In this document: in pieces, positions 1 through 64,000 of the stretch
Layout of the letters: each line of letters begins with the position of its first letter
How positions within the stretch are numbered: the first letter of the stretch is position 1
Origin: Thalia democratica
Taxonomy: Eukaryota
Assembly: GCA_965202585.1 (NCBI GenBank)
Contig: OZ241829.1
Span: 73,408,001-73,472,000, forward strand
Length of the DNA stretch: 64,000 nucleotides
Direction: 5' to 3'
Made by a program: the position numbers and the translations under genes
The notes under the pieces: generated by a model
Told to the model about the DNA's origin: nothing
Database searches by the model: none
What the model saw: only the letters and a program-made list of their open reading frames with translations

Positions 1-189
1 ACTAAAAGAATTGTAGTACATTATTATATTGTTCTACGTTTGACTTTAAATAAAAACTTTCCATTAAAAAACTATCACATTTTATCCATTCAAAACAACT
101 TGCGTTTAAAAGCAAATATTGTTTAAGCTGACAAAATAAAAGTATATTTAATCTATATAAATTTTTATTAAAGAAAATAAAGATTAAAA

Positions 190-429
190 CCGTGCAAAAG
201 TGAAGCTCCGACCAAAGTTGACCAATTGATTAAAATTTTTGCAGTTTACAAGTATATTCGTGAAAATATAACGCCGTGCTAAAGTGACACTTTGCAAAAA
301 TGTCGCTATAAAAATGTAACGTCGAGCCAAAGTTTAGACGTGTAAAAATGTTGTCGTGCCAAAGTGACGACCGTGCAAAAGTGACGCCGTGCAAAAGTGT
401 CCCCTCGTGCAAAAGTGACACCCACCCAT
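190..429. mobile_element. Partial non-autonomous element, CGTGCAAAAGTGAC-repeat family (right end)
   Basis: Tandem CGTGCAAAAGTG subrepeats ending in ...GACACCCACCCAT, the same terminus type as 2081-2734. Confidence 0.6.
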
Positions 430-798
430 ATATAGTATGCCATAAGGTGCTAATATCACTGTTTTAATGAAACTCGAGGATACTAACATTTTTGTCTGTC
501 GAAACAATTATAATTAAGATAACATAATTTCGCTTGATTCATTAGTTTTATAAACAAATATCGAAATTGTTTTACAGTTGTGTACAAGACAACAAAACTA
601 TTCGTTTGTCTGCAAATGATCATCTACTAACTGAAAATGTTGAAATAACGTAGCATAATTTGTAGATATTGCAATTCTAGTTGTTTGTTGTGTAGTATGT
701 GTGCACTAATAGCATAGAACTGTTTCATTGTACCTCCACATTACTAAAACAACCTGAAGATGTAATGATGCTCACTTTTTACCGCAGTGATTCTAGGC

Positions 799-1064
799 CA
801 GGGTTTCCAAGTTATTATTCAAAAGGCCCCTTTAAAAAAAATAAAAAAAGCTATGGCCCTATCTAATAGATTATAGAATAACAGATTTACTCAAAAACCT
901 ACCGTTAAAATACCTAAAACCTTTTTTTTTTTGTTTTTCATCATCTGTTCCGGAATATCTAGTTTAAGTTTTAAATTATGACCTTATGTACCCCCCCCCC
1001 CCCGTGGCTCCTATACTGCTAACAGTCCCCAAGGGGACCACTTGGCTAATTTTTTGAAACCCTT
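799..1064. mobile_element. hAT (Charlie-type) MITE
   Basis: TIRs CAGGGTTTC / GAAACCCT(t); 8-bp TSD TTCTAGGC / TTCTAGAC, matching the NTCTAGAN-type target. Confidence 0.8.
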
Positions 1065-1157
1065 TTCTAGACCTACTAAGTGCTTGTGCACAGTAAGTTT
1101 AGATATGTTAGTTTAATTCTCATGTCGTTAGAAAAAAGAGGGTTTACAAAAAAAGAC

Positions 1158-1300
1158 TATTATGACGTCACAAGTAACACGAAAAACTCTTATGACGTCA
1201 TAATTTACTTTAGCTTCACAAGCCGAATCTCAAAGCGACTTCACCAACAGGATTTGAAGTCAGAGACATAACTATTAAACTATTCAAATTATTTTAAAAG
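1158..1300. promoter_or_regulatory. X module (degenerate)
   Basis: TGACGTCA at 1163 and 1193, followed by GCTTCAC...AAAGCGACTTCACC, homologous to the other X copies. Confidence 0.55.
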
Positions 1301-2080
1301 ATTGTAAAAATTATCAAAGTTTGCTCTTTGTGAAACAAACATAAATTATTCGAAATTTTTAAATGAGATACCTCTCGAAACAGACAACCTATCCAGTGGA
1401 GTTGTAGACTGGTCAACAAAAAGAGTATAAGCTCATAAGAAGTATACAAAACAGTCACCTTGAAATAAACGGAAACAATTGGCGGCTGAAAGACACCAGG
1501 TTTGATATCGAAGACAATTAAATCACAAAGAGTGGACGGGCAAGGGTATCATTGGCGACAACAAATACATTAGTAAATAAGATTTTCTTATTTGCCGATC
1601 ATATATATGAACGATTGTATTATTTCCTTGGAACGAAAAGACATAAAAATTTGTAAGCACTGTTTACATATTAAGATGGTGCTTACCTTTGGTTCTTGTT
1701 TGTTTTACTATTTGCCGCTGCGATTTAAACTACGAAGTAAGAAAGCAGGTGCACGACTTTTATTGATAAACACATGCAACATAAGTTTGTCTGTTTACAC
1801 TAAATGTAGGACCACCCGAAAGCGAAATATCTACTGATCATCCAACAAATTTTATCCAGCTACCTTTTACTGAAACTAGAATGTTTTTATAGTTGATTGA
1901 ATGGATTTATGATTCGGGTGAAGTATAATGAACGTGAAACAAATATTTGAGTACAGCACGTACAAATATTCTTTAGTTTACATCTTTTAACTAATACTTA
2001 GGATAAAACATGATTAGTAGAGTAGATTTCAATGTATTGTTTGATAAAAAAAAAACTAGAGGATTAATCTGACATATGAT

Positions 2081-2734
2081 ATGGGTATGAGTCAAATATG
2101 CACGAAGGGACACTTTTCCACAAAAGGTCACTTTTGAACGAAGACGCTTTTGCACGATAAGTCACTTTTGTACAAAAACATTTTAGCACGTGTTGAACTT
2201 TTTTTTTCCTTTTTTTTTTGATTTTAATTTTTAATGTATTTTATTTTTACTATCACTATTACCCTTAACCTTAACCTCAGTCGGTAAATTCTTTTTTTTA
2301 TTAATTAGTATTTAAAGTTAAATTTTTAGCTTATAAGTTTTTTATTTATTATTATTTTTATTTTTATTGTCATTATTTCACCTAGCCCTTACCCTCAGCC
2401 GGTTTTTTTTTACTTTTTTTTTATTACTTTTTTTTTCTTATTTTTTTTTAATAATAGATTTTATTAGCTATTCTTTTATTCTTTTGCTAGCACTGTTACC
2501 CCTAACCCTTACCCCTTGGTTAGTAACCTCTTTTTATTCTTTTTGTTATTTTATTAATTATGTTTCATGTATTTGTATTATTTTTTTTTTTGTTTTTTTT
2601 GACTCTCGAGCAAAAATTACCCTTTATGCAGAAGTGACCCTCCTTGCAAAAGTTTCTTGGTTCAAAAGTGTCCCTTCGTGCATATTTGATCATTTGTACA
2701 AAAGTGTATTCGTGAATATTCAAACCGTTCCCAT
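2081..2734. mobile_element. Non-autonomous element, ATGGG...CCCAT ends, CGTGCAAAA family
   Basis: Inverted ends with TCAAATATGCACGAAGGGACACTTTT on both sides; T-rich core with TAACCC-like motifs. Confidence 0.7.
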
Positions 2735-2782
2735 ATAGTATAGTAATACAATAATTTTAAATTATTAATGTATATAACTCAC

Positions 2783-2905
2783 AGGTGTTTTGGCTGTGTT
2801 TTCCTCGAGAAATTTCAACTCCTGGTGAGTTCATATTTCCGTGATGTTAGCTTGAAAGTTTGTAGCCTTTCATTCTTAAAACCCTGATATTTGAACTCCG
2901 TGCAA
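2783..2905 (-). other. Candidate non-coding exon (S1 family)
   Basis: Minus strand TTTTAACAG acceptor and GTGAGT donor; shares the TCAAGCT(A/G)ACATCA core with other S1 exons; stops in all three frames. Confidence 0.5.
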
Positions 2906-3320
2906 CTGTTAAAACATTAAAGTTTAGTTATTACTTTTATACGAAGTATAACTTGAAAAAGTAATAGTTGACTAACAAAATTCACAAATAAGGTACGATA
3001 TTAACTACTACTTACACTTTTACTTACTAAAATGTACACTTCCACTATTGTTTAATGATCACTACATGACGTCAATCTAATTTTTCGAGCTCCTTCCTTT
3101 GGCTCTTTAAAGTTTTAAATTTACTTAATAGGAAGTACAACTAACTTTAAAGATAACAACAGTCTATAATACTTTAAAGTGTTCAAGTATAGTCAATTTT
3201 TCCTTTATAATAATTTATTCTAGAAGTACTTTTCATAGTTTTACTTGGTTCACAATAGCAACCAAAAAAAAGCATTTTTTCAATCTAAGTTCTAACAATA
3301 GCTTAAAACAAAGTTTAGCC

Positions 3321-3566
3321 CAGGGTTTTCAAAAGCGGGCCATAACAGCAAAGAGGTCAAAATGGAGAGGGGGCATGGGTAGTAAAAGGAACAAAGGTGC
3401 CATGGGACCATAGTTTAAAACTAACACAAGATATTCTAAGTTTTTGGAAAAAGTAAAAAAAAGGTTTTAATTTAAAGATAGTTTTTTAAGAACTCTTGTC
3501 GGAGAAGCCTTAGCTTTTTTGTTTCTTTAAAGGAAAGCCTTATAAAAAAACATTTGGGAAATCCTC
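3321..3566. mobile_element. hAT MITE
   Basis: CAGGGTTTTC / GGGAAATCCTC ends; 8-bp TSD GTTTAGCC / GTTTAGCT. Confidence 0.75.
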
Positions 3567-3909
3567 GTTTAGCTGAACAACAAACATGTTTTTTATTAGT
3601 TTTGTTTTACTTAGTTTTTATTTTATTTTCAGTATATTCTTTTAAATCTCATCTAACCATTATACTTTGTTAAAAGTTGTGTTTGACACGCTGATGTTTA
3701 AACTTTTGTACTTTATTTTATAGTTATTTTCAAAAAAAAATAATTATGTGATGATCAGACTTAATTTTTTTTTTGGTATTTAAAATTAAAAAATTGAAAA
3801 TTTGGAAAATTTTTACATTAAACGCGTTTAAGTTTTTTACAATAAGCAAAATAACAACAAAATTCACAGCACTGTTTGCACAAAGGAAAATAAATGAACA
3901 GCGAAAAAC

Positions 3910-4029
3910 TATTATGACGTCACTACTAATCAAGTTTATTTGACGTCACGATTCACTTATGGCTTCACCAGCCAAAGCCTGACGCGAAATCACCGATTGG
4001 CTTCAAAGTCAAGATGAGTTAGTTTAGAG
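3910..4029. promoter_or_regulatory. X module interrupted by a hAT insertion
   Basis: TGACGTCA at 3915 and 3941, then GCTTCACCAGCC...GCGAAATCACCG; homology stops at CAGGGTTTCCC (4030). Confidence 0.65.
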
Positions 4030-4140
4030 CAGGGTTTCCCAAACTCATTTACTAAATCGCCCCCTTTTCAGTAATTTGAAAAAATATCGCCCCCCACGAT
4101 TGTACAAAGTAGTTTTTCTTTTTAGTACAAACTTTTGAGA
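4030..4140. mobile_element. hAT-type left end
   Basis: CAGGGTTTCCCAAACT after GTTTAGAG; no matching right end found. Confidence 0.5.
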
Positions 4141-5605
4141 TAAAAAAAAACTGTGTTCGAAATGTAATTTAGTCTAGTACTTCTTATGCACGCACTTTGG
4201 TGTTCAAAGTAGTTTACAGGGCTTTACAAAATAATACACAGTTATTATCTTAGAAGCCCAGTAAAGTGTATAAAATACTTAAATATTAAAAAGCCTTGTG
4301 TAATTTGTAATCAATCCTGTGTAAATATGAACTGTTTTGAAACTAATGAAACTTTTAGGTCAGTGGTAGACAACTTTTGTAGTGAGCAACTCATATTTAC
4401 TAACAAACCCTTTCTACTTTCAACTCGTTAAAAAATGTAATTGCGGGCTGCATGATTTAAAGAAATAAAAAATAAGAATATTTAAAAAACTTGAGCAAAA
4501 TTGTAATAAAATTATTTAGTATTATTGTGATCTAGGAAATACTATTGTGAACTGAAAACGAAATAAAAGTGTATTTCAAAATAGTAAGTATCAAAAAACT
4601 AAAACTGTAACAACCTGAACCAAGAAAATTTTTAAACAAACTTCAAAGAATATTAACGTGGAAAATTTTAACATAAAATGATGTGATATGAATAATACAA
4701 AAGATGTTATTATGGAGTACATGAATATCAAGTACATAAATATGATTAAGCCTTCTCTCAGAAAAATATCTTGCCAGAGCCGCAACCAATCAATGGAAAA
4801 CAATTGTTGCAATACGGAATACGTAAGATTCTAAAACAAACTTTCAAAACAGTATACGATAATTAAATAACAAATTTTTTTTAACCAATCTATTTGGTCG
4901 TTTACATAAAAATAACGATAGGTAACTAAAGACAGTATTTTACTGAAGTGAAAACAACGTCAAGACACAAAAATTGAACGTTTAAAATAAACAAAACAGT
5001 CAACTGAACAGACTTACTATAAAATCTGAAGTTTGTTGTGAATAATCTAGAGAACGTGGTCGTGGTACAGGAAGTGAAATAGCAACCCACAAATTTAATA
5101 AATTGAATCAACAGTTAGCAGTAAATCAGAACAGTTTAATGAACGATGTATCATATTTATGTAAGACTTTTCGAATTATATCACTCACCGGAAATGTGAA
5201 ACTCATCAGTATAAAAGTCATAAAACATTTTTTCTTTGACATCGAAATACCTAAGACTGCTATAAGTTTTATACATTGTTTATTAAAATATACTACATTT
5301 GACATGCTAATGGACCACATTTTATGACTAGCTAAATCAGAATTACACGAGTAAGTTAATGATATTTTTCCGTATTGTTTCGTAGCAACCCTAAAGGTTG
5401 TTTTAACTAACAGAATAACAAACATTTTACTGTTATGAAAAATGTATAACTATGGTAGAAAAGTTTCTAGAAACTTCTAGGTTACTAAAATATAATGAAG
5501 TTATCACGGTAGAGGTTGTTTTACACAATAAAAAACAAAACATGAGCACGAAAATGCTGGACCGGAAAACTAAATAAAAAATTAACAGTAGAACAAGGTA
5601 CTGAG

Positions 5606-5970
5606 ACGGGTCAAAAATGCACCGAGCAAAACTTTCCGCGTATTTCATTTTATTAGGTTTCAATTTTGCACGGGTGTCAATTTTATACGATTGTCACCAC
5701 TGTATGGAGTCACTTTTTACCGATATCAATTTTACAAGGCGTCAGATTTTACAGCTGTAAATTTTGCAAGGAGTCACTTTTGCACGGGTGACATTTTTTT
5801 CAATAAGTCACTTATGCAAGACGTCAATTTTTTATGGTTGTCAATTTGCATGAAGTCTAGAAACTCTCTTTACTTGTCTAAAAAAAATTTTACGAAATTT
5901 AAGAAAGCAAAATTTACATGGTGCAAAATTAACCTCTTTACAAAACTGACTACACGTGCAAATATGACCC
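5606..5970. mobile_element. CGTGCAAAA-family element
   Basis: GGGTCAAAAATGCAC left end, CGTGCAAATATGACCC right end; paralogs at 14351 and 45150. Confidence 0.6.
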
Positions 5971-6183
5971 TTCGCTGTTTAAGTATCTTCGAAGAGGGCG
6001 TTAATCAAAGTAGCTTGGGATTCCTTAAGAGATCACAGTTATACAAATGTTTTAATTTTAACTTTGGTTACAACATCATAAGTAGTAGTTTTTAATGAGC
6101 TTAATTAATCAAAGACAAAGATGTGCAACAAAAAGTTAGTTCTGGTTACTTACACTACATATATTATAAATATGAAAACTTAC

Positions 6184-6278
6184 TTGGAGTTTTTGCTAGG
6201 TTCGCAATTTTCAGCATTGATGTCAGCCTAAGAGGTCGTTTCTCGTTTTTCTTTCTCAAAAGTAGCATCTCCGTCCAA
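6184..6278 (-). other. Candidate non-coding exon (S1 family), 95 nt
   Basis: Minus strand TTTTTTCAACAG|TTGGACGG...CTCCAA|GTAAGT. Confidence 0.6.
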
Positions 6279-7261
6279 CTGTTGAAAAAATAAATTGAAC
6301 ATTTATTCAAATCAAGATTTTAATCATACTATTAATGAGTTTTGCGTATTTTGCTTTATAAATAGTTTAGCATTGCTGTTTACACCTACAGTTAAAGTTA
6401 TGTTTATTTATTTTTATGACTTGACTACTGAAGCTACTTTTCAGATTTTTTTAAAAATAGACTAAAACTAAATAAAAATAAATATATAACTATCGGATTT
6501 TTTTACTCAATAATTATTCTTCTTTATTAATTAAAAAAATGAAGTGATAATAAAAGATCTACCACACGATCAGCTTATTAACAAACAAGTCTTATTATAA
6601 ACTATTAAATTTTTCGACTTAAGCTGTTTTAGAATTAACAACTTTGGAATCTTAATAACTTATCAAATTTTACTTCAAGCTAAAGTATTTTTAAGCTTTT
6701 AAAGCTTTAAGCTAAGTATATTTATAAAGTTTTTTTGTACAAAAAACGTTCAGTATCCAAAGTTCTTAATTTTTAAATCAAACTATTCGAAGAGTTAAAG
6801 GTCATCAATTTGCTATATAAAAACTAAGTATGGTTGTTTGATCTTAACTGAGTACACTAAAGTAATCAATTTGCTTTAATTTTTTTTTTGAAAAAAAAAC
6901 TATAACGGTTAATACAACTGTAGATAAACATGTTAAATAATATGAATTTAAAAAAAAAGGTTTTGATCAAGAGTTCAAAAGACATGTGGACCCAGAAAAG
7001 AACAAGTTTTTTATTTTAAGTTTATTTTATTTACTTAAAATAAATTGCCATTTTTTGGTTAGTATGCGTATCTAATGAAAATTTTACTGTATCTACGTCA
7101 AAATAACATATAAACTGTTAAAAATAAGATAGAAAAGCGTTTAGGAGTCGGAATTAACTTTTCTGCAGTCAACATTACGGTAGCTAAAATAAAAAAAAAT
7201 TGGCGTCTGAAAACGGTATAGGATAAAATCACACAACCGAAAACTGCCACAGGCAAAACCT

Positions 7262-7510
7262 GTTAGATGACCTCACAAGATGAGTTTAGCAGGTAAAGAT
7301 TCCAAGAATGAAAACATTTTAGTCGTGTTCGAGACGACTTTGAAATTGAGCGTAAATTTGTTAGAATCGGTCAATGCACTTACTGGTGCTGATAATTTGT
7401 ATCTATTTTAATTTTAAGCAAGAGTGCTTGTTAGTTTTTTAATATTACGTCATTAAAAATGAGAGATAAACTTGAGCAAACCGTAAAAACTTGAGAGAGC
7501 TGTTTTTTAC
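7262..7510. promoter_or_regulatory. X module (X2 subtype)
   Basis: TGACCTCACAA, palindrome AGTCGT-N7-ACGACT, right TTACGTCA and TTGAGAG...T-run. Confidence 0.55.
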
Positions 7511-7742
7511 TTCAATTTGTTAAAAAACTGAACTGCTTTTAGGAACACGTTTTTGATAAGCAGAAATCCGCACGTTATTTAAAGTTTATTGAGTCTATGT
7601 ATGCAGTAATTTTCTATACAAAAACGTAGACTCTGTCAAATGTACAAAATGAATAATAAAATAATAAAAGACTTAGGATGCTTTCTTTTATCCTTATAGA
7701 TGGATGAAAGGAATAGATCATCAACGAAATGTTTAGTCTTAC

Positions 7743-7900
7743 CTTAGCGCTGGCTCGGTTACGTTCTAAATATGGTTGCTGAGTAAATCCAAAAGTCTCG
7801 ATGCATAAAGTTGATCGTTGGCAAACGTAACCGAGATCGTTCGATTTAAGAACGTTTGCAGAAAAAATTAAATACAACTGGTGAGTGAGATGAGCCAATG
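7743..7900 (-). other. Candidate first exon with CCAAT box
   Basis: AGCCAATGAC at 7893-7902; minus donor CGCTAAG|GTAAGA; conserved at 17293-17450 with GTAGGA. Confidence 0.45.
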
Positions 7901-8734
7901 ACTGCGACAATTTGGAGTTTAGTTGAAGAATAAGCTTGAAAGAAAGTGAAAACAACAAAACAGTAAACTGAAGCAGAGAAAGAAATTACAATCAAAATTG
8001 ACTTAGTTTTCATGTATTTATTTTTAATACGACTTGTTAATGTTATCTATTCCGTCACTGTTCTTTAAATTATTTGTACTTTAAAGTATTTGCATGCAGG
8101 TACTAATATATACGCATAGCCAATTTCTGAAATACCTTTCATACCAAACAGAAATTTTTATTTGGGCACTTGTGGTTTAATTAAGTGTATTTGAGGTGTT
8201 TTTGCTAGTGTTTAAATTACTTTTAATTTAGAATTAAAAGAATAATTAAGAATTTTACTTTAAGTTAGGTTAAAGTGACATAGAGTTTGTGAAAACCTAG
8301 AAGTTACACATAAAGTAGCTTTTGTTTGCTGTCTAAAATTAAAGAAGCAAAATGATTGCTTAAGTCTAACGTTGTTGCTTCAGAAAGCCTGGATAACCAT
8401 TTTTTGATTCAAATAACTGGTCTAGACAGCGATTGTTAAAAACATATAGCTAGCAGCGTTTGGGCCCGCTAATTAAAACGTTTTTTTTGTGAACAAACTA
8501 AACACGTTTTTTAAGATTGCACTTCGACTTACGCCAAGGAAAGCATTCGTCGTATTCGTCGGTAGGAGAAAGTTTTTGTTGAAAAGCCACCGTTTACCAA
8601 ACCTTAAGCGGTTTCAACTAATAAGTTGTTGTTCCACTATAGGTAACTTCCCTCAACGGGTGAAGAAGGATACATGGAGTAGAAATAAGTAAGTTGATAA
8701 TGAGTCACTAACAAATAATAACGAATAATACCTT

Positions 8735-10300
8735 AAACTTAACCCTCAAACTGGGAAGCTCGAAGGTCGTAGCATGAGTTGTGGTATGAATACTCAAAGT
8801 GTCAGTAATAAAAGAAAAACTTTTATTGTAAGGAACGAGTTTCTTCTTTTAAGGTTGACATTGCAACTTTTAAAGAACACTCGTTGCTGGTCTACGATAA
8901 ATAGAGAAAACTATTTTAACTTTCTATAGTAACATAAAAATGCAGATCACGGAATGGAAAACTGCGACCCGCGATAATATAAATGTGACCCAAAAAACTA
9001 ATCACAAATCAAATTTACGTTTTCTGTAAAAAAATAATAGCTTGAATTTATTTCAGTATGCTTTTTTATTGTTTACAATAATGAGCATAAGCAATCATTT
9101 GTTTTTTTTAAATTATGAGTTTGTTACAAATTTAACTGAGGTTTGATAAGGTTTCTACTTTAGCTGAAGTTCGACGTGACATCGAACCAACATGTGCCAA
9201 ATATTAAAGATACAGTCGGAGTTCGACATCTCAATTGTCATTGCTATTATTCTCTTAATGTTAGGTAAATTTAAAAGACTTGTATCGCGGTACGGAATGA
9301 CCACTTACAAAATAAAGAACTATTGTGACATCACAAAGTCCGCAGCGAAATTACCGTAAAGCTTTATAGTCAAAGATACAATCATATTAAGCAATTTCAA
9401 ATGGATTTAAGAATTCTTCATGTGTTGAAAAACAAACTCAAACAATGCATTTCAACAAGAATCATTGAACGCAATTTGTATTGTGAAGGCAAACGATAGC
9501 TGGCTTAAAGGAAAACATTGCAACTCTTATGGTACACACTTTGCTGGTTTACAGTAAGTAAGAGAATTTTTTTTCAATTTTTAATGGTGTGATAAGAATG
9601 TAGTTCACGGAATGGAAAACTGTGACCCGCGATAATATAAATGTGACCGAAAAAACTAATCAAAAATTAAATTGGTCTCTTTGTAAAAAATGACGGCTTG
9701 AATTTATTGCAATTCGCTTTTTTATTGTTTACAATAGTGAGCATAAGCGATCATTTATTTCGTTAGGTCATGAATTTGTTACAAACTCAACTGAGGTATA
9801 AAGAGATCGCTAATATAAATGAAGTTTGACGTGACATCGAACGAATACGTGCCAGTTCGACATCTCAATTGTCATTGCTATTTTTTCTCTTAATAAATAG
9901 TTAATTTAAAAGACTCGTAACGCGGTACGGAATGACCACTTAGAAAATATAGAGCTACTATGACGTCACCAGTAGTGCAAAAAAAACGTGACATCGCAAT
10001 TCATTTTCGCTTTACAAATCAAAGTCCGAAGCGAAATCACCGTAAAGCTTAATAGTCAACTATACAATCATATTAAGCCATTTCAAATGGCTGTAAAAAT
10101 TCTTCATTTGTTGAAAAACAAACTCAAGCATTGCACTTTAACAAGACTCATTGAACCCAATTTGTATTGTGAAGGCAAACGATTGCTGGCTTAAAGGTTA
10201 ACATTGCAACTCTTATGGAACACACTTTGTTGGTCTACGGTAAATTAGAAAAAGTTATTCTAACTTTCTACGGAGTTTCATAGGAGTTTTTCGGCTTTTT
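8735..10300. repeat. Three tandem X-containing subrepeats (~640 bp period)
   Basis: AACATTGCAACT...GCTGGT(C/T)TAC and CGGAATGGAAAACTG(C/T)GACCCGCGATAATATAAATGTGACC recur; copy B has two units. Confidence 0.8.
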
Positions 10301-10588
10301 GTTTGAGATTTAATCTATAAGGTTGTTTAAACTTAACTGTATTAGAAGTCTGTTTATACTTTTAAAATTTATTTTCTAGTAAAAATAAGGTATCTTTTAT
10401 AATACTCTCAATTACTAAATAAGCTCGAGGGATGTGGAGTTTTGTAGCTTTTTTATTGTGTTTTGTCTTTTTTCAGATAGTTCAGTATTTACAAATAAAT
10501 AAATAAATTATTTTTTTGCACCTTACAAGAAATTTTTCGCAAGACTAGAATATAACATGAAAGAAACATTTGACAAAACCGCACCAAC

Positions 10589-10704
10589 CTGGCATCTGCA
10601 GAAGCGATTGCAGCGTACGCCTAGGACTCCATCTCATTGACCACCTACCTCAGCAGCGCCTTCAAGTGGTTTTTGTCTGGTTGCTGTTACAATACCACCG
10701 AAAT
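10589..10704 (-). pseudogene. Disrupted paralog of the acidic mini-exon
   Basis: Homologous to 10918-11056, with a 4-nt insertion (GTAG) and an in-frame TAG; flanked by TTCTTACAG and GTTGGT. Confidence 0.45.
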
Positions 10705-10917
10705 CTGTAAGAAAATACTTAATTATATAAACTGACTTTAAGTTTAAGTGAGTTAGGGGAAATCAGTTAATATTTTAAAAATTTCTAACAAGAACACCAC
10801 ACGTCACCACTGGCACTGACAAAATCTTACCTAGATCATTTTAGCTTCTGTGCACCACAAAACACTTTTTGTATACCACTTGGTGTAGTTAAGAAAACAT
10901 ACAAAAAATGCACTAAC

Positions 10918-11039
10918 CTTGCATCTGCAGCAGCAATTTCAGTCTGCGAGGGATCCATTTCATCGACCACCTCTGTAGCGCCTTCAAGTGGCTCGTCTGG
11001 TTTCTGGATGTCGCCGTTCATGTCAGTTGCAACTTTCAT
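10918..11039 (-). CDS. Possible small acidic protein exon MKVATDMNGDIQKPDEPLEGATEVVDEMDPSQTEIAAADA
   Basis: GC-rich; acceptor TTCTAACAG at 11057, donor GCAAG|GTTAGT; frame kept in the paralog at 40335-40462; no family recognised. Confidence 0.3.
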
Positions 11040-11504
11040 ACCACCCTTCAGATAGACTGTTAGAAATCATTTATTTTAAAGAACTTACTACAAATTTAAA
11101 ACAAAAATAATAATTTATTTTATATAGCCTTGGCTATAGGTTACGGTTTTGCTGTTCAGACAAATACAATAACTTTTAAATGCAATCAGTCCTCGTTATA
11201 AGTATCTTTACTCAAAATTGAAATTTAATTAACTTAAGTTGAAATTTAAATACTTTTTGATCAAATTACAGTTTTAGTTTTGTTCATTGCTTAATTAAAT
11301 AAAATTGTATACAAAAAATAGTAGGTAAAGTAGTATTGTGTTTTAAAATAAATTAATTTTTATCAGTATTATAATTCAATAATTTCAATAATAAAAACTA
11401 ATTAAATTAAAGGTTGCAGTTTAGTTTTGTTTACGAAATCGCATGACTTGAAATTTCACAAAACTTTTAACGTTCAACGGAAAGTCGGCTTAGAAAACAA
11501 AGAG

Positions 11505-11810
11505 TCAATGTGTCATTTCAATAAAAAATAAATAAAAAGTCTCGTAACAGTTCACTTTCGCTTCACCAGCAAAGTTCGAAGCGAATTCACCGAAAGACTT
11601 AGAAATCAAAGATACATTCATTTCAAGCCATCTTAAATGGCTGTAAAATTAAGCAAATTACGAGGATAAACAAGAATACTCTTCGACTAGACACTCTGAA
11701 CCCAATATGTGCTGTGAAAGCGAGTGTTTTCCGCACTCGGCCTGTGATGTAATACTTAAATACAGACTTGTTTGTGACGTAAAAATTTGAGAGCTTCTTT
11801 TTTCTATGTG
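11505..11810. promoter_or_regulatory. X module
   Basis: Stem TTCGCTTC/GAAGCGAA, AGCCAT-N5-ATGGCT, right degenerate CRE pair and TTTGAGAG-T6. Confidence 0.65.
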
Positions 11811-13684
11811 TTGTAAGTATGATTTTTAGTGTTGATAAACTTTAAGGTTTTTTCTAGATACGTTTTAGTTGATTTCTACATATAGGTGGTTTAAATAGTC
11901 TTCAAAATGTGCACAGAAATTACGGAAGAAATGTGTTGTTATATTTTAAGCTTTTAAAAATTCACTGACACTTTACGAAGCTTATCGTGGATTCATTTAC
12001 TGTTTATTGTCGTAAGAGATATTTGTAACATTTTTTTTCCATAAAAGATCACCAATAGCAAATTAAAGTATTTATCTTCAATTATCTAACAATTCAGAAT
12101 ATAAGAAATTCGACAAATTCATTGTTAATAGCTTCTTTATTTTCACATAGTTTTAAGAATAAATTGCATCTGTTATCCAGTCATGCACAAATTTACAAAA
12201 CACTATTTAACTTATTAAACCAAGGATGACCACAGCTCAGTCAAAAAAGTGGTTAGTTTTTACGAGAAGATAAAAATAAAATAATATCAGCTATATAAAT
12301 AAGAAAAGAAAATTATTTTGTTTTTGCAACGTGCACAAAACAAGCAAGTTGATAATTTTGTTGTTAATGATCTTCGACTTATGAAAAAAATAAAAACAAT
12401 GAAATTAAAACTTGATGAGTTGATTGAAGTAACCATTGGTGTAAAAAAACATTGGCATAACAATAATTTCAGTGCGAGTATAAAGCCAAGAAAAAGCTTG
12501 TAATTTCGTAAGCACTTAGCTTGTAGTAAATGGATGCGAACGTAGTAAGCTAAAAATGGTGTTTAACAAAAGAAGCAACACGTAAATGTTGCAGGTAATA
12601 ACATTAAAATTACTTTAGCATTTATTATAAAAATAGGTCTTTAGCGATGTCAATATGCTATCAAAATAATCTTCTTTTCGTGAAGACAGAAAATTTGGTC
12701 GCTAACTGAGAATTTGCAGTTTGTACCAGCACTTTCCTCTTTTAAATCTAAGAAAACAGTCAAATCAATATAATGTTTAATACAAAGTCTGTTTTAGGCT
12801 TAGATCTGTTATTGCATACTTTCAATTAGGGTGGTGTTACAGATGAAATGTCACTTTTTTGTTTGTTGACGATCCAAAAAAAGTACTGATTTGGAGTAAG
12901 AGATTATTATTGAAGACTCCAGATCAAACATACGCACACTAGGTTAAATATTTTATAATTTATTATTTTAACAGATCGCTCGTTTTTTATATATAAGGAG
13001 TATTTTCATTGAGTGACCACAAATAGTTGTGAAACATGGTTATGATAAAAGGTTTGTCTCAACGTTCTAAGTACTAAAACGAATTAAGTAACATTTTTGT
13101 ATAGATCACAATATATTTTATGTAAGGGCAATTAAATAACACTAAACCGTGGCAACTCTGGTTGTCAGTAACAAACATAGAATGAATGAAGGTATATTTT
13201 ACTCAGCTTTCCTGATTAATTTGATAGAATTTCGTCATTGAAAATAAGCTGCAAGCTAATTATTAAATTGCCAAAGTATCGAAAGTCTTAAAGGCTACCT
13301 GAAGCTAGAAATACCGAAAGACCACAAAAAAAAAGGCTAACGTGTTTATTAAACTTATTCGCTGCTTCTGGCAGAGAAGACACGAGCCAGACTTGAAAAT
13401 AATAATAAACCAGGTGAAATAATGTCCAAATTAAAAGGAACAAATAACCAAACCACAAGCTCAGAGACACATAACCCAACGAGCCAACGCCAGTCACGGA
13501 TAGCCTGACAACGATGTTTGTTATCGGATACAATGAAGATACTGTAACACAGTAATGAGGTGAGTTGTTGCTCATCAGCCACCAAAACGTTATTTATAAT
13601 GATATAATTTTCTTTAAAAATACTGTCAAAAAACATAATGTAGTCAATTTACAGTCTGGTATACTCTTTAACACAATACCTAAC

Positions 13685-13760
13685 AGATGACGCCATAAAC
13701 CATTTGTTACCTTCAAACAGGCTTGTGAGAAACTCATAAAACTGTTACAACCTGAACCAA
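13685..13760. promoter_or_regulatory. R module
   Basis: AGATGACGCCAT...CCTTCAAACAGGCTTGTGAGAAACTCATAAAACTGTTACAACCTGAAC; paralogs at 43105 and 44255. Confidence 0.55.
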
Positions 13761-14350
13761 AAACAATTAAAGACACCAAAAAATATTAACATACAAAAAT
13801 TTAAAATAAAATAATACAATATCAATGAAACTATTATGGAGAGCATCAATATAAAGTACATGAATGATATAGATTATAGAAGTATGAATAAGCCTGCTCA
13901 CAGAAAAAAATATTGCCAGAGCCGCAACCTATCAACGGTAAACAAAGTCAGCATACATTTGTTGACTTTACGGAATACGTAAGATCCTAAACAAACTTCA
14001 AAACAGTTTACAACAATTTGATCACAAAATAATTTTAAAACCAAACTATTTGGTTGTTTACATAAAATAACGATAGGCAACTAAAGACAGTATTTTACTG
14101 AAGTGAAAGCAACGTCAAGATACAAAAACTGAACGTTTGAAATGAACAAAACTCTAGCAGTCAACTTAAAAGACTCAGTATAAAATCTATAACTTTTTGT
14201 GAATAATCAAGATAACGTAGTCGCTTTTGTTGAAACAGTAAGTAAATACCAACCCACAAAATTTAATAAATGGAATCAACAGTTAACAGCGAATAAAAAA
14301 GTTTAAGGAACGATCATATTTATGTAATGCTTTTTGAATCAGTAGCTGGG

Positions 14351-14893
14351 ACGGGCACAGATGCACTGAGCAAAAAATTTGCTTGGATTTCATTTTTTTA
14401 GGTGTCAACTTTTCACGGCTGTCAACTTTGTATGGAGTCACTTTTTACCTATGCCAATTTTACAAAGCGTCTTTTTTTTAGGGCTGTCAATTTTGCATGG
14501 AGTCACTTTTTACCTATGCCAATTTTACAAAGCGTCTTTTTTTTAGGGCTGTCAATTTTGCATGGAGTCACTTTTTACCTATGCCAATTTTACAAAGCGT
14601 CTTTTTTTTAGGGCTGTCAATTTTGCATGGAGTCACTTTTTACCTATGCCAATTTTACAAAGCGTCTTTTTTTTAGGGCTGTCAATTTTGCATGGAGTCA
14701 CTTTTGCACGGTCGACATTTTTTTCAAGAAGTCACTTTTGTACGACGTCAAATTTTTACGGTTGTCATTTTGCGTTAAGCATCTTGTTCAGAAACTCTCT
14801 TGAATATTTTTTTTACGAAATTTAAGAAAGCAAAATCTACATTGTACAAAATTAACCTCTTTACAAAACTGACTACACGTGCAAATGTGACAC
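14351..14893. mobile_element. CGTGCAAAA-family element with internal tandem expansion
   Basis: Same ends as 5606-5970; longer because of the 65-bp array. Confidence 0.6.
14434..14700. repeat. 65-bp tandem repeat, four identical copies
   Basis: GGAGTCAC starts at 14434, 14499, 14564, 14629 and 14694. Confidence 0.95.
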
Positions 14894-15121
14894 TTCGCTG
14901 TTTAAGTATCTTCGAAGAGAGCGTTAATCAAAGTAGCTTTGGATTTCTTATATAGATCACAGTTATACAAATGTTATTAAGTTCAATTTTTTAAATTCAA
15001 TTTAGGTTAAAATATCATAATTAGTAATTTTAATGAGCTTAATTAATCAAAGACAAAGGTGTGCAACAAAAAGTTATTTCTGGTTACGTACACTATATGT
15101 ATTGTAGATATGAAAACTTAC

Positions 15122-15215
15122 TTGGAGTGTTTGCTGAGTTTGTGATTTCCAACATTGATGTCAACCTAAGAGGTTGTTGCTCGTTTTCTTTCTCTAAAGT
15201 AGCATCTCTGTCCAA
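15122..15215 (-). other. Candidate non-coding exon (S1), 94 nt
   Basis: TTTTTCAACAG acceptor, GTAAGT donor. Confidence 0.6.
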
Positions 15216-16119
15216 CTGTTGAAAAAATAAATTGAACATTTATTCAAATAAATATTTTAATCATACTAACAATTAGTTTTGCGTTTTTAGCTATATAATT
15301 AGTTTAGAATTGTCGTTTAAACCTACAATTAAAGTTATGTTAATTTATTTTTATGACTTGACTACTAAAGCTACTTTTCAGAATTATTTCAAAAAAAAAA
15401 CTAATACATAATAGTATAGGATAATTCTTACTAAAGTGATAATAAAAGATCTACCACACGATCAGCTTATTAACAAACAACACTTATTATAAACTATTGA
15501 AATTTTTCGAATGAAGTTGTTTTATAACTAAAAACTTTTGTATCTAAACAACTTATCAAATTTTACTTCAAGCTGAAGTATTTTTGACGTTACAAAAACT
15601 TTCAGTATCTAAAGTTTTTTATTAGTAAACCATGATAGTCGAAGAGTTAACGGTCATCAATTTGCTATATAAAAAAACTAAGTATGGTTGTTTGATCTTA
15701 ACTGAAAACACCGAAGTATTCTATTTGCTCTATTTATTTTTTTAATGAAAATGAGAACGGTTAATACAATTGAAGATAAACGTATTGAATAACATGACTT
15801 TATAAAAAAATGTTTTGATCAAGAGTTTAAAAGACTTATAGATCCAAAAAGAATAAGTTTTTTTTGAAAAGATTATTTTATTTACTTAAAATAAATTGCA
15901 TTTTTTTCGGTTAATATGCGTATCTAATGAAAATTTTACTGTAACTTCGTCACAATAACATATAAACTGTTAAAAACAAGATAGAAAAGCGTTTAGGAGT
16001 CGGAATTAACTTTTCTGCAGTCAACACTGCGGTAGCTAAAATGAGAAAAAAATAGCGTAAGAAAACGGTATAGGAGAAAACCACACAATTGAAAACTGCC
16101 TGTCACAGGCGAAACCTAT

Positions 16120-16355
16120 CAGATAACCTCACAATACGACTTTAGCAGGTTAAGATTTCAAGAATGAAAATATTGTAGTCGTGTTCGAGACGACTTTGAA
16201 ATTTAGCGTTGATTTGTTGGTATCAGTCGATGCACTTACTGGCGCTGATGATTATATATATTTTCATATTAGTCAAGAGTGCTTGTTAGTTTTTTAATAT
16301 TACGTCATTAAAAATGAGAGATAAAGTTGGGGAAGCGTAAAAACTTGAGAGAGCT
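16120..16355. promoter_or_regulatory. X module (X2 subtype)
   Basis: Paralog of 7262-7510 with identical GTCGTGTTCGAGACGAC. Confidence 0.55.
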
Positions 16356-16919
16356 ATGTAATTTTTGAGATATTGAAATTTTTATAAAAAGTGTCCGATA
16401 CAAACGTATGGACTGCAAATTCTTCTGGGTCAATTTTCTCGGAAATTTAAAAAATCACTAAAAACCTATCTTCTCCTTCATTTTTTTAGCTAGAAACCTC
16501 AAATTTTAAAGAAACGTTTCTTTTCTAGTTTAAAAGACTTTGAATAAGGGAATTTTAAAAATATTGAAAAATAAAGATTTTAGATAAAAAAACAAAAAAT
16601 AGGTGGTTTTATTTTAATAAAAATTTTATTTTTAGAAATTAAAAAAGTTCCTGCATTCAATCTTTTTAAAATTTAATAATACACTTTCTGTAAAAATTTG
16701 AAGAAGATTGCTTAAAAATTGAAGGAGGGAATAGATTTTTAGTTAAATGGCCTTTTTTTGCGTTTTTAATTCGCGCCTTCAATTAGGAACCTATTGAGGT
16801 CACTGGCTTTGTTAGATTTGAATTTTTTTAAGCACTTAAAAATTTCTGAGAGTTTAGATAAAACTCTATAAAATAAGATCAACTTGTAAAAATCAAAGTG
16901 GACTCCCCTATACCCTTAA
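16356..16919. mobile_element. Kolobok-like non-autonomous element, one end visible
   Basis: Absent from the paralog at 7500; ends GGACTCCCCTATACCC|TTAA (TTAA target, YY terminus). Confidence 0.4.
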
Positions 16920-17292
16920 ATTGCCATCTTTTAATCTAGCTGCACTTATCTTTAAAAAAGTTTTCGGCAACAACAAAGTAAAAAATAGTGATTTTAAAAA
17001 TTTATAATCATTACTTATCTTGACTCTAATGTTGAATCAAACGCATCATTAAACTTTAAAATTAACAGTCGAATCGGTAAGGCGTCAGACATGTTTGCTT
17101 CAAGAGTTTAGGATAAAAAGCACGTTATTTTAGGTTTATTAAGTCTGTGTATGCAGTAATTTTCTATACAAAAACGTAGACTTTGTCAAAAGTGCAAATT
17201 AAATAATAAAATAATAACAGACTTTGGATGCTTTTTTTGTATCCTCAGAGATGGATGAAAGGAAAAGATCATCAGCGAATTTTTAGTCCTAC

Positions 17293-17450
17293 CTTAGCGC
17301 TGGCTCGGTCACGTTCTAAAGATGGCTGCTGAGTAAATTCAAAAATCTCGATGCATAAAGTTGATCGTTGGCAAACGTAACCGAGATCGTTCGGTTTAAG
17401 ATCGTTTGCAGAAAAAATTAAATACAACTGGTGAGTGAGATGAGCCAATG
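17293..17450 (-). other. Candidate first exon with CCAAT box (paralog of 7743-7900)
   Basis: CCAAT at 17445; donor CGCTAAG|GTAGGA. Confidence 0.45.
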
Positions 17451-18573
17451 ACCGCGAAAAATTGGAATTTAGTTGAAGAAAAAGGTTGAAGGAAAAAGAA
17501 AACAACGAAACAAGAAACTGAAGCAAATAAAGAAATTAGAATCAAGATGGACTTAATTTTTAAATTCGATATTATAATGTTATCTATTCCATCACTGTAC
17601 TTTGAAGTGTATGTATTTTGCATGCAAGTTGTTTTATTTGTTTCAATATACAAGTAGCCGATTTTAGCGAATAGATTGCTTAAAATTTTAAACAATAACC
17701 TGTCGATATCGCAAGCTGTTAGAAAATAAACGTTGCCAAAAACGCAGAAGAAACTTGAAACTTTTAGTTTAACAACCTTTTACCTTAAGTTTGTAACAAC
17801 AATAGCTAAGAAAAAGCAACATTTAAAATTCGTTAAGGTTAATAAAAATACAACAGTGCAAAGTTAATTTTATGCCGTTGTTTGAGTTGTGTGAGAAAGC
17901 TAAATTTTTCACATAAAAGAAGGTAAGGACCGGATAATCTTAGCAGCTATCAATGTCGCCCACAGACAACTAAATTTAAATCGATAAAAGCATTACAAAA
18001 AATTGCTAAATTCTATCCAACTGTAAGTTAAAAAATTGTACTCTAATTTGATAAGAAGTCCAAAAGTTACATCTGAACAAGCCTAAGATCGATTATATTT
18101 TTAAAGTGAAACAAATTACTTGATTTGGTTCATATCGACACATTTTTCTTAAAGAAAATGATCCCCGATAATAACAAATACATGTTTACAATGAAGTATA
18201 GAAGAATATTACTGGTAGCATCAGTAATAAACAAAGCGGAAGAAGTAAAATAAAAGGCTTATTCAAAATTAGTGTGAAAAATTACAGCAAGCTATTGTCA
18301 GTAACAAGTTCTCAAGCTACATTTACAATAATAGCTCTTCCAAGAATGATTGTAGACAGTAATAAATAGAAAATTGTGTAGATTACAAACATACAGTACA
18401 CAGGTCGTAATTTCTAATAAAAAAGTGTCAAACTTAGTTAACTTAAATTTCACTTTAGGTAAATTGTTATAACTATAAGTTCTAAATTAAACTAATTAAC
18501 CAATGACGAAATTATGCTACAAATATTTAATTCTTAAAATTATCACAACATGATTACAAATTTAACAACTTAC

Positions 18574-18677
18574 TTGAGTGTTCCATTGACTAATTTCGAA
18601 CCACGATGTACTCTTGTTGATAGATTGATGGAGTACTCGCTTCACCGTGAAGAATAGATTGTCTATACTCTGTCCAA
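18574..18677 (-). other. Candidate non-coding exon (S1 variant), 104 nt
   Basis: TTTTAACAG|TTGGACAGAG acceptor, CTCAA|GTAAGT donor. Confidence 0.55.
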
Positions 18678-18884
18678 CTGTTAAAATTTAAGTTTAACTT
18701 ATTCAGTTTAATGTAGATCTGAGGTTTCTATTTGTAGAACTTTGTTTGCTACAAAGAGTAGTCTAGCATTTGAAGCTGTATTTGTTTGTCATTCTAGGTC
18801 GTGATCATCACATTAAAAATTCACTTTTTATATTATCTTATAAAATTGCTTTAAATATTCTAAAAAGAAATATACTTTTTATGA

Positions 18885-19330
18885 GCTCAGCCGAACTCTA
18901 GAGCCTTAAAAATATATACAACAACGTCAGTTTCAATAAAGCGAGTAATTTGCAAATTACTGCTATAATATTCGTACAAGTTTGTTTCGTTTGGACTTTT
19001 TCTAACAAACATATTAACAAAGTAAAACCAACAGTTTATTGAACAAAAACGAAAATGCACAAAAAGTTTTGGTTTAACTACCTGCGTATACGAAAACCTC
19101 TCGGTCGTAGAGTCGTACACGACATTTAGTGTTTTGAACTGTTAAAAAGTATTTGTAGTCATGCTAGATGACTTTAAAAATTCATTAGTTAGAAGTACTT
19201 AGCAGCAAGGTTGAGATTATAATACAACTTGAAAATATTTTTTATTAAAAGCGCTATATTGTTGGATTTAGTTAGTGACGTCATAAAATATAACAACTGT
19301 TTTATGATGATGAATTTTTGACAGTTGCTT
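18885..19330. promoter_or_regulatory. X module (X4 subtype)
   Basis: AGTCAT-N5-ATGACT about 98 nt left of TGACGTCA (19276); right flank homologous to that of the 11.8 kb and 48.1 kb modules. Confidence 0.5.
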
Positions 19331-20869
19331 TTTTCATTTTTCATTTTTACGGTTTATAAATCTCAATACAATTTATAGTATTTTGAAACATTCTCTACAG
19401 ATCGGTTGTTATAAAAGTGTTCATAATGTGCAATTAAGTTACAAAATCTGCTTTTTAATATTCGAACATATATTGTACTTTTATAATGTTATGCAATTTA
19501 CTGTTTTAATTCTTCACAGTTAGCTCATTTGTTATAAAAAGGCAGTGAAAGATCTTAAATAGCTTAGTATCATAAATAACAATTTCAGATCCGACTCAGC
19601 GTTTTTAGCATAATTGACATACTTCGTATAATCTTTGCAGAACATAATTAAATAAGTTCAAACAAGTAGCCAAATATTGTGGCAGCTCTGCTTGTTAGTA
19701 AATGAAGCAACAAATATACCTGTATTATCAAATATCAAATTTAATAACAAATGTTGTAAGTAGCTCTCTCATTGTTTACAACAATAAGCAACAACAACAA
19801 TTTAGTTAGCAACAGCCAGTAATCTCGTCTGTAAAGAGACTTAAACACGTACCAACTTTCAAACGTAAAATTAACACTCGCGTAAATTTACACAAAGAGC
19901 GTATTAGCCTCCTACTACCCCTTTTTTACTAGAAATAAATCAATCGATTTATTTTTCTTCAGTTTTTAACTATAAGTAGGCGAATGATTAAAGCACCGGA
20001 TAAGTCATTGAAAGTAGCTATTTTCTTATTTAAAACAATGGATGCAATAAAAAATCCACATATAGATTTGTTACAAAGCTTTTAATCGCTGATTACACTA
20101 AGAGTTGATCGGGGAGTTGGAAATAAGATTTGGATATAGAATCACAAAGTGCCAAGTTACTTAGATGCAGTTTGCCTTTTTAACTGATCCATCTTTGTCA
20201 AAAGCAGATTTGTATTTATAAGTGGATAATTCTAATTTATAAAACAAAGTAGATCAACATAAACGTAAACAGGAGTTTGTTTATACCCACTTAACTCGAA
20301 ACAAACTAAAATATAGGATATCAGTCAAACTTTTCATGGGATTAAACAGAGTTTTGGAGCTGTAGATAAATCCATGTGACTCAAATGACTAAACACGGAG
20401 AAGAAGCGAGATAAGTAAAAAAGACATAAAGAAGCACTCGAAGTAGCACTCTCGAAGGAACAACCTACAAATACGGTTTAAAATAATAAAAAATCAAAAA
20501 TATTGCTTAACATCGTCATTTATACACCGATTGTCAACCGTTTAATGAGTATATAATTAAGTGGTAACAATCAAAAAACTCCCGTTACTTTGCAGTGAGT
20601 GAAGGTGTAAAGTATTGAGAATTGCCCGACCAACAGACTACAAGTGCATCAGAGTGAAAATTAAAAAACATGAATTTAAAGTTCATGAATAGAAAAAATT
20701 TGGGCATCAGAATGAAAAATAAATATGCATAAACAGAAAGTTCGTGATAACGAAGAATTTACAAGCCTGCTCATACAAACAATTAGCTCGAAAAAGCACC
20801 ACGTAACATACCAACGGGAGCACAAAGTCAACATACGGTTGTTGCACTAAGACTGTCAACACAAACACC

Positions 20870-20940
20870 TTAAATAAACTGACAAATGACGTCATTAGCT
20901 ATTATTACGTCACACCTTCAAACAGAAGTGTGAACACAGT
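20870..20940 (-). promoter_or_regulatory. R module heading the 1.4-kb conserved block
   Basis: TGACGTCA/TTACGTCA pair plus CCTTCAAACAG; on the minus strand it is followed by an Inr-like TCAGTT. Confidence 0.55.
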
Positions 20941-21141
20941 GTAATACAACTTACAAAATTGTTATGACCTAATCTAAGAACATTCAAACACGAACATTTA
21001 TGAACATGAATATTGAAAATATCTATATGAATAATATGAGTATAAAGATTATCAATGATATCAGTATAAGATACTTGATTAAAAAGAATAATAAGGATAC
21101 CAAAACTTAAGTAATCCTGTTTAAATAAAATCCATGTAAAG

Positions 21142-21409
21142 CAAATGGCCCCCTTCAAAGAAATTAAAAACGACATGGCCCCCTTCGACAAGATTACTCA
21201 TAAACTACCATAAAAAACACCTAAGACCTTTTTTATGCTCTTCATCTGCAAATCAAGAATATCTAGTGTAAGTTTCAAATTATTATCACATGGCCCCCCT
21301 GTTGCTCCTTTACTGCTCATGGCCCCCCTCTTACCCCTTTGCTAATCGTGACCCCTGAGTATCTGTCACGGTCCCCAAGGGGCCACTTGGCCCACTTTGG
21401 GAAACCCTG
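21142..21409. mobile_element. hAT MITE related to 799-1064
   Basis: Right end GGGAAACCCTG; TSD ATGTAAAG / GTGTAAAG; absent from paralogs at 32605, 50505 and 62230. Confidence 0.7.
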
Positions 21410-22607
21410 GTGTAAAGGCTGTGACGTGTGAAAGGGCCGTAAGGGAGTACTTAGACACGCTTAACGAGAAACTCGAAAATAAACATACTTAGGTTTGTAT
21501 TAAAATGCAAAAAGTATTGAACAAAAACTTGACACAAATACTATTCAAAAATGTTGAATATATATTTTTAAATAAACTTTGGTCGAGTAAACATAACAGT
21601 TATAAGTTTCATCAGAAAATACTCAATTTAATTAGTTATTAGTTCAACAGAAATTAACATACGTACAAAACAAAAGTAAAATAAACAATAAGTAAAATAT
21701 AAAAAGCGACAAACAAGACAAAAGTATTTTTAAATTTAATTTTTTTAAGCGCGTAATGATTATTATCTAATCGTTACAGAATCTTTGTTTGTACAAACAT
21801 TTAGACCTAATTCATACAAGCAACAGTACGTTTATGAATATAATCTTTATAAGTTTTTTTAAATCTTGTTTGTCGATAATTCCATTTAACTTATTGTTTT
21901 TTTTTTACTATTAATTTTCTACGACGCTTATCTTAGTCAAATTTCTAATTAAATTATAGTTACGTTATTATATACAATTAGTCTATCTTTAGTTAACTTT
22001 TTCTGATGTCTTAATCATTAGTTGAGAATTTTTTAATGAAAAATATAACTGTTTACTTACCCAAAGTTTATTTTATAAATTAGTTGCGAAAAAAAGTAGT
22101 TTCAATAGTATGCTCAATAAAAATGTTTTAAATGAATCTCGTCTTAAGTTTTTGTTTAATACCTGTAGTACTATGAAAATTTATGGCAAAAAAATTTAAA
22201 AGTAAGATTTAAAGGAAATTTGAAGCTTAATTTAGATGATAATTTGAATATAATTAGTGAGAGCGGTCTTTTTTTATTTGTAAAAAAAAGAGTGTTTATG
22301 AACTTAAGTTCACAAAATCCTGTCCTAATAAACAATGTTTTGCATCGACTGACAATTAGATGCAAAAAGTAGTGCGCATAGTACCTTTTTGAAAATTATA
22401 GGGGGAACGATTGATTTTTAAATTTCTTAGAAGTGGTTGTTACGGAATTTGGCTTTGGAAGTCCTGATAAAGATCAAAGCTACACAAATGTACTTAACTT
22501 CATTTATTTAAAATAATTTAGGATAAAAAATCTTAAGTAGTAATTCTCAGTGAGCTTAATTAATGAGATTAGCTTACGCAGCATGTTTTAAAAATATGAA
22601 AACTTAC

Positions 22608-22702
22608 TTGAAGTGTTTGCTTTATTACATCAACTGCATCCTTCAACATTAATGTCAGCTTGAGGGATTGTGATTCCTTCCACAAAAACAAGCCGCCATC
22701 CT
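22608..22702 (-). other. Candidate non-coding exon (S1), 95 nt
   Basis: TTTTTAACAG|AGGATGG acceptor, TTCAA|GTAAGT donor. Confidence 0.6.
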
Positions 22703-23599
22703 CTGTTAAAAAGTTGAAAAGTTAACATTTAAAATGTTTATTTTAATATAGATGATAACTTTTTCTTTAGTTTAATAGTTACGAAGTATCTACCACTAAT
22801 TTATAACTATTTCAGCTTAATAAATAAATTTAAAACTATATATTATCTTTTATTGAATATGAAAATACCTATTGTATTAATTAATTCTACTGCTAATGTG
22901 TATATATTTTAACTTAATAATTAAATTTAAAAATAGAGATTTTCTTTTAATTAATATGCAGTACATTTCAAAAACAACACACGTCACCAGTGCTTACAAC
23001 ATATAAATGTAAGTTGAAAATATGTTAGTTTATTTGTTTGTCTTTCAAAAGGATTTTAGTTTTACAATACGCGACCAAAAGAATTTTTTTAGTTCTGAGT
23101 TAATAATCGTAAAATTCATTTAAAAATATGTGAAAGTTTAACAAAGTAGAAATAATTTAAAAATCTCAATATTGCTAAAAATGAAACTTAATACTTTCAT
23201 TGTATTCTATATTTAATTATTAAATGGTAATTAAGTACTACTTTAGTCATAGTTTGACTAAGCAGCTTCAGTAAACATGTAATATTTTGAATAAAAAACG
23301 TATTTATCAATGTTAACTTAGCTACTTTACAATATTTGTAAAAACATTAAGATTAAAAATGTATCTGAAATATTAACTATTAATGTCAAAATTCTAACTA
23401 CAATGACTATACTGCATAATAGTTCCGTGTTGCATTAATAGATTGTTATAAAAATATTATTTTCAATTGTTGTAGTTAAAAATACAAAGCAGAAAAAACA
23501 TTGAGAAACTTGTCTGACGATACTAAAACATTTATCCCGTTATTTTTCTATAGTTTTTGAGTTATAAGTAAACTAAAAATCTCAAGAAATACTTATTTT

Positions 23600-23975
23600 A
23601 AAAAGCCGCGCGTAAAAAAGATGGCGGCAACACTTGAACGCAGGAAGTTTGCGATTTTATAACTAAAAACTGCTGCTTCACAAAACTTCAGCTGAAATAA
23701 AAACCTATTTGTTACGTCACAAGCGGCTTTTACCTCAAGAACCGAAGCGTTTTAGTTTCACAGAAAGCATGTTGGGCCGCGCTCGGCAGGCCTTAAAATT
23801 AATTTCTTAGAAGAAGACAACTTGAGCTAAATATGCGTGCTGCCACTTTGAACCTTACTCATACTGTGAAGGCGTTCAATCGTTGGTGACGTCACTAAAA
23901 AGTCAATTTGATATATGACGCAAGTAAAAAATATGAGAGAGTTTTTTACGCTGCCTCGGTCTACCTGCTGTTAGG
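23600..23975. promoter_or_regulatory. X module (X3 subtype), CpG-rich, with YY1-like site
   Basis: AAGATGGCGGC at 23618, TTACGTCA, GGGCCGCGCTCGGC, TGACGTCA at 23887; core near-identical at 34705 and 53360. Confidence 0.7.
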
Positions 23976-24333
23976 CAATTTTAATTTTTTGTATGATTAA
24001 AAGTTAATAATAAACATAACAATTGAGATGAAGTTGTATATGTAGTCAAGATAAAATAAACAAAACTATTATGGATACTAAATTTGAATCCGTACGAAGG
24101 CTAATATAAACAAATACAAAAATTTAGTTTAAGTATAATTTTTGACTAATAAAAATAAGTATCAAAAGTAGTTTTAAGCAAGTATTTTTGCTAATAAAAA
24201 CAAATATAACTATAATCGTTTAACTTGAATAACAGAAGTGTGAGATAGATTTATGTGACGCAGATGACAAAACGAGTGAAATTATGTAAATGTAATCCTC
24301 AATGGATCAACCATACTACAACATTAGACTTAC

Positions 24334-24449
24334 ACCGGACGAGCCGACGACGGTCACTATAAAGTTGTCGGTGTGTAGGAATCAAAAATGTATATGTAAT
24401 CGAGTTACCATCTTCCTCACAGCGAGGAATACCTTCCCTTCCTCGATGG
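24334..24449 (-). other. Candidate micro-exon pair (41 nt and 23 nt) with a 52-nt intron
   Basis: TACAG|24449-24409|GTAAC...TTTATAG|24356-24334|GTAAGT; 23-nt length kept at 35479-35501 and 54111-54133. Confidence 0.5.
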
Positions 24450-24458
24450 CTGTAATAA

Positions 24459-24698
24459 ATGGGTGTCAGAAAAGCATGGGTCGTCACAGAGTGACACTTT
24501 AGCACGTAGTGACACTTTGGCAAGGAATGACACTTTATCGCGGAGTGACACTTTGGCACGGATAGACCATTTACCAAGGATCGTCATTTAAGAACAAAGC
24601 AACACTAAATCACGGAGTGACACTTTAACACGGAGTGGCACTCTGGCACGGTGTGAAACTTTGGCTCAAATTGACATTTTAGCTCGGTGTCACTCCAT
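24459..24698. mobile_element. GTGACACTTT/GCACG-repeat element (ATGGG family)
   Basis: Starts ATGGG, tandem AGTGACACTTT(A/G)GCACG, ends CTCCAT; paralog at 54237-54476. Confidence 0.6.
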
Positions 24699-25906
24699 TC
24701 TAACACTTATATCGTTTAAAAAACGATTATGTTTGATTTGACAAAAACATACCAAATGCTTATGTAATAAAAAAATGTTTAGTATTTCAAAACAAAAGAT
24801 AATCATTATTAAAATAATATTTTGTGTAAAAGTGTCACAAATTTAAGCTAAGGAATCAAAGTATATATATAAACAATATTTCAAACAATTTGACTTATAA
24901 ACTTTTAAAGCACATTAGGGACAACGATAAGGTATGCTTTTGAATCGAAACTTAAATTATAAAATTATTAGTTGTGTTACACCTAAATTCAGTCATATAA
25001 ACATCATGTTTATGTTCAAGTATTTTAAAATACTATCTTAATAATAATACTACAATAAATGTGTTTTTTCTGTAGCGTAATTTATTGATGTACCACCTAT
25101 TGTATGTAAACTAAGTAAATGAAAAAAGCGGTGTAAGTAAAAACTATTACTATAAATCTAAATCAATAATAAGCAAAAATATTTAATGGATGTAAAATAA
25201 ATTTTAATGAAATAACTTATGTACAATGACAATAAATTAACTAACCAGAGGGTTCATGCTAATGTTCCATTTTCATAGTTTCTGATTACAAAAGACGTAG
25301 TTGATTTTTTTTGTTGACCCGTCTCTTGACTGTTGAAGTAAAGTTTGTTGAATAATTGTTAATTTATATAAGCTTTTTTATTGACATTTTAGAACATATA
25401 GAACTACATTATGAATGTGGATCGTAAGCTGGTTGTTTGCTTCAACGGTTAAAAGTAGAAGTTAACAAACGAAATTATTTTTTCAGAGTTTTTATTAATA
25501 GTAGTAGTACTGTACAGATAACTTAAAATATTCCATTTTTAATAACAAAAACTTTGTTTTAAATTTTAAGAAAAAAAGTTTGGAATGTTTATTTATTGGT
25601 ATAAGTTAGCACAACGCAGAGTAAAGTTGCTAAATACTAAAACAAAATATCACATAAATTTTATTTCTGTATAATGATTTATGAATGTTTAGTTAAAAAT
25701 AATTACGTCATTAAGAGTCAAGTGTAAAAGTTTGTATAAAGGTTTAAATTAGAAATAAATAAATTAATTAATAAGGTAAAAAGTGATTGTAGTGTCACAC
25801 AATAAAACCTTTTAACGGACTTGCGAGTATTTTTGACATAACGACAGAAATTTCAATCAGAGTTGGGAGACCTAGTGACGTCATATCAGAACCTTTAAAC
25901 AGGAAA

Positions 25907-26298
25907 ACGGGTCAAATATGCACCAAGACAAAACTGCACCAGGTTACTAAATTGCACGAGGGCGCAAGATTTCATGGAAATACTTTTGCACGAAGACAAG
26001 CTTGCACGAGGGGACAAAATTGCACGAAGAAAATTTTGCAAAAGGGTCATTTTGCGAGAGAGTGAAAAAGAAAACACAAAAATAAAACTAAAAAATAAAC
26101 AAGTAAATAAAAAAAACAAGAAGAAAAGGTTATGGGTAACAGTGATAGTAAAAAAAATGAAATTAATAAAATAATTAAAAATAAAAATTCAACCCGTGCA
26201 ATTTTTTTTTTGTGCAAAAGTATCTTCGTGTATTTTTTTGCCCTAGTACAATTTTTTCCCTTCGTGCAGATACCATTTAAACCATTGACAGATACCAT
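25907..26298. mobile_element. CGTGCAAAA-family element between R modules
   Basis: GGGTCAAATATGCAC left end, TTGACAGATACCAT right end; paralog at 55705-56134. Confidence 0.65.
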
Positions 26299-26329
26299 TC
26301 AAACAGACTTGGGAGTAATTTTATTGTCA

Positions 26330-26440
26330 CATTAGAACCTTCAAACACGAGCTGTGAACAATTGTGACGTCACATAAGAACCTTCAAATAGATATGTGAA
26401 TGATTATGACGTCACATCAGAATTTTTAATCAGGCTTTAT
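26330..26440. promoter_or_regulatory. Tandem R modules
   Basis: AGAACCTTCAAA twice, with TGACGTCA at 26365 and 26407; another at 25876. Confidence 0.55.
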
Positions 26441-27299
26441 AGTAATTCAATTCAATAAATTATTACTACTTGAAGTAAGGACATACAAAAATAAAACATC
26501 AATGAATATAAACATTGAACATAGATAATATGAACATATTCAACATGTACACAAAAAACATGAATGGTATCAAAATATGAATAAACGAGCTCATAGAAAA
26601 ATGAATCCCTGCTAGAGCCGCAACCACTGAGGAGAAACAAAGTCAGTATTATCTTGTTGCATTATTTAGTTGCAAAATGGAATTCATAAGATTCAAAGTC
26701 AAAGCTTTCTAAAGAGTTCTTAATTCAATGATTATAAAAGACAAAGAAATGAGCTGAGATAACTGTTTCAAGCAAGCTTATGTTTAAAATCTCTGTATTT
26801 GAAAAATAGAAGAAACTTTTATTCTTTTTTATGTTTGCAAATGTTGCTTGCTTTCTAATGTCTAATTTTAGACTAAGACAAGTAGTTGATTCAAAATATG
26901 AAAAAGGTTAATTTAAAATAGAAGAAAATTTGTTTTCGTCAATATTATTATTGTTGTTTCTTTTCTAAACCAATGAATAAATTTTACAGTACTTATCCGT
27001 ATATTTTCATAAAAGTCAAGTACATTTTTATACACAAAGTTCAATTAATTTTTGTTTAGTTTTCTTTTCTTTCATTTCGCTTGATTAGTTGTTTTATTGC
27101 TAAAGAATTAAACTTTTAAATGAAAACAAAATCATGTGTAATAGCTCGTAAGAAACTTTATAAGCATTTAGTATACGACTCGATAACCGAAATGTTCTTT
27201 CGTACACCAGGTCCTTAGAACAAACTTTTTGAGCGCTTTTTTTATTGTTTAATAAACAATATAATTAGATTTTTAGACAAAAATAAAAGGTGGACAACT

Positions 27300-27600
27300 A
27301 AATGTCATAATCACGCACAACTCTGTTTAAAGTTTATAGTGTGACGTCACAATTACTCACAAGTCTGCTCGAAGGTTGTTGTGCTTGAAAAAAAGACTAA
27401 TAAAGGTCTGTGCATACTATACTTAGCAAGACTCTTTAAAACGATTCCTTACAAAATCAAATAATTATGCTTTATCACTTTATGAGGAACTTGTTTTTTC
27501 ACAAGCTTAAAAGAAGCAAACTTGAACTAGACTGTTAGAGTGAGTTACTGAAGATAGACCGCAGTACTCTACAAGCTGTTGTAATAATAGGAGGAATTTG
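27300..27600. promoter_or_regulatory. X module (X5 subtype)
   Basis: GTGACGTCACAATTACTCACAAGTCTGCTCGAAGG resembles the X start; paralog at 57120. Confidence 0.4.
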
Positions 27601-28576
27601 TAAAACAAAAATAGAAAAACAGTATATTAATATAATCTAGTATGAAAGGATGCACTCTTTTTTTTTTACTTAAGTAAATATCAGGACGTGAATTTTATCT
27701 TAGTTTTTTTAATTTTTATATTTGCATGCATTAATTTTAGAGTGTTTTACTAACTTACTGTTTGGATATTGCTAATAAAAATTGATATTATAGTGGCTTA
27801 CTAATTACATAACAAGCTATGTTAAAAGTTTTCTACATTTAGTTATATAAAATATTATTCAAAGTAAATAAAAATTTGTAATAAAAGAAATATAACTTTC
27901 TTAATCGGCTTTTAAAAATAACATAATAACATAAATAAAAATTTTTCAAAATTGTAACGACTTTAGTATAGATTCAGGACTCAAAATATTAGTAAGTAAA
28001 GTATTAGTATAAGTAAGCCTTTTGGCGATGAGCTGCAAAAGGGCTAAAGGGGCTACAAGGAAGTGCTTAGATACGCTTACGGAAACTTTTAAACTAGATA
28101 TCTTAAGAAACAAAAAAAAAAATTTAAGGCTTTAAAACTTACGGTGGATACTTTTGGGCTCAAAATGATCTGAAGCAATACTTTTATTAGTTTTTGAAAG
28201 GGCGATTATAAAAACGAGTTTGGAAAACTCTACCCTACAGAAGTATTGTTAACATAAGTGTTGCGCAGTGCTTACCAGTGTACACAACAGTATGCACAAA
28301 TTCACAATTAAGTGCATTATTTCCGCATATTAGACTATTTATAATCTCAGAAGATGAGAGGTGATTGAAAAAAGAGCGTTTTGAAAAACAAAGTGAAATT
28401 CTTATACAGATCATATATGTACAACTTTTTTAATCTTAATTATTTAGTTTAAATAAAGGGTAAAACTTCATAAGTAGTAGTTCTTAATGTATTTATTTAA
28501 TCAAAGACAAAGTCTTGCAACAAACAATTTAGTTGTGATCACTTTTAGAGTATGTATTATAAATGTAAAATTTTAC

Positions 28577-28679
28577 TTTGATTATCTTGGTTTCCTATCC
28601 ACTTAATCGCGTTTCTCAGCACTGATGTTGAAAAGTTGTTGCTCGTTTTTCTTCCTCGAAAATACCATCCACAGTCTTA
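28577..28679 (-). other. Candidate non-coding exon (S1 variant)
   Basis: TTTTTCAACAG acceptor; GAAAAACGAGCAAC...ACATCA core; weaker GTAAAA donor. Confidence 0.45.
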
Positions 28680-29599
28680 CTGTTGAAAAATAGAAAATTA
28701 TATATGTATTTAAATTATGATTTAAGCTCTAAATTTGATATGTTTTGCTAAATTTGCTTAATAAATAGTGTAGCGATGTCGTTTATACTTATAGTCAAAG
28801 TTAAGTTTATTTATATTTGTTAGACTACTAAAGATACTTTTCAGTTTTTTTTCAAACAAACACTAAAAAACTACATTAAAGTATTGTAAAACCGTGCTGA
28901 ATAGTTAGTTTTCATTACTTAAAAAAGTTATACAAAAAAAGAGTGATAATTAAATTGCTATCACACGATCAATTTGTAGTACAAATAAATGGTTTAAGTA
29001 GACTCACTCAGAAGAGTAAGTTTTGTAAGAGTACCAGCTGGTGGTAGTTTATTTTTAAACGAATAACATTTTTCGACTTAGATGTTTTAAAAAATTTCAA
29101 CAATGATCTGAACAACTTAATGAATTGTACTACAAGCTGAAATTTTTTTAAATCTCAAAAAATTTACACATTTCAAAGTTCTCAATTGTCGAAAAACTTA
29201 TGAAATCGATTTGCTATCTTGAAGCTCAAATATTGTTGTTTGATGTAAAACTGAATAAACTCAAGTACTTATTAAAAATATTTTTTTGCTTTAAAAGTAC
29301 AAACCAAAACGGTTAATACAAGTGTAGATAAACATGTTAAATAATAACATTTGACTTAATAAAAACGGTTTTGATTTAGAATTCAAAAAACATAGGGACC
29401 TAAAACCGATGAATTTGTTTTTCTAAGGTTGTTATAGTTACTGAATTTAAATCGCGTTTTTTGCTTAATATGCGTACTCAGTATAACTTTACTATATTTT
29501 CGTCAAAACAACAGATTAACAGTTAAAAATAAGATATGAATGAAAATAGGAGTCAAAATTGACACTGCTTCTGTCAGCACTGTGGTAGGTATAATAACA

Positions 29600-29770
29600 G
29601 AAAAAATGGCGTGTTAATAGCATATAAAAGAAAATAGCGCAACTAAAAACTGCGTGTGACGTCATAATACATATATAGTGACGTCACAAGCTGACTTTAG
29701 GAGTAAAAGATTCCTAGACTTAAAGTTTTGAGGATGATATAGTCGTGTTTGAGACGAGCTTTGTAAATTT
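29600..29770. promoter_or_regulatory. X module (X2), truncated
   Basis: AAAATGGCG, TGACGTCA at 29657 and 29679, AGTCGTGTTTGAGACGAG, then a transposon fragment. Confidence 0.6.
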
Positions 29771-29917
29771 AAACTGACAATTTCTAACTTTTTTTTTGTA
29801 AAACTTCCTGAATATTCCTGACTTATTTTTAAAAACCCCCATTTTTTCCTGACATTTCCTGAATTTTGTCTCTTTTTTAAGTTTTTCCTGATTTTACCTG
29901 ACCTTGTGGCAGCCCTG
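29771..29917. mobile_element. hAT-like terminal fragment with CCTGA repeats at a duplication junction
   Basis: Ends GTGGCAGCCCTG (reverse complement CAGGGCTGCCAC); paralog at ~59546-59662. Confidence 0.55.
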
Positions 29918-30047
29918 CTTAAGGTAAATTGTCATGACTATTAGTTCTAAATACTATTAATTAAAAACCATTAACCATTGACGAAATCATACAACAAAAA
30001 ATTAATTCTTATAATCACACAACATGGATATAAATATAACAACTTAC

Positions 30048-30147
30048 TTAAGTGTTCCATGGACTTAATTCCGAATTACGATGTATTCTTGTTGATAGAT
30101 TGATGGAGAATAGTTCACCGTGAAGAATAGTTCTTTACTCTGTCCAA
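30048..30147 (-). other. Candidate non-coding exon (S1 variant), 100 nt
   Basis: Paralog of 18574-18677 with the same AG and GTAAGT. Confidence 0.55.
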
Positions 30148-30349
30148 CTGTTAAAATAAAATTTTAATTTATTCAGTTTAATTTAAATCTGATTTTATTT
30201 GTAGAACTTTGTTTGCTACAAAGAGTAGTCTAGCATTTGAAGCTGTAATTGTTTGTCATTCTAGATCGTGATCATCACATTAAAAAAATCACTTTTTGAA
30301 TTATCTTATAAAATTGCTTTAAATATTCTATAAAGAAATATACTTTTTA

Positions 30350-30820
30350 TGAGCTCAGCCGAACTCTAGAGGATTAAAGTAAACCTTAAAAATATATACA
30401 ACAACGTTAGTTTCAATAAAGCGAGTAATTTGCAATTAACTGCTATTATATTCGTACAAGCTTGTTTCGTTTTGACTTTTTCTAACAAACATATTAACAA
30501 ACTAAAACCAACAGTTTATTGAACAAAAAACGAAAATGCTCGAAAAGTTTTGATTTAACTACCTAAGTGTACGAAAACTTCTCGGTCATTGAGTCGTACA
30601 CGAATTAAGTGTTTTGAGCTGTTAACAAGTATTTATAGTCATGCTAGATGACTTTAAAGATTCACCAGTTAGAAGTAATAAGAAGCAAGGTTGAAGAGTT
30701 GTAACAATTTGAATTTAACTATTTTTTGAAAGCGCTATATTGTTTGAGTTAGTTAGTGACGTCATGATAAATTATACTTAATTATGACGTTAAATTTTGA
30801 GTCTTGCCTTTTTTTTTTTA
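30350..30820. promoter_or_regulatory. X module (X4)
   Basis: AGTCATGCTAGATGACT; TGACGTCA at 30757 and TGACGTTA downstream. Confidence 0.5.
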
Positions 30821-32334
30821 CGGTTTGTAAATTTCAATACAATTTATAGTATTTTAAAACATTTTATACAGATCGGTTGTTATAAAAGTGTTCATAATGT
30901 GCAATTAAGTTACAAAATCATTTTGCTTTTTAATGTTCGAACGAATATTGTAATTTTTATAATGTTATGCAGTTTACTGTTTTAATTCCTCAGAGTTAGC
31001 TCATTCGTTATAAAAAGGCTGTGAATAATCTTAAATAGCTTAGTATCATATAACAATAATTTCAGATCGACTCAGCATTTTGAGCATAATCGACATACTT
31101 CGAATTATCTTTACAGAACATAATTAAATATGGTCAACAAAGTAGCCAAATATTGTGGCAGCTCTGCTTGTTAGTAAATGAAGCAACAAATATGCCAGTA
31201 TTAACAAATATCTAATTTAATAACAAATATTTTAAGTAGCTCTCTCATTGTTTACAGCAATAAGCAACAACAGCCATTTAGTTAGCAACAGCAAGTAATC
31301 TCGTCAGTCAAGAAACTTAAATACGTACCAACTTTCAAACCTCCAATTAACACTCGCGTAAATTAACACAAAAAGTATATTAGGCTCCTACGACCACTTT
31401 ATTAATTGAAATAAATCAATCGATTTATTTTTCTGTATTTTGTAACTATTAGTAGGCGAATGATCCAAGCACCGGATAAGTCATTGAAAGTAGCTGTTTT
31501 CTTATTTAAAACAATGAGTACAATTAATAATCCACATATAGATTTGTTACAACGCTTTTAATCGCTGATTAAACCGAGAATTGATCGGGGAGTCGGAAAT
31601 GAGATTTGGATACAGCATCACAAAGTGCCAAGTTACTTAGATGCAGTTCGCCTTTTTAACTGATCCTTCTTAGTCAAAAGCAGATTTGTATTTTAATAAA
31701 AGGTGCTTTCAATTTAAAGAACAACGTAGATGAAGATAAAAGTAAACTGGAGTCTGTTTATACACTCTTAACTCGAAACAAACTAAAATGTAAAATATCA
31801 GTTAACCTTTTACGGGATTCAGTTTTGAAGGTGTAGATAGATTCGTGTGACGCAAATGACTTAACACTAGAGAAGAAGCGAGATGAGTGAACATGACATA
31901 AAACAGCACTCGAAACAGCACTCTCGAAGGAGCTTTGGAAACAGCGGCCTACAAATCATATTTATCTTATTGAAACACTAAAATCATTGCTTAACAACTA
32001 TCATTTATACACCGTTTCCCAACCGTGACACGTGTTTTATGAACATATCATTGTGTGATAACAATTAAAAAACTCCCGTTCCTTCGCAATGAGTAAAGGT
32101 TAGGTGTAAAGTATTGATAACTGCCCGACCAACAGACTACAACGGCATCAGAGTCAATAAATTAAAAAAACAAAAACATAAAATTCATGAATACGAAGAA
32201 TTTAAACATGGACATATAAACAAGCTTGCTCATACAAACAACTAGCTCGAAAAAGCACCACGTAACAGACCAAGGGGGCACATAGTCAACATACGGTTGT
32301 TGCACTAAGACTGTCAACACAAACACCTTATTTA

Positions 32335-32395
32335 AACTGACAGATGACGTCATTAGTCATTACGACGTCAATCATTTAAACATAACTGTGAACTA
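32335..32395 (-). promoter_or_regulatory. R module
   Basis: TGACGTCA (32345) / CGACGTCA pair; minus strand TCTGTCAGTT follows. Confidence 0.5.
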
Positions 32396-33794
32396 GGTGT
32401 AATAATAAGCTTTTTGTTTGCGCTTAAGTGAACTACATGCTTACTCACAAAATTGTTATGACCTGAGCTATTGACATTTAAACACAAACATTAATGAATA
32501 TGAGTATGAAAATTATCAATGTAAAGAATATAAACGATATTAGACAAAACTACGTAAATGAAAACAATATTAATGACATTAAAACTTGAATAAGTCTCTT
32601 AAAAATAAAGTCCGTGACGTGTAAAAGGGGCGTGAAAAGGTACCTAGATACGAGATACTCAAAAAAAAATTATATTTAAGTTTGTATTGAGGTGCAAAAA
32701 TATTGAACATAAACTTGAGACAAGTACTATTCAAAGGTTTAAAATATATTTTTAAAATTAAACTAGATTAACATAACAGTTATAGTTTTATCAGAAAATA
32801 TTCAATTTAATTAATTAGTAGTTCAACTGGAATTAGCATATGTACAAAAATAAAAGTATAATAAACAACAAGTAAAATTAGATAAGCGACAAACTAGACA
32901 AAATTATTTTTCTTTTTTTTTTTTGTTTATCACTTAACGAGTTTCAGAATATTTTTTTGTACAAACATTTAGGCCTAATTTTTACAAGCAACACTGTGTT
33001 TATATATATAATCTTTTTAAGTTGTTATAAGTCTTGTTTGTCGCTTATTCTATTTTACTTATTGTTTGTTTTACTATTAATTTTCTACGGAGGCTTATCT
33101 TGGTTGAATAACTAATTAAATTATAGTTATGTAATTATGTACAATTAGTCTTTCTCTAGTTAGTTCTTGGTGTATAATTTTATTAGTTGAGTATTTTCTA
33201 ATGAAACATTTAACTGTTTACTTACTCGAACTTTATTTTTAAAATTAGTTGCTACAAAAAAAATTAATGGTTTCTGAAACGTATTTTACTTGTTTGGTCA
33301 ATAAAAATGTTTTTAATGAGTATTGTCTTAATTTTTTGTTTGTTACCTGTAGTAGTATAAAAACATTTGGCAAAAAAAATTGAAAGTACAATTTAAAGGA
33401 AATTCAAAACTCAATTTAGGTAATAATTTGATTACAATAGGTGAGAGCAGTATTTTTTTAATTTGTAACACAGAGTTTTTATGAACTTAAGTTTAAAAAA
33501 TCCTGCCCTGTTGAACAATGTTTTGCACCGAATGATAATTAGATGCAAAAAGTAGGACGCATAGTAGCTTTTTGAAAAACTATAGGGGGGACGATTGCTG
33601 TCAAAATTTCTTAAAAGTGACTGTTACAAAATTTGGCTTTAAAAAGCTGATAAAGATCAATGCTAAACAAATGTACTAAACTTCATTTGTTTAAGATCAT
33701 TTATGATGAAACATCTTAAGTAGTAATTCTCAGCGAGCTTAATTAATGAGATATGTTAGCTTAGGCAACTTGTTTTACAAATATTAAAGCTTAC

Positions 33795-33890
33795 TTGGAG
33801 TGTTTGCTTTGTTTCATCAACTGCATCCTTCAACATTTATGTCAGCTTGAGAGATTGTTGATTCCTTCCACAATATATAGCTGCCATCCT
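33795..33890 (-). other. Candidate non-coding exon (S1), 96 nt
   Basis: TTTTAACAG acceptor, GTAAGC donor. Confidence 0.6.
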
Positions 33891-34704
33891 CTGTTAAAAT
33901 GTTAAAAAATTAACTACTAACATTTAATATAGATGATAATTTTTTTTAGTTTAATAATTACGAAGTATCTGCCACTGATGTATAACTATTTCAGCTTAAT
34001 AAATAAATTTAAAACTAGATATTTTCTTTTAATTTATATGCAGTACATTTCAATAAAACCACACGTCACCACTGCTTACAACATACAAATGTAAATTGTA
34101 AATATGTTACTTAAACACATCGTGTGTTTTTCAAAAGCATTTTAATTTAACAATACGTGAAACAAAAGAATTTTTATTATAAAAATTCTGAATTAGAAAT
34201 CGTAAAATTAATTCAAACAGTATGTGTAAGTCTAACAAAGTAGATATAAATTAAAAATCTCAATATTGCTAAAAATGAAACTTAATACTTTCATTGTATT
34301 TTATATTTAACGATTAAATGGTAATAAAGTACTACTTTAGTTATAGTTTGACTAAGCAGCTGCAGTAAAACATGTAATATTTTGATTAAAAAACGTATTT
34401 CTCAATATTGATTTAGTTACTTTACAATAGTTGTAAAACCCAATGACATCATGTTTAAAAATGTATTTGAAATATTAGCTATTAATGTCAAAATTCTAAC
34501 TTAAATAATTATATTGCAAAACTTCCGTGTTGCATTAATAAATTGTTAAAAAATATAAAATTTTTAATTGTTGTAGTTAAACATGCAAAGCAGATAAAAC
34601 ATTGAGAAACTTGTCTGACTATACTAAAACATTTATCCCGTTATTTTTCTACAGTTTTTGAGTTATAAGTAAACTAAAAAATCTCAAGAAATACTTATGT
34701 TATA

Positions 34705-35095
34705 AAGCTGCTCGTAAAAAAGATGGCGACAATATTTGAGCGCTGGAAGTTTGCGATTTATAAGCTGGAAGTTTGCTTCAAAAAACTTAAGTAACGTCAC
34801 AAAACTTCAGCTGAAAAAAAAAACTGTTTGTTACGTCACAAGCGGCTTTTACCTCAAGAACCGAGCGTTTAAGTTTCACAGAGAGCATGTTGGGCCGCGC
34901 TCGGCAGGCCTTAAATATTATGAATTTAAAAAAGACAGCAGTATGATAATAAAGCGTGCTGCCACTTTGAACGTTACTCATACTGTGAAGGCGTTCAATC
35001 GTTGGTGACGTCACTAAAAAGTTAGTTTGATATATGACGCAATCAAAAAATGTGAGAGAGTTTTTTTACGCTGCCTCGGTCTACCTGCTGTTTGG
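34705..35095. promoter_or_regulatory. X module (X3)
   Basis: AAGATGGCG at 34720; TGACGTCA at 35006. Confidence 0.7.
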
Positions 35096-36870
35096 CAATT
35101 CTAATTTTTTATATGATTAAAAGATAATAATAAACATAACAACTGAGATAGTATTGTATATGTAGTCAAGCTAAAATAAATAAAACTATTAATGATACTA
35201 AATTTAAATCCGTACGCAGGCTAATATGAACAAATACAAAAAATTAAGTTTAAGTATGTTTTTTTGGGTAATAAAAATAACCATCAAAAGTAATTTTAAG
35301 CATCTATTTTGGCTAATAAAAACAAATATAACTATAATAATTAAATTTGAATAAGAGAAGTGTGAGATAGATTTATGTGGCGCAGATGGCAAAACGAGTG
35401 AAATTATGTAAATGTAATCCTCAATGATTTAACGAATATTAAACATTTGATTATCCAATCAATAAATATTAGACTTACACTGGACTAGCTGACGATGGTC
35501 ACTATAAAGTTGTGAGTGTGTAGGATTCGAATAATATATATATGTATAATCAGATTACCATCTTCCTCACAGCAAGAACTACTCGATGGCTGTCATAAAT
35601 ATAAAGAAACGTAAACTACTAAAACAGAGTGTTAGAAAGCACAGCGCCACTTAAGCACCGGTCGTCACTTTAGCACGGGGTGACAATTTAGTACAAAATA
35701 ATTTCAGCTTTACTTTATATCAAACCATCAAATTTCGAAAATAGCTAGCAAAACAATAACTAAAACTTTAAAAAAACGTGAAGTACTTAACCAGATGTCA
35801 GAAAAGCAAATAGCCGTTTTTGCACGGGTTGTCACTATAGGTGAATTTTTAGTACGGGTCGTTATTTAAGCAGGGAGTGACACTTTAGCTTCACTTTATA
35901 CCAAAACATCAAATTTCACAAATGATCAATAAAACTATTCCAATTGAAATTTATAATAAAATTTAAGCCAAACAAGCGACTAACATCGAACAGTTTTTTT
36001 TTGAACACAGGATTTGATTCAAAAAAGTTTTATTGTAACTTATAGTTTAAAATTTGATAATACCACAAAACTTATAAGACTAAAGTACTTTTGCCCAGTT
36101 TTATTTCTTTATTGTAAATTTAGCAACTATTTAATCAATTAAACGATTAAATTGTTATGCAAAGTATATATAACATTAAAGATCACTGTTATACTAGTCA
36201 AAATAATTGAACATTCATTACAAAAAAGGCTTGTTCTTCTTAGGTTAAAAATAACTAGTTTTTACAACTGCATGGTGATAACTGTAATGTATAATTCAGA
36301 CTTCTTACCGCGTTACGACTCCGGGTAATACTTAACTGATTGAACTAAATACATTTTAAATTTAAAACTTATAATACTTTTTGATTTAGAAAAAGTTTTT
36401 GTATCAGTTTGTTGTTGTTAAATTGCGCTATTATTAACGAATTAATTAGAATATGTAAAATTTGACAGCAGTTGTTTTGTGCTTAAAAACACAAGAGTTG
36501 TGTTTAAAACATTTATTATGTCACAAGTAACTATTTTGTACTGTTTTTAGTACAAAATTTTAGTACTAAATATTCTTTCTACGCAAGTCATTTCATCAAA
36601 ATATCAACGTAATCTTTAAGCCAGGCAATTGAAAGTGACTGATATTTGTCACACTCAAAAAAGCTTTATTACTTGAGTGTGCTATAGATAAAGTGTGAAT
36701 ATGGTTTTATAACGTGCGGGTATTAGCTAGCAATGTGGCAAGCATATGGAATGGATTTTTTTTATTAGTTATTAGCAATTTTTTTCTTTTTTAAATCAAA
36801 AAGCACAGTTTAAGTCAGGTATATTTTTTATTTAACAATTTCCCAAGTAATTAGTTAAAGTTTTTATTAC

Positions 36871-37008
36871 CTGTTTCGTCTATTTCGATTTCTTTTTTAC
36901 CTCTCTTGTCTATACCATAAGAAAAATCCCAACTCCAAACTCTGAACCTTCGATTTGACAATTCTTGAAATTATGAAGCTTGGTAATCCCGTGAATTGAA
37001 AGACTGCT
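36871..37008 (-). other. Candidate non-coding exon, 138 nt
   Basis: ATTCTAG acceptor, ACAG|GTAATA donor; GC-richer island about 1 kb left of an X module; stops in all three frames. Confidence 0.4.
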
Positions 37009-37974
37009 CTAGAATATTTATTATAAATTAAAAGTTTGTCTTCATTAATTATGAAAATTTCTAGTTTACTAGCAGTTTAAATTTTGAAATAAAGTTTTTT
37101 ACATGAGGTAATTGTTTCGATAGATAGAAAGTTTTCTTATATTTTTAATATACAGTAATTTAAGTTTATAGAAATTAATCTTTAAGATAACTTTAGTAAA
37201 CTTATAATGCTTTTTAAATGTTAAAAAAACACTAATTTAATCAACTAAGTTTCTTTTATAAACAATGTTTTAAAACCTCAGTTTAAATAGTTTACTTATA
37301 AACAATAAACACTACATAAACTTTATAGTCATATTAGTTATGCTGAATTTAAAGATTTAAATGAAACTAACTTTAAAATAAATTTTAAGGTTGTGGTTTT
37401 TGTTATGATTTTTCAATATTAAAAGCTTGTAAATAAAACTGTTTTATGTTTTTTTAGCTTATTTCAACAAGTTATAAGCATTGTAAAATTAAGTAGAGGT
37501 ACTTATTATATATTTTTTTAATTTAAAACAAAAATCGGAATAAAACTTTAATTTTTATTTCTTAACATAATGATTGACTTTAAACTTAAGCAACAAATAC
37601 TTGTCAAATTTATGTTGCAAAGTTTATAATATTTTTATATTTTTTCATAGCACATTATATGTTGAATTAGAAAAAGCTTTGTTTTTTACTACAATGTATT
37701 AAAACTTTTGTTTTATTTTTGTTGAAAAATTATAACCATTAATTCTCATAGGAATAAAAAGTTTTCAATCAAACAGGTTTATTATTTTAGTTAAGTAGTT
37801 GTCAACATAAGTTTTGTGATTTTATATATAACAAATCTTAAAAATTTTAATACAGAAAAATCATTGCAATTTACATCGAACGACCGTAATTTATTGTGTT
37901 ATTTCGACCACAAATCAACAAATTTCACAGAAGTTTTTAAAACTTCATAAAGACGGCACACAAGTTAAAATACT

Positions 37975-38235
37975 ATTATGACGTCACGCGTAACACGATA
38001 AAGTTTTTGTTACGTCACAATTCACTTTTGCCAACCAACCGTAGTTCGAAGCGGAATCACCGAAAAGTTTCGAAGTTAAAAATGAATTAGTTTTAAGTCA
38101 TGTGGAATGACTGTTAAAAGTGTTCAGCAACGAGGCTACAAATTGAATCAATGCAAGCCAACTTTAAAAGTTTAAATTTGCTCAATCGCTCTGAAGCAAC
38201 ATATGTGCTCTTAAAATAGAAATTTGCAGAATTTT
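37975..38235. promoter_or_regulatory. X module
   Basis: TGACGTCA (37979) / TTACGTCA (38010), GTTCGAAGCGGAATCACCG, AGTCAT-N5-ATGACT. Confidence 0.65.
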
Positions 38236-38438
38236 AAAAATGTGTTACAAAATTTTATAAGTTTTTTGAAGATTTTAAAGGGAGTTTTAAAAGGAAGCTT
38301 TAATTATGAAGCGACTATTCATAAAGGGTATCAGATCTGAAATACTTTTCATATCAAAAAGATATTTTTATTTGAGAACTTAGTGTATTTGAGGTGTTTT
38401 TGCTAGGGTTTAAATTATTTTAAGAATTTTAGTTTAAG

Positions 38439-38660
38439 TTTTTTTTTAATTTAATTTAATTTAATTAAAAATTAATTTAATCAATATTTATTTATTAATT
38501 ATTTTATTTATTAACTAAATTATCAATACTAATTAATAAATAATAAATATTATAATAATATTAAATAATAAATAATATTAAATATAATATGTTAATATTA
38601 ATTATAATTATATTTATTTATTATTTATATTAATATTTAATTAAAAATTAATTTAATTTA
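38439..38660. repeat. Near-pure A/T low-complexity tract
   Basis: About 220 bp with only a few C; the paralogous site near 8220-8260 is short. Confidence 0.85.
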
Positions 38661-39707
38661 AGTTTAAGTAAGTTAAGAGTTTTAGTTAAAGTGACGTGGA
38701 AGTTTGTAAAAACCTAGGAAGTTACACAAAAATAGTTTTTGCCTGTTGTCTCAAATTAAAGAAGCAAAATGATCGCTAAAGTCTAACGTTGTTGCACCAG
38801 AAAGCCTTGTTAACCATTTTTTGATTAAAATAGCGGTCGTCAAAAACATATAGCTAGCAGCGTTTGGGCCCGCCAATTAAAAGGTTTTTTTTTTGTGAAC
38901 AAACTAAACACGTTTTTAAATATTGCATTACGCCAAGGAAAGCATTCGTTGCATTCGTCTGTAGGAGGAAGTTTTTGTTGAACAACCACCGCTTGCCAAA
39001 ACCTGAGCAGCCTTTCAGCTGTTGTTGTTTCACTAAGTTGTTGTTAACCTCCCTCAACGGATTAAAGAAATAAGTAAGTTGGATATGAGTCACTGACAAA
39101 CAATAACGAATAATACCTTAAACTTAACCCACAAACATGGAAGCTCGAACGTCGGTAGCGTGAGTAGTGGTACGAGTTATAAAAGTATAAGTAACAAAAA
39201 GATTACATTTATTGTAAGGGACTAGCATCTTCTTTTTTTTTTAAGGTTAACATTGCAACTCTTAAGAAACACACGTTGCTGGTCTACGATAAATTAGAGA
39301 AAGTTTGTTTTTAATTTTCTATGGTTTCATAAGAATGAAGATCACTGAATGGAAAACTGCGACCCGCGATAATATAAATGTGGCCCAATAAGCGAATTAC
39401 AAATTAAACTTATCACTTTTAAAAAAAATAATAGCTTGAACTTTTTGCAATCAGCTTTTTTAATGTTTACAATAGTGAGCATAAGCAATCATTTATTTCG
39501 TTAGGTCTCGAGTTTGTTACAAATTCTAATGAGGTTTAAAGAGATCGCTAATTTGATTGAAGTTTGACGTGACATCGAACCAATACGTGCCAAGTATTAA
39601 AGATGAAGTTCGACATATCAATTGTCATTTCTATTTGTTCTCTTAATGAATAGTTAATTTAAAAGACTCGTAACGCAGTACGGAATGACCACTTAGAAAT
39701 TATAGAG

Positions 39708-40050
39708 CTATTATGACGTCACCAGTAGTGCAAAAAAAAAAAAACGTGACATCACAATTCATTTTCGCTTTACAAATCAAAGTCCGAAGCGAAATCACCG
39801 TAAAGCTTTAAAGTTAAAGATACAATTATATTAAGCCATTTCAAATGTTTGTAAAAATTCTTCCTTTGTTGATAAACAAACTCAAACATTGCACTTTAAC
39901 AAGACTCATTGAACCCAATTTTTATTTTGAAGGCAAACGATTGCTGTCTTAAAGATTAACATTGTAACTATCATGGAACACACTTTGCTGGTCTACGGTA
40001 AATTAGAGAAAACTATTCTAATTTTCTACGGTGTCAATAGAATTTTTCGG
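39708..40050. promoter_or_regulatory. X module
   Basis: Paralog of 9955-10300; TGACGTCA at 39714. Confidence 0.6.
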
Positions 40051-40334
40051 CTATTTGATTGAGATTAAATCTATAAGGTTGTTTAAACTTAACTGTATAA
40101 GAAGTCTGTTTATATTTTTAAAATTTATTTTCTAGTAAAAATAATGTGTCCTTTATAATACTCTTAATTGAAAAATAAGCTCGAGGGATGTAGAGTTTTG
40201 TAGCTTTTTTATTGTTTTTGTCTATTTTTAGATATTTCAGTATTTATAAGCAAAGTAACAAATTATTTTTTGTGCACCTTACAAGAAATTTTTCGCAAGA
40301 CATTAAAAGAAGCATTTGACAAAAACGCACTGAC

Positions 40335-40462
40335 CTAACATCATCTTCAGCAATTGCAGCATACGCCTGCGAGGAATCCATCTCATCGACCACCTCTGTA
40401 GCGCCTTCAAGTGGCTCGTATAGTTGCTGAATGTCTCCGTTCATTTTGGTTGCAACTTTCAT
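40335..40462 (-). CDS. Possible small acidic protein exon MKVATKMNGDIQQLYEPLEGATEVVDEMDSSQAYAAIAEDDV
   Basis: Acceptor TTCTAACAG at 40480, donor GTTAG|GTCAGT; same frame as 10918-11039. Confidence 0.3.
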
Positions 40463-40964
40463 ACCACCGTTCAGATAGACTGTTAGAAATCATTTATTTT
40501 AAAAAGTTTACTATAAATTTAAAACAAAAGTGTTTATTTTATTTTATATAGCCTTTGATTTAGGTGACATTTTTGCTGTTCAGACAAATACAATAAATTT
40601 CAAATGCAATCTGTTCTCGTTAAAAGTATCTCTAGTTAAAAATAAAATTTAATTGACTTATTATAAATATTTTTTGATCAAATTGCAGTTTTAGCTTTGT
40701 TCATTGATTAATTAAAAAATAAAGTTATTTACAAACAATAATAGGTAAAGTAGTATTGTGTTTAAAAACAGTTTAACTTTTATAAGTATTATAATTCAAT
40801 AATTTCATTAATTAAAACTAACGAAATTAACGGTTGCAATTTATTTTTGTTTACGAAACCGCATGACTTGTAAATTTTTACACTTGTAAATTTTTCTTTT
40901 ACATTTTAAAAGACTTTTAACGTTTAACGGAAAGTCGGCTAATAGAAAACAAAAAGTCAATGTG

Positions 40965-41265
40965 ACTTCAATGACTACATAAAACAATAAAGTCTCGTCA
41001 CAACTCACTTTCGTTTCACTAGCTGGAGTTCGAGGCGAATTCACCGAAAGACTTAGAAATCAAAGATACATTCATTTTAAGCCATCTTGAATGGCTGTTA
41101 AAATAAGCAAATAACGAGGATAAACAAGAATACTCTTCGACTAGACACTCTAAACCCAATTTGTGCTGTGAAAGCGAGTATTTTCCGCACTCGGCCTATG
41201 ACGTAATACTTAAATACAGACTTGTTTGTGACGTAAAAATTTGAGAGCTGCTTTTTTCTATGTGT
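40965..41265. promoter_or_regulatory. X module
   Basis: Paralog of 11505-11810. Confidence 0.65.
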
Positions 41266-43104
41266 TGTAAGCATGAGTTTTAGTGTTGATAAACTTTAAG
41301 GTTTTTTCTAGATACGTTTTAGTTGATTTCTACATATAGGTGGTTTTAATAGTCTTCAAAATATGCACAGAAATTACGGAAGAAATGTGTTGTTATATTT
41401 TAAGCATTTAAAAACATACTGACACTTTACGAAGCTTATCGTGGATTCCTTTACTGTTTATTGTCGTAAGAGATATTTGTAACATTTTTTTTTCCATGAA
41501 AAATCACCAATAGCAAATTAAAGTATTTATCTTCGATTATCTAACAATTCAGAATATAAGAAACCCGATAAATTCATTGTTAATAGATAATTTATTTTCA
41601 CATAGTTTTTAGAATAAATTGCCTCTGTTATCTAGTCAAATTTACAAAGCACTATTTAACTTATTCAACCAAGGATGACCACAGCTCAGTCAAAAAAGTG
41701 GTTAGTTTTTACGAGAAGATTAAAAAATTTAATATCAGCCTAAAAAAAGAAAATTATTTTGTTTTTGCAACGTGCACAAAACAAGCAAATTGATAATTTG
41801 CTTGTTAATCAATAAAAACACTAAAAATAAAATATGATTAGTTGATTGAAGTAATCATTGGTGTAAAAAACCATTGGCATAACAATATTTTCAGTGCGAG
41901 TATAATGCCTAGCAAAAGCTTGTAATTTCGTAAGCACTTACCTTGCAGTAAATGGATGCGAACGTAGTAAGTTAAAAATATTAATTTAACAAAAGAAGCA
42001 ACACGTAAATGTTGCAGGTAATAACATTAAAATAACTTTAGCATTTATTAGAAAAACAGGTCTTTAGTAATGTCAATATGCTATCAAAATATTTTTTTTT
42101 CGTGAAGACAGATAATTTGGTCGCTAACTGAGATTTGCAGTTTGTACCAGCACTTTCCTATTTTAAATTTAAGAAAACAGTCAAATCAATATAATGTTTA
42201 ATACAAAGTCTGTTTTAGGCTTAAATCTGTTATTGCATACTTTCAATAAGAGTGGTTTTAGAGATGAAATGTCACTTTTTTGTTTGTTGACAATCCAATA
42301 AAAGTACTGATTTGGAGTACGAGATTATTATTTAAGACTCAAGATCAAACATACGCACACTAAGATAAATATTTGATAATTTATTATTTTAACAGATCGC
42401 TCGTTTTTTATATATAAGGAGTATTTTCATTGAGTGACCACAAATAGTTGAGCAACATGTTTGTCATAAAGCGTGTGCCTCAACGTTTTAAGTATTTATA
42501 CGACATAGCTAACATTTTTTATAGATCACAATATCTTTTATGTAAGAGCAAATAAACAACTTAAAACTATGGCAACTCTGGTTGTTTGTAACAAACACAG
42601 GATAAATAAAAAATATTGTACTCAGCTTTCCTGAGTAATTCGATAGTCATGGTCATAGAAACTAATTAATTATTGTTAAATTTGCTGATTGTTAAATTTC
42701 CCGAGTATCGAAAGTCTAAAAAGTCTGCTTAAACCAAGAAATACCGAACGATGGCAAAGAAATGGCTAACGAGTTTGGGTTAAACTTGTTCGCTGCTTCT
42801 GGCAGAGAAGATACAAGTCAGAATTAAAAATAATAATAAAACCAGGGAAAACAATGTCCAAATCAAAAAGAGCAAATGACCAACCATAACCTCAGAGCTA
42901 ACGCCAGTCACGGGTAGCCTGAAACTCCGACTGACAACGATGTTTGTTATAGGAGACAATGAAGAAACTGCAACACAGCAATGAGGTGCATCGTTACTCA
43001 ACAGCCACAAAAAAACTAGTTACAATGATATAAATGTCCTTTAAAAACACTATCAAGAAACATAAAGTAGTCAATTTACAGTCTGCTATACTCTCTAACA
43101 CCAT

Positions 43105-43200
43105 ATCTAACAGATGACGTCATAAACCATTTTTGACGTCACACACGAACCTTTAAACAGGCTTGTGAGAAACTCATAAAACTGTTACAACCTGAACCAA
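43105..43200. promoter_or_regulatory. R module
   Basis: TGACGTCA at 43115 and 43134, then GAACCTTTAAACAGG. Confidence 0.6.
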
Positions 43201-45149
43201 GAACACTAAAAACACATATCAAAGAATATTAACATGAAAATTTTAAAAATAAAATGATACAATACGAAGAGTACAGTTATGGAATGTATAATTATAAAGA
43301 ACATGAAAATTATAAAAATATTAATAAACCTGCTCGTATCGTGCCAGAGCAGCAACCAATCAATGGAAAACAAAGTCAGCATACATTTGTTGCAATACGG
43401 AATACGTAAAAACCTAAAAATAAACAATTTATAATGATTTGATCATAAAAAATGTTATAAACTAAATAGTTGGTCCTTTACATATAAACAACGATAGGCA
43501 ATTAAAGACAGTATTTTACTGAAGCGAAAAAAACGTCAAGATACAAAAAATGAACGTTTGAAATAAACAAAACTCCAGCAGTCAACTTAAAAGACTCACT
43601 ATATAACCTAAAACTTTTTGTGAAAAGTTTTGGTAGGAACAGTATACCAACAAGATAAATTTGATAAATGGAATTAATAGGTATTCAACAGCAAATCAGA
43701 GCAGGTTAAATAAATTAATTAAATCATATTCATTAGTAATGCTTTTTGAATTATATCACTTACCGGAAATGTAAAACTCATCACTATAAAAGTAATAGTG
43801 CATGATATTTTGGACATCCAAGTTTCAAAAACTGCGATAAGTGTTATACATTTGACATTCTGATGAACCACACTTTATGACTAACTAAATCAGAGTTACA
43901 CGAGTAAAGTTGAACATGTTCTTCGTAATGAACTAGAAAGCTTAAAGATTGTTTCAAGAAACAGAATAACAAACATTTAAATATTAGGGAAATTAAAGAG
44001 AAGGTAAAATTGGTAAAATGTTTCTAGAAACTACTAGGATACTAAAATATAATGAAGATAAAATATAATATGACGGTAAATATGATAATTTTTAATATGG
44101 TAAATATACTATTTACAATGATAAAATGCAGTAAACGTCATTATAAAAATACTATCAAAAAACACAAAGTAGTCAATCATTAGTCTGCTTTACTCTCTAA
44201 CACAATTTCTAACATATGACACAAACACAATATGAATGATAATACAAATTTCTAACACACAGACCTTCAAACAGGGTTGTGAGAAACTCACAAAAATGTT
44301 ACAACCTGAACCAAGAATAATTTAAGACACGTACCAAAGAATATTTACATGCAAAATTTCAACATAAATTGATACAATATGAATGATACTGTTCTGGAGT
44401 GCATAAATTATATAAAATAGAATAAGCCTGCTCACCGAAAATTATCTTGCCACAGCCGCAACAAATCAATGAAAAACAATTGTTGCAATACGGAATACAT
44501 AAGATCTTAAAACAAACTTCGAAACAACTTAAATGAATTGATCACAAACAATTTTTTTAACCAAACTATTTAGTCGATTACATATAGATATTGATAGGCA
44601 ACTAAATACAGTATTGTACTGAAGTAAAAGCAATGTCAAGATACAAAAATTGAAAGTTTAAGATAAACAAAACTCTAGCAGTCAACTTAAAAAAAGTACT
44701 ATAAAACCTATAACTTTTTTGTGAATATTCAAGAGAACGTGGTCGTTTTGGTAGGAACAGTATACCAGCAAGGAAAGTTTGATAAATGGAGTCAATAGCT
44801 AATAGCACATCAGAGCAGTTTAAGTAACGATGTAATCATAAATATTAGTGATGCTTTTTTGAATTTTATCACTCACCGGAAATGTAAAACACATCACTAT
44901 GAAAGTAATAACATATATTTTATTTTAAATCCAAGTATCGAAAACTGTGATAAGTTTTATACATTATTTATTAAAATATATTACATTAGCCATGCTAATG
45001 AACCACCGCTTTATGACTAGCTAAATCAGAATTACACGAGTAAAGTTGAAAATATTTTTCCGTGATGAATTAGAAACCCTAAAGGTTGTCTTAACTAACA
45101 GAATAACCAATATTTTACCGTTAGGAAAAATGTAGAACGAGTAGCTGAG

Positions 45150-45480
45150 ACGGGGACAAATGCACTGAGCGACAATTTTGCATGGATTTAATTTTTTATA
45201 GTAGTCAATTTGGCGCAGGTGTCAATTTTGCAGGATGTCACTTTTTCACAAGTACCAATTTTGAAATCGTAATTTTTTATGATCGTGAACTTAGTATTGA
45301 GTAGTTACTTTTTACTGATGTCAATTTTACAAGGCGTCGCTTTTTCACGGTTGTCATTTTGCATGAAGTCTAGAAACTCTCTTTACTTGCCTAAGATATA
45401 TACGAAAATGAAGAAAGCAAATTTTACATTGTGCAAAATTAATTACTTTACAAAACTGACTACACGTGCAAACGTGACCC
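45150..45480. mobile_element. CGTGCAAAA-family element
   Basis: Paralog of 5606-5970 and 14351-14893. Confidence 0.6.
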
Positions 45481-45702
45481 TTCGCTGTTTAAGTATCTTC
45501 GAAGAGGGCTTGTATCTTTGTAAATAAAAGTAGCTTGGGACTCCTTATATAGATACAGTTATACAAATTTTTAAAAACATATGTTAAGACTGATTTAGGT
45601 TTAAACATCATAAGTAGTAGCTTAATTAACCAAAGACAAAGTGGTGCATAAAAAATATTTCTGGTTACTTACACTATATGTAATATAAATATGAAAACTT
45701 AC

Positions 45703-45797
45703 TTGGAGTGTTTGCTAAGCTTGCAATTTTCAACATTGATGTCATTCTTAGAAGTCATTGCTCGTTTTTCTTTCTCAAAAATAGCATATCCCTCCAG
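45703..45797 (-). other. Candidate non-coding exon (S1), 95 nt
   Basis: TTTGTTCAACAG acceptor, GTAAGT donor. Confidence 0.6.
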
Positions 45798-47879
45798 CTG
45801 TTGAACAAAAATTGAATATTTATTCGAATAAAGATTTTAATCATACTATTAATGAGTTTTGCGTATTTTGCTTTATAAATAGTTTAGCATTGCCGTTTAA
45901 ACCTACAGTTAAAGTTTTGTTTTTTTTTTTTATGACTTGATTACTGAAGCTACTTTTCGGAACTATTCAAAAAAAAACTAAAAACACATAATAGTATTGA
46001 ACAATCTTACTAAATAGTTAGTTTTCTTTATTTAAAAATATTGATAAAAAAATGAAGTGATAATAAAAGATTTACCACACGATCAGCTTATTAACAAACA
46101 ACTCTTATTATAAACTATTAAAATTTTTTGACTAAAGTTGTTTTATAATTAACAACTTTGGAATCTAAGCAACTTATCAAATTTTACTTCAAACTGAAGT
46201 ACTTTTGACGTTACAAAAAACGTTCAGTATAAACGTTCAGTAAAATATAATGAATTTTATTATCAAGTAATTTTAAATGTTTTTTTAATGCTTAATAATA
46301 CTTATTATATGAATATTTTTTTTTAATTTTTCTTAATCTTTTTTTTGTCTCATTTTGTAGTACAGTTTGACAAAATCAAAAGGCTTTATTATCTACATTT
46401 TTAATAAACCAAGCCTTAAAAAAACTAAGTTTCAAAAAAGTGGGTTGACAAGAACACAATGATAAGTAAGTAGCTCTGTGTAAAAAGTTTAAAGCCATTT
46501 TTTATTTTTAGCATCATTTATTTTATCTGCTTCTTAATAAAAAGTTACTATCTTAAATGCATATTTTATAATACTTTAATGATATGCTTAAACTTACTCA
46601 CTACATATATAAAATTATGAAAAGTTATTTTGATGTTTTATTTTAATCAGTCTTTAAATGCTTTACTCTATACTTGAGCTATGACAAAGAGTATAATAAA
46701 AACATAAGCCATTAAGCCTGAAACACGTTTAGATTAGCCTCAGTGATATCTATTATTACAAGTAATGTTTATTATTACATGTTATTGTAACAATTTTGTA
46801 TGCTGCTTCTGACATAGTATACATAAATATAGTTTTTTTTTTGTAACATTTATAAAGTATCATTGTTACAAAGTAGTAGTAAGATAAATAAAGAACTTTT
46901 TTCAAACCTTTATTTCGTTCTAAAAACAAATATCAACTGGTAAACTAATTTCATATTATTAGTTTAAGCTTGTAGTTTTAAAGATCGCATTCTTGTGTAC
47001 AGTTATTGATAGATATATGCGCTAGGATAATAATTTATACTAAATAATTTATTACTGCAGTTCTTGTTGTCATAGTTTAAGTTTTTATTCTTTTTAGTTT
47101 GTATAGTAATCTTTTAAAACAAAGTTTGTTTACTACAGCTCATATGAAAAAGACTAGCTTTTATTTTTTGTTTAAACATAACTTAAAAATTTACAGAAAA
47201 CTTTTAAGCTACTAACCGAAATGTTTACACGTCGACTATTTAATTATCACTATTTCATAATTCTCATACATTAACTACTTCATTCGAATGTTACAGGTTT
47301 TTTTTATATGAAATATAAGTACATTTAAATTGAAAACTAATGATAATCTAACTTGTTTTAAAGTGACAAACTATAAAAGTATTTATTTTATGTAAGTTCT
47401 AGAAGCATTTTTTATAGTTTTCTATAATAAAGAATAATGAATAACAAACAAAAACATAAGCAAAGCTTCTGCAATATAAATATTATTATTTAGTTAAAGC
47501 AAAGTTTACATGAACAACAACAAACATTTTAATTATTTTTCTTTTAGTTCATTTATATTAGATTTTCGTCATAATGTTTTAATGGCTAGTCACTTAAACA
47601 AATGTTAAGAACTTGCCTGTCTAGTTAATTTAAAAACATTTATCATATTAATTTGCTTGGAATAGACAAAATATTTTTTGTAGTAAAAATACTTAAAAGT
47701 AAAACAGTATCATAACAAAACAAAATTAAATTTATACTTGACATTTTAAGTTTAAAACTTATATCTTCGAGGAAAATGTTTATATTTAACAACTGCATTT
47801 GAGTTGTTTTGTTATAAGCGAATGGTCAAAAAACTTCACAGCACTCTCGGCACGATAGGAGAGAAGAGAGCAAATAACT

Positions 47880-48160
47880 GTTGTGACGTCACAGTTCAAA
47901 GTTGCTTCACAAGTCGATGTCCGAGGCGAAAGCACGGAAAGCTTACAAGTCAATGATGAATTGATTTTAAGTCATGTTAATAACGACTGTCAAATAGAAG
48001 GGCACTATGAAGTTGTAGCAGTATCTACTACTTTAACTTGACAACAACTGAACCTAATTTGTATTGTGATAGTCAGAAGTTGCTGCGTTCAAGTTGTGAC
48101 GTCACCAAAAGCTACTACTATCAATATGACATAACATTTTGAGAGTTTCTTTTTTAAGTT
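47880..48160. promoter_or_regulatory. X module with perfect GTGACGTCAC at both ends
   Basis: TGACGTCA at 47884 and 48097; stem TTGCTTC/GAGGCGA; central AGTCAT-N7-ACGACT; TTTTGAGAG-T run. Confidence 0.65.
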
Positions 48161-48338
48161 TTTTTTTTTTGATCTCTACATACCGGTGGTTCTAAAAACG
48201 CTCACAACTTGCACGGAAACTAGCTATTCAAATATTTTTTTTATTTTCAAAAATACACTTTGTAGAGTACACTTTGTAGAGAGATCCAGTTTTATGATCG
48301 TTTTTGATAATTTATCATAATTACATGTAGTTTAATAC

Positions 48339-48906
48339 ATGGATATGTGTCAAATACGTACGAAGGGACACTTCTGCTCGGAAACACCTTTGCACGAAGG
48401 GAAGTTTTTGCAAAAGAAACTTAAGCGCGAAGTTAAAATTTAAAAAAAAGTTAGTTTTAACATTCTATTTTCTATACTTTTACTATCAGTGATACCCCTA
48501 AACTTTACCCTTGGTCAGTAACTATTTTTTTCTTATTTGTTAATATTTTTTATATGTTATTTTGTTTTTTTTTTATTAATAATATTTATTAATTTACTTA
48601 TTAATATTAGTTTATTATTTATTGTTTTTTTTTTTTTTTTTTGATTTTTACATTTTTTATTACTTAAAACTCATTTTATAATTTTATTGATTATAGTTTA
48701 ATTTCTAATTATCTATTATTTATTTATTTCTAATAGTTATGTTTGTTTTTTCTTTTTGTTTTGCTATCACTTTTACCCTCGGTCGGTTACTAATTTTTTC
48801 TTAATTTTTTTCGTTTTTTTAATAATTTTTAATTCTATAGTTTTATTTGTTTTAATTTTTTTATTTTATTTACTGTAGTGTAAAAGTTTCTTCGTGCAAA
48901 AGTGAA
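48339..48906. mobile_element. ATGG-ended CGTGCAAAA-family element, right end truncated
   Basis: ATGGATATGTGTCAAATACGTACGAAGGGACAC matches the left end at 2081. Confidence 0.6.
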
Positions 48907-50229
48907 TCTTTGTTTCTTCACAGTTAGCTCATTTGTTATAAAAAGGCAGTGAACGATCTTAAATAGCTTAGTATCATAAAATAATAATTTCAGATCCGAC
49001 TCAGCGTTTTGAGCATAATTGACATACTTCGTATAATCTTTATAGAACATAATCAAATAAGGTCAAACAAGTAGCCAAATATTGTGGCAGCTCTGCTTGT
49101 TAGTAAATGAAGTAACTAATATGCCAGTATTATCAAATATCGAATTTAATAACGAATATTGTAAGTAGCTCTCTCATTGTTTGCAACAATAAGAAACAAT
49201 TATTTAGTTAGCAACAGCAAGTAATCTCGTCAGTCAAGAGACTTAAACACGTACCAACTTCCAAACCTCCAATTAACACTAGCGTAAATTAACACAAAAT
49301 GTACATAGCCTCCTACTACCCCTTTTTTAATAGAAATAAATCAATTGGTTCATTTTTCTTTAGTTTATAACTACTAGTAGGCGCATGATCCAAGCACCGG
49401 ATAGTTCATTGAAAGTAGCTATTTTCTTATTTAAAACAATGAATACAATAAATAATCAACATGTAGATTTGTTACAACGCTTTTAATCGCTGATTACACC
49501 GGGAGTTATTCGGGAAGTCGGAAATGAGATTTGGACAAAGTGCCGAGTTAATTAGATGCAGTTCGCCTTTTTATCTGATCCATCTTTGTCAAAAGCAGAT
49601 TTGTATTTTATTAGTGGATTATTTCAATTTAAAGAACAACGTAGATAAAGATAAAATTAAACTGGAGTTTGTTTATACTCTCTTAACTCGAAACAAACTA
49701 AAATGTAAAATATCAGTCAACCTTTTACGGGATTCAGCAGAGTTTTGGAGGTATAAATATATTCGTGTGGCGCAAAAGACTAAACACTAGAGAAGAAGCG
49801 AGATGAGTGAAAATGACATGAAACAGACATCGCAACTCTCTTAGAAATCCTTCGAGCAGCTTATTGTTGATAATATTGAGACACCAAAAATACTGCATAA
49901 ATTTCAACTTTTTTGTCAACCGTGACACATGTTTAATGAAAAAATCATTATGCGGTAACAATCAAAAATTCCCGTTTCTTTGCAGTATGTTAAGGTTAGG
50001 CGTAAAGTGTTGATAACTGCCCGACCAACAGACTACAACGGCATCAGAGTCAATAAATTAAAATAACAAAAACATAAAGTTCATGAATACGAAGAATTTA
50101 AACATGGACATATAAACAAGCCTGCTCATACAAATAGCTAGCTCGAAAAAGAACCACGTAACAAACCAAGGCGGGCATAAAGTCCACATGCGGTTGTTGC
50201 ACTAAGACTGTCAACACAGATACCTCAAT

Positions 50230-50290
50230 AAAACTGACATATGACGTCATTAGCCATTATGACGTCACTCCTTCAAAGAGAATTGTGAAC
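50230..50290 (-). promoter_or_regulatory. R module
   Basis: TGACGTCA at 50242 and 50260, then CCTTCAAAGAG. Confidence 0.6.
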
Positions 50291-51120
50291 ACAAAGTAGT
50301 AATAAGCTTTTTGTTTGCGCTTAAGTGAACTACATGGTAACTCACAAAATTGTTACGACCTGAACTATTGAAATTCAAACATAAACATTAATGAATATGA
50401 GTATCTAAAATATCAATGTAAAGAATATAAACGAAAACAGACAAAACTAAATAAACAAAAATATTACTAATGAAATTAAAACTTGAATAAGTCTCTAAAA
50501 AAAATCCGTGACGTGTAAAAAATACTAGAGAGAGTACCTAGTTATGAGAAACTCAAATATAAATATAATTGAGTTTGTATTGAAATACAAAAAATATTGA
50601 AAAAAAATTGAGATAAGTACTATTCAAAAGTTTAAAATACCATTTTAAAAATAAACTTAGACTAATATAACAGTTGTAAATTTCATCAGAAAACACTCAA
50701 TTTAATTAATTAGTAGTTCAACTGAAATTACCATACGTACAAAGATAAAAGTAAAATAAACAATAAGTAAAATTAGATAAGCGACAAACTAGACAAAATT
50801 ATTTTTTAGTTTTATTTTGTTAAGCACTTAATGTTTACCATCTAAGCGTTTCAGAATTTTTTTTATACAAACATTTAGGCCTACTTTATACAAGCAACAG
50901 TGTGTTTATAAATATAATCTTTATAAGTTGTTATAAGTCTTGTTTGTCGCTTATTGTATTTTACTTATTGTTTGTTTTAATATTAATTTTCTACGGAGGT
51001 TATCTTAATAAAATTACTAATTAAGTTATAGTTATGTAATTATATACAATTAGTCTATCTCTTGTTAATTTTTCTTAATGTCTAATTTTATTAGTTGAGT
51101 GTTTTCTGATAAAGCTTATA

Positions 51121-51898
51121 CAGTAACCTCTCGGATCTTTACGCACTCGTGACGTTACGCACTCTCGTTTAGTTACGCATATCAGAATTCTATAAAAATC
51201 AGAAAATAAAAATTTTCATTTTTTTTAATATTGCACAAACTAGCTTTAATGTATATTTTTGAATAAAAATATGTTTTTGAATGCTAACACACCTCTCTAT
51301 ATCTTTAGACTTTTTAAATTTGTGTTCCTTGACTAATTGATAAACATTTAGTTATACCTCAGTATATCAGAAATTTTGTTAACAATAAAAGATTAAATCA
51401 AAATTCTGAAATAAACATGACTGTGTTTAATAATAAAAGTATTATGAAATAATGAGAGTTTAAAACACAAAGAAATGATACAGCAGTCTTGCCCTATATA
51501 TTAATAAACACCATTTTATAATTGTAAAGAAATGCTTAATTATAAATTGAATTTGCTAAGTAAAAAAGAATATAAATGTATTTATAAATAAAGATAAAGA
51601 TAATTTCTACTTATTATTAAAATAGTAAAATTATTTCTACTCCTATTATTATTTTATAGAAAATCAAATCCTTTTTTTTAATATATATATAGTTTTATCT
51701 GTTGTTTTCATATTTATAAATTAAGTAAACAAATTGTTAAAAATGGGAAAGTCCCCAGTCTGCTTTTAGCTAAAAGCATTATTAAAAAACAGCCATTATA
51801 GTGAGTATATTTGGTACCTCTCGTTTCTTTACGATCTCTCATATCTTTACGCACTTTTTCTGGGGACACAATGTGCGTAAATAAGCGAGAGGTTACTG
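51121..51898. mobile_element. Tc1/mariner-type (pogo-like) non-autonomous element
   Basis: 13-bp perfect TIR CAGTAACCTCTCG, extending with mismatches to TTTACGCAC; TA TSD; empty site in paralogs at 22045, 33210 and 62865. Confidence 0.85.
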
Positions 51899-52472
51899 TA
51901 ACTGTTTACTTACTCAAAGTTTATTTTTAAAAATAGTTGCTAACAAAATTAGTTGTAATGGTTTGCTGAAATGTATTTTACTTGTTTGTTCAATAATTTT
52001 TTTTATATTGAACCTTGTTTTAAGTTTTTGTTTAATACATGTAGTACTATAAAATTATTTGGCAAAAAATAATTTAAAGTAAAATTTAAATGAAACTGAA
52101 ATTCAATTTAGATAACAATTTGATTATTATTAGTGAGAGCGCTCCTTATTTTATTTGTATAAACTTAAGTTTAGAAAATCCTGCCTTATTAAATAATGTT
52201 TTGCATCGACTGACAACTAGATGCAAAAAGTAGTGCGCATAGTAGTTTTTTGAAAAACTATAGGAGGGACGATTGTTGTTTAAATTTTATAAATGTGATT
52301 GTTACCTAATTTGGCTTTAGAAGTCTTGATAAAGATCAAAGCTACACAAATGTACTTAACTTCATTTGTTTAAGATCATTTAGGACAAAACATCTTAAGT
52401 AGTAATTCTCAGTGAGCTTAACAAATGAGATATGTTAGCTTACGCAAAGGTTTTATAAATTTCAAAACTTAC

Positions 52473-52563
52473 TTGGAGTGTTTGCATCATCAACGGCATC
52501 CTTCACCATTGATGTCAGCTTGAGAGATTGTTGATTCCTTCCACAAAAACAAGCTGCCAACCT
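52473..52563 (-). other. Candidate non-coding exon (S1), 91 nt
   Basis: TTTAACAG acceptor, GTAAGT donor. Confidence 0.6.
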
Positions 52564-53359
52564 CTGTTAAATTGTTGAAAAATTAACATTTGAAATATTT
52601 ATTTTAATATAGGTGATAACTTTTCCTTTAGTTTAATAATTACGAAGTATCTACCACTAATGTATAACTATTTCAGCTTAATAAATAAATTTAAAACTAG
52701 AGATTTTCTTTTAATTAATATGCAGTACATTTCAAAACCACACACGTCACCACTACTTACAACATACAAATGTAATCTAAGAACATCTTGCTTAAAACCT
52801 TCAGTTGTTTTTGAAAGGTATTTTAATTTAACAGTACGTGACACAAAATATTTTTTATAATTCTGAATTAATAATCGTAGATTTATTTTAACAATATGTG
52901 TAAGTCTAATAAAGTAGAGGTAATTTAAAAAACTCTATAATGCTAAAAATGAAACTTAATACTTTCATTGTATGATATAATTAACGATTGAATGGTAATT
53001 AAGTACTACTTTAATTTTAGTTTGACTAAGCAGCTGCAGTAAAACATGTAATATTTTGAATAAAAAACCTATTTCTACATATTTATTTAGCTACTTTACA
53101 ATATTTGTAAAAACATCGTGTTTAAAAGTATAAATGAAATATTAACTATTAATGTAAAAATTCTAATTACAATGACTAGATTGCAAAATATTTCCGTGTT
53201 GCATTAACAGATTATTATAAAAATATTTTTTCAATTGTTGTAGTTAAACAAATAATGCAGATAAAACATCGAGAAACTTGTCTGACGATACTAAAACATT
53301 TATCCCGTTATTTTTCTACAGTTTTGAATTAAAAGCAAACTAAAAAATCTCAAGAAATA

Positions 53360-53755
53360 CTTTTTTTAAAGCCGCGCGTAAAAAAGATGGCGACAATACT
53401 TGAGCGCAAAAAGTTTGCGATTTTTTAACTTAAAACTGCTGCTTCACAAAACTTAAGTAACGTCACAAAACTTCAGCTGAAAAAAAAAATTGTTACGTCA
53501 CAAGCGGCTTTTACCTCAAGAACCGAAGCGTTTTAGTTTCACATAAAGCATGTTGGGCCGCGCTCGGCAGGCCTAAAAATATTTGGAATTAGATAAACCA
53601 GCAATGAGATAATTGTGTGTGTTGACACTTTGAATGTTACTCATACTGTGAAGGCGTTCAATCGTTGGTGACGTCACTAAAAAGTCAATCTGATATATGA
53701 CGCAAGAAAAAAATGTGAGAGAGTTTTTTACGCTGCCTCGGTCTACCTGCTGTTC
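53360..53755. promoter_or_regulatory. X module (X3)
   Basis: GCCGCGCG, AAGATGGCG at 53384, TGACGTCA at 53669. Confidence 0.7.
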
Positions 53756-54236
53756 GGCAATTTTAATTTTTTATATGATTAAAAGATAATAATAAACATA
53801 GCAATTAAGATGAAAATGAATATGTAGTCAAGATAAAATAAATAAAACTATTAATGGTACTAAATTTGAATCCGTACGCAGGCTAATATAAAAAATACAA
53901 AAATTAAGTTTAAGTATAATTTTTGGCTAATAAAAATATTTATCAAAAGCAATTTTAAGTATGTATTTTGGCTAATAAAAACAAATATAACTATAATCGT
54001 TAAACTTGAATAACAGAAGTGTGAGATAGATTTATGTGACGCAGATAGCAAAACGAGTGAAATTATATAAATTTAATCCTCAATGGATCAACCATACTAC
54101 AATATATTACACTGGACGAGCCGACGACGGTAACTATTACGTTGTCGGTGTGTAGGAATCAAAAAATATATATATAATCGGATTACCATCCTCCTCACAG
54201 CGAGGAATACCTTCCCTTCCCCGATGGCTGTCATAA

Positions 54237-54476
54237 ATGGATGTCAGAAAAGCATGGGTCGTCACAGAGTGACACTTTAGCACGTAGTGACACTCTGGCA
54301 CGAAGTGACACTTTATCGCGGAGTGACACTTTGGCACGGATAGACCATTTACCAAGGGTCGTCATTTAAGAACGAAGCAACACTAAATCACGAAGTGACA
54401 CTTTAACACGGAGTGGCACTCTGGCACGGTGTGAAACTTTGGCTCAAATTGACATTTTAGCTCGGTTTCACTCCAT
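54237..54476. mobile_element. GTGACACTTT-repeat element
   Basis: Paralog of 24459-24698. Confidence 0.6.
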
Positions 54477-55704
54477 TTTAACACTTATATCGTTTAAAAA
54501 ACGATTATGTTCAATTTGACAAAAACATACCGAATGCTTATGTAATAATAAAAAATTGATTAGTATCTCAAAACAAAAGAAACTCAATATTAAAATAATA
54601 TTTTGTGTAAAAGTGTCACAATTTTAAACTAAGGAATCGAAGTATATATATAAACAATATTTCAAACAATTTGACTTAGAAACTTTTAAAGCACATAAGG
54701 GACAACGATAAGGTATGCTTTTGAACCGAAACTTAAATTACAAAATTATTAGTTGTGTTACACCTAAATTGAGCCATATAAATATCATGTTTATGTTCAA
54801 GTAATTTCAAATACTATCTTAATAATACTTAGTTACTACAAAAATAATACTACAATAAATGTGTTTTTTCTGAATCGAAATTTATTGATGTACCACCTAT
54901 TGTATGTAAACTAAGTATATAAAAAAAAGCGGTGTAAGTAGAAAATATTACTATAAATCTAAATCAATAGTAAGCAAAAATAACTTATGAGTGCAAAATA
55001 AATTTTAATGAAATAACTTATGTACAATGACAATAAATTAACTAACCAGATGGTTCATGCTAATGTTCCATTTTCATAGTTTCTGACCACAAAAGACGTA
55101 GTTGATTTTTTTTTGTTGACCCGTCAACTTGACTGTTGGAATAAAATTAGTTGATTAATTTTAAATTTATATAAGCTTTTTTATTGACATTTTAGAACTT
55201 ATAGAACTACATTATGATTGTGGATCGTAAGCTGGTTGTTTGCTCCAACGGTTAAAATTAGAAGTTAACAAACGAAATTATTTTTTCAGACTTTTTGTTA
55301 ATAGTAGTAGTACAGATAACTTAAAATAATCCATTTTTAATAACAAAAATTTTGTTTTAAATTTTAAACAGAAAAAAGTTTGGAATGTTTATTTATTGAT
55401 ATCAGCTAGCACAACGACAAAGTAAAGTTGCTTAATACCAAAACAAAATATCACATAAATTTTACATCTGTATAATAATTTATGAATGTTTAGTTAAAAA
55501 TAATTACGTCATAAAGAGTCAAGTGTAAAAGGTGGTATAAAATTTAAATTAGAATTAAATAAATTAATTAATTAAGGCAAAATTGATTGTAGTGTCACAT
55601 TTAAACGTTTAATCGGACTTGCGAGTATTTATGACATCACGACAGAACTTTAAATCAGAGTTGGGAGAATTAGTGACATCATGTCAGAACCTTTAAACAG
55701 GAAA

Positions 55705-56134
55705 ATGGGTCAAATATGTACAAAGACAAAATTGAACCAGTTACTAAATTGCACGAGAGAAAAAATTGCTAGAGGGCACAAAATTGCATGGAAATTCTTT
55801 TGCACGAAGACAAGTTTGCACGAGGGGACAAAGTTGCACGAAGACAATTTTGAACCAAGGGTCAATTTTGCAGGAGAGTCATTTTGCGAGAGAGTTAAAC
55901 TGATATCAAAAAAAATAAAACTGAAAGATAAATTAATAAAAAAAATTCAAGAAAAAAGGGTTATGGGTAACAGTGATAGTAAAATAGAATAAAACTAACA
56001 AAATACTTATTAAAAAAGTTCAACCCGTGCAAAATTGTTTTTGTGCAAAAGTATCTTCGTGTATTTTTGTGCCCTAATACAAGTTTTTCTCCTCGTGCAA
56101 TTTCGTTAGCTCGTACAAAATTGACAGATACCAT
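55705..56134. mobile_element. CGTGCAAAA-family element
   Basis: ATGGGTCAAATATG...TTGACAGATACCAT. Confidence 0.65.
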
Positions 56135-56164
56135 TCAAACAGACTTAAAAGTAATTTTAACATA

Positions 56165-56270
56165 ACATTGGAACCTCAAATAGGCTTGTGAGCAAGTGTG
56201 ACGTCACATTAGAACCTTCAAAATGAGTGATTATGACGTCACAACAGAATTTTTAATCAGGCTTGTGAGT
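56165..56270. promoter_or_regulatory. Tandem R modules
   Basis: TGACGTCA at 56199 and 56234 with GAACCTTCAAA. Confidence 0.55.
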
Positions 56271-57119
56271 AATTCAACTCACAAAATTGGTACGACCTGA
56301 AGTAATGACATTCAAAAAAATCATCAATGAATATGAACATTGAACATAGATAATATAAACATAAATAACATGAATACAAAAAACATGCATGGTATCAAAA
56401 TATGAATAAGCGTGCTCATAGAAAAATGAATCCCTGCTAGAACTGCAACCACTGAGGAGAAACAAAGTCAGTATTATCTTGTTGCATTATTTAGTTGCAA
56501 AATGGAATTCATAAGATTCACAATCAAAGCTTTCTAACGAGTTCTCGATTCAATGATTATAAAAGACAAAGAAATGAGTTGAGATAACTGTTTCAAGCAA
56601 GCTTATGTTTAAAATCTCTGTATTTGAAAAATTTAAGAAAAAAAATCTTCTTTTTTTTGTTTGCAAATGCTGCTTGCTTACTAATGTTACAATTTTAGAC
56701 TTAGACAAGTAGTTGATTCAAAATATAAAAAGGATTATTTTAAAATAGAAGAAAATTTGTTGTTGTTAATATTATTATTGTTGTTTTTTTTCTTGACCGA
56801 TGAATAAATTTTACAGTTCTTATCTTTATATTTTCATCTATAAAATTCAAGTACATTTTTATATACGACGTTCAGTTAATTTTCGTTTAGTTTACTTTTC
56901 TTTCATTTCGCTTAATTAATTGTTTTATTACTAAAGAATTAAATTTTTAAATGAAGACAAAATTATGTGTAGTAGCTCGTAGAAATATTTATAACCATGT
57001 GGTATACGACTAGATAACCGAAATATTCTTTCGTACACCAGGTCCTTAGAACAAACATTTTGAGCGCTTATCTTTATCGTTTAATAAACAATATAGTTAT
57101 ATTTTTGGACAAATATCAA

Positions 57120-57430
57120 AGGTGGACAACTAAAAGTCATAATCACGTACAAGTCTGTTTAAAGTTTATAGTGTGACGTCACAATTACTCACAAGTCTGC
57201 TTGAAGGTTTTTGTGCTTGAATAAAAGGACTTATAAAGGTATGTGCACATTATACTTAGCTAGACTATTTAAAACGATTCCTTAAAAAAACAAATAATTA
57301 TGCTTTATCACTCCATGAGGAACTTGTTTTTTCACAAGCTTAAAAGAAGCAAACTTGAACTAGACTGTTAGAGTGAGTTACATAAAATAGACCGCAGTAC
57401 TCTACAAGCTGTTGTAATAACAGGAGGAAT
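57120..57430. promoter_or_regulatory. X module (X5)
   Basis: Paralog of 27300; TGACGTCA at 57174. Confidence 0.4.
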
Positions 57431-58422
57431 TTGTAAAACAAAAATACAAAAATAGTATATTAATATATCTAGTATGAAAGGATCTACTCTTTTTTTTTAC
57501 TTTACTAAATATCAGGACCTGAATTTCATCTTAATTTTTTTAACTTTGATATATGCATGCATTAATTTTAGAGTGTTTTACTAACTCACTGTTTGGATAT
57601 TGCTAATAAAAATTTTTATTATCTCGGCTTACTAATTACATAACAAACTATGCTAACAGTTTTCTAGATTTAATTATATAAAATATCATTCGAAATAAAT
57701 AAAAATTAGTAAACAAAAGTGTTATAACTTTCTTAATCGGTTTTTAAAAAATAACATAAAAACATAAATAAACACTTTTCAAAAGACAACGACTTTAGTA
57801 TAGATTCAGGACTCAAAATATTAGTAAGTAAAGTATTATATCAGTAAGCCTTTTGGCGATGAGCTGCAAAAGGGCCAAAGGGGCTACAAGGAAGTGCTTA
57901 GACACGCTTACGAAAATTTTTAAACTAGAAATATTAAGAACAAAAAAAAGTTTAAAGCTTTCAAACTAACAGTGGATATTTTTAGGCTCGAAATGAGTGG
58001 AAGCAGTATTTATTTAGTTTTTAAAAAGGGGATTTAGAAAACGAGTTTGGGAAGTTTTACCCTACAAAAATATTGTTAACATAGTTTAGTTAGGCGCAGT
58101 GCTAGTTAGTGTACACAACAGTGTGCACTAATTCACAATTGAGTGCATTATTTCCGCATATTAGACTATTTATAATCTCAGAGGATGAGAGGTGATTGCT
58201 TTTTTAAGTTCTTAAAAGAGAGCGTTTTGAAAAACAAAGTGAAATTCTTATACAGTTCAGATGAGTACAACTTTTGTAATCTTTATTATTTAACTTAAAT
58301 TGAGGGTAAAACTTCATAAGTAGTAGTTTTTAATGTACTTACCTAATCAAAGACAAAGTCATGCAACAAAAAATTTAGTTGTAATAACTTATAAAGTACT
58401 TATTATAGATATGAAAATTTAC

Positions 58423-58525
58423 TTGTAGTGCCTTGGTTTCCCTTCCACTTAATTGCGTTTCTCAGCACTGATGTTAAAGGGTTGTTGCTCGTTTTTCTTA
58501 CTTGAAAATACCAACCACCATCAAA
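58423..58525 (-). other. Candidate non-coding exon (S1 variant), 103 nt
   Basis: TTTTTTAACAG acceptor, GTAAAT donor. Confidence 0.45.
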
Positions 58526-59374
58526 CTGTTAAAAAAAAGAAAATTAGTTATGTATTTAAATTAAGATTTTAGCTCTAAGTTTGCTTCATAAATAGTGTAG
58601 CATTTTCGTTTATACTTATAGTCAAAGTTAAGTTTATTTATCTTTGTTAGACTACTAAAGATACTTTTCAGGTTTTTTTGAAACAAACACTAAAAAAATA
58701 CATTAAAGTATTGTAAAACCTTACTAAATAGTTAGTTTTCATTACTTAAAAAAGTTATACAAAAAAAGAGTGATAATTAAATTGCTATCACACGATCAAT
58801 TTGTAGTAAAAATAAATGGTTTAAGAAAACTCACTCAGAAGAGTAAGCTTTGTAAGAGTACCTGCTGTTAGTAGTTTATTTTTAAACGAAGAACACTTTT
58901 CGACTTTCCTTTTTTTATAATTTTCAACAATAATCTGAACAAATTAAATTGATTTTACTTTAAGCTGAATTTTTTTGAAATCTCAATAAATGTTCACATT
59001 CTAAAACTCTTAATTGTCGAAAACTTATGGAGATCGATTTGCTATCTTGAAGCTCAAATATTGTTGTTTTATGTAAAAGTGAAAAAACTCAAGTACTTAT
59101 TGAAAATATTTTTTTGCTTAAAAAACAAAAAACAAAACGGTTAATACAAATGTAGATAAACGTGTTAAATAATAACATTTGACTTTTTAAAAACGGTTTT
59201 GATTTAGAATTCAAAAAACATATGGACCTAAAAATGATGATTTTTTTTGCTAAGGTTATTATAGTTATTAATTTAAATCGCGTTTTTTGGTTAATATGCG
59301 TATTCAGTGAAAATGTTACTATATTTTCGTCAAAACAAAAAACATGCTGTCAGCACTGTGGTAGCTAAAATAAC

Positions 59375-59545
59375 AAAAAATTGCATGTTAACAGCATATA
59401 AAAGAAATTCGTGCAACAGAAAACTACATGTGACGTCATAATACATATTAAATGACGTCACAAGCTGACTTTAGGAGTCAAGGATTCCTAGACTTAAAGT
59501 TTTGAGAATATTATAGTCGTGTTAGAGACGAGTTTTGCAAATATA
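59375..59545. promoter_or_regulatory. X module (X2), truncated
   Basis: TGACGTCA at 59431 and 59453. Confidence 0.6.
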
Positions 59546-59781
59546 TACTGACAATATCTAATTTTTTTTGTTAAATTTCCTGACATTTCCTGACTTTTGT
59601 CATTTTTTTAAGTTTTTCCTGACTTTTCCTGATTTCCAGACTTTACCTGACCTTGTGCCCTGCTGTGGTAAATTGTCATAACTATTAGTTCTAAACTAAA
59701 CTAATTAACTAAAGACGAAATCATACAACAAAAAGTAATTTTTATAATTATCACAATTTGAATATAAGTATAAAAATATAC

Positions 59782-59886
59782 TTTAGTGTTCCATGGACTT
59801 AATTCCGAACTAAGATGTATTCTTGAGATAGATTGATGAAGTACTCGCTTCAGCGTGATGGATAGGTTGTTCTATACTCTGTCCAA
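59782..59886 (-). other. Candidate non-coding exon (S1 variant)
   Basis: TTTTAACAG acceptor; donor degenerated to GTATAT. Confidence 0.4.
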
Positions 59887-60104
59887 CTGTTAAAATATAA
59901 GTTTTACTTATTCTGTTTAATGTAGATTTGAGGTTTATATCTGTAGAATTTTGTCTGGTACAAAGAATAGTCTAGCATTTGAAGCTATAATCGTTTGTCA
60001 TTTTAGATTGTGATTATCACATTTAAAATCACTTTTTATTTTATCTTAAAAAATAGCTGGCTTAAAATATTCTAAAAAGTGATATATATATTTGTAAGCT
60101 CAGC

Positions 60105-60570
60105 TGAAGTCTGGAGACTAAAGTCAACCTTAAAAATATATATAACAACGTCAGTTACAATAAAGCAGTAATTAGCAAATAACTGTTATTATATTCGTAC
60201 AAGTTTATTTCGTTCGGACGTTTTCTGTCAAACATATTCACAAACTTAAAATAAAAGTTTATTGAACAAAAACGAAAATGCACAAAAAGTTTTAGTTTAA
60301 CTACCTGAGTGTACGAAAACCTTTCAGTCGTCGAGTCGTACACGACATAAAGTGTTTTGAACTGTTAACAAGTATTTATAGTCAAGCTAGATGACTTTAA
60401 AAATTCATCAGTTAGAAGTAATAAGAAGCAAGGTTAAAATGATATTACAACTTAGAAATATTTATTTATTAAAAGCACTATATTGTTGGAGTTAGTTAGT
60501 GACGTCATAATATACTACAACTGTTTTTATGATGAATAAGTTTGAGAGTTGCCTTTTTCTTTTCTTTTTT
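60105..60570. promoter_or_regulatory. X module (X4)
   Basis: AGTCAAGCTAGATGACT; TGACGTCA at 60500; TTTGAGAG-T run. Confidence 0.5.
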
Positions 60571-61969
60571 CACGGTTTTCAAATTTCAATACAATTTATA
60601 GTACTTTGAATCTTTCTTTACAGATTGGTTGTTACTATAGGTTGCAAATAAGTTACAATATCAATTAGTTTTTTTAAATGTTCAAACATAAATTGTACTT
60701 TTTACAGTGTTGTGCAGGTTGTTGTTTAAATCTTCACAGTTAGCTTGTTTTTGATAGCAAGGCATGTTTTAAATAGTATCCAATAAGGGTATGATTCAGC
60801 GCTTAAGTATAATTGACATACTTCGTTTAACCTTCAGAGAACATAAATAGATAAGGTCACGCAAGTAGACAAAATTTAGCAACTCTGCCTGTTAGGACCT
60901 TCACAAATGAATCAGCAGATTGTAAGTAGCTCTATCATTGTTTACAACAACGTATATAGTCAATCATTTAGTTAATCCAAAAATGCGGGTAGCGAATGTC
61001 GTCAATCAAGAGACGTGAACACCTAACTAACACGTAAAACTTTCAAATTTCCAATTAAAACTCGCAAGTTAACTCAAAATGTACATTATCCCCTTTTTCT
61101 ATTGAAATATTTCAATCTTTTTTTTAAACAATGAATACAATTATCCATATATTTATAGATTTGTTACAACGCTTTTAATCGATGATTAGGCCGAGGGTTA
61201 ACCGGGAGGTGGGGAAAGAAATGTGGACATAGAATCACTAAAAGTCAATTTTCGACTCGTGTTTTTAACTGATCCTTCTTTTTAAAAAGCAGATTTGTAT
61301 TTACTAATGGTTTATTTCATTTTGAAGAACTAATTTTATGAAGACAAAGGAAAACAAAGTGTTTATTTATATACACTTAATGTGAAACCTACAAATGTAT
61401 AGGATATAAATCCAATTTTTACGGTGTTCAGCAGAGTTTTGGATAAATAGATTCGTGTGGCGCAAATGACTTAACACGAGAAAAGAAGCGGGATGAGTGA
61501 AAATGACATAAAGCAGAACGTCGTAACTCTAAGGAGCAGGCTAGAAATCCGGTTGATCGTATTCAGAAACCAAAATTATTGCTATATAACTTTCATTCAA
61601 CACCGTTTGTCAACCGTGACACGTGTTTTATGAATACATCATTGTGTGGTAACAATCAAAAACTCTCTCCCGCTTCTTCGCAGTGAGTAAAGGTTAGGTG
61701 TAAAGTATTAAGAACTGCCCGACCAACAGACTACAACGGCATCAGAGTGAAAATAAATAAAAACATTAATTTAAATTTAGTGAATAGAAAGATTTTGGGC
61801 ATCAAAGTGAAAAATAAATATGCATAAACAGAAAGTTCGTAAATACGAAGAATTTCAACATGAAAATATAAACAAACCCTACAAACAAAGCACCACATAA
61901 TAAAAGAAGGGGGCACAAAGTCAACATAAGGTTGTTACATTAAGACTGTCAACACAGATACCTCAATAA

Positions 61970-62030
61970 AACTGACAGATGACGTCATTAGCCATTATGA
62001 CGTCACTCCTTCAAACAGAACTGTGAACAT
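61970..62030 (-). promoter_or_regulatory. R module
   Basis: TGACGTCA at 61980 and 61998, then CCTTCAAACAG. Confidence 0.6.
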
Positions 62031-63449
62031 TGTGTAAGAATAAGCTTTTTATTTGCGCTTAGGTGAACTACATGGTCACAAAATTGTTATGACCTGAGCT
62101 GTTGACATTCAAACATTAATGATTATGAGATCAAAAATATCAATGTAAAGAATATAAACGATATCAGACAAAACTACGTAAATAAAAACAATACTAATGA
62201 AATTTAAACTTGAATAATCTCTTAATAATAAGTCCGTGACGTGTGAAAGGGACATTAGGGAATACCTAGAGACGAGAAACTCAAAAAATATATACTAGAG
62301 TCTATATTGAAATGCAATAAATGTTAAACAAAACTTGAGACAAGGACTATTCAAAAGTTTGAAAAATAGTTTCAAAAATAAGTTTATATTATGTTAACAA
62401 TTATAGGTTTCATCAAAAAATACTCTAATTAATTAATAAGTAGTTCAACTAAAATTAGCATTCATGCAAAAATAAAAATAAACAAACAATAAAAGTAAAA
62501 TAAACAATAAGTAAAAGTAAATTGCAACAAATTAGACAAAAATATTTTTCAGATTTAATTTTTTTAAAACTTAATAGTTATAATCTAAGCGTTTCAGATT
62601 CTTTTTTTGTACAAAAATTTAGGTTTTATTTATACAAACAACAGTGTGTTTATAAATATAATCTTTATAAGTTGTTATAAGTCTTGTTTGTCGCTTATTC
62701 TATTTTACTTATTGTGTTTTTTTTACTATTAGTTTTCTACGGAGGCTTATCTTCGTTGAATAACCAATTAAATTATAGTTATGTAATTATATACAATTAG
62801 TTTATCTCTAGTTAGTTTTTCCTGATGTCTTATTTTATTAGTTGAGTATTTTTTGATCAAACATATAACTGTTTAATTACTCAAAGTTTATTTTTAAAGT
62901 TAGTTGCTAAAAAAAGTAATTTTAATGGTTCGCTGAAAGGTATTTTACTTGTTTGCTCAATAATATTTTTTTTAATTAATCTTGTTTTAAGTTTTTTTTT
63001 TATATCTGTAGTACTATAAAGTATATGACAAAAAAATGAAAGTACAATTTAAAGGAAATTTGAAACTCAATATAGATAACAATTTGATTATAATTAGTGA
63101 GAGCGTTTTTTTTTAGTTTGTAAAAAAGCTTGTTTATGAAGTTAAGTTTAGGAAACCCTGCCCTGTTGAACAATATTCTGCATCGAATGACAATTAAATG
63201 CAAAAAGTAGGACGCATAGTAGTTTTTGAAAAACTATAGGGGGGACGATTGCTGTTCAACTTTCTTAGAAGTGGTTGTTACGAAATTAGACCTTGGAAGT
63301 CCTGATAAAGATAAAAGCTACACAAATGTACTTAACTTCATTTGAATAATATCATTTAGGATAAAACATCTTGAGTAGTAATTCTCAGTAAGCTAAATTA
63401 ATGAAATATATTAGCTTACACAGCATGTTTTACAAATATGAAAGCTCAC

Positions 63450-63545
63450 TTGGAGTGTTTGCTTTGTTCCGTCAACTGCATCCTCCAACATTGATGTCAG
63501 CTTGAGAGATTGTTGATTCCTTCCACAAAAACAAGCTGCCATCCT
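63450..63545 (-). other. Candidate non-coding exon (S1), 96 nt
   Basis: TTTAACAG acceptor, GTGAGC donor. Confidence 0.6.
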
Positions 63546-64000
63546 CTGTTAAACTGTTGAAAAAATAACATTTAAAATGTTTATTTTAATTTAGATGATA
63601 ACTTTTTCTTTAGTTTAATAATTACGAAGTATCTACCACTAATGTGTAAATATTTTAGCTTAATAAACAAATTTAAAAGAACACATTATTTTTCTTTAAT
63701 TAATATACAGTACATTTCAATAACACCACACGTCACCACTGCTTACAACATATAAATATAAATTAATAATATGGTACTTTATTTGTTGTTTTTCAAAAGC
63801 ATTTTAATTTAACAATTCGTGAGACAAAAGAAATCTTATTTGGAAATTTTGAATTAATAATCGTAGAATTCATTTTAACAGTATGTGTAAGTCTAACAAA
63901 ATAAAGTTTATTTAAAAAACTCAATATTGCTAAAAATAAAACTTAATACTTTCACTGTATTATATATTTAACGTTTAAATGGTAATTAAGTACTACTTTA

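Follow-up and report, generated by a model that had tools for sequence, protein, structure and literature searches.

A nested same-strand array of candidate CRE-driven, spliced non-coding units in the tunicate Thalia democratica

A 64,000-nt stretch of Thalia democratica contig OZ241829.1 (73,408,001–73,472,000, forward strand; here "the window", to whose positions all coordinates refer) contains, within an AT-rich tunicate genome, a repeatedly duplicated same-strand block that spans at least 62 kb. Judged from its sequence, this block could well be made up of amplified minus-strand transcription units that are CRE-driven, spliced and non-coding, a reading that we put forward tentatively and at slightly less than even chance. 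Constraint is limited to the CRE octamers and the junctions of an exon-like module, S1, which makes the locus look like an array of promoter-driven spliced ncRNAs. An earlier note on this DNA had described such an array; what it observed is largely real and was confirmed in part.

In the proposed scheme, the window would belong to an array whose non-coding transcription units all lie on one strand and were amplified hierarchically, with an ancestral unit of ~3–4 kb and, in minus-strand order, the elements X, leader exon, intron, S1 and R. X would be a promoter-like module with extended CRE pairs either side of a short palindrome and its A/T block, with a TATA box plus a YY1 motif further on in one X subfamily. 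Next would be a very short leader exon, then an intron of 0.3–3 kb, then S1, a putative exon of ~95–105 nt whose content may change freely while acceptor and donor are kept; 1.2–2.5 kb past S1, R would place another CRE pair beside a conserved AG|GT junction. CREB/ATF-type bZIP factors may sit on the CRE pairs, where they would drive or gate transcription, and the RNA would be spliced without coding for protein. The promoter function of X, the direction of transcription, the splicing and the role of the RNA are what we infer here from the letters of the DNA.

Module families and nested duplication

Iterated nhmmer searches of the window recovered 15 copies of X, 13 of S1 and 10 of R, all in one orientation, so the recurring same-strand modules of the earlier note are real. 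Self-similarity inside the window is direct nearly throughout and nested, leading from an old unit of ~3–4 kb to an 11-kb block and from there to a super-block of ~29.6 kb. The two super-blocks (~4.6–34.4 kb vs ~34.4–64 kb) are 83–85% identical and the 11-kb blocks inside them 76–85%, while the old sub-units within the 11-kb blocks can be aligned in their modules only. The ~20 recurrences of a ~3-kb unit proposed previously were not borne out as equal units with a regular period: S1 copies follow each other at 1.4–11.9 kb (median 3.9 kb), and the structure is hierarchical.

X is a dyad consisting of a CRE pair, ~90 nt, a central palindrome, 114–116 nt and a right-hand CRE. In its right half the short palindrome adjoins a TAAAAAT block, with the CRE 114–116 nt off, and each of the nine right halves has a T5–T12 run after TGAGAG. 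Extended CRE sites in X read TTR-TGACGTCA-YAA, and the boxes keep their order and spacing across four subfamilies. Full dyads were found at 11502–11801 (decayed CREs, palindrome 11626–11642), at its paralog 40954–41255 and at 47871–48153 (CREs 47884 and 48097). Left halves, for which nhmmer was combined with a CRE scan, lie at 1154–1323 (perfect CRE pair 1163/1193) and 3905–4036 (CRE pair 3915/3941). Further copies occupy 9312–9505 (partial), 9951–10191 (CRE 9961, palindrome 10076–10092), 37970–38174 (CRE 37979 and TTACGTCA) and 39704–39947 (CRE 39714), and the X' type is present at 19145–19332 (right half only, CRE 19276), 30625–30811 (CRE 30757, palindrome 30637–30653) and 60368–60556 (CRE 60500). 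The CRE scan also identified a pair at 29657–29686 with TATATAT between the sites, unmatched by the X model and 1 kb upstream (minus sense) of the S1 copy 28679–28577, as well as its paralog at 59431–59460.

In the three b-type copies of X, the minus strand shows CRE-like sites, a TATA box, the YY1 consensus GCCGCCATCTT ~32 nt beyond it and then a GTATTT donor, and all of these point towards S1. The core-promoter-like copy at 23586–23947 has its right CRE at 23887, a CRE-like site at 23711–23720, TATAAAA near 23655, the YY1 consensus at 23618–23628 and the donor near 23592. Its counterparts lie at 34688–35066 (CRE-like sites, right CRE 35006, TATA-like 34753–34763, YY1-like 34720–34730, donor 34688–34698) and 53354–53729 (right CRE 53669, YY1-like 53384–53394, donor 53354–53364). 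A CREB/ATF-dependent promoter has a full CRE at most ~150 bp upstream of the start site, plus a TATA box; in b-type X the CRE, TATA and YY1 motifs stand in promoter-like order as a matter of sequence layout. This TATA/YY1 layout is restricted to b-type X, is in effect one event, and showed no alignment with c-type units.

The 13 S1 copies, delimited by nhmmer and their junctions on the minus strand, have predicted exon lengths of 91–123 nt in all three phases, with stops and frameshifts. They comprise the divergent copy 2783–2905 (123 nt, GTGAGT donor) and those at 6184–6278 (95 nt), 15122–15215 (94 nt), 18574–18677 (104 nt), 22608–22702 (95 nt), 28577–28679 (103 nt), 30048–30147 (100 nt), 33795–33890 (96 nt), 45703–45797 (95 nt), 52473–52563 (91 nt), 58423–58525 (103 nt), 59782–59886 (105 nt) and 63450–63545 (96 nt, or 104 nt with the upstream AG at 63553). 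A CRE-type word, TGACATCA, lies inside S1.

Conservation of R, likewise on the minus strand, peaks exactly at the junction TTCAG|GTYGTAAC. CRE pairs are present in the copies at 43101–43253 (43115/43134), 50153–50434 (50242/50260), 61891–62161 (61980/61998) and, as R', 56172–56360 (56199/56234). The copy at 20797–21039 combines CRE 20887 and TTACGTCA with a conserved TTAG|GTCATAAC junction, that at 32256–32537 has CRE 32345, the CRE is decayed at 13675–13826, and fragments remain at 4601–4677 (no CRE) and 44261–44386. The R' copy at 26351–26535 carries CREs 26365 and 26407, which fall where the copies of a 42-bp tandem repeat (26326–26422) join, an example of how CRE number rises by local tandem duplication.

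Constraint on CRE octamers and splice junctions

The CRE octamer TGACGTCA occurs 35 times in the window against 0.43 expected, a count reached by none of 100 shuffles. These sites form 26 clusters, of which nine hold two perfect octamers 18–42 bp apart and several others a perfect CRE plus a one-mismatch site. Counted as homologous groups, the independent sites number ~10–12 rather than 35, which is still far above chance. Among aligned copies the octamer was kept in 38 of 52 (0.73), compared with 0.42 for other central-CpG 8-mers of 50% GC and 0.31 for all 8-mers. ACGTCA was the most over-retained of 1406 hexamers (82/105 vs a base of 0.40, p ~2e-15, from paralog comparisons that are mutually non-independent), and no word family other than the CRE is over-retained at many separate loci. 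As judged from these comparisons, the CRE octamers are under constraint. CpG observed/expected is 0.98, so the CpGs of the CREs escape erosion by germline methylation.

The second signal is splicing-like. All 13 S1 copies have a TTYAACAG| acceptor and an AA|GT donor on the minus strand, and TTTYAACAG is found 16 times on that strand of the window vs three times on the other. Between subfamilies, S1 identity is 0.63 at the acceptor and 0.80 at the donor, compared with 0.39 in the exon body and 0.42–0.47 in the introns; body conservation thus matches that of introns and only the two junctions stand out, in agreement with the earlier claim that minus-strand splice sites persist. A further conserved block lies in the intron, 100–140 nt past the S1 donor (between-subfamily identity 0.57–0.66). 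S1 thus appears to behave like a non-coding exon.

Whole modules were not better conserved than spacers between alignable paralogs (X 0.828, R 0.797, S1 0.791, spacers 0.802), and in a four-way alignment of the 11-kb blocks long invariant runs were not above chance. Most of each unit therefore evolves neutrally. A strand asymmetry of substitutions was looked for between paralogs and none was found. Only CRE octamers and S1 junctions are over-conserved, the two kinds of signal on which selection is visible. The view that motifs persist while the rest diverges consequently stands for these two signals and fails for whole modules relative to spacers (0.79–0.83 vs 0.80); the paralog-alignment check that the earlier note had suggested gave the same split, with motifs above their flanks and whole modules not.

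That the locus is non-coding, as the earlier note had it, was upheld in each test applied. Open-frame spans around the CREs equal background, mismatches show no preference for any codon position where paralog pairs share an open frame, the ten longest ORFs contain no Pfam domain, and S1 occurs in three phases. A protein-coding family of short-exon genes was rejected, as there is no third-position bias, no domain, and frames are as in the background.

Alternative explanations

A possible though doubtful alternative is a decaying duplication relic: tandem copies derived from the 5', non-coding end of what was once a gene, which would now evolve neutrally and yield no useful spliced RNA, with the CREs retained as a cluster of bZIP sites acting as enhancer, chromatin element or factor sink, much as DXZ4-like macrosatellites serve CTCF and YY1. 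Whole modules as divergent as spacers, blocks without an excess of long invariant runs, over-retention at many separate loci of the CRE alone, and CRE number that grows locally through the 42-bp repeat would all be expected of such a relic. The searches of sequencing runs returned no RNA run containing the locus, which is also in line with it. S1 frames are broken in most copies, and 63450–63545 is the sole b-type copy with an open ATG frame, which fits a decayed first coding exon. However, acceptor and donor are the best-conserved columns between old S1 subfamilies while the body is unconserved, a pattern not easily accounted for without selection on splicing through much of the history of the family; in R, too, conservation is highest at an AG|GT junction.

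An array of alternative leaders, in which X, leader exon, S1 and R would form untranslated 5' ends spliced to common coding exons left of the window, is unlikely. All units face one way, every S1 copy has a strong donor, and the exons, like those of 5' UTRs, are free in their content. Such repeated one-direction units of promoter plus exon recall the protocadherin and UGT1A clusters, whose variable exons, however, are long, coding and provided with a donor only. S1 is short and non-coding and has both junctions (acceptor in 13/13), and each unit holds several exon-like pieces, so the protocadherin/UGT1A version offered earlier is a misfit. Moreover, the window contains no constant exon, the required ones would have to lie beyond its left edge, and at least 64 kb of diverging leaders would be unusual.

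One-stranded, repeated, non-coding units with kept splice sites, together with the conserved intron block past the S1 donor, are also what a small-RNA or piRNA precursor locus would offer, where introns or whole transcripts of the spliced units are processed as in SNORD116/115, C19MC or uni-strand piRNA clusters. Like SNORD116/SNORD115 (SNHG14) and C19MC, the array seems to consist of same-strand tandem units with exons kept for their splice sites only. It differs from them in that it has no conserved intron-embedded small RNA by Rfam or alifold, a CRE-rich promoter-like module seems to be present in every unit, and units are far more diverged and nested rather than uniform. An Rfam search of the window gave no match at the gathering threshold and none at E<=1, a tRNA search found none, the conserved intron block after S1 has no consensus structure, a sliding alifold scan of the 11-kb block returned nothing convincing and no strong conserved hairpin, and no convincing C/D-box pair was seen by eye. 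piRNA clusters produce abundant 24–31-nt RNAs, usually from transposon fragments, whereas transposon insertions and fragments are few in this locus. The small-RNA-host reading of the earlier note thus found no support, and we regard it as quite improbable.

Less probable again is that X is a small gene with an RNA polymerase III external promoter, the left CRE pair being the distal element and the palindrome plus TAAAAAT the proximal element and TATA. CRE/ATF sites do occur upstream of 7SL and EBER genes, and the preserved box order and spacing, the fixed distance from palindrome to CRE and the T-run of the right halves would suit a proposed RNA of ~130–150 nt that stops at the conserved T-run behind GAGAG. 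This presumed RNA, however, has no conserved secondary structure and no Rfam match, the sequence between the boxes drifts freely, and the T-run could just as well be a start region rich in pyrimidines.

Finally, summed word depth over the unit is ~10–20x that of perfectly matching single-copy contigs and suggests further copies elsewhere, as pieces of a transposable element family might have, but such an origin is very improbable, as X, apart from the CRE palindrome, lacks terminal inverted repeats, ORFs and domains are absent, all copies are direct and tandem, and word depth is even across modules and spacers, indicating that whole blocks were copied and not separate mobile modules.

Macrosatellites and a wider role of the CRE

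The favoured reading, an array of CRE-driven spliced non-coding units, also invites comparison with macrosatellites. DXZ4 consists of 12–100 units, each of 3 kb, to which YY1 and CTCF bind (PMC3287207). DXZ4 and D4Z4 share with the array kb-scale, head-to-tail, mostly non-coding units, each with a promoter-like element and factor motifs. In contrast to macrosatellite homogeneity, however, the units found here are only 70–85% alike, irregular in length and hierarchical, and the selected motif is the CRE, with a YY1 motif in three units only.

In Ciona, the canonical CRE has no positional bias towards transcription starts (PMC1796609), so that equating CRE with promoter is an assumption for the array. 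A broader idea, which we consider unlikely, is that TGACGTCA in this tunicate would mark exons or transcribed units throughout the genome instead of being mainly a promoter element. The array would then be the non-coding extreme, in which nothing is kept by selection but splice junctions and words of the CRE type (TGACGTCA for X and R, TGACATCA for S1). If so, its units could be decoy or sponge exons for a splicing or chromatin factor that binds CRE words or, alternatively, precursors of unstructured small RNAs.

Nested duplication of the array

By self-comparison, most of the window (29% G+C; four ORFs of at least 100 aa in 64 kb) consists of direct same-strand duplication. There are two copies of a ~29.6-kb super-block, in which paired segments are, for example, 84.6% (22886-31382 vs 52650-61088) and 83.2% (10904-14339 vs 40321-43751) identical. 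Nested in the super-block are ~11-kb blocks (18453-29918; 29918-35600 and onward; 48914-59667; 59667 to the end) sharing 76-85% identity, and inside these are older sub-units, alignable in short modules only. Iterated nhmmer searches, seeded with the coordinates of the earlier note, recovered three recurrent module families in a single orientation: X (n=15), S1, a short exon-like segment (n=13), and R (n=10), following one another as X, S1, R on the minus strand. Successive S1 copies are 1.4-11.9 kb apart (median 3.9 kb). In the earlier note a unit of ~3 kb recurs some 20 times; the array of repeated units is real, and, given this spacing and the nested blocks, the description simplifies a nested duplication history.

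A MITE-like element at 180-440 and ~2075-2745 has a 17-bp subrepeat (TGCACGAAAGTCACTTT) in inverted arrays with CCCATATAGTATAG-type termini; these flank a core that is rich in A/T and contains degenerate CCCTAA strings resembling telomere repeats (2260-2530). Three minisatellites (24485-24687, 54268-54461, 14410-14705) share one word of 16-18 bp; a minisatellite of 18 bp in 11 copies occurs twice, as paralogs, and a young one (65 bp x 4.6, 98% identity) has a single-copy counterpart at 5664-5793. The short C-rich repeat at 21000-21600 reaches a summed word depth of ~4x10^5 in three DNA runs and is thus among the most abundant in this genome and its relative; the insert (~21148-21398) is confined to that copy of the 11-kb block, and similar GGCAGGGTTTCC(C)AAAC pieces lie at ~790-1080, 3310-3560 and 4020-4100 and after several S1 copies. 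The longest run invariant across all four 11-kb blocks (21 nt, TGCCCGACCAACAGACTACAA, 20623-20643), borderline against chance, sits between R and X', an X copy with the right half only.

Conservation of CRE octamers and splice junctions

The CRE octamer TGACGTCA occurs 35 times in the window vs 0.43 expected from shuffles, and these octamers reduce, in our own grouping, to about 10-12 homologous site groups. Modules had been expected to be better conserved than spacers. For whole modules this failed: identity over all alignable paralog pairs was 0.828 for X, 0.797 for R and 0.791 for S1, compared with 0.802 outside modules, and a four-way alignment of the 11-kb blocks had no more long invariant runs than a column identity of 68% predicts, so that by the earlier note's own comparison whole modules are unconstrained. 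For single motifs the expectation held. In 52 comparisons starting from a perfect TGACGTCA, the aligned paralog was perfect too in 38 (0.73); the corresponding fraction was 0.42 among other 8-mers that have 50% GC and a CpG in the middle, and 0.31 among 8-mers overall. In an unbiased scan of 1406 hexamers ACGTCA topped the list for over-retention (82/105 vs a base of 0.40); the pairs behind both counts are non-independent, the signal being drawn from many separate loci. The conserved site exceeds the octamer, as 67 of 70 half-site flanks have a pyrimidine first and mostly AA next, which makes a palindrome of ~14 bp, TTR-TGACGTCA-YAA, over the 35 sites; long palindromes centred on CRE were absent from the window. 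The comparison of paralogs within the window shows active maintenance of TGACGTCA outside coding sequence. Among variants with a single mismatch, TTACGTCA (9), TGATGTCA (6) and TGACATCA (5) are the most frequent.

CpG is not depleted in the window as a whole (observed/expected 0.98; GpC 1.23), so the locus has not been eroded by germline methylation; in tunicates with gene-body methylation, such a ratio would mark germline-unmethylated DNA.

For S1, twelve copies with 350-nt flanks were aligned and identity was scored solely between four subfamilies. It was 0.63 over the 20 nt that immediately precede the exon and 0.80 in the first 8 nt of the intron, vs 0.39 in the exon body, 0.42 in the upstream and 0.47 in the downstream intron. 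TTYAACAG/ and AA/GT (slash, junction) are kept in 13 of 13 copies, and TTTYAACAG is found 16 times on the minus strand vs three times on the plus strand, bearing out the claim that minus-strand splice sites persist. Generic splice-site word counts per strand and the strand asymmetry of substitutions were uninformative. The pattern is that of an exon under selection for splicing rather than for what it contains. The variant TGACATCA is also kept inside the exon, and a second conserved block (0.57-0.66) follows 100-140 nt after the donor. At the 5′ end of S1 exons of the b-type subfamily, AGGATGGC(G/A)GC (minus strand; 22692-22702, 33880-33890, 63535-63545) is similar to the YY1 consensus and points the other way from the YY1 motif of b-type X copies.

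In R, identity between subfamilies peaks (0.64-0.74) at the junction TTCAG/GTYGTAAC, which we read as a putative acceptor because the sequence after the AG makes a poor donor. A 42-bp unit is repeated 2.2-2.3 times at 26326-26422 and 55604-55697; its joints recreate TGACGTCA, and CRE number in the variant R' thus rose by local tandem duplication.

The main rival explanation is a decaying duplication that survives solely as a cluster of CRE binding sites. Modules no more conserved than their spacers would agree with it, while the conserved S1 junctions argue for more than binding sites, and we regard it as rather unlikely. An array of alternative leaders, whose common exons would lie outside the window, we regard as improbable.

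Module X, coding capacity and RNA structure

X is a dyad: a CRE pair and, ~90 nt on, a palindrome of 6 bp around a 5-nt loop (AGCCAT..ATGGCT, AGTCAT..ATGACT or GGCC..GGCC), adjoined by a TAAAAAT block; from the palindrome it is 114-116 nt to the next CRE, after which come a half-CRE, an A-rich block, TGAGAG and a T-run. In the three b-type copies, read on the minus strand, CRE-like sites are followed by a TATA box and, after ~32 nt, by a YY1 consensus (perfect at 23618-23628, GCCGCCATCTT), with a GTATTT donor ~25 nt beyond it, all directed at S1, 0.9 kb away. This is the predicted layout of a textbook core promoter, limited to one subfamily and effectively one event; homology between it and the c-type units, another subfamily, was looked for and no alignment was found. 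Mirror-image boxes on the right of X suggest possible divergent transcription. Two other candidates at X were rejected: a minus-strand exon within it (TTTTTACAG/.../GTGAAT), with AG in ~11 of 15 copies by our count and GTGAAT columns at 0.4-0.6, and a spliced-leader RNA gene on its right (GTAAGT donor and U-run, copy 11502), which is not conserved in other subfamilies.

The T-run could serve as the terminator of a Pol III-type gene. Both arms of the central palindrome do change together, the sole compensatory change in X, and an 8-bp stem after the left CRE has one-sided G-U changes only (our count from the alignment; suggestive at best). RNA structure is otherwise not conserved on either strand, with z-scores for the X core fold mostly between -0.1 and -1.3 on both strands and no conserved fold in the right half, which makes a Pol III gene very improbable. 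The small-RNA host proposed in the earlier note found no support: Rfam gave no match in the window, whether at its gathering threshold or relaxed to E<=1, ARAGORN gave no tRNA, the S1 intron block 100-140 nt after the donor had no consensus fold, and alifold, run in sliding windows over the 11-kb block, gave weak folds only, none conserved.

That the units are non-coding was confirmed within the window. The longest stop-free span around CREs has a median of 45 codons vs 47 at random positions, mismatches in open frames common to paralog pairs are flat over the three codon positions, and the ten longest ORFs matched no Pfam family at a credible score; a protein-coding family was rejected on these grounds. 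S1 exons (91-123 nt) are found in each of the three phases, and in most of them stops or frameshifts interrupt the frame that is open in their relatives. An acidic open frame (10944-11066 / 40244-40462), tried as an exon, proved to be an internally duplicated, frame-shifted piece.

Copy number and significance

Reads were placed on 18400-24399, and contig word depth was compared with summed depth. Perfectly matching contigs had a word depth of 41-56, against a summed depth of ~200-1100, which, although summed depth is not a copy number, suggests ~10-20 further unit copies at an identity of at least 90%. Modules and spacers were covered alike, which argues for the copying of entire blocks and not of individual mobile modules, and a transposon reading was rejected. 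The units also occur under a second organism label at ~92-94% identity. Three sequencing runs contain the locus, all DNA-like; one same-sample run has none of it. Little weight attaches to absence from RNA contigs, since exons this short would supply barely one twentieth of the words sampled.

The array is real, as are the excess of CRE octamers, the exon signature of S1 and the absence of coding capacity. Whatever concerns expression of the units, in all its aspects, we infer from sequence. The most economical reading, which we favor tentatively at somewhat below even chances, is an amplified family of minus-strand transcription units, spliced and non-coding and putatively driven by CRE. Literature searches for TGACGTCA with exons, and for tandem or clustered lncRNA, in tunicates found nothing relevant; among known systems, the macrosatellite DXZ4, made up of 3-kb units, binds YY1 and CTCF (PMC3287207). 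If untranscribed, the locus would be a segmental duplication of the ordinary kind, in which a conserved cluster of bZIP binding sites happens to lie. If transcribed, it would represent a large family of spliced, promoter-bearing non-coding RNAs specific to a tunicate lineage, in which selection acts solely on splice junctions and factor-binding words, and would offer a natural case for asking what keeps a non-coding gene alive.

What the first reader, a model, noticed from the sequence alone, without database searches (positions are those of the whole stretch)
1163..62005. Extreme enrichment of paired TGACGTCA (35 perfect sites counted by eye)
Seen: 35 perfect sites plus many one-mismatch copies, usually in pairs 18-42 bp apart and often in the extended context CTATTATGACGTCAC. 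Under one is expected from base composition, and CpG decay should erode such sites. Recent duplication explains only part of the count, since many sites lie in deeply diverged paralogs. Known: TGACGTCA is the CREB/ATF bZIP site, its binding is CpG-methylation sensitive, and KDWK/SAND proteins (GMEB/PIF) bind flexibly spaced ACGT pairs. Inference: one factor co-regulates the whole array, for example in the germline or after injury.
Basis: partly seen in the sequence, partly recalled or inferred. Interest (0 to 1): 0.7.

Follow-up and report, generated by a model that had tools for sequence, protein, structure and literature searches.

The report
Palindrome pairs in repeated non-coding cassettes
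The 35 exact copies of the DNA word TGACGTCA are real and kept by selection, but they sit in small repeated non-coding cassettes of a transcribed tandem array, not in front of a family of protein genes, and what reads them is still unproven.

Summary
Observation confirmed: 35 exact TGACGTCA against 0.43 expected. 23 of the 35 sit in clear pairs 18-42 bp apart.

All sites belong to a few related non-coding modules:
- a ~300-bp dyad cassette, with two inverted arms that each carry an octamer pair, around a covarying 6-bp hairpin;
- solo arms of that cassette;
- a 42-bp unit that looks derived from the octamer-proximal part of an arm;
- one further pair type (E) and one singleton.

Tandem segmental duplication multiplied these modules. 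The octamer changes about 4.7 times more slowly than its own flanks. Each half-site independently prefers a purine at -1 (67 of 70). ACGT cores as such are not enriched. This fits a dimeric bZIP (CREB/ATF-type) reader of double-stranded DNA, not GMEB/PIF.

No protein-coding paralogs were found: no Pfam hits, and dN/dS is about 1. Neighbouring exons on the minus strand appear spliced together in a related Tara Oceans contig.

The transposon refuter is not met with the data I could reach. Almost all module copies lie on one strand and follow the duplication blocks, while an unrelated foldback repeat in the same window is dispersed.

No RNA reads could be laid, so function stays inferred. The scan already found the same cassettes 126-186 kb further along this chromosome.

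The parts
1157..1339 (+). Solo left arm (A-left) with perfect octamer pair 1163/1193; the hairpin is decayed
   Evidence: nhmmer profile hit; alignments A1 and A4
3067..3074 (.). Singleton octamer that fits no module class
3909..4030 (+). Solo left arm with perfect pair 3915/3941
7251..7275 (.). Decayed older paralog of the E pair (TGACCTCA); a second decayed copy lies at 16103-16131
9326..9504 (+). Partial dyad cassette (left arm plus start of right arm); octamer decayed to TGACATCA
9955..10190 (+). Partial dyad cassette with octamer 9961 and hairpin 10076-10092
10918..11055 (-). 138-nt exon with YAG acceptor and GT donor. Paralog at 40342-40478 and a degenerate copy at 10589-10705. Not part of the octamer modules, but it shows which strand is transcribed
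   Evidence: alignment A7 with the spliced contig L061
11505..11810 (-). Full dyad cassette X. Left pair decayed, hairpin 11626-11642, right pair TGATGTAA/TGACGTAA. Lies about 450 nt upstream (minus sense) of exon 10918-11055
13688..13729 (+). Remnant 42-bp unit (octamer slot TGACGCCA)
19157..19335 (-). F cassette: octamer 19276 lies 102 nt from hairpin 19157-19173. Paralogs at 30637-30813 and 60380-60559
20887..20933 (+). B pair (20887 perfect, 20905 TTACGTCA) plus a partial 42-bp unit. Paralogs at 32345, 50242/50260 and 61980/61998
23712..23947 (-). C cassette, a full dyad: left site 23712 (TTACGTCA), GC-rich hairpin 23774-23792, right proximal octamer 23887. Paralogs at 34792-35069 and 53458-53729
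25790..25905 (+). 42-bp unit array, left part (octamer 25876)
26290..26440 (+). 42-bp unit array, right part (octamers 26365 and 26407). Paralog at 56165-56269
27290..27390 (-). Inverted 42-bp units (octamer 27342). Together with 26290-26440 they bracket about 850 bp that contain an exon-like stretch at 26460-26618. Paralog at 57148-57214
29657..29686 (.). E pair, 22 bp apart, followed about 60 nt away on the plus strand by a conserved small hairpin. Paralog at 59431-59460
37973..38142 (+). Solo left arm: 37979 perfect, 38010 TTACGTCA, hairpin 38096-38112
39708..39947 (+). Partial dyad cassette, paralog of 9955-10190 (octamer 39714)
40973..41258 (-). Full dyad cassette, paralog of 11505-11810. 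The right pair is TGACGTAA twice
43115..43169 (+). Octamer pair 19 bp apart plus one 42-bp unit. A remnant unit lies at 44263-44283
47871..48155 (-). Old full dyad cassette: octamers 47884 and 48097, hairpin 47970-47988 with a G-U pair on the minus strand. Lies about 590 nt upstream (minus sense) of exon-like 47219-47285
55594..55701 (+). 42-bp unit array with decayed octamers (TGACATCA twice); paralog of 25790-25905

Best explanation
The octamers are fixed, selected parts of a small set of related non-coding modules. They are not promoters of protein-coding paralogs.

The basic module is a dyad cassette of about 300 bp. Each of its two inverted arms carries two octamers about 30 bp apart. The arms flank a 6-bp hairpin that is kept by two-sided changes. 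The inner octamer lies 94-108 nt from the hairpin on one side and 53-79 nt on the other. Solo arms, and a 42-bp unit that by eye matches the octamer-proximal part of an arm, account for most other sites. Tandem segmental duplication multiplied all of them inside a locus that is transcribed and spliced on the minus strand.

My reading, which is inferred: the octamer is read as double-stranded DNA by a dimeric bZIP factor of the CREB/ATF class. The right-hand pair of each cassette acts as an upstream or promoter element for a short minus-strand RNA unit that contains the hairpin. That unit could be an snRNA-like mini-gene, as proposed for the neighbouring stretch, or an alternative first exon.

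Shown: counts, module classes, geometry, slower evolution, flank rule, hairpin covariation, and splicing of neighbouring exons in a relative. Inferred: the protein reader, promoter activity, and the RNA product.
For: - All 35 sites fall into the module classes found by profile search. Almost all copies are on one strand.
- The common order of elements and the fixed distances hold across the X, C and F subfamilies, even though the sequence between them hardly aligns.
- Octamer columns show 4 changes in 96 against 19.1 expected from their own flanks, P=3.6e-5. 9 of 12 families are fully conserved against 3.6 expected. The aligned paralog is perfect in 38 of 55 ordered pairs against 14 expected.
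- The -1 base of the half-site is G 38, A 29, T 3, C 0. Among non-redundant sites 28 of 30 are purines, P=1e-6. The -1 and +1 bases are complementary in only 16 of 35 sites, so each half-site is constrained on its own, as for a protein dimer.
- The enrichment is specific to the full octamer, not to ACGT.
- The commonest variant, TTACGTCA/TGACGTAA (12 copies), is a bZIP-type hybrid half-site, from my own knowledge.
- The hairpin is 91.7% paired, with 4 of 6 pairs changed on both sides; 0 of 500 shuffles reach this. Two independent wobble pairs exist only on the minus strand.
- Minus-strand exons next to the cassettes are joined exactly at their borders in the related contig L061.
- In a related Tara contig, a single octamer lies 46 nt upstream of a TATA box and about 95 nt upstream of a signal-peptide-like start codon. 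That is one case of a classical promoter arrangement.
Against: - There is no RNA, chromatin or binding data.
- No known RNA family matches even at E<=1.
- The U-rich element before the hairpin lacks the G of a canonical Sm site, and it equally reads as a polypyrimidine tract plus AG acceptor.
- Solo left arms keep perfect octamers without any right arm. So the left pair is maintained on its own and its role is unexplained.
- Within module profiles the octamer is no better conserved than other boxes such as AACCTTCAAACAG or GAAGCGAAATCACCG.
- TATA-type words are depleted within 120 nt of the sites, 2 against about 19 expected.
- In a relative's copy of the 42-bp array the octamer slot is decayed while the other boxes are kept.
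- Earlier scan notes, which I did not check, say the same word is enriched in coding exons genome-wide. A simple promoter reading does not explain that.
Confidence: 0.4

Rival explanations
1. RNA-level signal. The cassette core is an exon of the minus-strand transcript, and the octamer pairs are intronic palindromes just outside it. UGACGUCA is self-complementary, so copies on the two sides of the exon, or in neighbouring cassettes, could pair in the pre-mRNA. That pairing could define the exon, loop it out or circularise it.
For: - On the minus strand the hairpin is preceded by a U-rich tract plus AG in 11 of 12 copies.
- The cassette bodies end in GTGAAT, GTAAAT, GTAAAA or GTAGTT, with an octamer 2-14 nt further on. 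The 42-bp unit reads GTGAGT-N5-octamer.
- Inverted 42-bp arrays bracket an exon-like, better conserved stretch at 26460-26783.
- The locus is spliced on this strand in a relative.
- Scan notes report the word just inside introns beside exons elsewhere in this genome (not checked by me).
Against: - The exons that appear in the spliced contig (10918-11055 and its paralogs) have no flanking octamers.
- The donor GT is present in only 5 of 8 left arms.
- The -1 and +1 flanks are not complementary more often than chance (16 of 35), and outer flanks of pairs do not extend a duplex. So nothing beyond the 8-mer itself supports pairing.
- Cassette exons are not seen in the one spliced contig available.
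Confidence: 0.2
2. A genome-wide, lineage-specific process with an unknown reader, or a biased repair or conversion process, creates and keeps the exact octamer wherever processed RNA units lie. This array would be just one more place where it acts.
For: - 25 notes of this scan report the word in exons and at exon borders in this genome.
- Here the word also occurs, decayed to TGATGTCA, inside the S1 exon-like family.
- The octamer appears in module classes that share little other sequence.
Against: - The genome-wide claims were not tested here.
- In this window the octamers have a strict module geometry and a purine flank rule, which point to a specific binding site and not to a mutational bias.
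- Older copies decay normally.
Confidence: 0.12
3. One reading: the pairs are CREB/ATF or GMEB sites in the promoters of an array of paralogous genes that one factor switches on together, for example in the germline or after injury.
For: - The octamer is the classical CRE, occurs in pairs, and is conserved.
- There is one CRE-TATA promoter example in a relative.
Against: - No coding paralogs: no Pfam hits, and dN/dS about 1.
- TATA-type words are depleted near the sites.
- ACGT cores are not enriched, which argues against GMEB.
- Octamer pairs lie on both sides of a small core and not upstream of long genes.
Confidence: 0.1
4. No function. One or a few ancestral modules that happened to contain the word were copied many times, and the apparent conservation is due to recent duplication or gene conversion between copies.
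For: - Most sites lie in blocks 70-86% identical to each other.
- Other boxes of the modules are as conserved as the octamer.
Against: - The octamer changes 4.7 times more slowly than its own flanks in the same alignments.
- 15 sites remain after masking all detectable duplicates.
- The flank rule and the fixed distances hold across subfamilies that barely align.
Confidence: 0.1
5. The pairs are subterminal repeats (transposase-binding sites) of a foldback or MITE-like DNA transposon family.
For: - The cassette has a dyad architecture.
- 42-bp unit arrays occur in direct and inverted orientation around an 850-bp segment.
- A scan note reports similar inverted arrays 186 kb away.
Against: - All 9 left-arm hits are on the plus strand, as are 12 of the 13 right-arm hits; the one exception is a weak match on the E pair. 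They follow the local duplication blocks.
- No terminal inverted repeats at the module ends, no target-site duplications and no transposase were found.
- Module patterns were not found in Tara contigs of relatives, except next to the homologous exon. A genuinely dispersed foldback repeat from the same window was found there.
- Pattern scans of metagenome and viral collections gave only chance hits.
- A central hairpin kept by compensatory change is not expected in a transposon.
Confidence: 0.08

Closest known systems
cAMP response element (CRE) bound by CREB/ATF bZIP dimers
   Same: The exact palindrome TGACGTCA, a symmetric half-site preference, tolerance of TTACGTCA-type variants, and occurrence in pairs. 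In one contig from a relative it sits at the classical distance upstream of a TATA box.
   Different: Here the sites lie in pairs on both sides of a small non-coding core, in hundreds of base pairs of fixed geometry, without TATA boxes and without identifiable protein genes. Binding is untested.
Tandem arrays of Sm-class snRNA genes (for example U1 and U2 arrays) with upstream promoter elements, an Sm site and a 3' stem-loop
   Same: Small repeated units, an upstream element at a fixed distance, a U-rich stretch followed by a covarying terminal hairpin, and tandem amplification. A neighbouring follow-up of this scan reports the same build in this animal's U1 genes (not verified here).
   Different: No Rfam family matches. 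The U-rich element lacks the canonical G. No PSE or 3' box could be recognised. The cassette is a dyad with a second octamer pair downstream.
C. elegans type-I piRNA (21U-RNA) mini-genes with the Ruby upstream motif
   Same: Very many tiny autonomous non-coding units in a chromosomal cluster, each marked by its own short upstream motif.
   Different: A different motif, a different phylum, and no evidence here for 21-30-nt products. This is a resemblance from memory only.
Inverted intronic repeats that pair across exons (circular RNA biogenesis; docking and selector pairing in Dscam exon clusters)
   Same: Self-complementary elements on both sides of exon-like units in a tandem array of similar units.
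   Different: Only an 8-10-nt palindrome could pair. No extended complementarity and no junction evidence were found.
Foldback or MITE-type DNA transposons with subterminal repeat arrays
   Same: Dyad symmetry and short repeated units in direct and inverted orientation.
   Different: Almost all copies lie in one orientation, are confined to local duplication blocks, and have no terminal repeats or target-site duplications. The internal hairpin is under structural selection.
GMEB/PIF (KDWK/SAND) sites: flexibly spaced ACGT pairs, as at the MVM parvovirus origin
   Same: Paired ACGT-containing sites with variable spacing.
   Different: The whole octamer plus its flanks is conserved, and ACGT cores in general are not enriched (190 against 204 expected).

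Membership tests
CRE / bZIP (CREB-ATF) binding site | Exact or near-exact palindrome TGACGTCA with symmetric half-sites | tested here: met
   35 exact sites. Purine at -1 of 67 of 70 half-sites, with each half constrained independently
CRE / bZIP (CREB-ATF) binding site | Occupied by a CREB/ATF dimer | not testable with these tools
   No binding or footprint data; no reads could be laid
CRE / bZIP (CREB-ATF) binding site | Lies within about 50-200 bp upstream of a transcription start | tested here: inconclusive
   Fixed distance of 94-108 nt to a covarying hairpin, but no start site data. TATA-type words are depleted
Sm-class snRNA gene | Match to a known snRNA covariance model | tested here: not met
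   No Rfam match at gathering score or at E<=1 (26101-26249 left out of the later searches)
Sm-class snRNA gene | Sm site RAU(3-6)GR followed by a 3' terminal stem-loop | tested here: inconclusive
   AAUUUUUA(C/A)AG precedes a covarying 6-bp hairpin in 12 copies, but the G is missing and the element also reads as a splice acceptor
Sm-class snRNA gene | PSE near -55 and a 3' box after the RNA end; same build as the species' own snRNA genes | not tested
   No snRNA gene of this animal was available to me. The claim comes from scan note s1-281708
MITE / foldback DNA transposon | Terminal inverted repeats at the element ends and target-site duplications | tested here: not met
   The module ends differ between the arms and no duplicated flank was seen
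MITE / foldback DNA transposon | Dispersed copies in both orientations, with presence or absence differences between paralogous blocks | tested here: not met
   All 9 left-arm hits and 12 of 13 right-arm hits are on the plus strand and follow the duplication blocks. A genome-wide test was not possible
GMEB/PIF ACGT-pair site | Only spaced ACGT cores are needed | tested here: not met
   ACGT 190 against 204 expected; 35 of 38 GACGTC lie inside the full octamer
Promoters of a protein-coding paralog array | Paralogous open reading frames under purifying selection downstream of the sites | tested here: not met
   No Pfam hits; dN/dS about 1 in all shared frames

The most novel reading that the evidence does not exclude
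This chromosome region, at least 64 kb here and by scan notes more than 250 kb, may be a dedicated factory of hundreds of tiny structured RNAs. Each would be driven or delimited by pairs of an exact 8-bp palindrome. The same palindrome would mark processed RNA units (exons and cassettes) across this animal's genome. That would be a lineage-specific signal whose reader, a bZIP protein on DNA or self-pairing in RNA, is not yet known.
Probability: 0.2. Interest if true: 0.8.

Novelty: new variant of a known kind. Interest (0 to 1): 0.5.

Why it matters
If the octamer pairs are promoter or processing signals of a large family of small non-coding cassettes, this would be a new class of repeated mini-genes in a chordate relative. 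It would also be a clean natural system for studying how an exact palindrome is read. The window links the unexplained genome-wide excess of this word, reported elsewhere in the scan, to a locus where its geometry is strict and testable: fixed distances to a covarying hairpin, and a known transcribed strand. If the sites turn out to be inert, the result is still useful, because it removes the idea of a co-regulated gene array and of CpG-decay-resistant sites.

Tried and rejected
- **Reads.** The one run search found only contig-level holders, none on record as RNA. Local scripts between still read the whole window file. One of them compared fetched contigs with it and reported matches overlapping those places.
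- **Known RNA families.** None matched, even at E<=1. No tRNAs were found.
- **Protein coding.** No Pfam hits in 10 open frames, and dN/dS is about 1.
- **Dispersal and transposon tests.**
  - A metagenome pattern scan gave 11 hits, all in GC 39-52% contigs with a single site each, so they are chance hits.
  - Two viral scans gave nothing or chance hits, with no module profile match.
  - A protein word search with a right-arm frame gave nothing.
- **Hairpin-extension idea for the pairs.** The flanks are not complementary beyond chance.
- **CRE-TATA promoter geometry.** TATA-type words are depleted near the sites.
- **SL-RNA reading of the cassette.** There is no conserved donor after a leader.
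- **Literature.** Nothing on this word in salps or tunicates, or in snRNA promoters of this group.
- **Spliced models.** Exons were searched singly by reference.

Full report
**1.

TGACGTCA occurs 35 times at exactly the stated places. Dinucleotide shuffles give 0.43 on average and never more than 3. Within one mismatch there are 75 sites against 13.5 expected.

Pairing is real:
- 18 sites form nine perfect-perfect pairs.
- 5 more have a one-mismatch partner. All of these pairs are 18-42 bp apart, start to start.
- 6 have only a two-mismatch partner, which 26% of random positions also have.
- 6 have none.

Among one-mismatch variants, the CpG-transition form TGACATCA is one of the two commonest, 11 of 40.

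ACGT cores in general are not enriched, 190 against 204 expected. 35 of the 38 GACGTC hexamers lie inside the full octamer.

**2. How much is duplication**

A self-comparison shows segmental paralogs of 65-98% identity, mostly 70-86%, that form a roughly 11.5-kb tandem unit and older blocks. After masking every later copy that blastn can detect, 30.8 kb remain with 15 octamers. That is 18 times an order-3 Markov expectation. GACGTCAC and TGACGTCA are the most over-represented non-trivial 8-mers.

So duplication multiplies the count but does not create the excess.

**3. What the sites sit in**

Profile searches built from the window itself place all 35 sites in a few module classes:
- A left arm of about 170 nt. 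It has 9 copies, all on the plus strand. Its two octamers lie 26-33 bp apart and are followed by conserved boxes and a small hairpin.
- A right arm of 110-160 nt. 12 of its 13 hits are on the plus strand. The exception is a weak match on the E pair. This class includes the families I first called C (23887, 35006, 53669) and F (19276, 30757, 60500).
- Left and right arm together form a dyad cassette of about 300 bp at 11505-11810, 40973-41258 and 47871-48155. The C family is also a full dyad with a diverged left arm.
- A 42-bp unit: octamer plus C, N5, AACCTTYAAACAG, N4, TGTGAG. It gives 22 hits in short arrays, on the plus strand except 27314-27382 and 57148-57214. By eye it matches the octamer-proximal 55 nt of the right arm: GAACC..TGTGAA..octamer.
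- The E pair at 29657/29679 and 59431/59453, with decayed older copies at 7251 and 16103.
- One singleton at 3067.

**4. Geometry and the hairpin**

Read on the minus strand, nine right-arm cassettes from three subfamilies barely align between their landmarks, yet they share the same order of elements:
- an A-rich stretch with CTCTCAAA;
- an outer octamer-like site;
- about 22 nt of spacer;
- the inner octamer, perfect in 7 of 9;
- GCnCTTTCACAG, then GGTTCAnAGTG;
- a U-rich stretch ending in AG;
- a 6-bp hairpin;
- AAAUG.

The inner right octamer lies 94-108 nt from the hairpin in all nine. The inner left site lies 78-79 nt away in left arms and 53-54 nt away in the C family.

In 12 copies the hairpin is 91.7% paired, with two-sided changes at 4 of 6 pairs (14 cells). 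No shuffle out of 500 reaches this, and slid controls give 29-36%. My first structure string was off by two columns. Two independent wobble pairs, U-G in the C family and G-U at 47970-47988, exist only on the minus strand. On the plus strand they would be A-C mismatches. That is modest support for a minus-strand RNA. Apart from this hairpin, no consensus structure is found.

**5. Are the octamers under selection, and as what**

In 12 families of young paralogs, the 96 octamer columns show 4 changes where their own +-150-nt flanks predict 19.1 (Poisson P=3.6e-5). 9 families are fully conserved against 3.6 expected from 8-column windows of the same alignments. In ordered pairs the paralog is perfect in 38 of 55 against 14 expected. 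Older copies do decay.

The base before each half-site is G 38, A 29, T 3, C 0 of 70. Among non-redundant sites it is a purine in 28 of 30 (P=1e-6). Yet the two flanks of one site are complementary in only 16 of 35. The constraint therefore acts on each half-site separately. That is what a protein dimer on double-stranded DNA produces, and it is not what a longer nucleic-acid duplex would.

The commonest variant, TTACGTCA/TGACGTAA (12 copies), is a hybrid bZIP half-site (my own knowledge). The whole octamer matters and not the ACGT core, so the GMEB/PIF idea is not favoured.

Against a special role for the octamer: inside the module profiles, other boxes are just as conserved.

**6. No gene array, but a transcribed locus**

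Ten open frames gave no Pfam family. Every frame that stays open in two paralogs has dN/dS close to 1. TATA-type words are depleted within 120 nt of the sites on both strands, 2 against about 19 expected. The 'paralogs' are therefore non-coding modules.

A GC-rich frame at 10839-11066 on the minus strand turned out to be a real exon family. Genomic copies in the window (10918-11055, 40342-40478, and a degenerate copy at 10589-10705) and in two Tara Oceans metagenome contigs (L059, L062) have a YAG acceptor and a GT donor. In a third contig (L061, JGI sample 3300018893), four such units and a 75-nt piece matching 47219-47285 are joined exactly at those borders (alignment A7).

L061 is thus derived from spliced RNA of a related organism, 82-92% identical to the window. 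It carries in-frame stops, so the transcript may be non-coding. This shows that the window's minus strand is the transcribed one for this family.

The three full X cassettes lie 450-600 nt upstream, in minus sense, of such exons. These exons themselves have no flanking octamers. The 3' end of L059 carries two 42-bp-like units about 190 nt downstream of the exon. In them the octamer slot has decayed (TGGTATCA, TGATGTTA) while the other boxes are kept. So the unit family is older than the split of these organisms and belongs to the locus, but the octamer is not kept everywhere.

**7. Transposon test**

For it: the dyad shape, and direct and inverted 42-bp arrays around an 850-bp segment.

Against it:
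- Almost all arm copies are on one strand and follow the duplication blocks.
- There are no terminal repeats, target-site duplications or transposase.
- The central hairpin is under structural selection.
- A genuinely dispersed repeat from the same window behaves differently. This is the foldback of TTGCACGAAG-type 16-18-bp repeats at 25929-26270, 55746-56117, 2234-2734 and 338-417. It splits the 42-bp array at 25790-26440, and it is found in unrelated Tara contigs L012-L014, which carry no octamer units.
- Pattern scans of the metagenome and viral collections gave only chance hits.

I could not search this genome as a whole. Scan notes place the same cassettes only in the neighbourhood, from 13.7 kb before to 186 kb after the window.

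**8. Mechanism**

My best reading, at confidence 0.4, has two parts. The octamers are bZIP-type protein sites. The right-hand pair of each cassette is an upstream element of a short minus-strand RNA unit that contains the hairpin.

A neighbouring follow-up (s1-281708) reached the 'snRNA-like mini-gene' reading and says this animal's U1 genes are built the same way. I could not check that, because no snRNA gene was within reach. What I could reproduce here is the strand, the geometry and the hairpin covariation.

The same landmarks also fit an exon. The U-rich stretch plus AG reads as an acceptor. The bodies end in GTGAAT, GTAAAT, GTAAAA or GTAGTT, with an octamer 2-14 nt inside the following intron. 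Two variants remain open: a promoter, then a short leader, then a first exon; or an internal exon flanked by self-complementary intronic palindromes. Solo left arms that keep perfect pairs without a right arm are not explained by any of these.

One anecdote supports a classical promoter role of the word in this lineage. In Tara contig L012, a lone octamer lies 46 nt upstream of GATATAAAAG and about 95 nt upstream of a signal-peptide-like start codon. It is followed by GAACCTTC at the same offset as in the 42-bp unit.

**9. Comparison, novelty, limits**

The word is the textbook CRE. The arrangement is not described in the papers I could search. That arrangement is octamer pairs on both sides of a roughly 190-bp core with a covarying hairpin, amplified in a spliced non-coding tandem locus.

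I file it as a new variant of a known kind of element. It is not a member of the snRNA, transposon or GMEB classes, each of which fails at least one tested feature.

Limits:
- The organism's identity (a salp, according to scan notes) was not verified here.

The scan had already found this same cassette array on neighbouring DNA.

Noticed in passing
window 25929-26270, 55746-56117, 2234-2734, 338-417, 5753-5801: A foldback element made of 16-18-bp TTGCACGAAG-type repeats. Its translations look like pentapeptide repeats. It is a dispersed repeat, also present in AT-rich Tara Oceans contigs L012-L014, and it splits the 42-bp unit array at 25790-26440.
   Followed up: partly
window 10918-11055(-), 10589-10705(-), 40342-40478(-), 47219-47285(-); L061 591-1196: A 138-nt exon family encoding an acidic 46-residue repeat. 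It appears as consecutive, exactly joined units in a spliced contig from a relative, where CAG/CAA codons are replaced by TAG/TAA in two units. The transcript may be non-coding or decaying.
   Followed up: partly
window 6172-6284 and paralogs near 15050, 28570, 45700, 58400, 63450: The 'S1 exon' family keeps a minus-strand acceptor and GTAAGT-type donor in six copies despite 66% identity and frame-breaking indels. On the plus strand the same letters read ACTTACTTGG, like a U1 5' end. Four copies contain TGATGTCA, a CpG-decayed octamer.
   Followed up: partly
window 26460-26783: A stretch 94-96% identical between paralogs (the surroundings are about 85%). On the minus strand it has a strong acceptor and a hydrophobic open frame, and it is bracketed by inverted 42-bp arrays. 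Its dN/dS is 0.5-1.
   Followed up: partly
window 21145-21400 and 51156-51876: Insertions present in only one of four paralogous blocks. The first carries 29-bp C-rich repeats. These are probably young mobile-element insertions.
   Followed up: no
window 24485-24687 and 54268-54461: 18-bp minisatellite (CACGGAGTGACACTTTAG, about 11 copies), 94-97% conserved between paralogs and lying downstream of the C cassette.
   Followed up: no
L012 8690-8890: In a Tara contig from a relative, a lone TGACGTCA is followed by GAACCTTC, then a TATA box 46 nt away, then a start codon with a signal-peptide-like first exon. This is a classical promoter layout.
   Followed up: partly
window 29735-29760 and paralogs 7330, 16190, 59510: A small hairpin GTCGT-N7-ACGAC about 60 nt to the right of the E pair is kept in all four copies, including the two whose octamers have decayed.
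   Followed up: no

Follow-up and report, generated by a model that had tools for sequence, protein, structure and literature searches.

The stretch of Thalia democratica DNA analysed here, 64 kb in length (hereafter the window), belongs to a genome of 801 Mb with 29% GC. It is nearly devoid of long ORFs and is composed of segmental duplications. The repeated module family found in it is called X, with the module at 11505-11810 as the cited example, and "CRE" denotes the CRE-like octamers of these modules, the perfect form being TGACGTCA; this perfect form occurs 35 times in the window versus 0.44 times expected. Iterated nhmmer searches delineated nine X copies in the window, in one orientation throughout, and a covariance model recovered twelve strong copies, 12/12 on the minus strand. 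The count of about 23 copies given by the earlier note was too high, the window holding these 12 model-level copies and about five related cassettes. The units at 7.3/16.2 kb and 19.2/30.6 kb are two near-identical pairs of recent segmental duplicates from other cassette families, and against the X covariance model the units at 7.3/16.2 and 19.2 kb score no better than E ~0.1-0.2. A common grammar is found in cassette families that cannot be aligned with each other: a CRE, about 103 nt, a U-tract and a hairpin, with the spacing kept. The features of the 11.6-kb module and of the related units are given in Table 1.

Table 1. Positions of the features of the 11.6-kb X module and of related units within the window.
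Feature	Position	Strand	Basis or remark
Upstream promoter element, A-run + CTCTCAA (plus strand: TTGAGAG + T-run)	11787..11803	minus	polarity count; same position in U1/U6
Distal CRE-like octamer of the right pair, TTACGTCA on minus	11775..11782	minus	sequence; separated from the proximal octamer by 22 nt
Proximal CRE-like octamer, TTACATCA on minus	11745..11752	minus	sequence; PSE position of an snRNA-type promoter
TTGGGT box	11695..11707	minus	starts 40 nt after the proximal CRE; same +40 offset as the TTGGGTAGCAG block of U1 promoters
Predicted transcription start	11677..11677	minus	U1 spacing applied to X; the base is an A following GT, as in U1
U-rich tract immediately 5' of H2, Sm-site-like, UUAAUUUUAC here	11643..11652	minus	consensus AUUUU(U/A)A(C/G)
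H2, 6-bp stem + 5-nt loop, read as RNA hairpin	11626..11642	minus	pairing and two-sided changes
H3, second hairpin, TTCGCTTC / GAAGCGAA here	11557..11585	minus	core GCUUC/GAAGC across families
Left CRE pair of the 11.6-kb module	11509..11547		both degenerate: TCTCGTAA at 11540-11547, TGTGTCAT at 11509-11516
Intact left CRE pair, 10.1-kb copy	9961..9996		TGACGTCA, 20 nt, TGACATCG
H2 of the 10.1-kb copy	10076..10092	minus	palindrome scan and covariance model
H2 of the 38.1-kb copy, AGTCAT/ATGACT	38096..38112	minus	palindrome scan and covariance model
H2 of the 41.1-kb copy	41080..41096	minus	palindrome scan and covariance model
Hairpin, different cassette family	7321..7339, duplicate 16177-16195	minus	CRE 105 nt upstream; U-tract present; no left CRE pair
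Hairpin, third cassette family	19157..19173, duplicate 30637-30653	minus	CRE 102-103 nt upstream; U-tract present; no left CRE pair
Hairpin of the 47.9-kb unit	47970-47988	minus	AGTCGT/ATGACT on minus, one G-U
Best-preserved full unit	47875..48146	minus	CTCTCAA, right inner CRE 48097, TTAGGT box, hairpin 47970-47988, left CRE 47884

For comparison, two sets of homologous copies were assembled, both from the same chromosome. The first consists of 33 non-overlapping homologues (the window and loci over 72.56-73.67 Mb), aligned with MAFFT as read on the minus strand of the window, and the second of 39 copies drawn from ~1.1 Mb and aligned to the model. All strong covariance-model matches within this array are co-oriented (39/39). 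A transposon or MITE origin was considered and rejected: no terminal repeats were seen and the copies lie co-oriented in a single array of ~1.1 Mb, which points to tandem or segmental duplication. A pattern scan of metagenomes for homologues elsewhere returned five chance matches, on bacterial-type contigs and without CREs.

At the centre of the modules lies a short palindrome, H2. All eight perfect palindromes claimed by the earlier note are present at their places (Table 1), and a ninth, imperfect one is found at 47970. The pattern AGYCRT-N5/N7-AYGRCT has six matches with N5 and three with N7 in the window versus 0.02 expected in shuffles. The centre had been described as varying in a compensatory way between AGCCAT-N5-ATGGCT (10.1, 11.6 and 41.1 kb), AGTCAT-N5-ATGACT (19.2, 30.6 and 38.1 kb) and AGTCGT-N7-ACGACT (7.3 and 16.2 kb). 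Pairing is indeed kept while the letters change, but the three variants do not represent alternative states within a single alignable family. The covariation was measured in the aligned homologues. Among the 33 copies, 87.9% of the cells of the six H2 pairs are paired versus 74.5% after shuffling (none of 500 shuffles reaches the observed value), and pairing drops to 30-43% when the partners are slid by 1-3 columns. Cells with two-sided changes number 42 versus 15.1 expected. The 39 model-aligned copies gave 87.6% of stem cells paired, and 30-50% with slid partners. Two-sided changes are seen at 6/6 H2 pairs, and for H2 and H3 jointly the number of further pair types is 22 versus 17.9 +/- 1.1 (0/500; 39 copies).

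As a control that keeps ancestry, the remaining variable columns of the same alignment were taken in pairs, 1,270 in total, and set against the H2 pairs. These null pairs show a mean pairing of 0.38 and a 99th percentile of 0.82. Four of the six H2 pairs are paired in 0.95-0.97 of the copies, a level equalled by only 0-1 of the 1,270 null pairs; the remaining two stand at 0.64 and 0.77. Five H2 types are fully Watson-Crick (AGCCAT, AGTCAT, AGTCGT, AACCGC and CTACAT, each with its complement), and at least eight whole-pair replacements separate them. Stems differing at up to three pairs remain perfectly paired. G-U intermediates are also found on the minus strand, such as AGTCGT/ATGACT between AGTCAT/ATGACT and AGTCGT/ACGACT. 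The earlier note had proposed that its reading would fall if the covariation lost significance once phylogeny was included. Since the pairing of H2 lies far above that of both phylogeny-preserving controls, the slid partners and the null column pairs, its covariation is genuine.

The right-hand side of the module gives the polarity of the array. TTGAGAG followed by a T-run does stand at the right ends, as claimed (7491, 11787, 16345, 41241 and 48139), and TTGAGAG occurs nine times on the plus strand of the window versus once on the minus strand. The complementary CTCTCA precedes a CRE-like site, at a distance of at most 60 nt, 26 times in the minus sense and 0 times in the plus sense; downstream it is found 0 times. 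This one-sidedness fixes the polarity of the whole array, and it marks the TTGAGAG with its T-run as the upstream border of an opposite-strand promoter. We compared this region with the U1 and U6 genes of the same animal. In the U1 genes, CTCTC(T/A) is followed, in some cases after a distal CRE-like site, by TGACGTCA; the TTGGGTAGCAG block begins at +40 and the start lies 67 nt after the CRE. Two of these genes (L014 and L019) show two CRE-like sites with a 20-nt gap, as in the right pair of X. The U6 genes have an A-run, CTCTC, a CRE and a TATA box, with ~74 nt from CRE to start. The CRE lies at -75 to -68 in U1 and at about -82 to -75 in U6, and CTCTC(T/A) upstream of it occupies the position of CTCTCAA in X. 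The TTGGGT block of X, TTGGGTTCAG, starts at +40 from the proximal CRE and is conserved among X copies. TTGGGT was rejected as a general feature of the cassettes: it is X-specific, being present at only 3 of 223 CRE sites. An HMM of the U1 promoter run against the window aligned the CRE alone, on both strands. Judged by its sequence, the right end of X has the layout of the promoters of this animal's U1 and U6 genes, with CTCTC(A/T), the two-site CRE arrangement and TTGGGT at +40 as in U1, from which a start site can be predicted.

The distance between this putative promoter and the hairpin is tight. The right spacing of about 100 nt given previously holds well, with 94-110 nt from the inner CRE to the hairpin, and all six copies of the 11.6-kb subfamily have 102 nt between the proximal CRE and the start of the hairpin. 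In the same subfamily, identity from promoter to hairpin is 0.92-0.96 versus about 0.85 in the flanks, and the left CRE pair is the least conserved part of the unit (0.63-0.84).

Regarding the strand on which the stem would be read, G-U cells outnumber A-C cells in the minus sense by 22:8 in H2 and by 26:15 in H3 among the 39 copies, which are not independent, and this balance of about 2:1 is only suggestive of the minus strand. The lineage with AATCAT/ATAATT has a C-A in the minus sense, which is a G-U on the plus strand, and the mismatches in H3 of the 11.6-kb subfamily are likewise C-A in the minus sense and G-U on plus. Folding energies and z-scores are alike for sense and antisense. RNAalifold found the stem only with plus-sense rows, a result that we read as a threshold artefact because the arms are self-complementary.

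On the minus strand, a start placed by the U1 spacing, ~67-68 nt past the inner CRE, leaves about 25-35 nt that vary among copies before the U-tract and hairpin. The U-tract is the best-conserved block of the 5' half. Its columns in the 39 copies read A34, T29, T38, T35, T32, T24/A12, A37 and C24/G10, and the 7.3/16.2 and 19.2/30.6 kb families have the tract too. The canonical Sm site is RAU(4-6)GR in a single-stranded stretch. The G of the Sm site is mostly missing from the tract, and stands at the expected place in some families only (AAUUUGAAG, UAUUUGAC); the U1 of this animal is likewise atypical at its Sm site (AAUUUCUCC). H2 adjoins the tract without a spacer, so that a stem-loop lies directly 3' of an Sm-like tract that may bind Sm proteins. 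After the stem, a loose AAATG..TTT block is seen in several families. H3 follows, with 86.5% pairing among the 39 copies. A GTTCGAA fragment is present on the plus strand within H3. Beyond H3, the left inner CRE of the more diverged families forms the centre of a palindrome that reaches up to 36 bp and shows compensatory changes; a T-run and the second CRE come next. For the putative 3' end, no 3' box could be defined, even for this animal's own U1 genes. The ~90 nt downstream of H2 are the most conserved stretch between subfamilies, and a short RNA of U7 size would leave this unexplained.

We propose that the palindrome folds, as RNA, into a stem-loop and belongs to a small non-coding gene of snRNA type with its own promoter on the minus strand, a reading that presumes transcription and to which we give about an even chance. 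The right CRE pair with TTGAGAG and T-run would be a minus-strand promoter read backwards, in the order A-run, CTCTCAA, CRE, 22 nt, CRE and TTGGGT at +40, the CRE standing in for the proximal sequence element as it appears to do in this animal's U1 and U6 genes. Transcription would start about 68 nt past the inner CRE, provided that the U1 spacing holds, and the RNA would consist of a variable 5' segment of ~25-35 nt, a near-invariant U-tract and the 6-bp hairpin. Selection would act on the pairing and not on the sequence. The left CRE pair could be a separate downstream element with the same two-site spacing of 18-22 nt, dispensable in some subfamilies, and perhaps the promoter of the next unit or a 3' flanking element. 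An RNA stem is also the sole fit among the four options that the earlier note had offered for the palindrome, with pairing kept over six changing positions and G-U intermediates. A wider and rather doubtful extension is that X is part of a family of Sm-class small nuclear RNAs, U7-like (or SL-like), that is very large and specific to this lineage, each member having its own CRE promoter, a hypervariable 5' segment that might serve as a guide, and a fixed handle of U-tract and hairpin. This would amount to a chromosome-scale array of guide-like RNAs, in a chordate, comparable in its organization to the piRNA clusters of nematodes.

Alternatively, the hairpin and the U-tract could lie in the first intron of a longer spliced, largely non-coding minus-strand Pol II transcript that has a very short CRE-driven first exon and continues into S1-type exons, the hairpin acting as a processing or splicing signal. 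We find this unlikely, though spliced exons on the same strand nearby mean that the hairpin could be intronic: the minus strand carries 13 S1 exons with good acceptors and donors, every one of them preceded by a cassette at a distance of between a few hundred and ~1,100 nt, and an exon with acceptor, ATG and donor is found ~600 nt downstream of the 11.6-kb unit and of its paralogues. Donor-like sequences precede the hairpin by 19 nt in the 11.6-kb subfamily (CCTC/GTAATT, the slash marking the splice position) and by 44 nt in the 7.3-kb family (CCA/GTAAGT). However, neither the position nor the quality of the donor is conserved, GT is missing altogether from the final 25-30 nt ahead of the hairpin in several copies, and the 7.3-kb family has its donor at about the predicted start site. 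The promoter layout, moreover, fits snRNA rather than mRNA genes.

It is less probable still that the palindrome acts at the DNA level, as a cruciform, a single-strand hairpin or a quasi-palindrome kept by template-switch repair in a CRE-rich module, with no role in RNA. The same modules do hold palindromes that are DNA motifs, namely the CREs, including the CRE-centred palindromes of up to 36 bp with compensatory changes, and the folding results favour neither strand. On the other hand, six base pairs are too few for a stem to extrude as a stable cruciform, and template-switch correction would yield Watson-Crick pairs only, not the excess of G-T over A-C reported above for H2 and H3. The invariant U-tract on one side only would be left unexplained, and a protein site would conserve sequence. 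The dimeric DNA-binding site suggested by the earlier note fails on this last point, since such a site would keep its half-site sequence and H2 does not: all six stem positions change.

The architecture had been described as a dyad, with a CRE pair at each end, the palindrome as the centre of symmetry, and either one positioned nucleosome between two bZIP-bound pairs or convergent or divergent transcription. Some copies do have two CRE pairs ~180-215 bp apart with the palindrome between them, and the inner CREs at 47884 and 48097, said to be about 200 bp apart, are separated by 213 bp. Palindromic CREs could in principle fire both ways, and a plus-strand start placed 68 nt past the left inner CRE would leave ~12 nt to the hairpin. 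We nevertheless regard this arrangement as very improbable. A CRE pair stands intact at both ends in some copies, but in several subfamilies one pair is degenerate or replaced: the 10.1-kb subfamily has a TTGCAAT-type site in place of its right pair, and the left pair is absent from the 7.3/16.2 and 19.2/30.6 kb families. The arms are unequal, the left spacing from stem to inner CRE being 61-79 nt instead of the ~90 nt claimed, versus 94-110 nt on the right, and the CRE-to-CRE distance differs by ~40 nt among subfamilies. They are not mirror images either, comparison of the left arm with the reverse-complemented right arm giving 9-10 versus 8 +/- 1.5 in shuffles. The polarity markers run in one direction only (CTCTCA 26 versus 0), the copies are co-oriented, and neither a TTGGGT box nor a TATA box was found at the expected offset from the left pair in the plus sense. 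A dyad would also give no reason for the compensatory changes. The nucleosome and bidirectional-promoter ideas are disfavoured because the symmetry that underlies them is absent; apart from the presence of two CRE clusters, they have no support. What had looked like a dyad would instead be a tandem arrangement of a promoter, a mini-gene and another CRE pair that is not equivalent to the first. Finally, that the modules are functionless, decaying copies of a tandemly amplified repeat whose covariation stems from shared ancestry is already disfavoured and highly improbable: some copies lie in segmental duplications, such as the near-identical 7.3/16.2 and 19.2/30.6 kb pairs, and several have broken stems or lost CREs, but the ancestry-keeping controls remain far below the observed pairing, stems differing at up to three pairs are still perfectly paired, and the non-alignable families share grammar and spacing.

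The present work provides a well-controlled case of compensatory evolution for a hairpin, with the strand corrected and the dyad symmetry rejected. If the modules are transcribed, one chordate genome would encode small structured RNAs by the hundreds or thousands, each under its own promoter, that use the snRNA machinery and have a 5' end free to vary. They would then form a new class of small RNA genes, and the second independent case, after the nematode piRNAs, of snRNA-type promoters multiplied into a huge array of mini-genes.

Among known systems, Rfam has no family that matches the X region, at the gathering threshold or at E up to 10, and ARAGORN finds no tRNA or tRNA-derived SINE. U7 snRNA is ~60 nt long and consists of a 5' guide, an Sm site and a 3' hairpin. 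We rejected X as a U7 gene: a search of the X region with the U7 family (RF00066) up to E = 10 gives no match, and the 5' segments differ among copies. The best U7 match in the whole genome has E = 0.7 and lies outside the X region, U7 not being detectable in this genome. X differs from U7 and the other Sm-class snRNAs in several ways. It has no Rfam match, its U-tract is mostly without the G of the Sm site, its stem has only 6 bp, its 5' segments vary among copies, no 3' box was identified, and a conserved stretch of ~90 nt with further hairpins follows. It is like them in having an upstream promoter element at a fixed distance, shared here with U1 and U6, and in being multi-copy and clustered. 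The predicted RNA, with a free 5' segment, a U-rich tract and then a short hairpin of terminal type, has the order found in U7 and in the 3' domain of Sm snRNAs. Vertebrate snRNA gene enhancers carry CRE/ATF sites, and X resembles the vertebrate snRNA genes in its upstream bZIP-type TGACGTCA element; in this animal, the CRE lies at a proximal fixed distance, in contrast to the distal enhancer of the vertebrate genes.

The tunicate setting also invites comparison with spliced-leader genes. The SL RNA of Ciona is 46 nt long, with a 16-nt leader and an Sm-like AGCUUUGG (PMC7986045). Like SL RNA genes, X has a short 5' segment, with GU in some copies, followed by a U-tract and a hairpin. In the 11.6-kb subfamily, CCUC/GUAAUU lies exactly 16 nt after the predicted start, and the predicted leader begins with ATTCT and is followed by GTAAT. 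We rejected X as an SL RNA gene, the donor and the 5' segment not being conserved across copies and the real leader being encoded elsewhere: the exact 16-nt Ciona leader followed by GT occurs at at least 100 sites in the genome, none of them in the array among the matches listed.

The other comparison is with the type I piRNAs (21U-RNAs) of nematodes. Their loci are clustered on the chromosomes and number in the thousands, each one an independent mini-gene; upstream they carry a motif that derives from the snRNA PSE and to which SNAPc/USTC binds (PMC6436959, PMC6317315). For two variable 26-nt segments of X, the genome matches at up to three mismatches were the segments themselves and one paralogue, so perfect piRNA-like targeting is unsupported. 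X belongs to another phylum, has CRE and CTCTCA instead of the Ruby motif, and carries conserved hairpins and a U-tract that are absent from 21U precursors. What it has in common with the 21U-RNA loci is an organization in which a great number of tiny units, each driven by its own promoter with an snRNA-type element, are gathered in one chromosome region, each with a unique 5' segment that is predicted to be transcribed and may have a function of its own.

In the U1 genes of this animal (L014-L023), the RNA begins with AAACUUACCUG, in which position 2 is A, not U, and the Sm site is atypical (AAUUUCUCC). Since U1, transcribed by Pol II, and U6 (L044-L049), transcribed by Pol III and also carrying TATATATA, both have TGACGTCA upstream at a fixed, proximal distance, the CRE seems to serve as a proximal sequence element in these genes. 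In the 7.3/16.2-kb cassette family, a consensus 5' splice site (CCA|GTAAGT) lies 44 nt ahead of the hairpin, approximately at the start site predicted from U1 promoter spacing. About 30 nt past the hairpin this family has CTTTACCTGC, which resembles the U1 5' end; the 16.2-kb copy reads CTTAACCTGC.

The X module, a repeated cassette with a central hairpin and CRE-like sites, includes a subfamily (the 9.3, 10.1 and 39.8 kb copies) with a TTGCAAT palindrome, C/EBP/PAR-like, together with TACCGTAG at the positions of both right CREs. This may represent the swap of one bZIP-type site for another, or these may be decaying copies. At related loci, the left inner CRE forms the centre of perfect or near-perfect palindromes, whose outer arms show compensatory changes among paralogues (CCG/CGG versus AAG/CTT versus TCG/CGA); only AAAGT...ACTTT is left of this palindrome in the X copies. 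The X array is made of two inverted arms, because the copies at L009-L011 (C5:72.56-72.92 Mb, on the window's chromosome), which precede the window by about 0.5-0.9 Mb, have the reversed chromosomal orientation.

Exon-like sequences accompany the cassettes (see table). Every one of the 13 S1 paralogues in the window is located downstream of a cassette in the minus sense, and this arrangement suggests that the S1 family corresponds to spliced, probably non-coding transcripts within the cassette array. A second exon-like block, which has the 11.6-kb-type units about 600 nt upstream of it, contains an acidic open frame of about 40 codons with an ATG start; among its paralogues, the ATG is lost in one and the frame is broken in another.

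Features located in the window and elsewhere in the genome
Feature	Location	Strand	Basis
S1 exons	window 2839-63590, 13 matches, e.g. 6184-6278	minus	polypyrimidine-AG acceptor and GTAAGT donor
Exon-like block	window 10915-11055	minus	acceptor, ATG-started open frame, GTTAGT donor
Paralogues of the exon-like block	10575-10686, 40321-40490, L032:8316-8482		sequence
Replaced right-hand CREs	window 10200-10260 and its paralogues (right-hand part in the 9.3, 10.1 and 39.8 kb copies)		sequence
7.3/16.2-kb cassette family	window 7230-7400, 16090-16260	minus	sequence
32-36-bp palindromes, perfect or near-perfect	L033:6240-6451, L033:3129-3340, L041:7389-7600 (C5:73.39-73.62 Mb)		centre at left inner CRE
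Exact leader + GT sites, examples	C26:7129-84046 (15,085-bp intervals); C4:80.16-80.42 Mb		exact match

Among the matches listed, no exact copy of the Ciona spliced leader followed by GT falls in the C5:72.5-73.7 Mb array. Genome-wide, this exact 18-nt sequence is present at no fewer than 100 sites, versus about 0.35 expected, and with up to 3 mismatches the matches exceed the reversed control by about 1,270. These sites with the Ciona leader represent SL RNA genes, leader-tagged retro-copies, or both.
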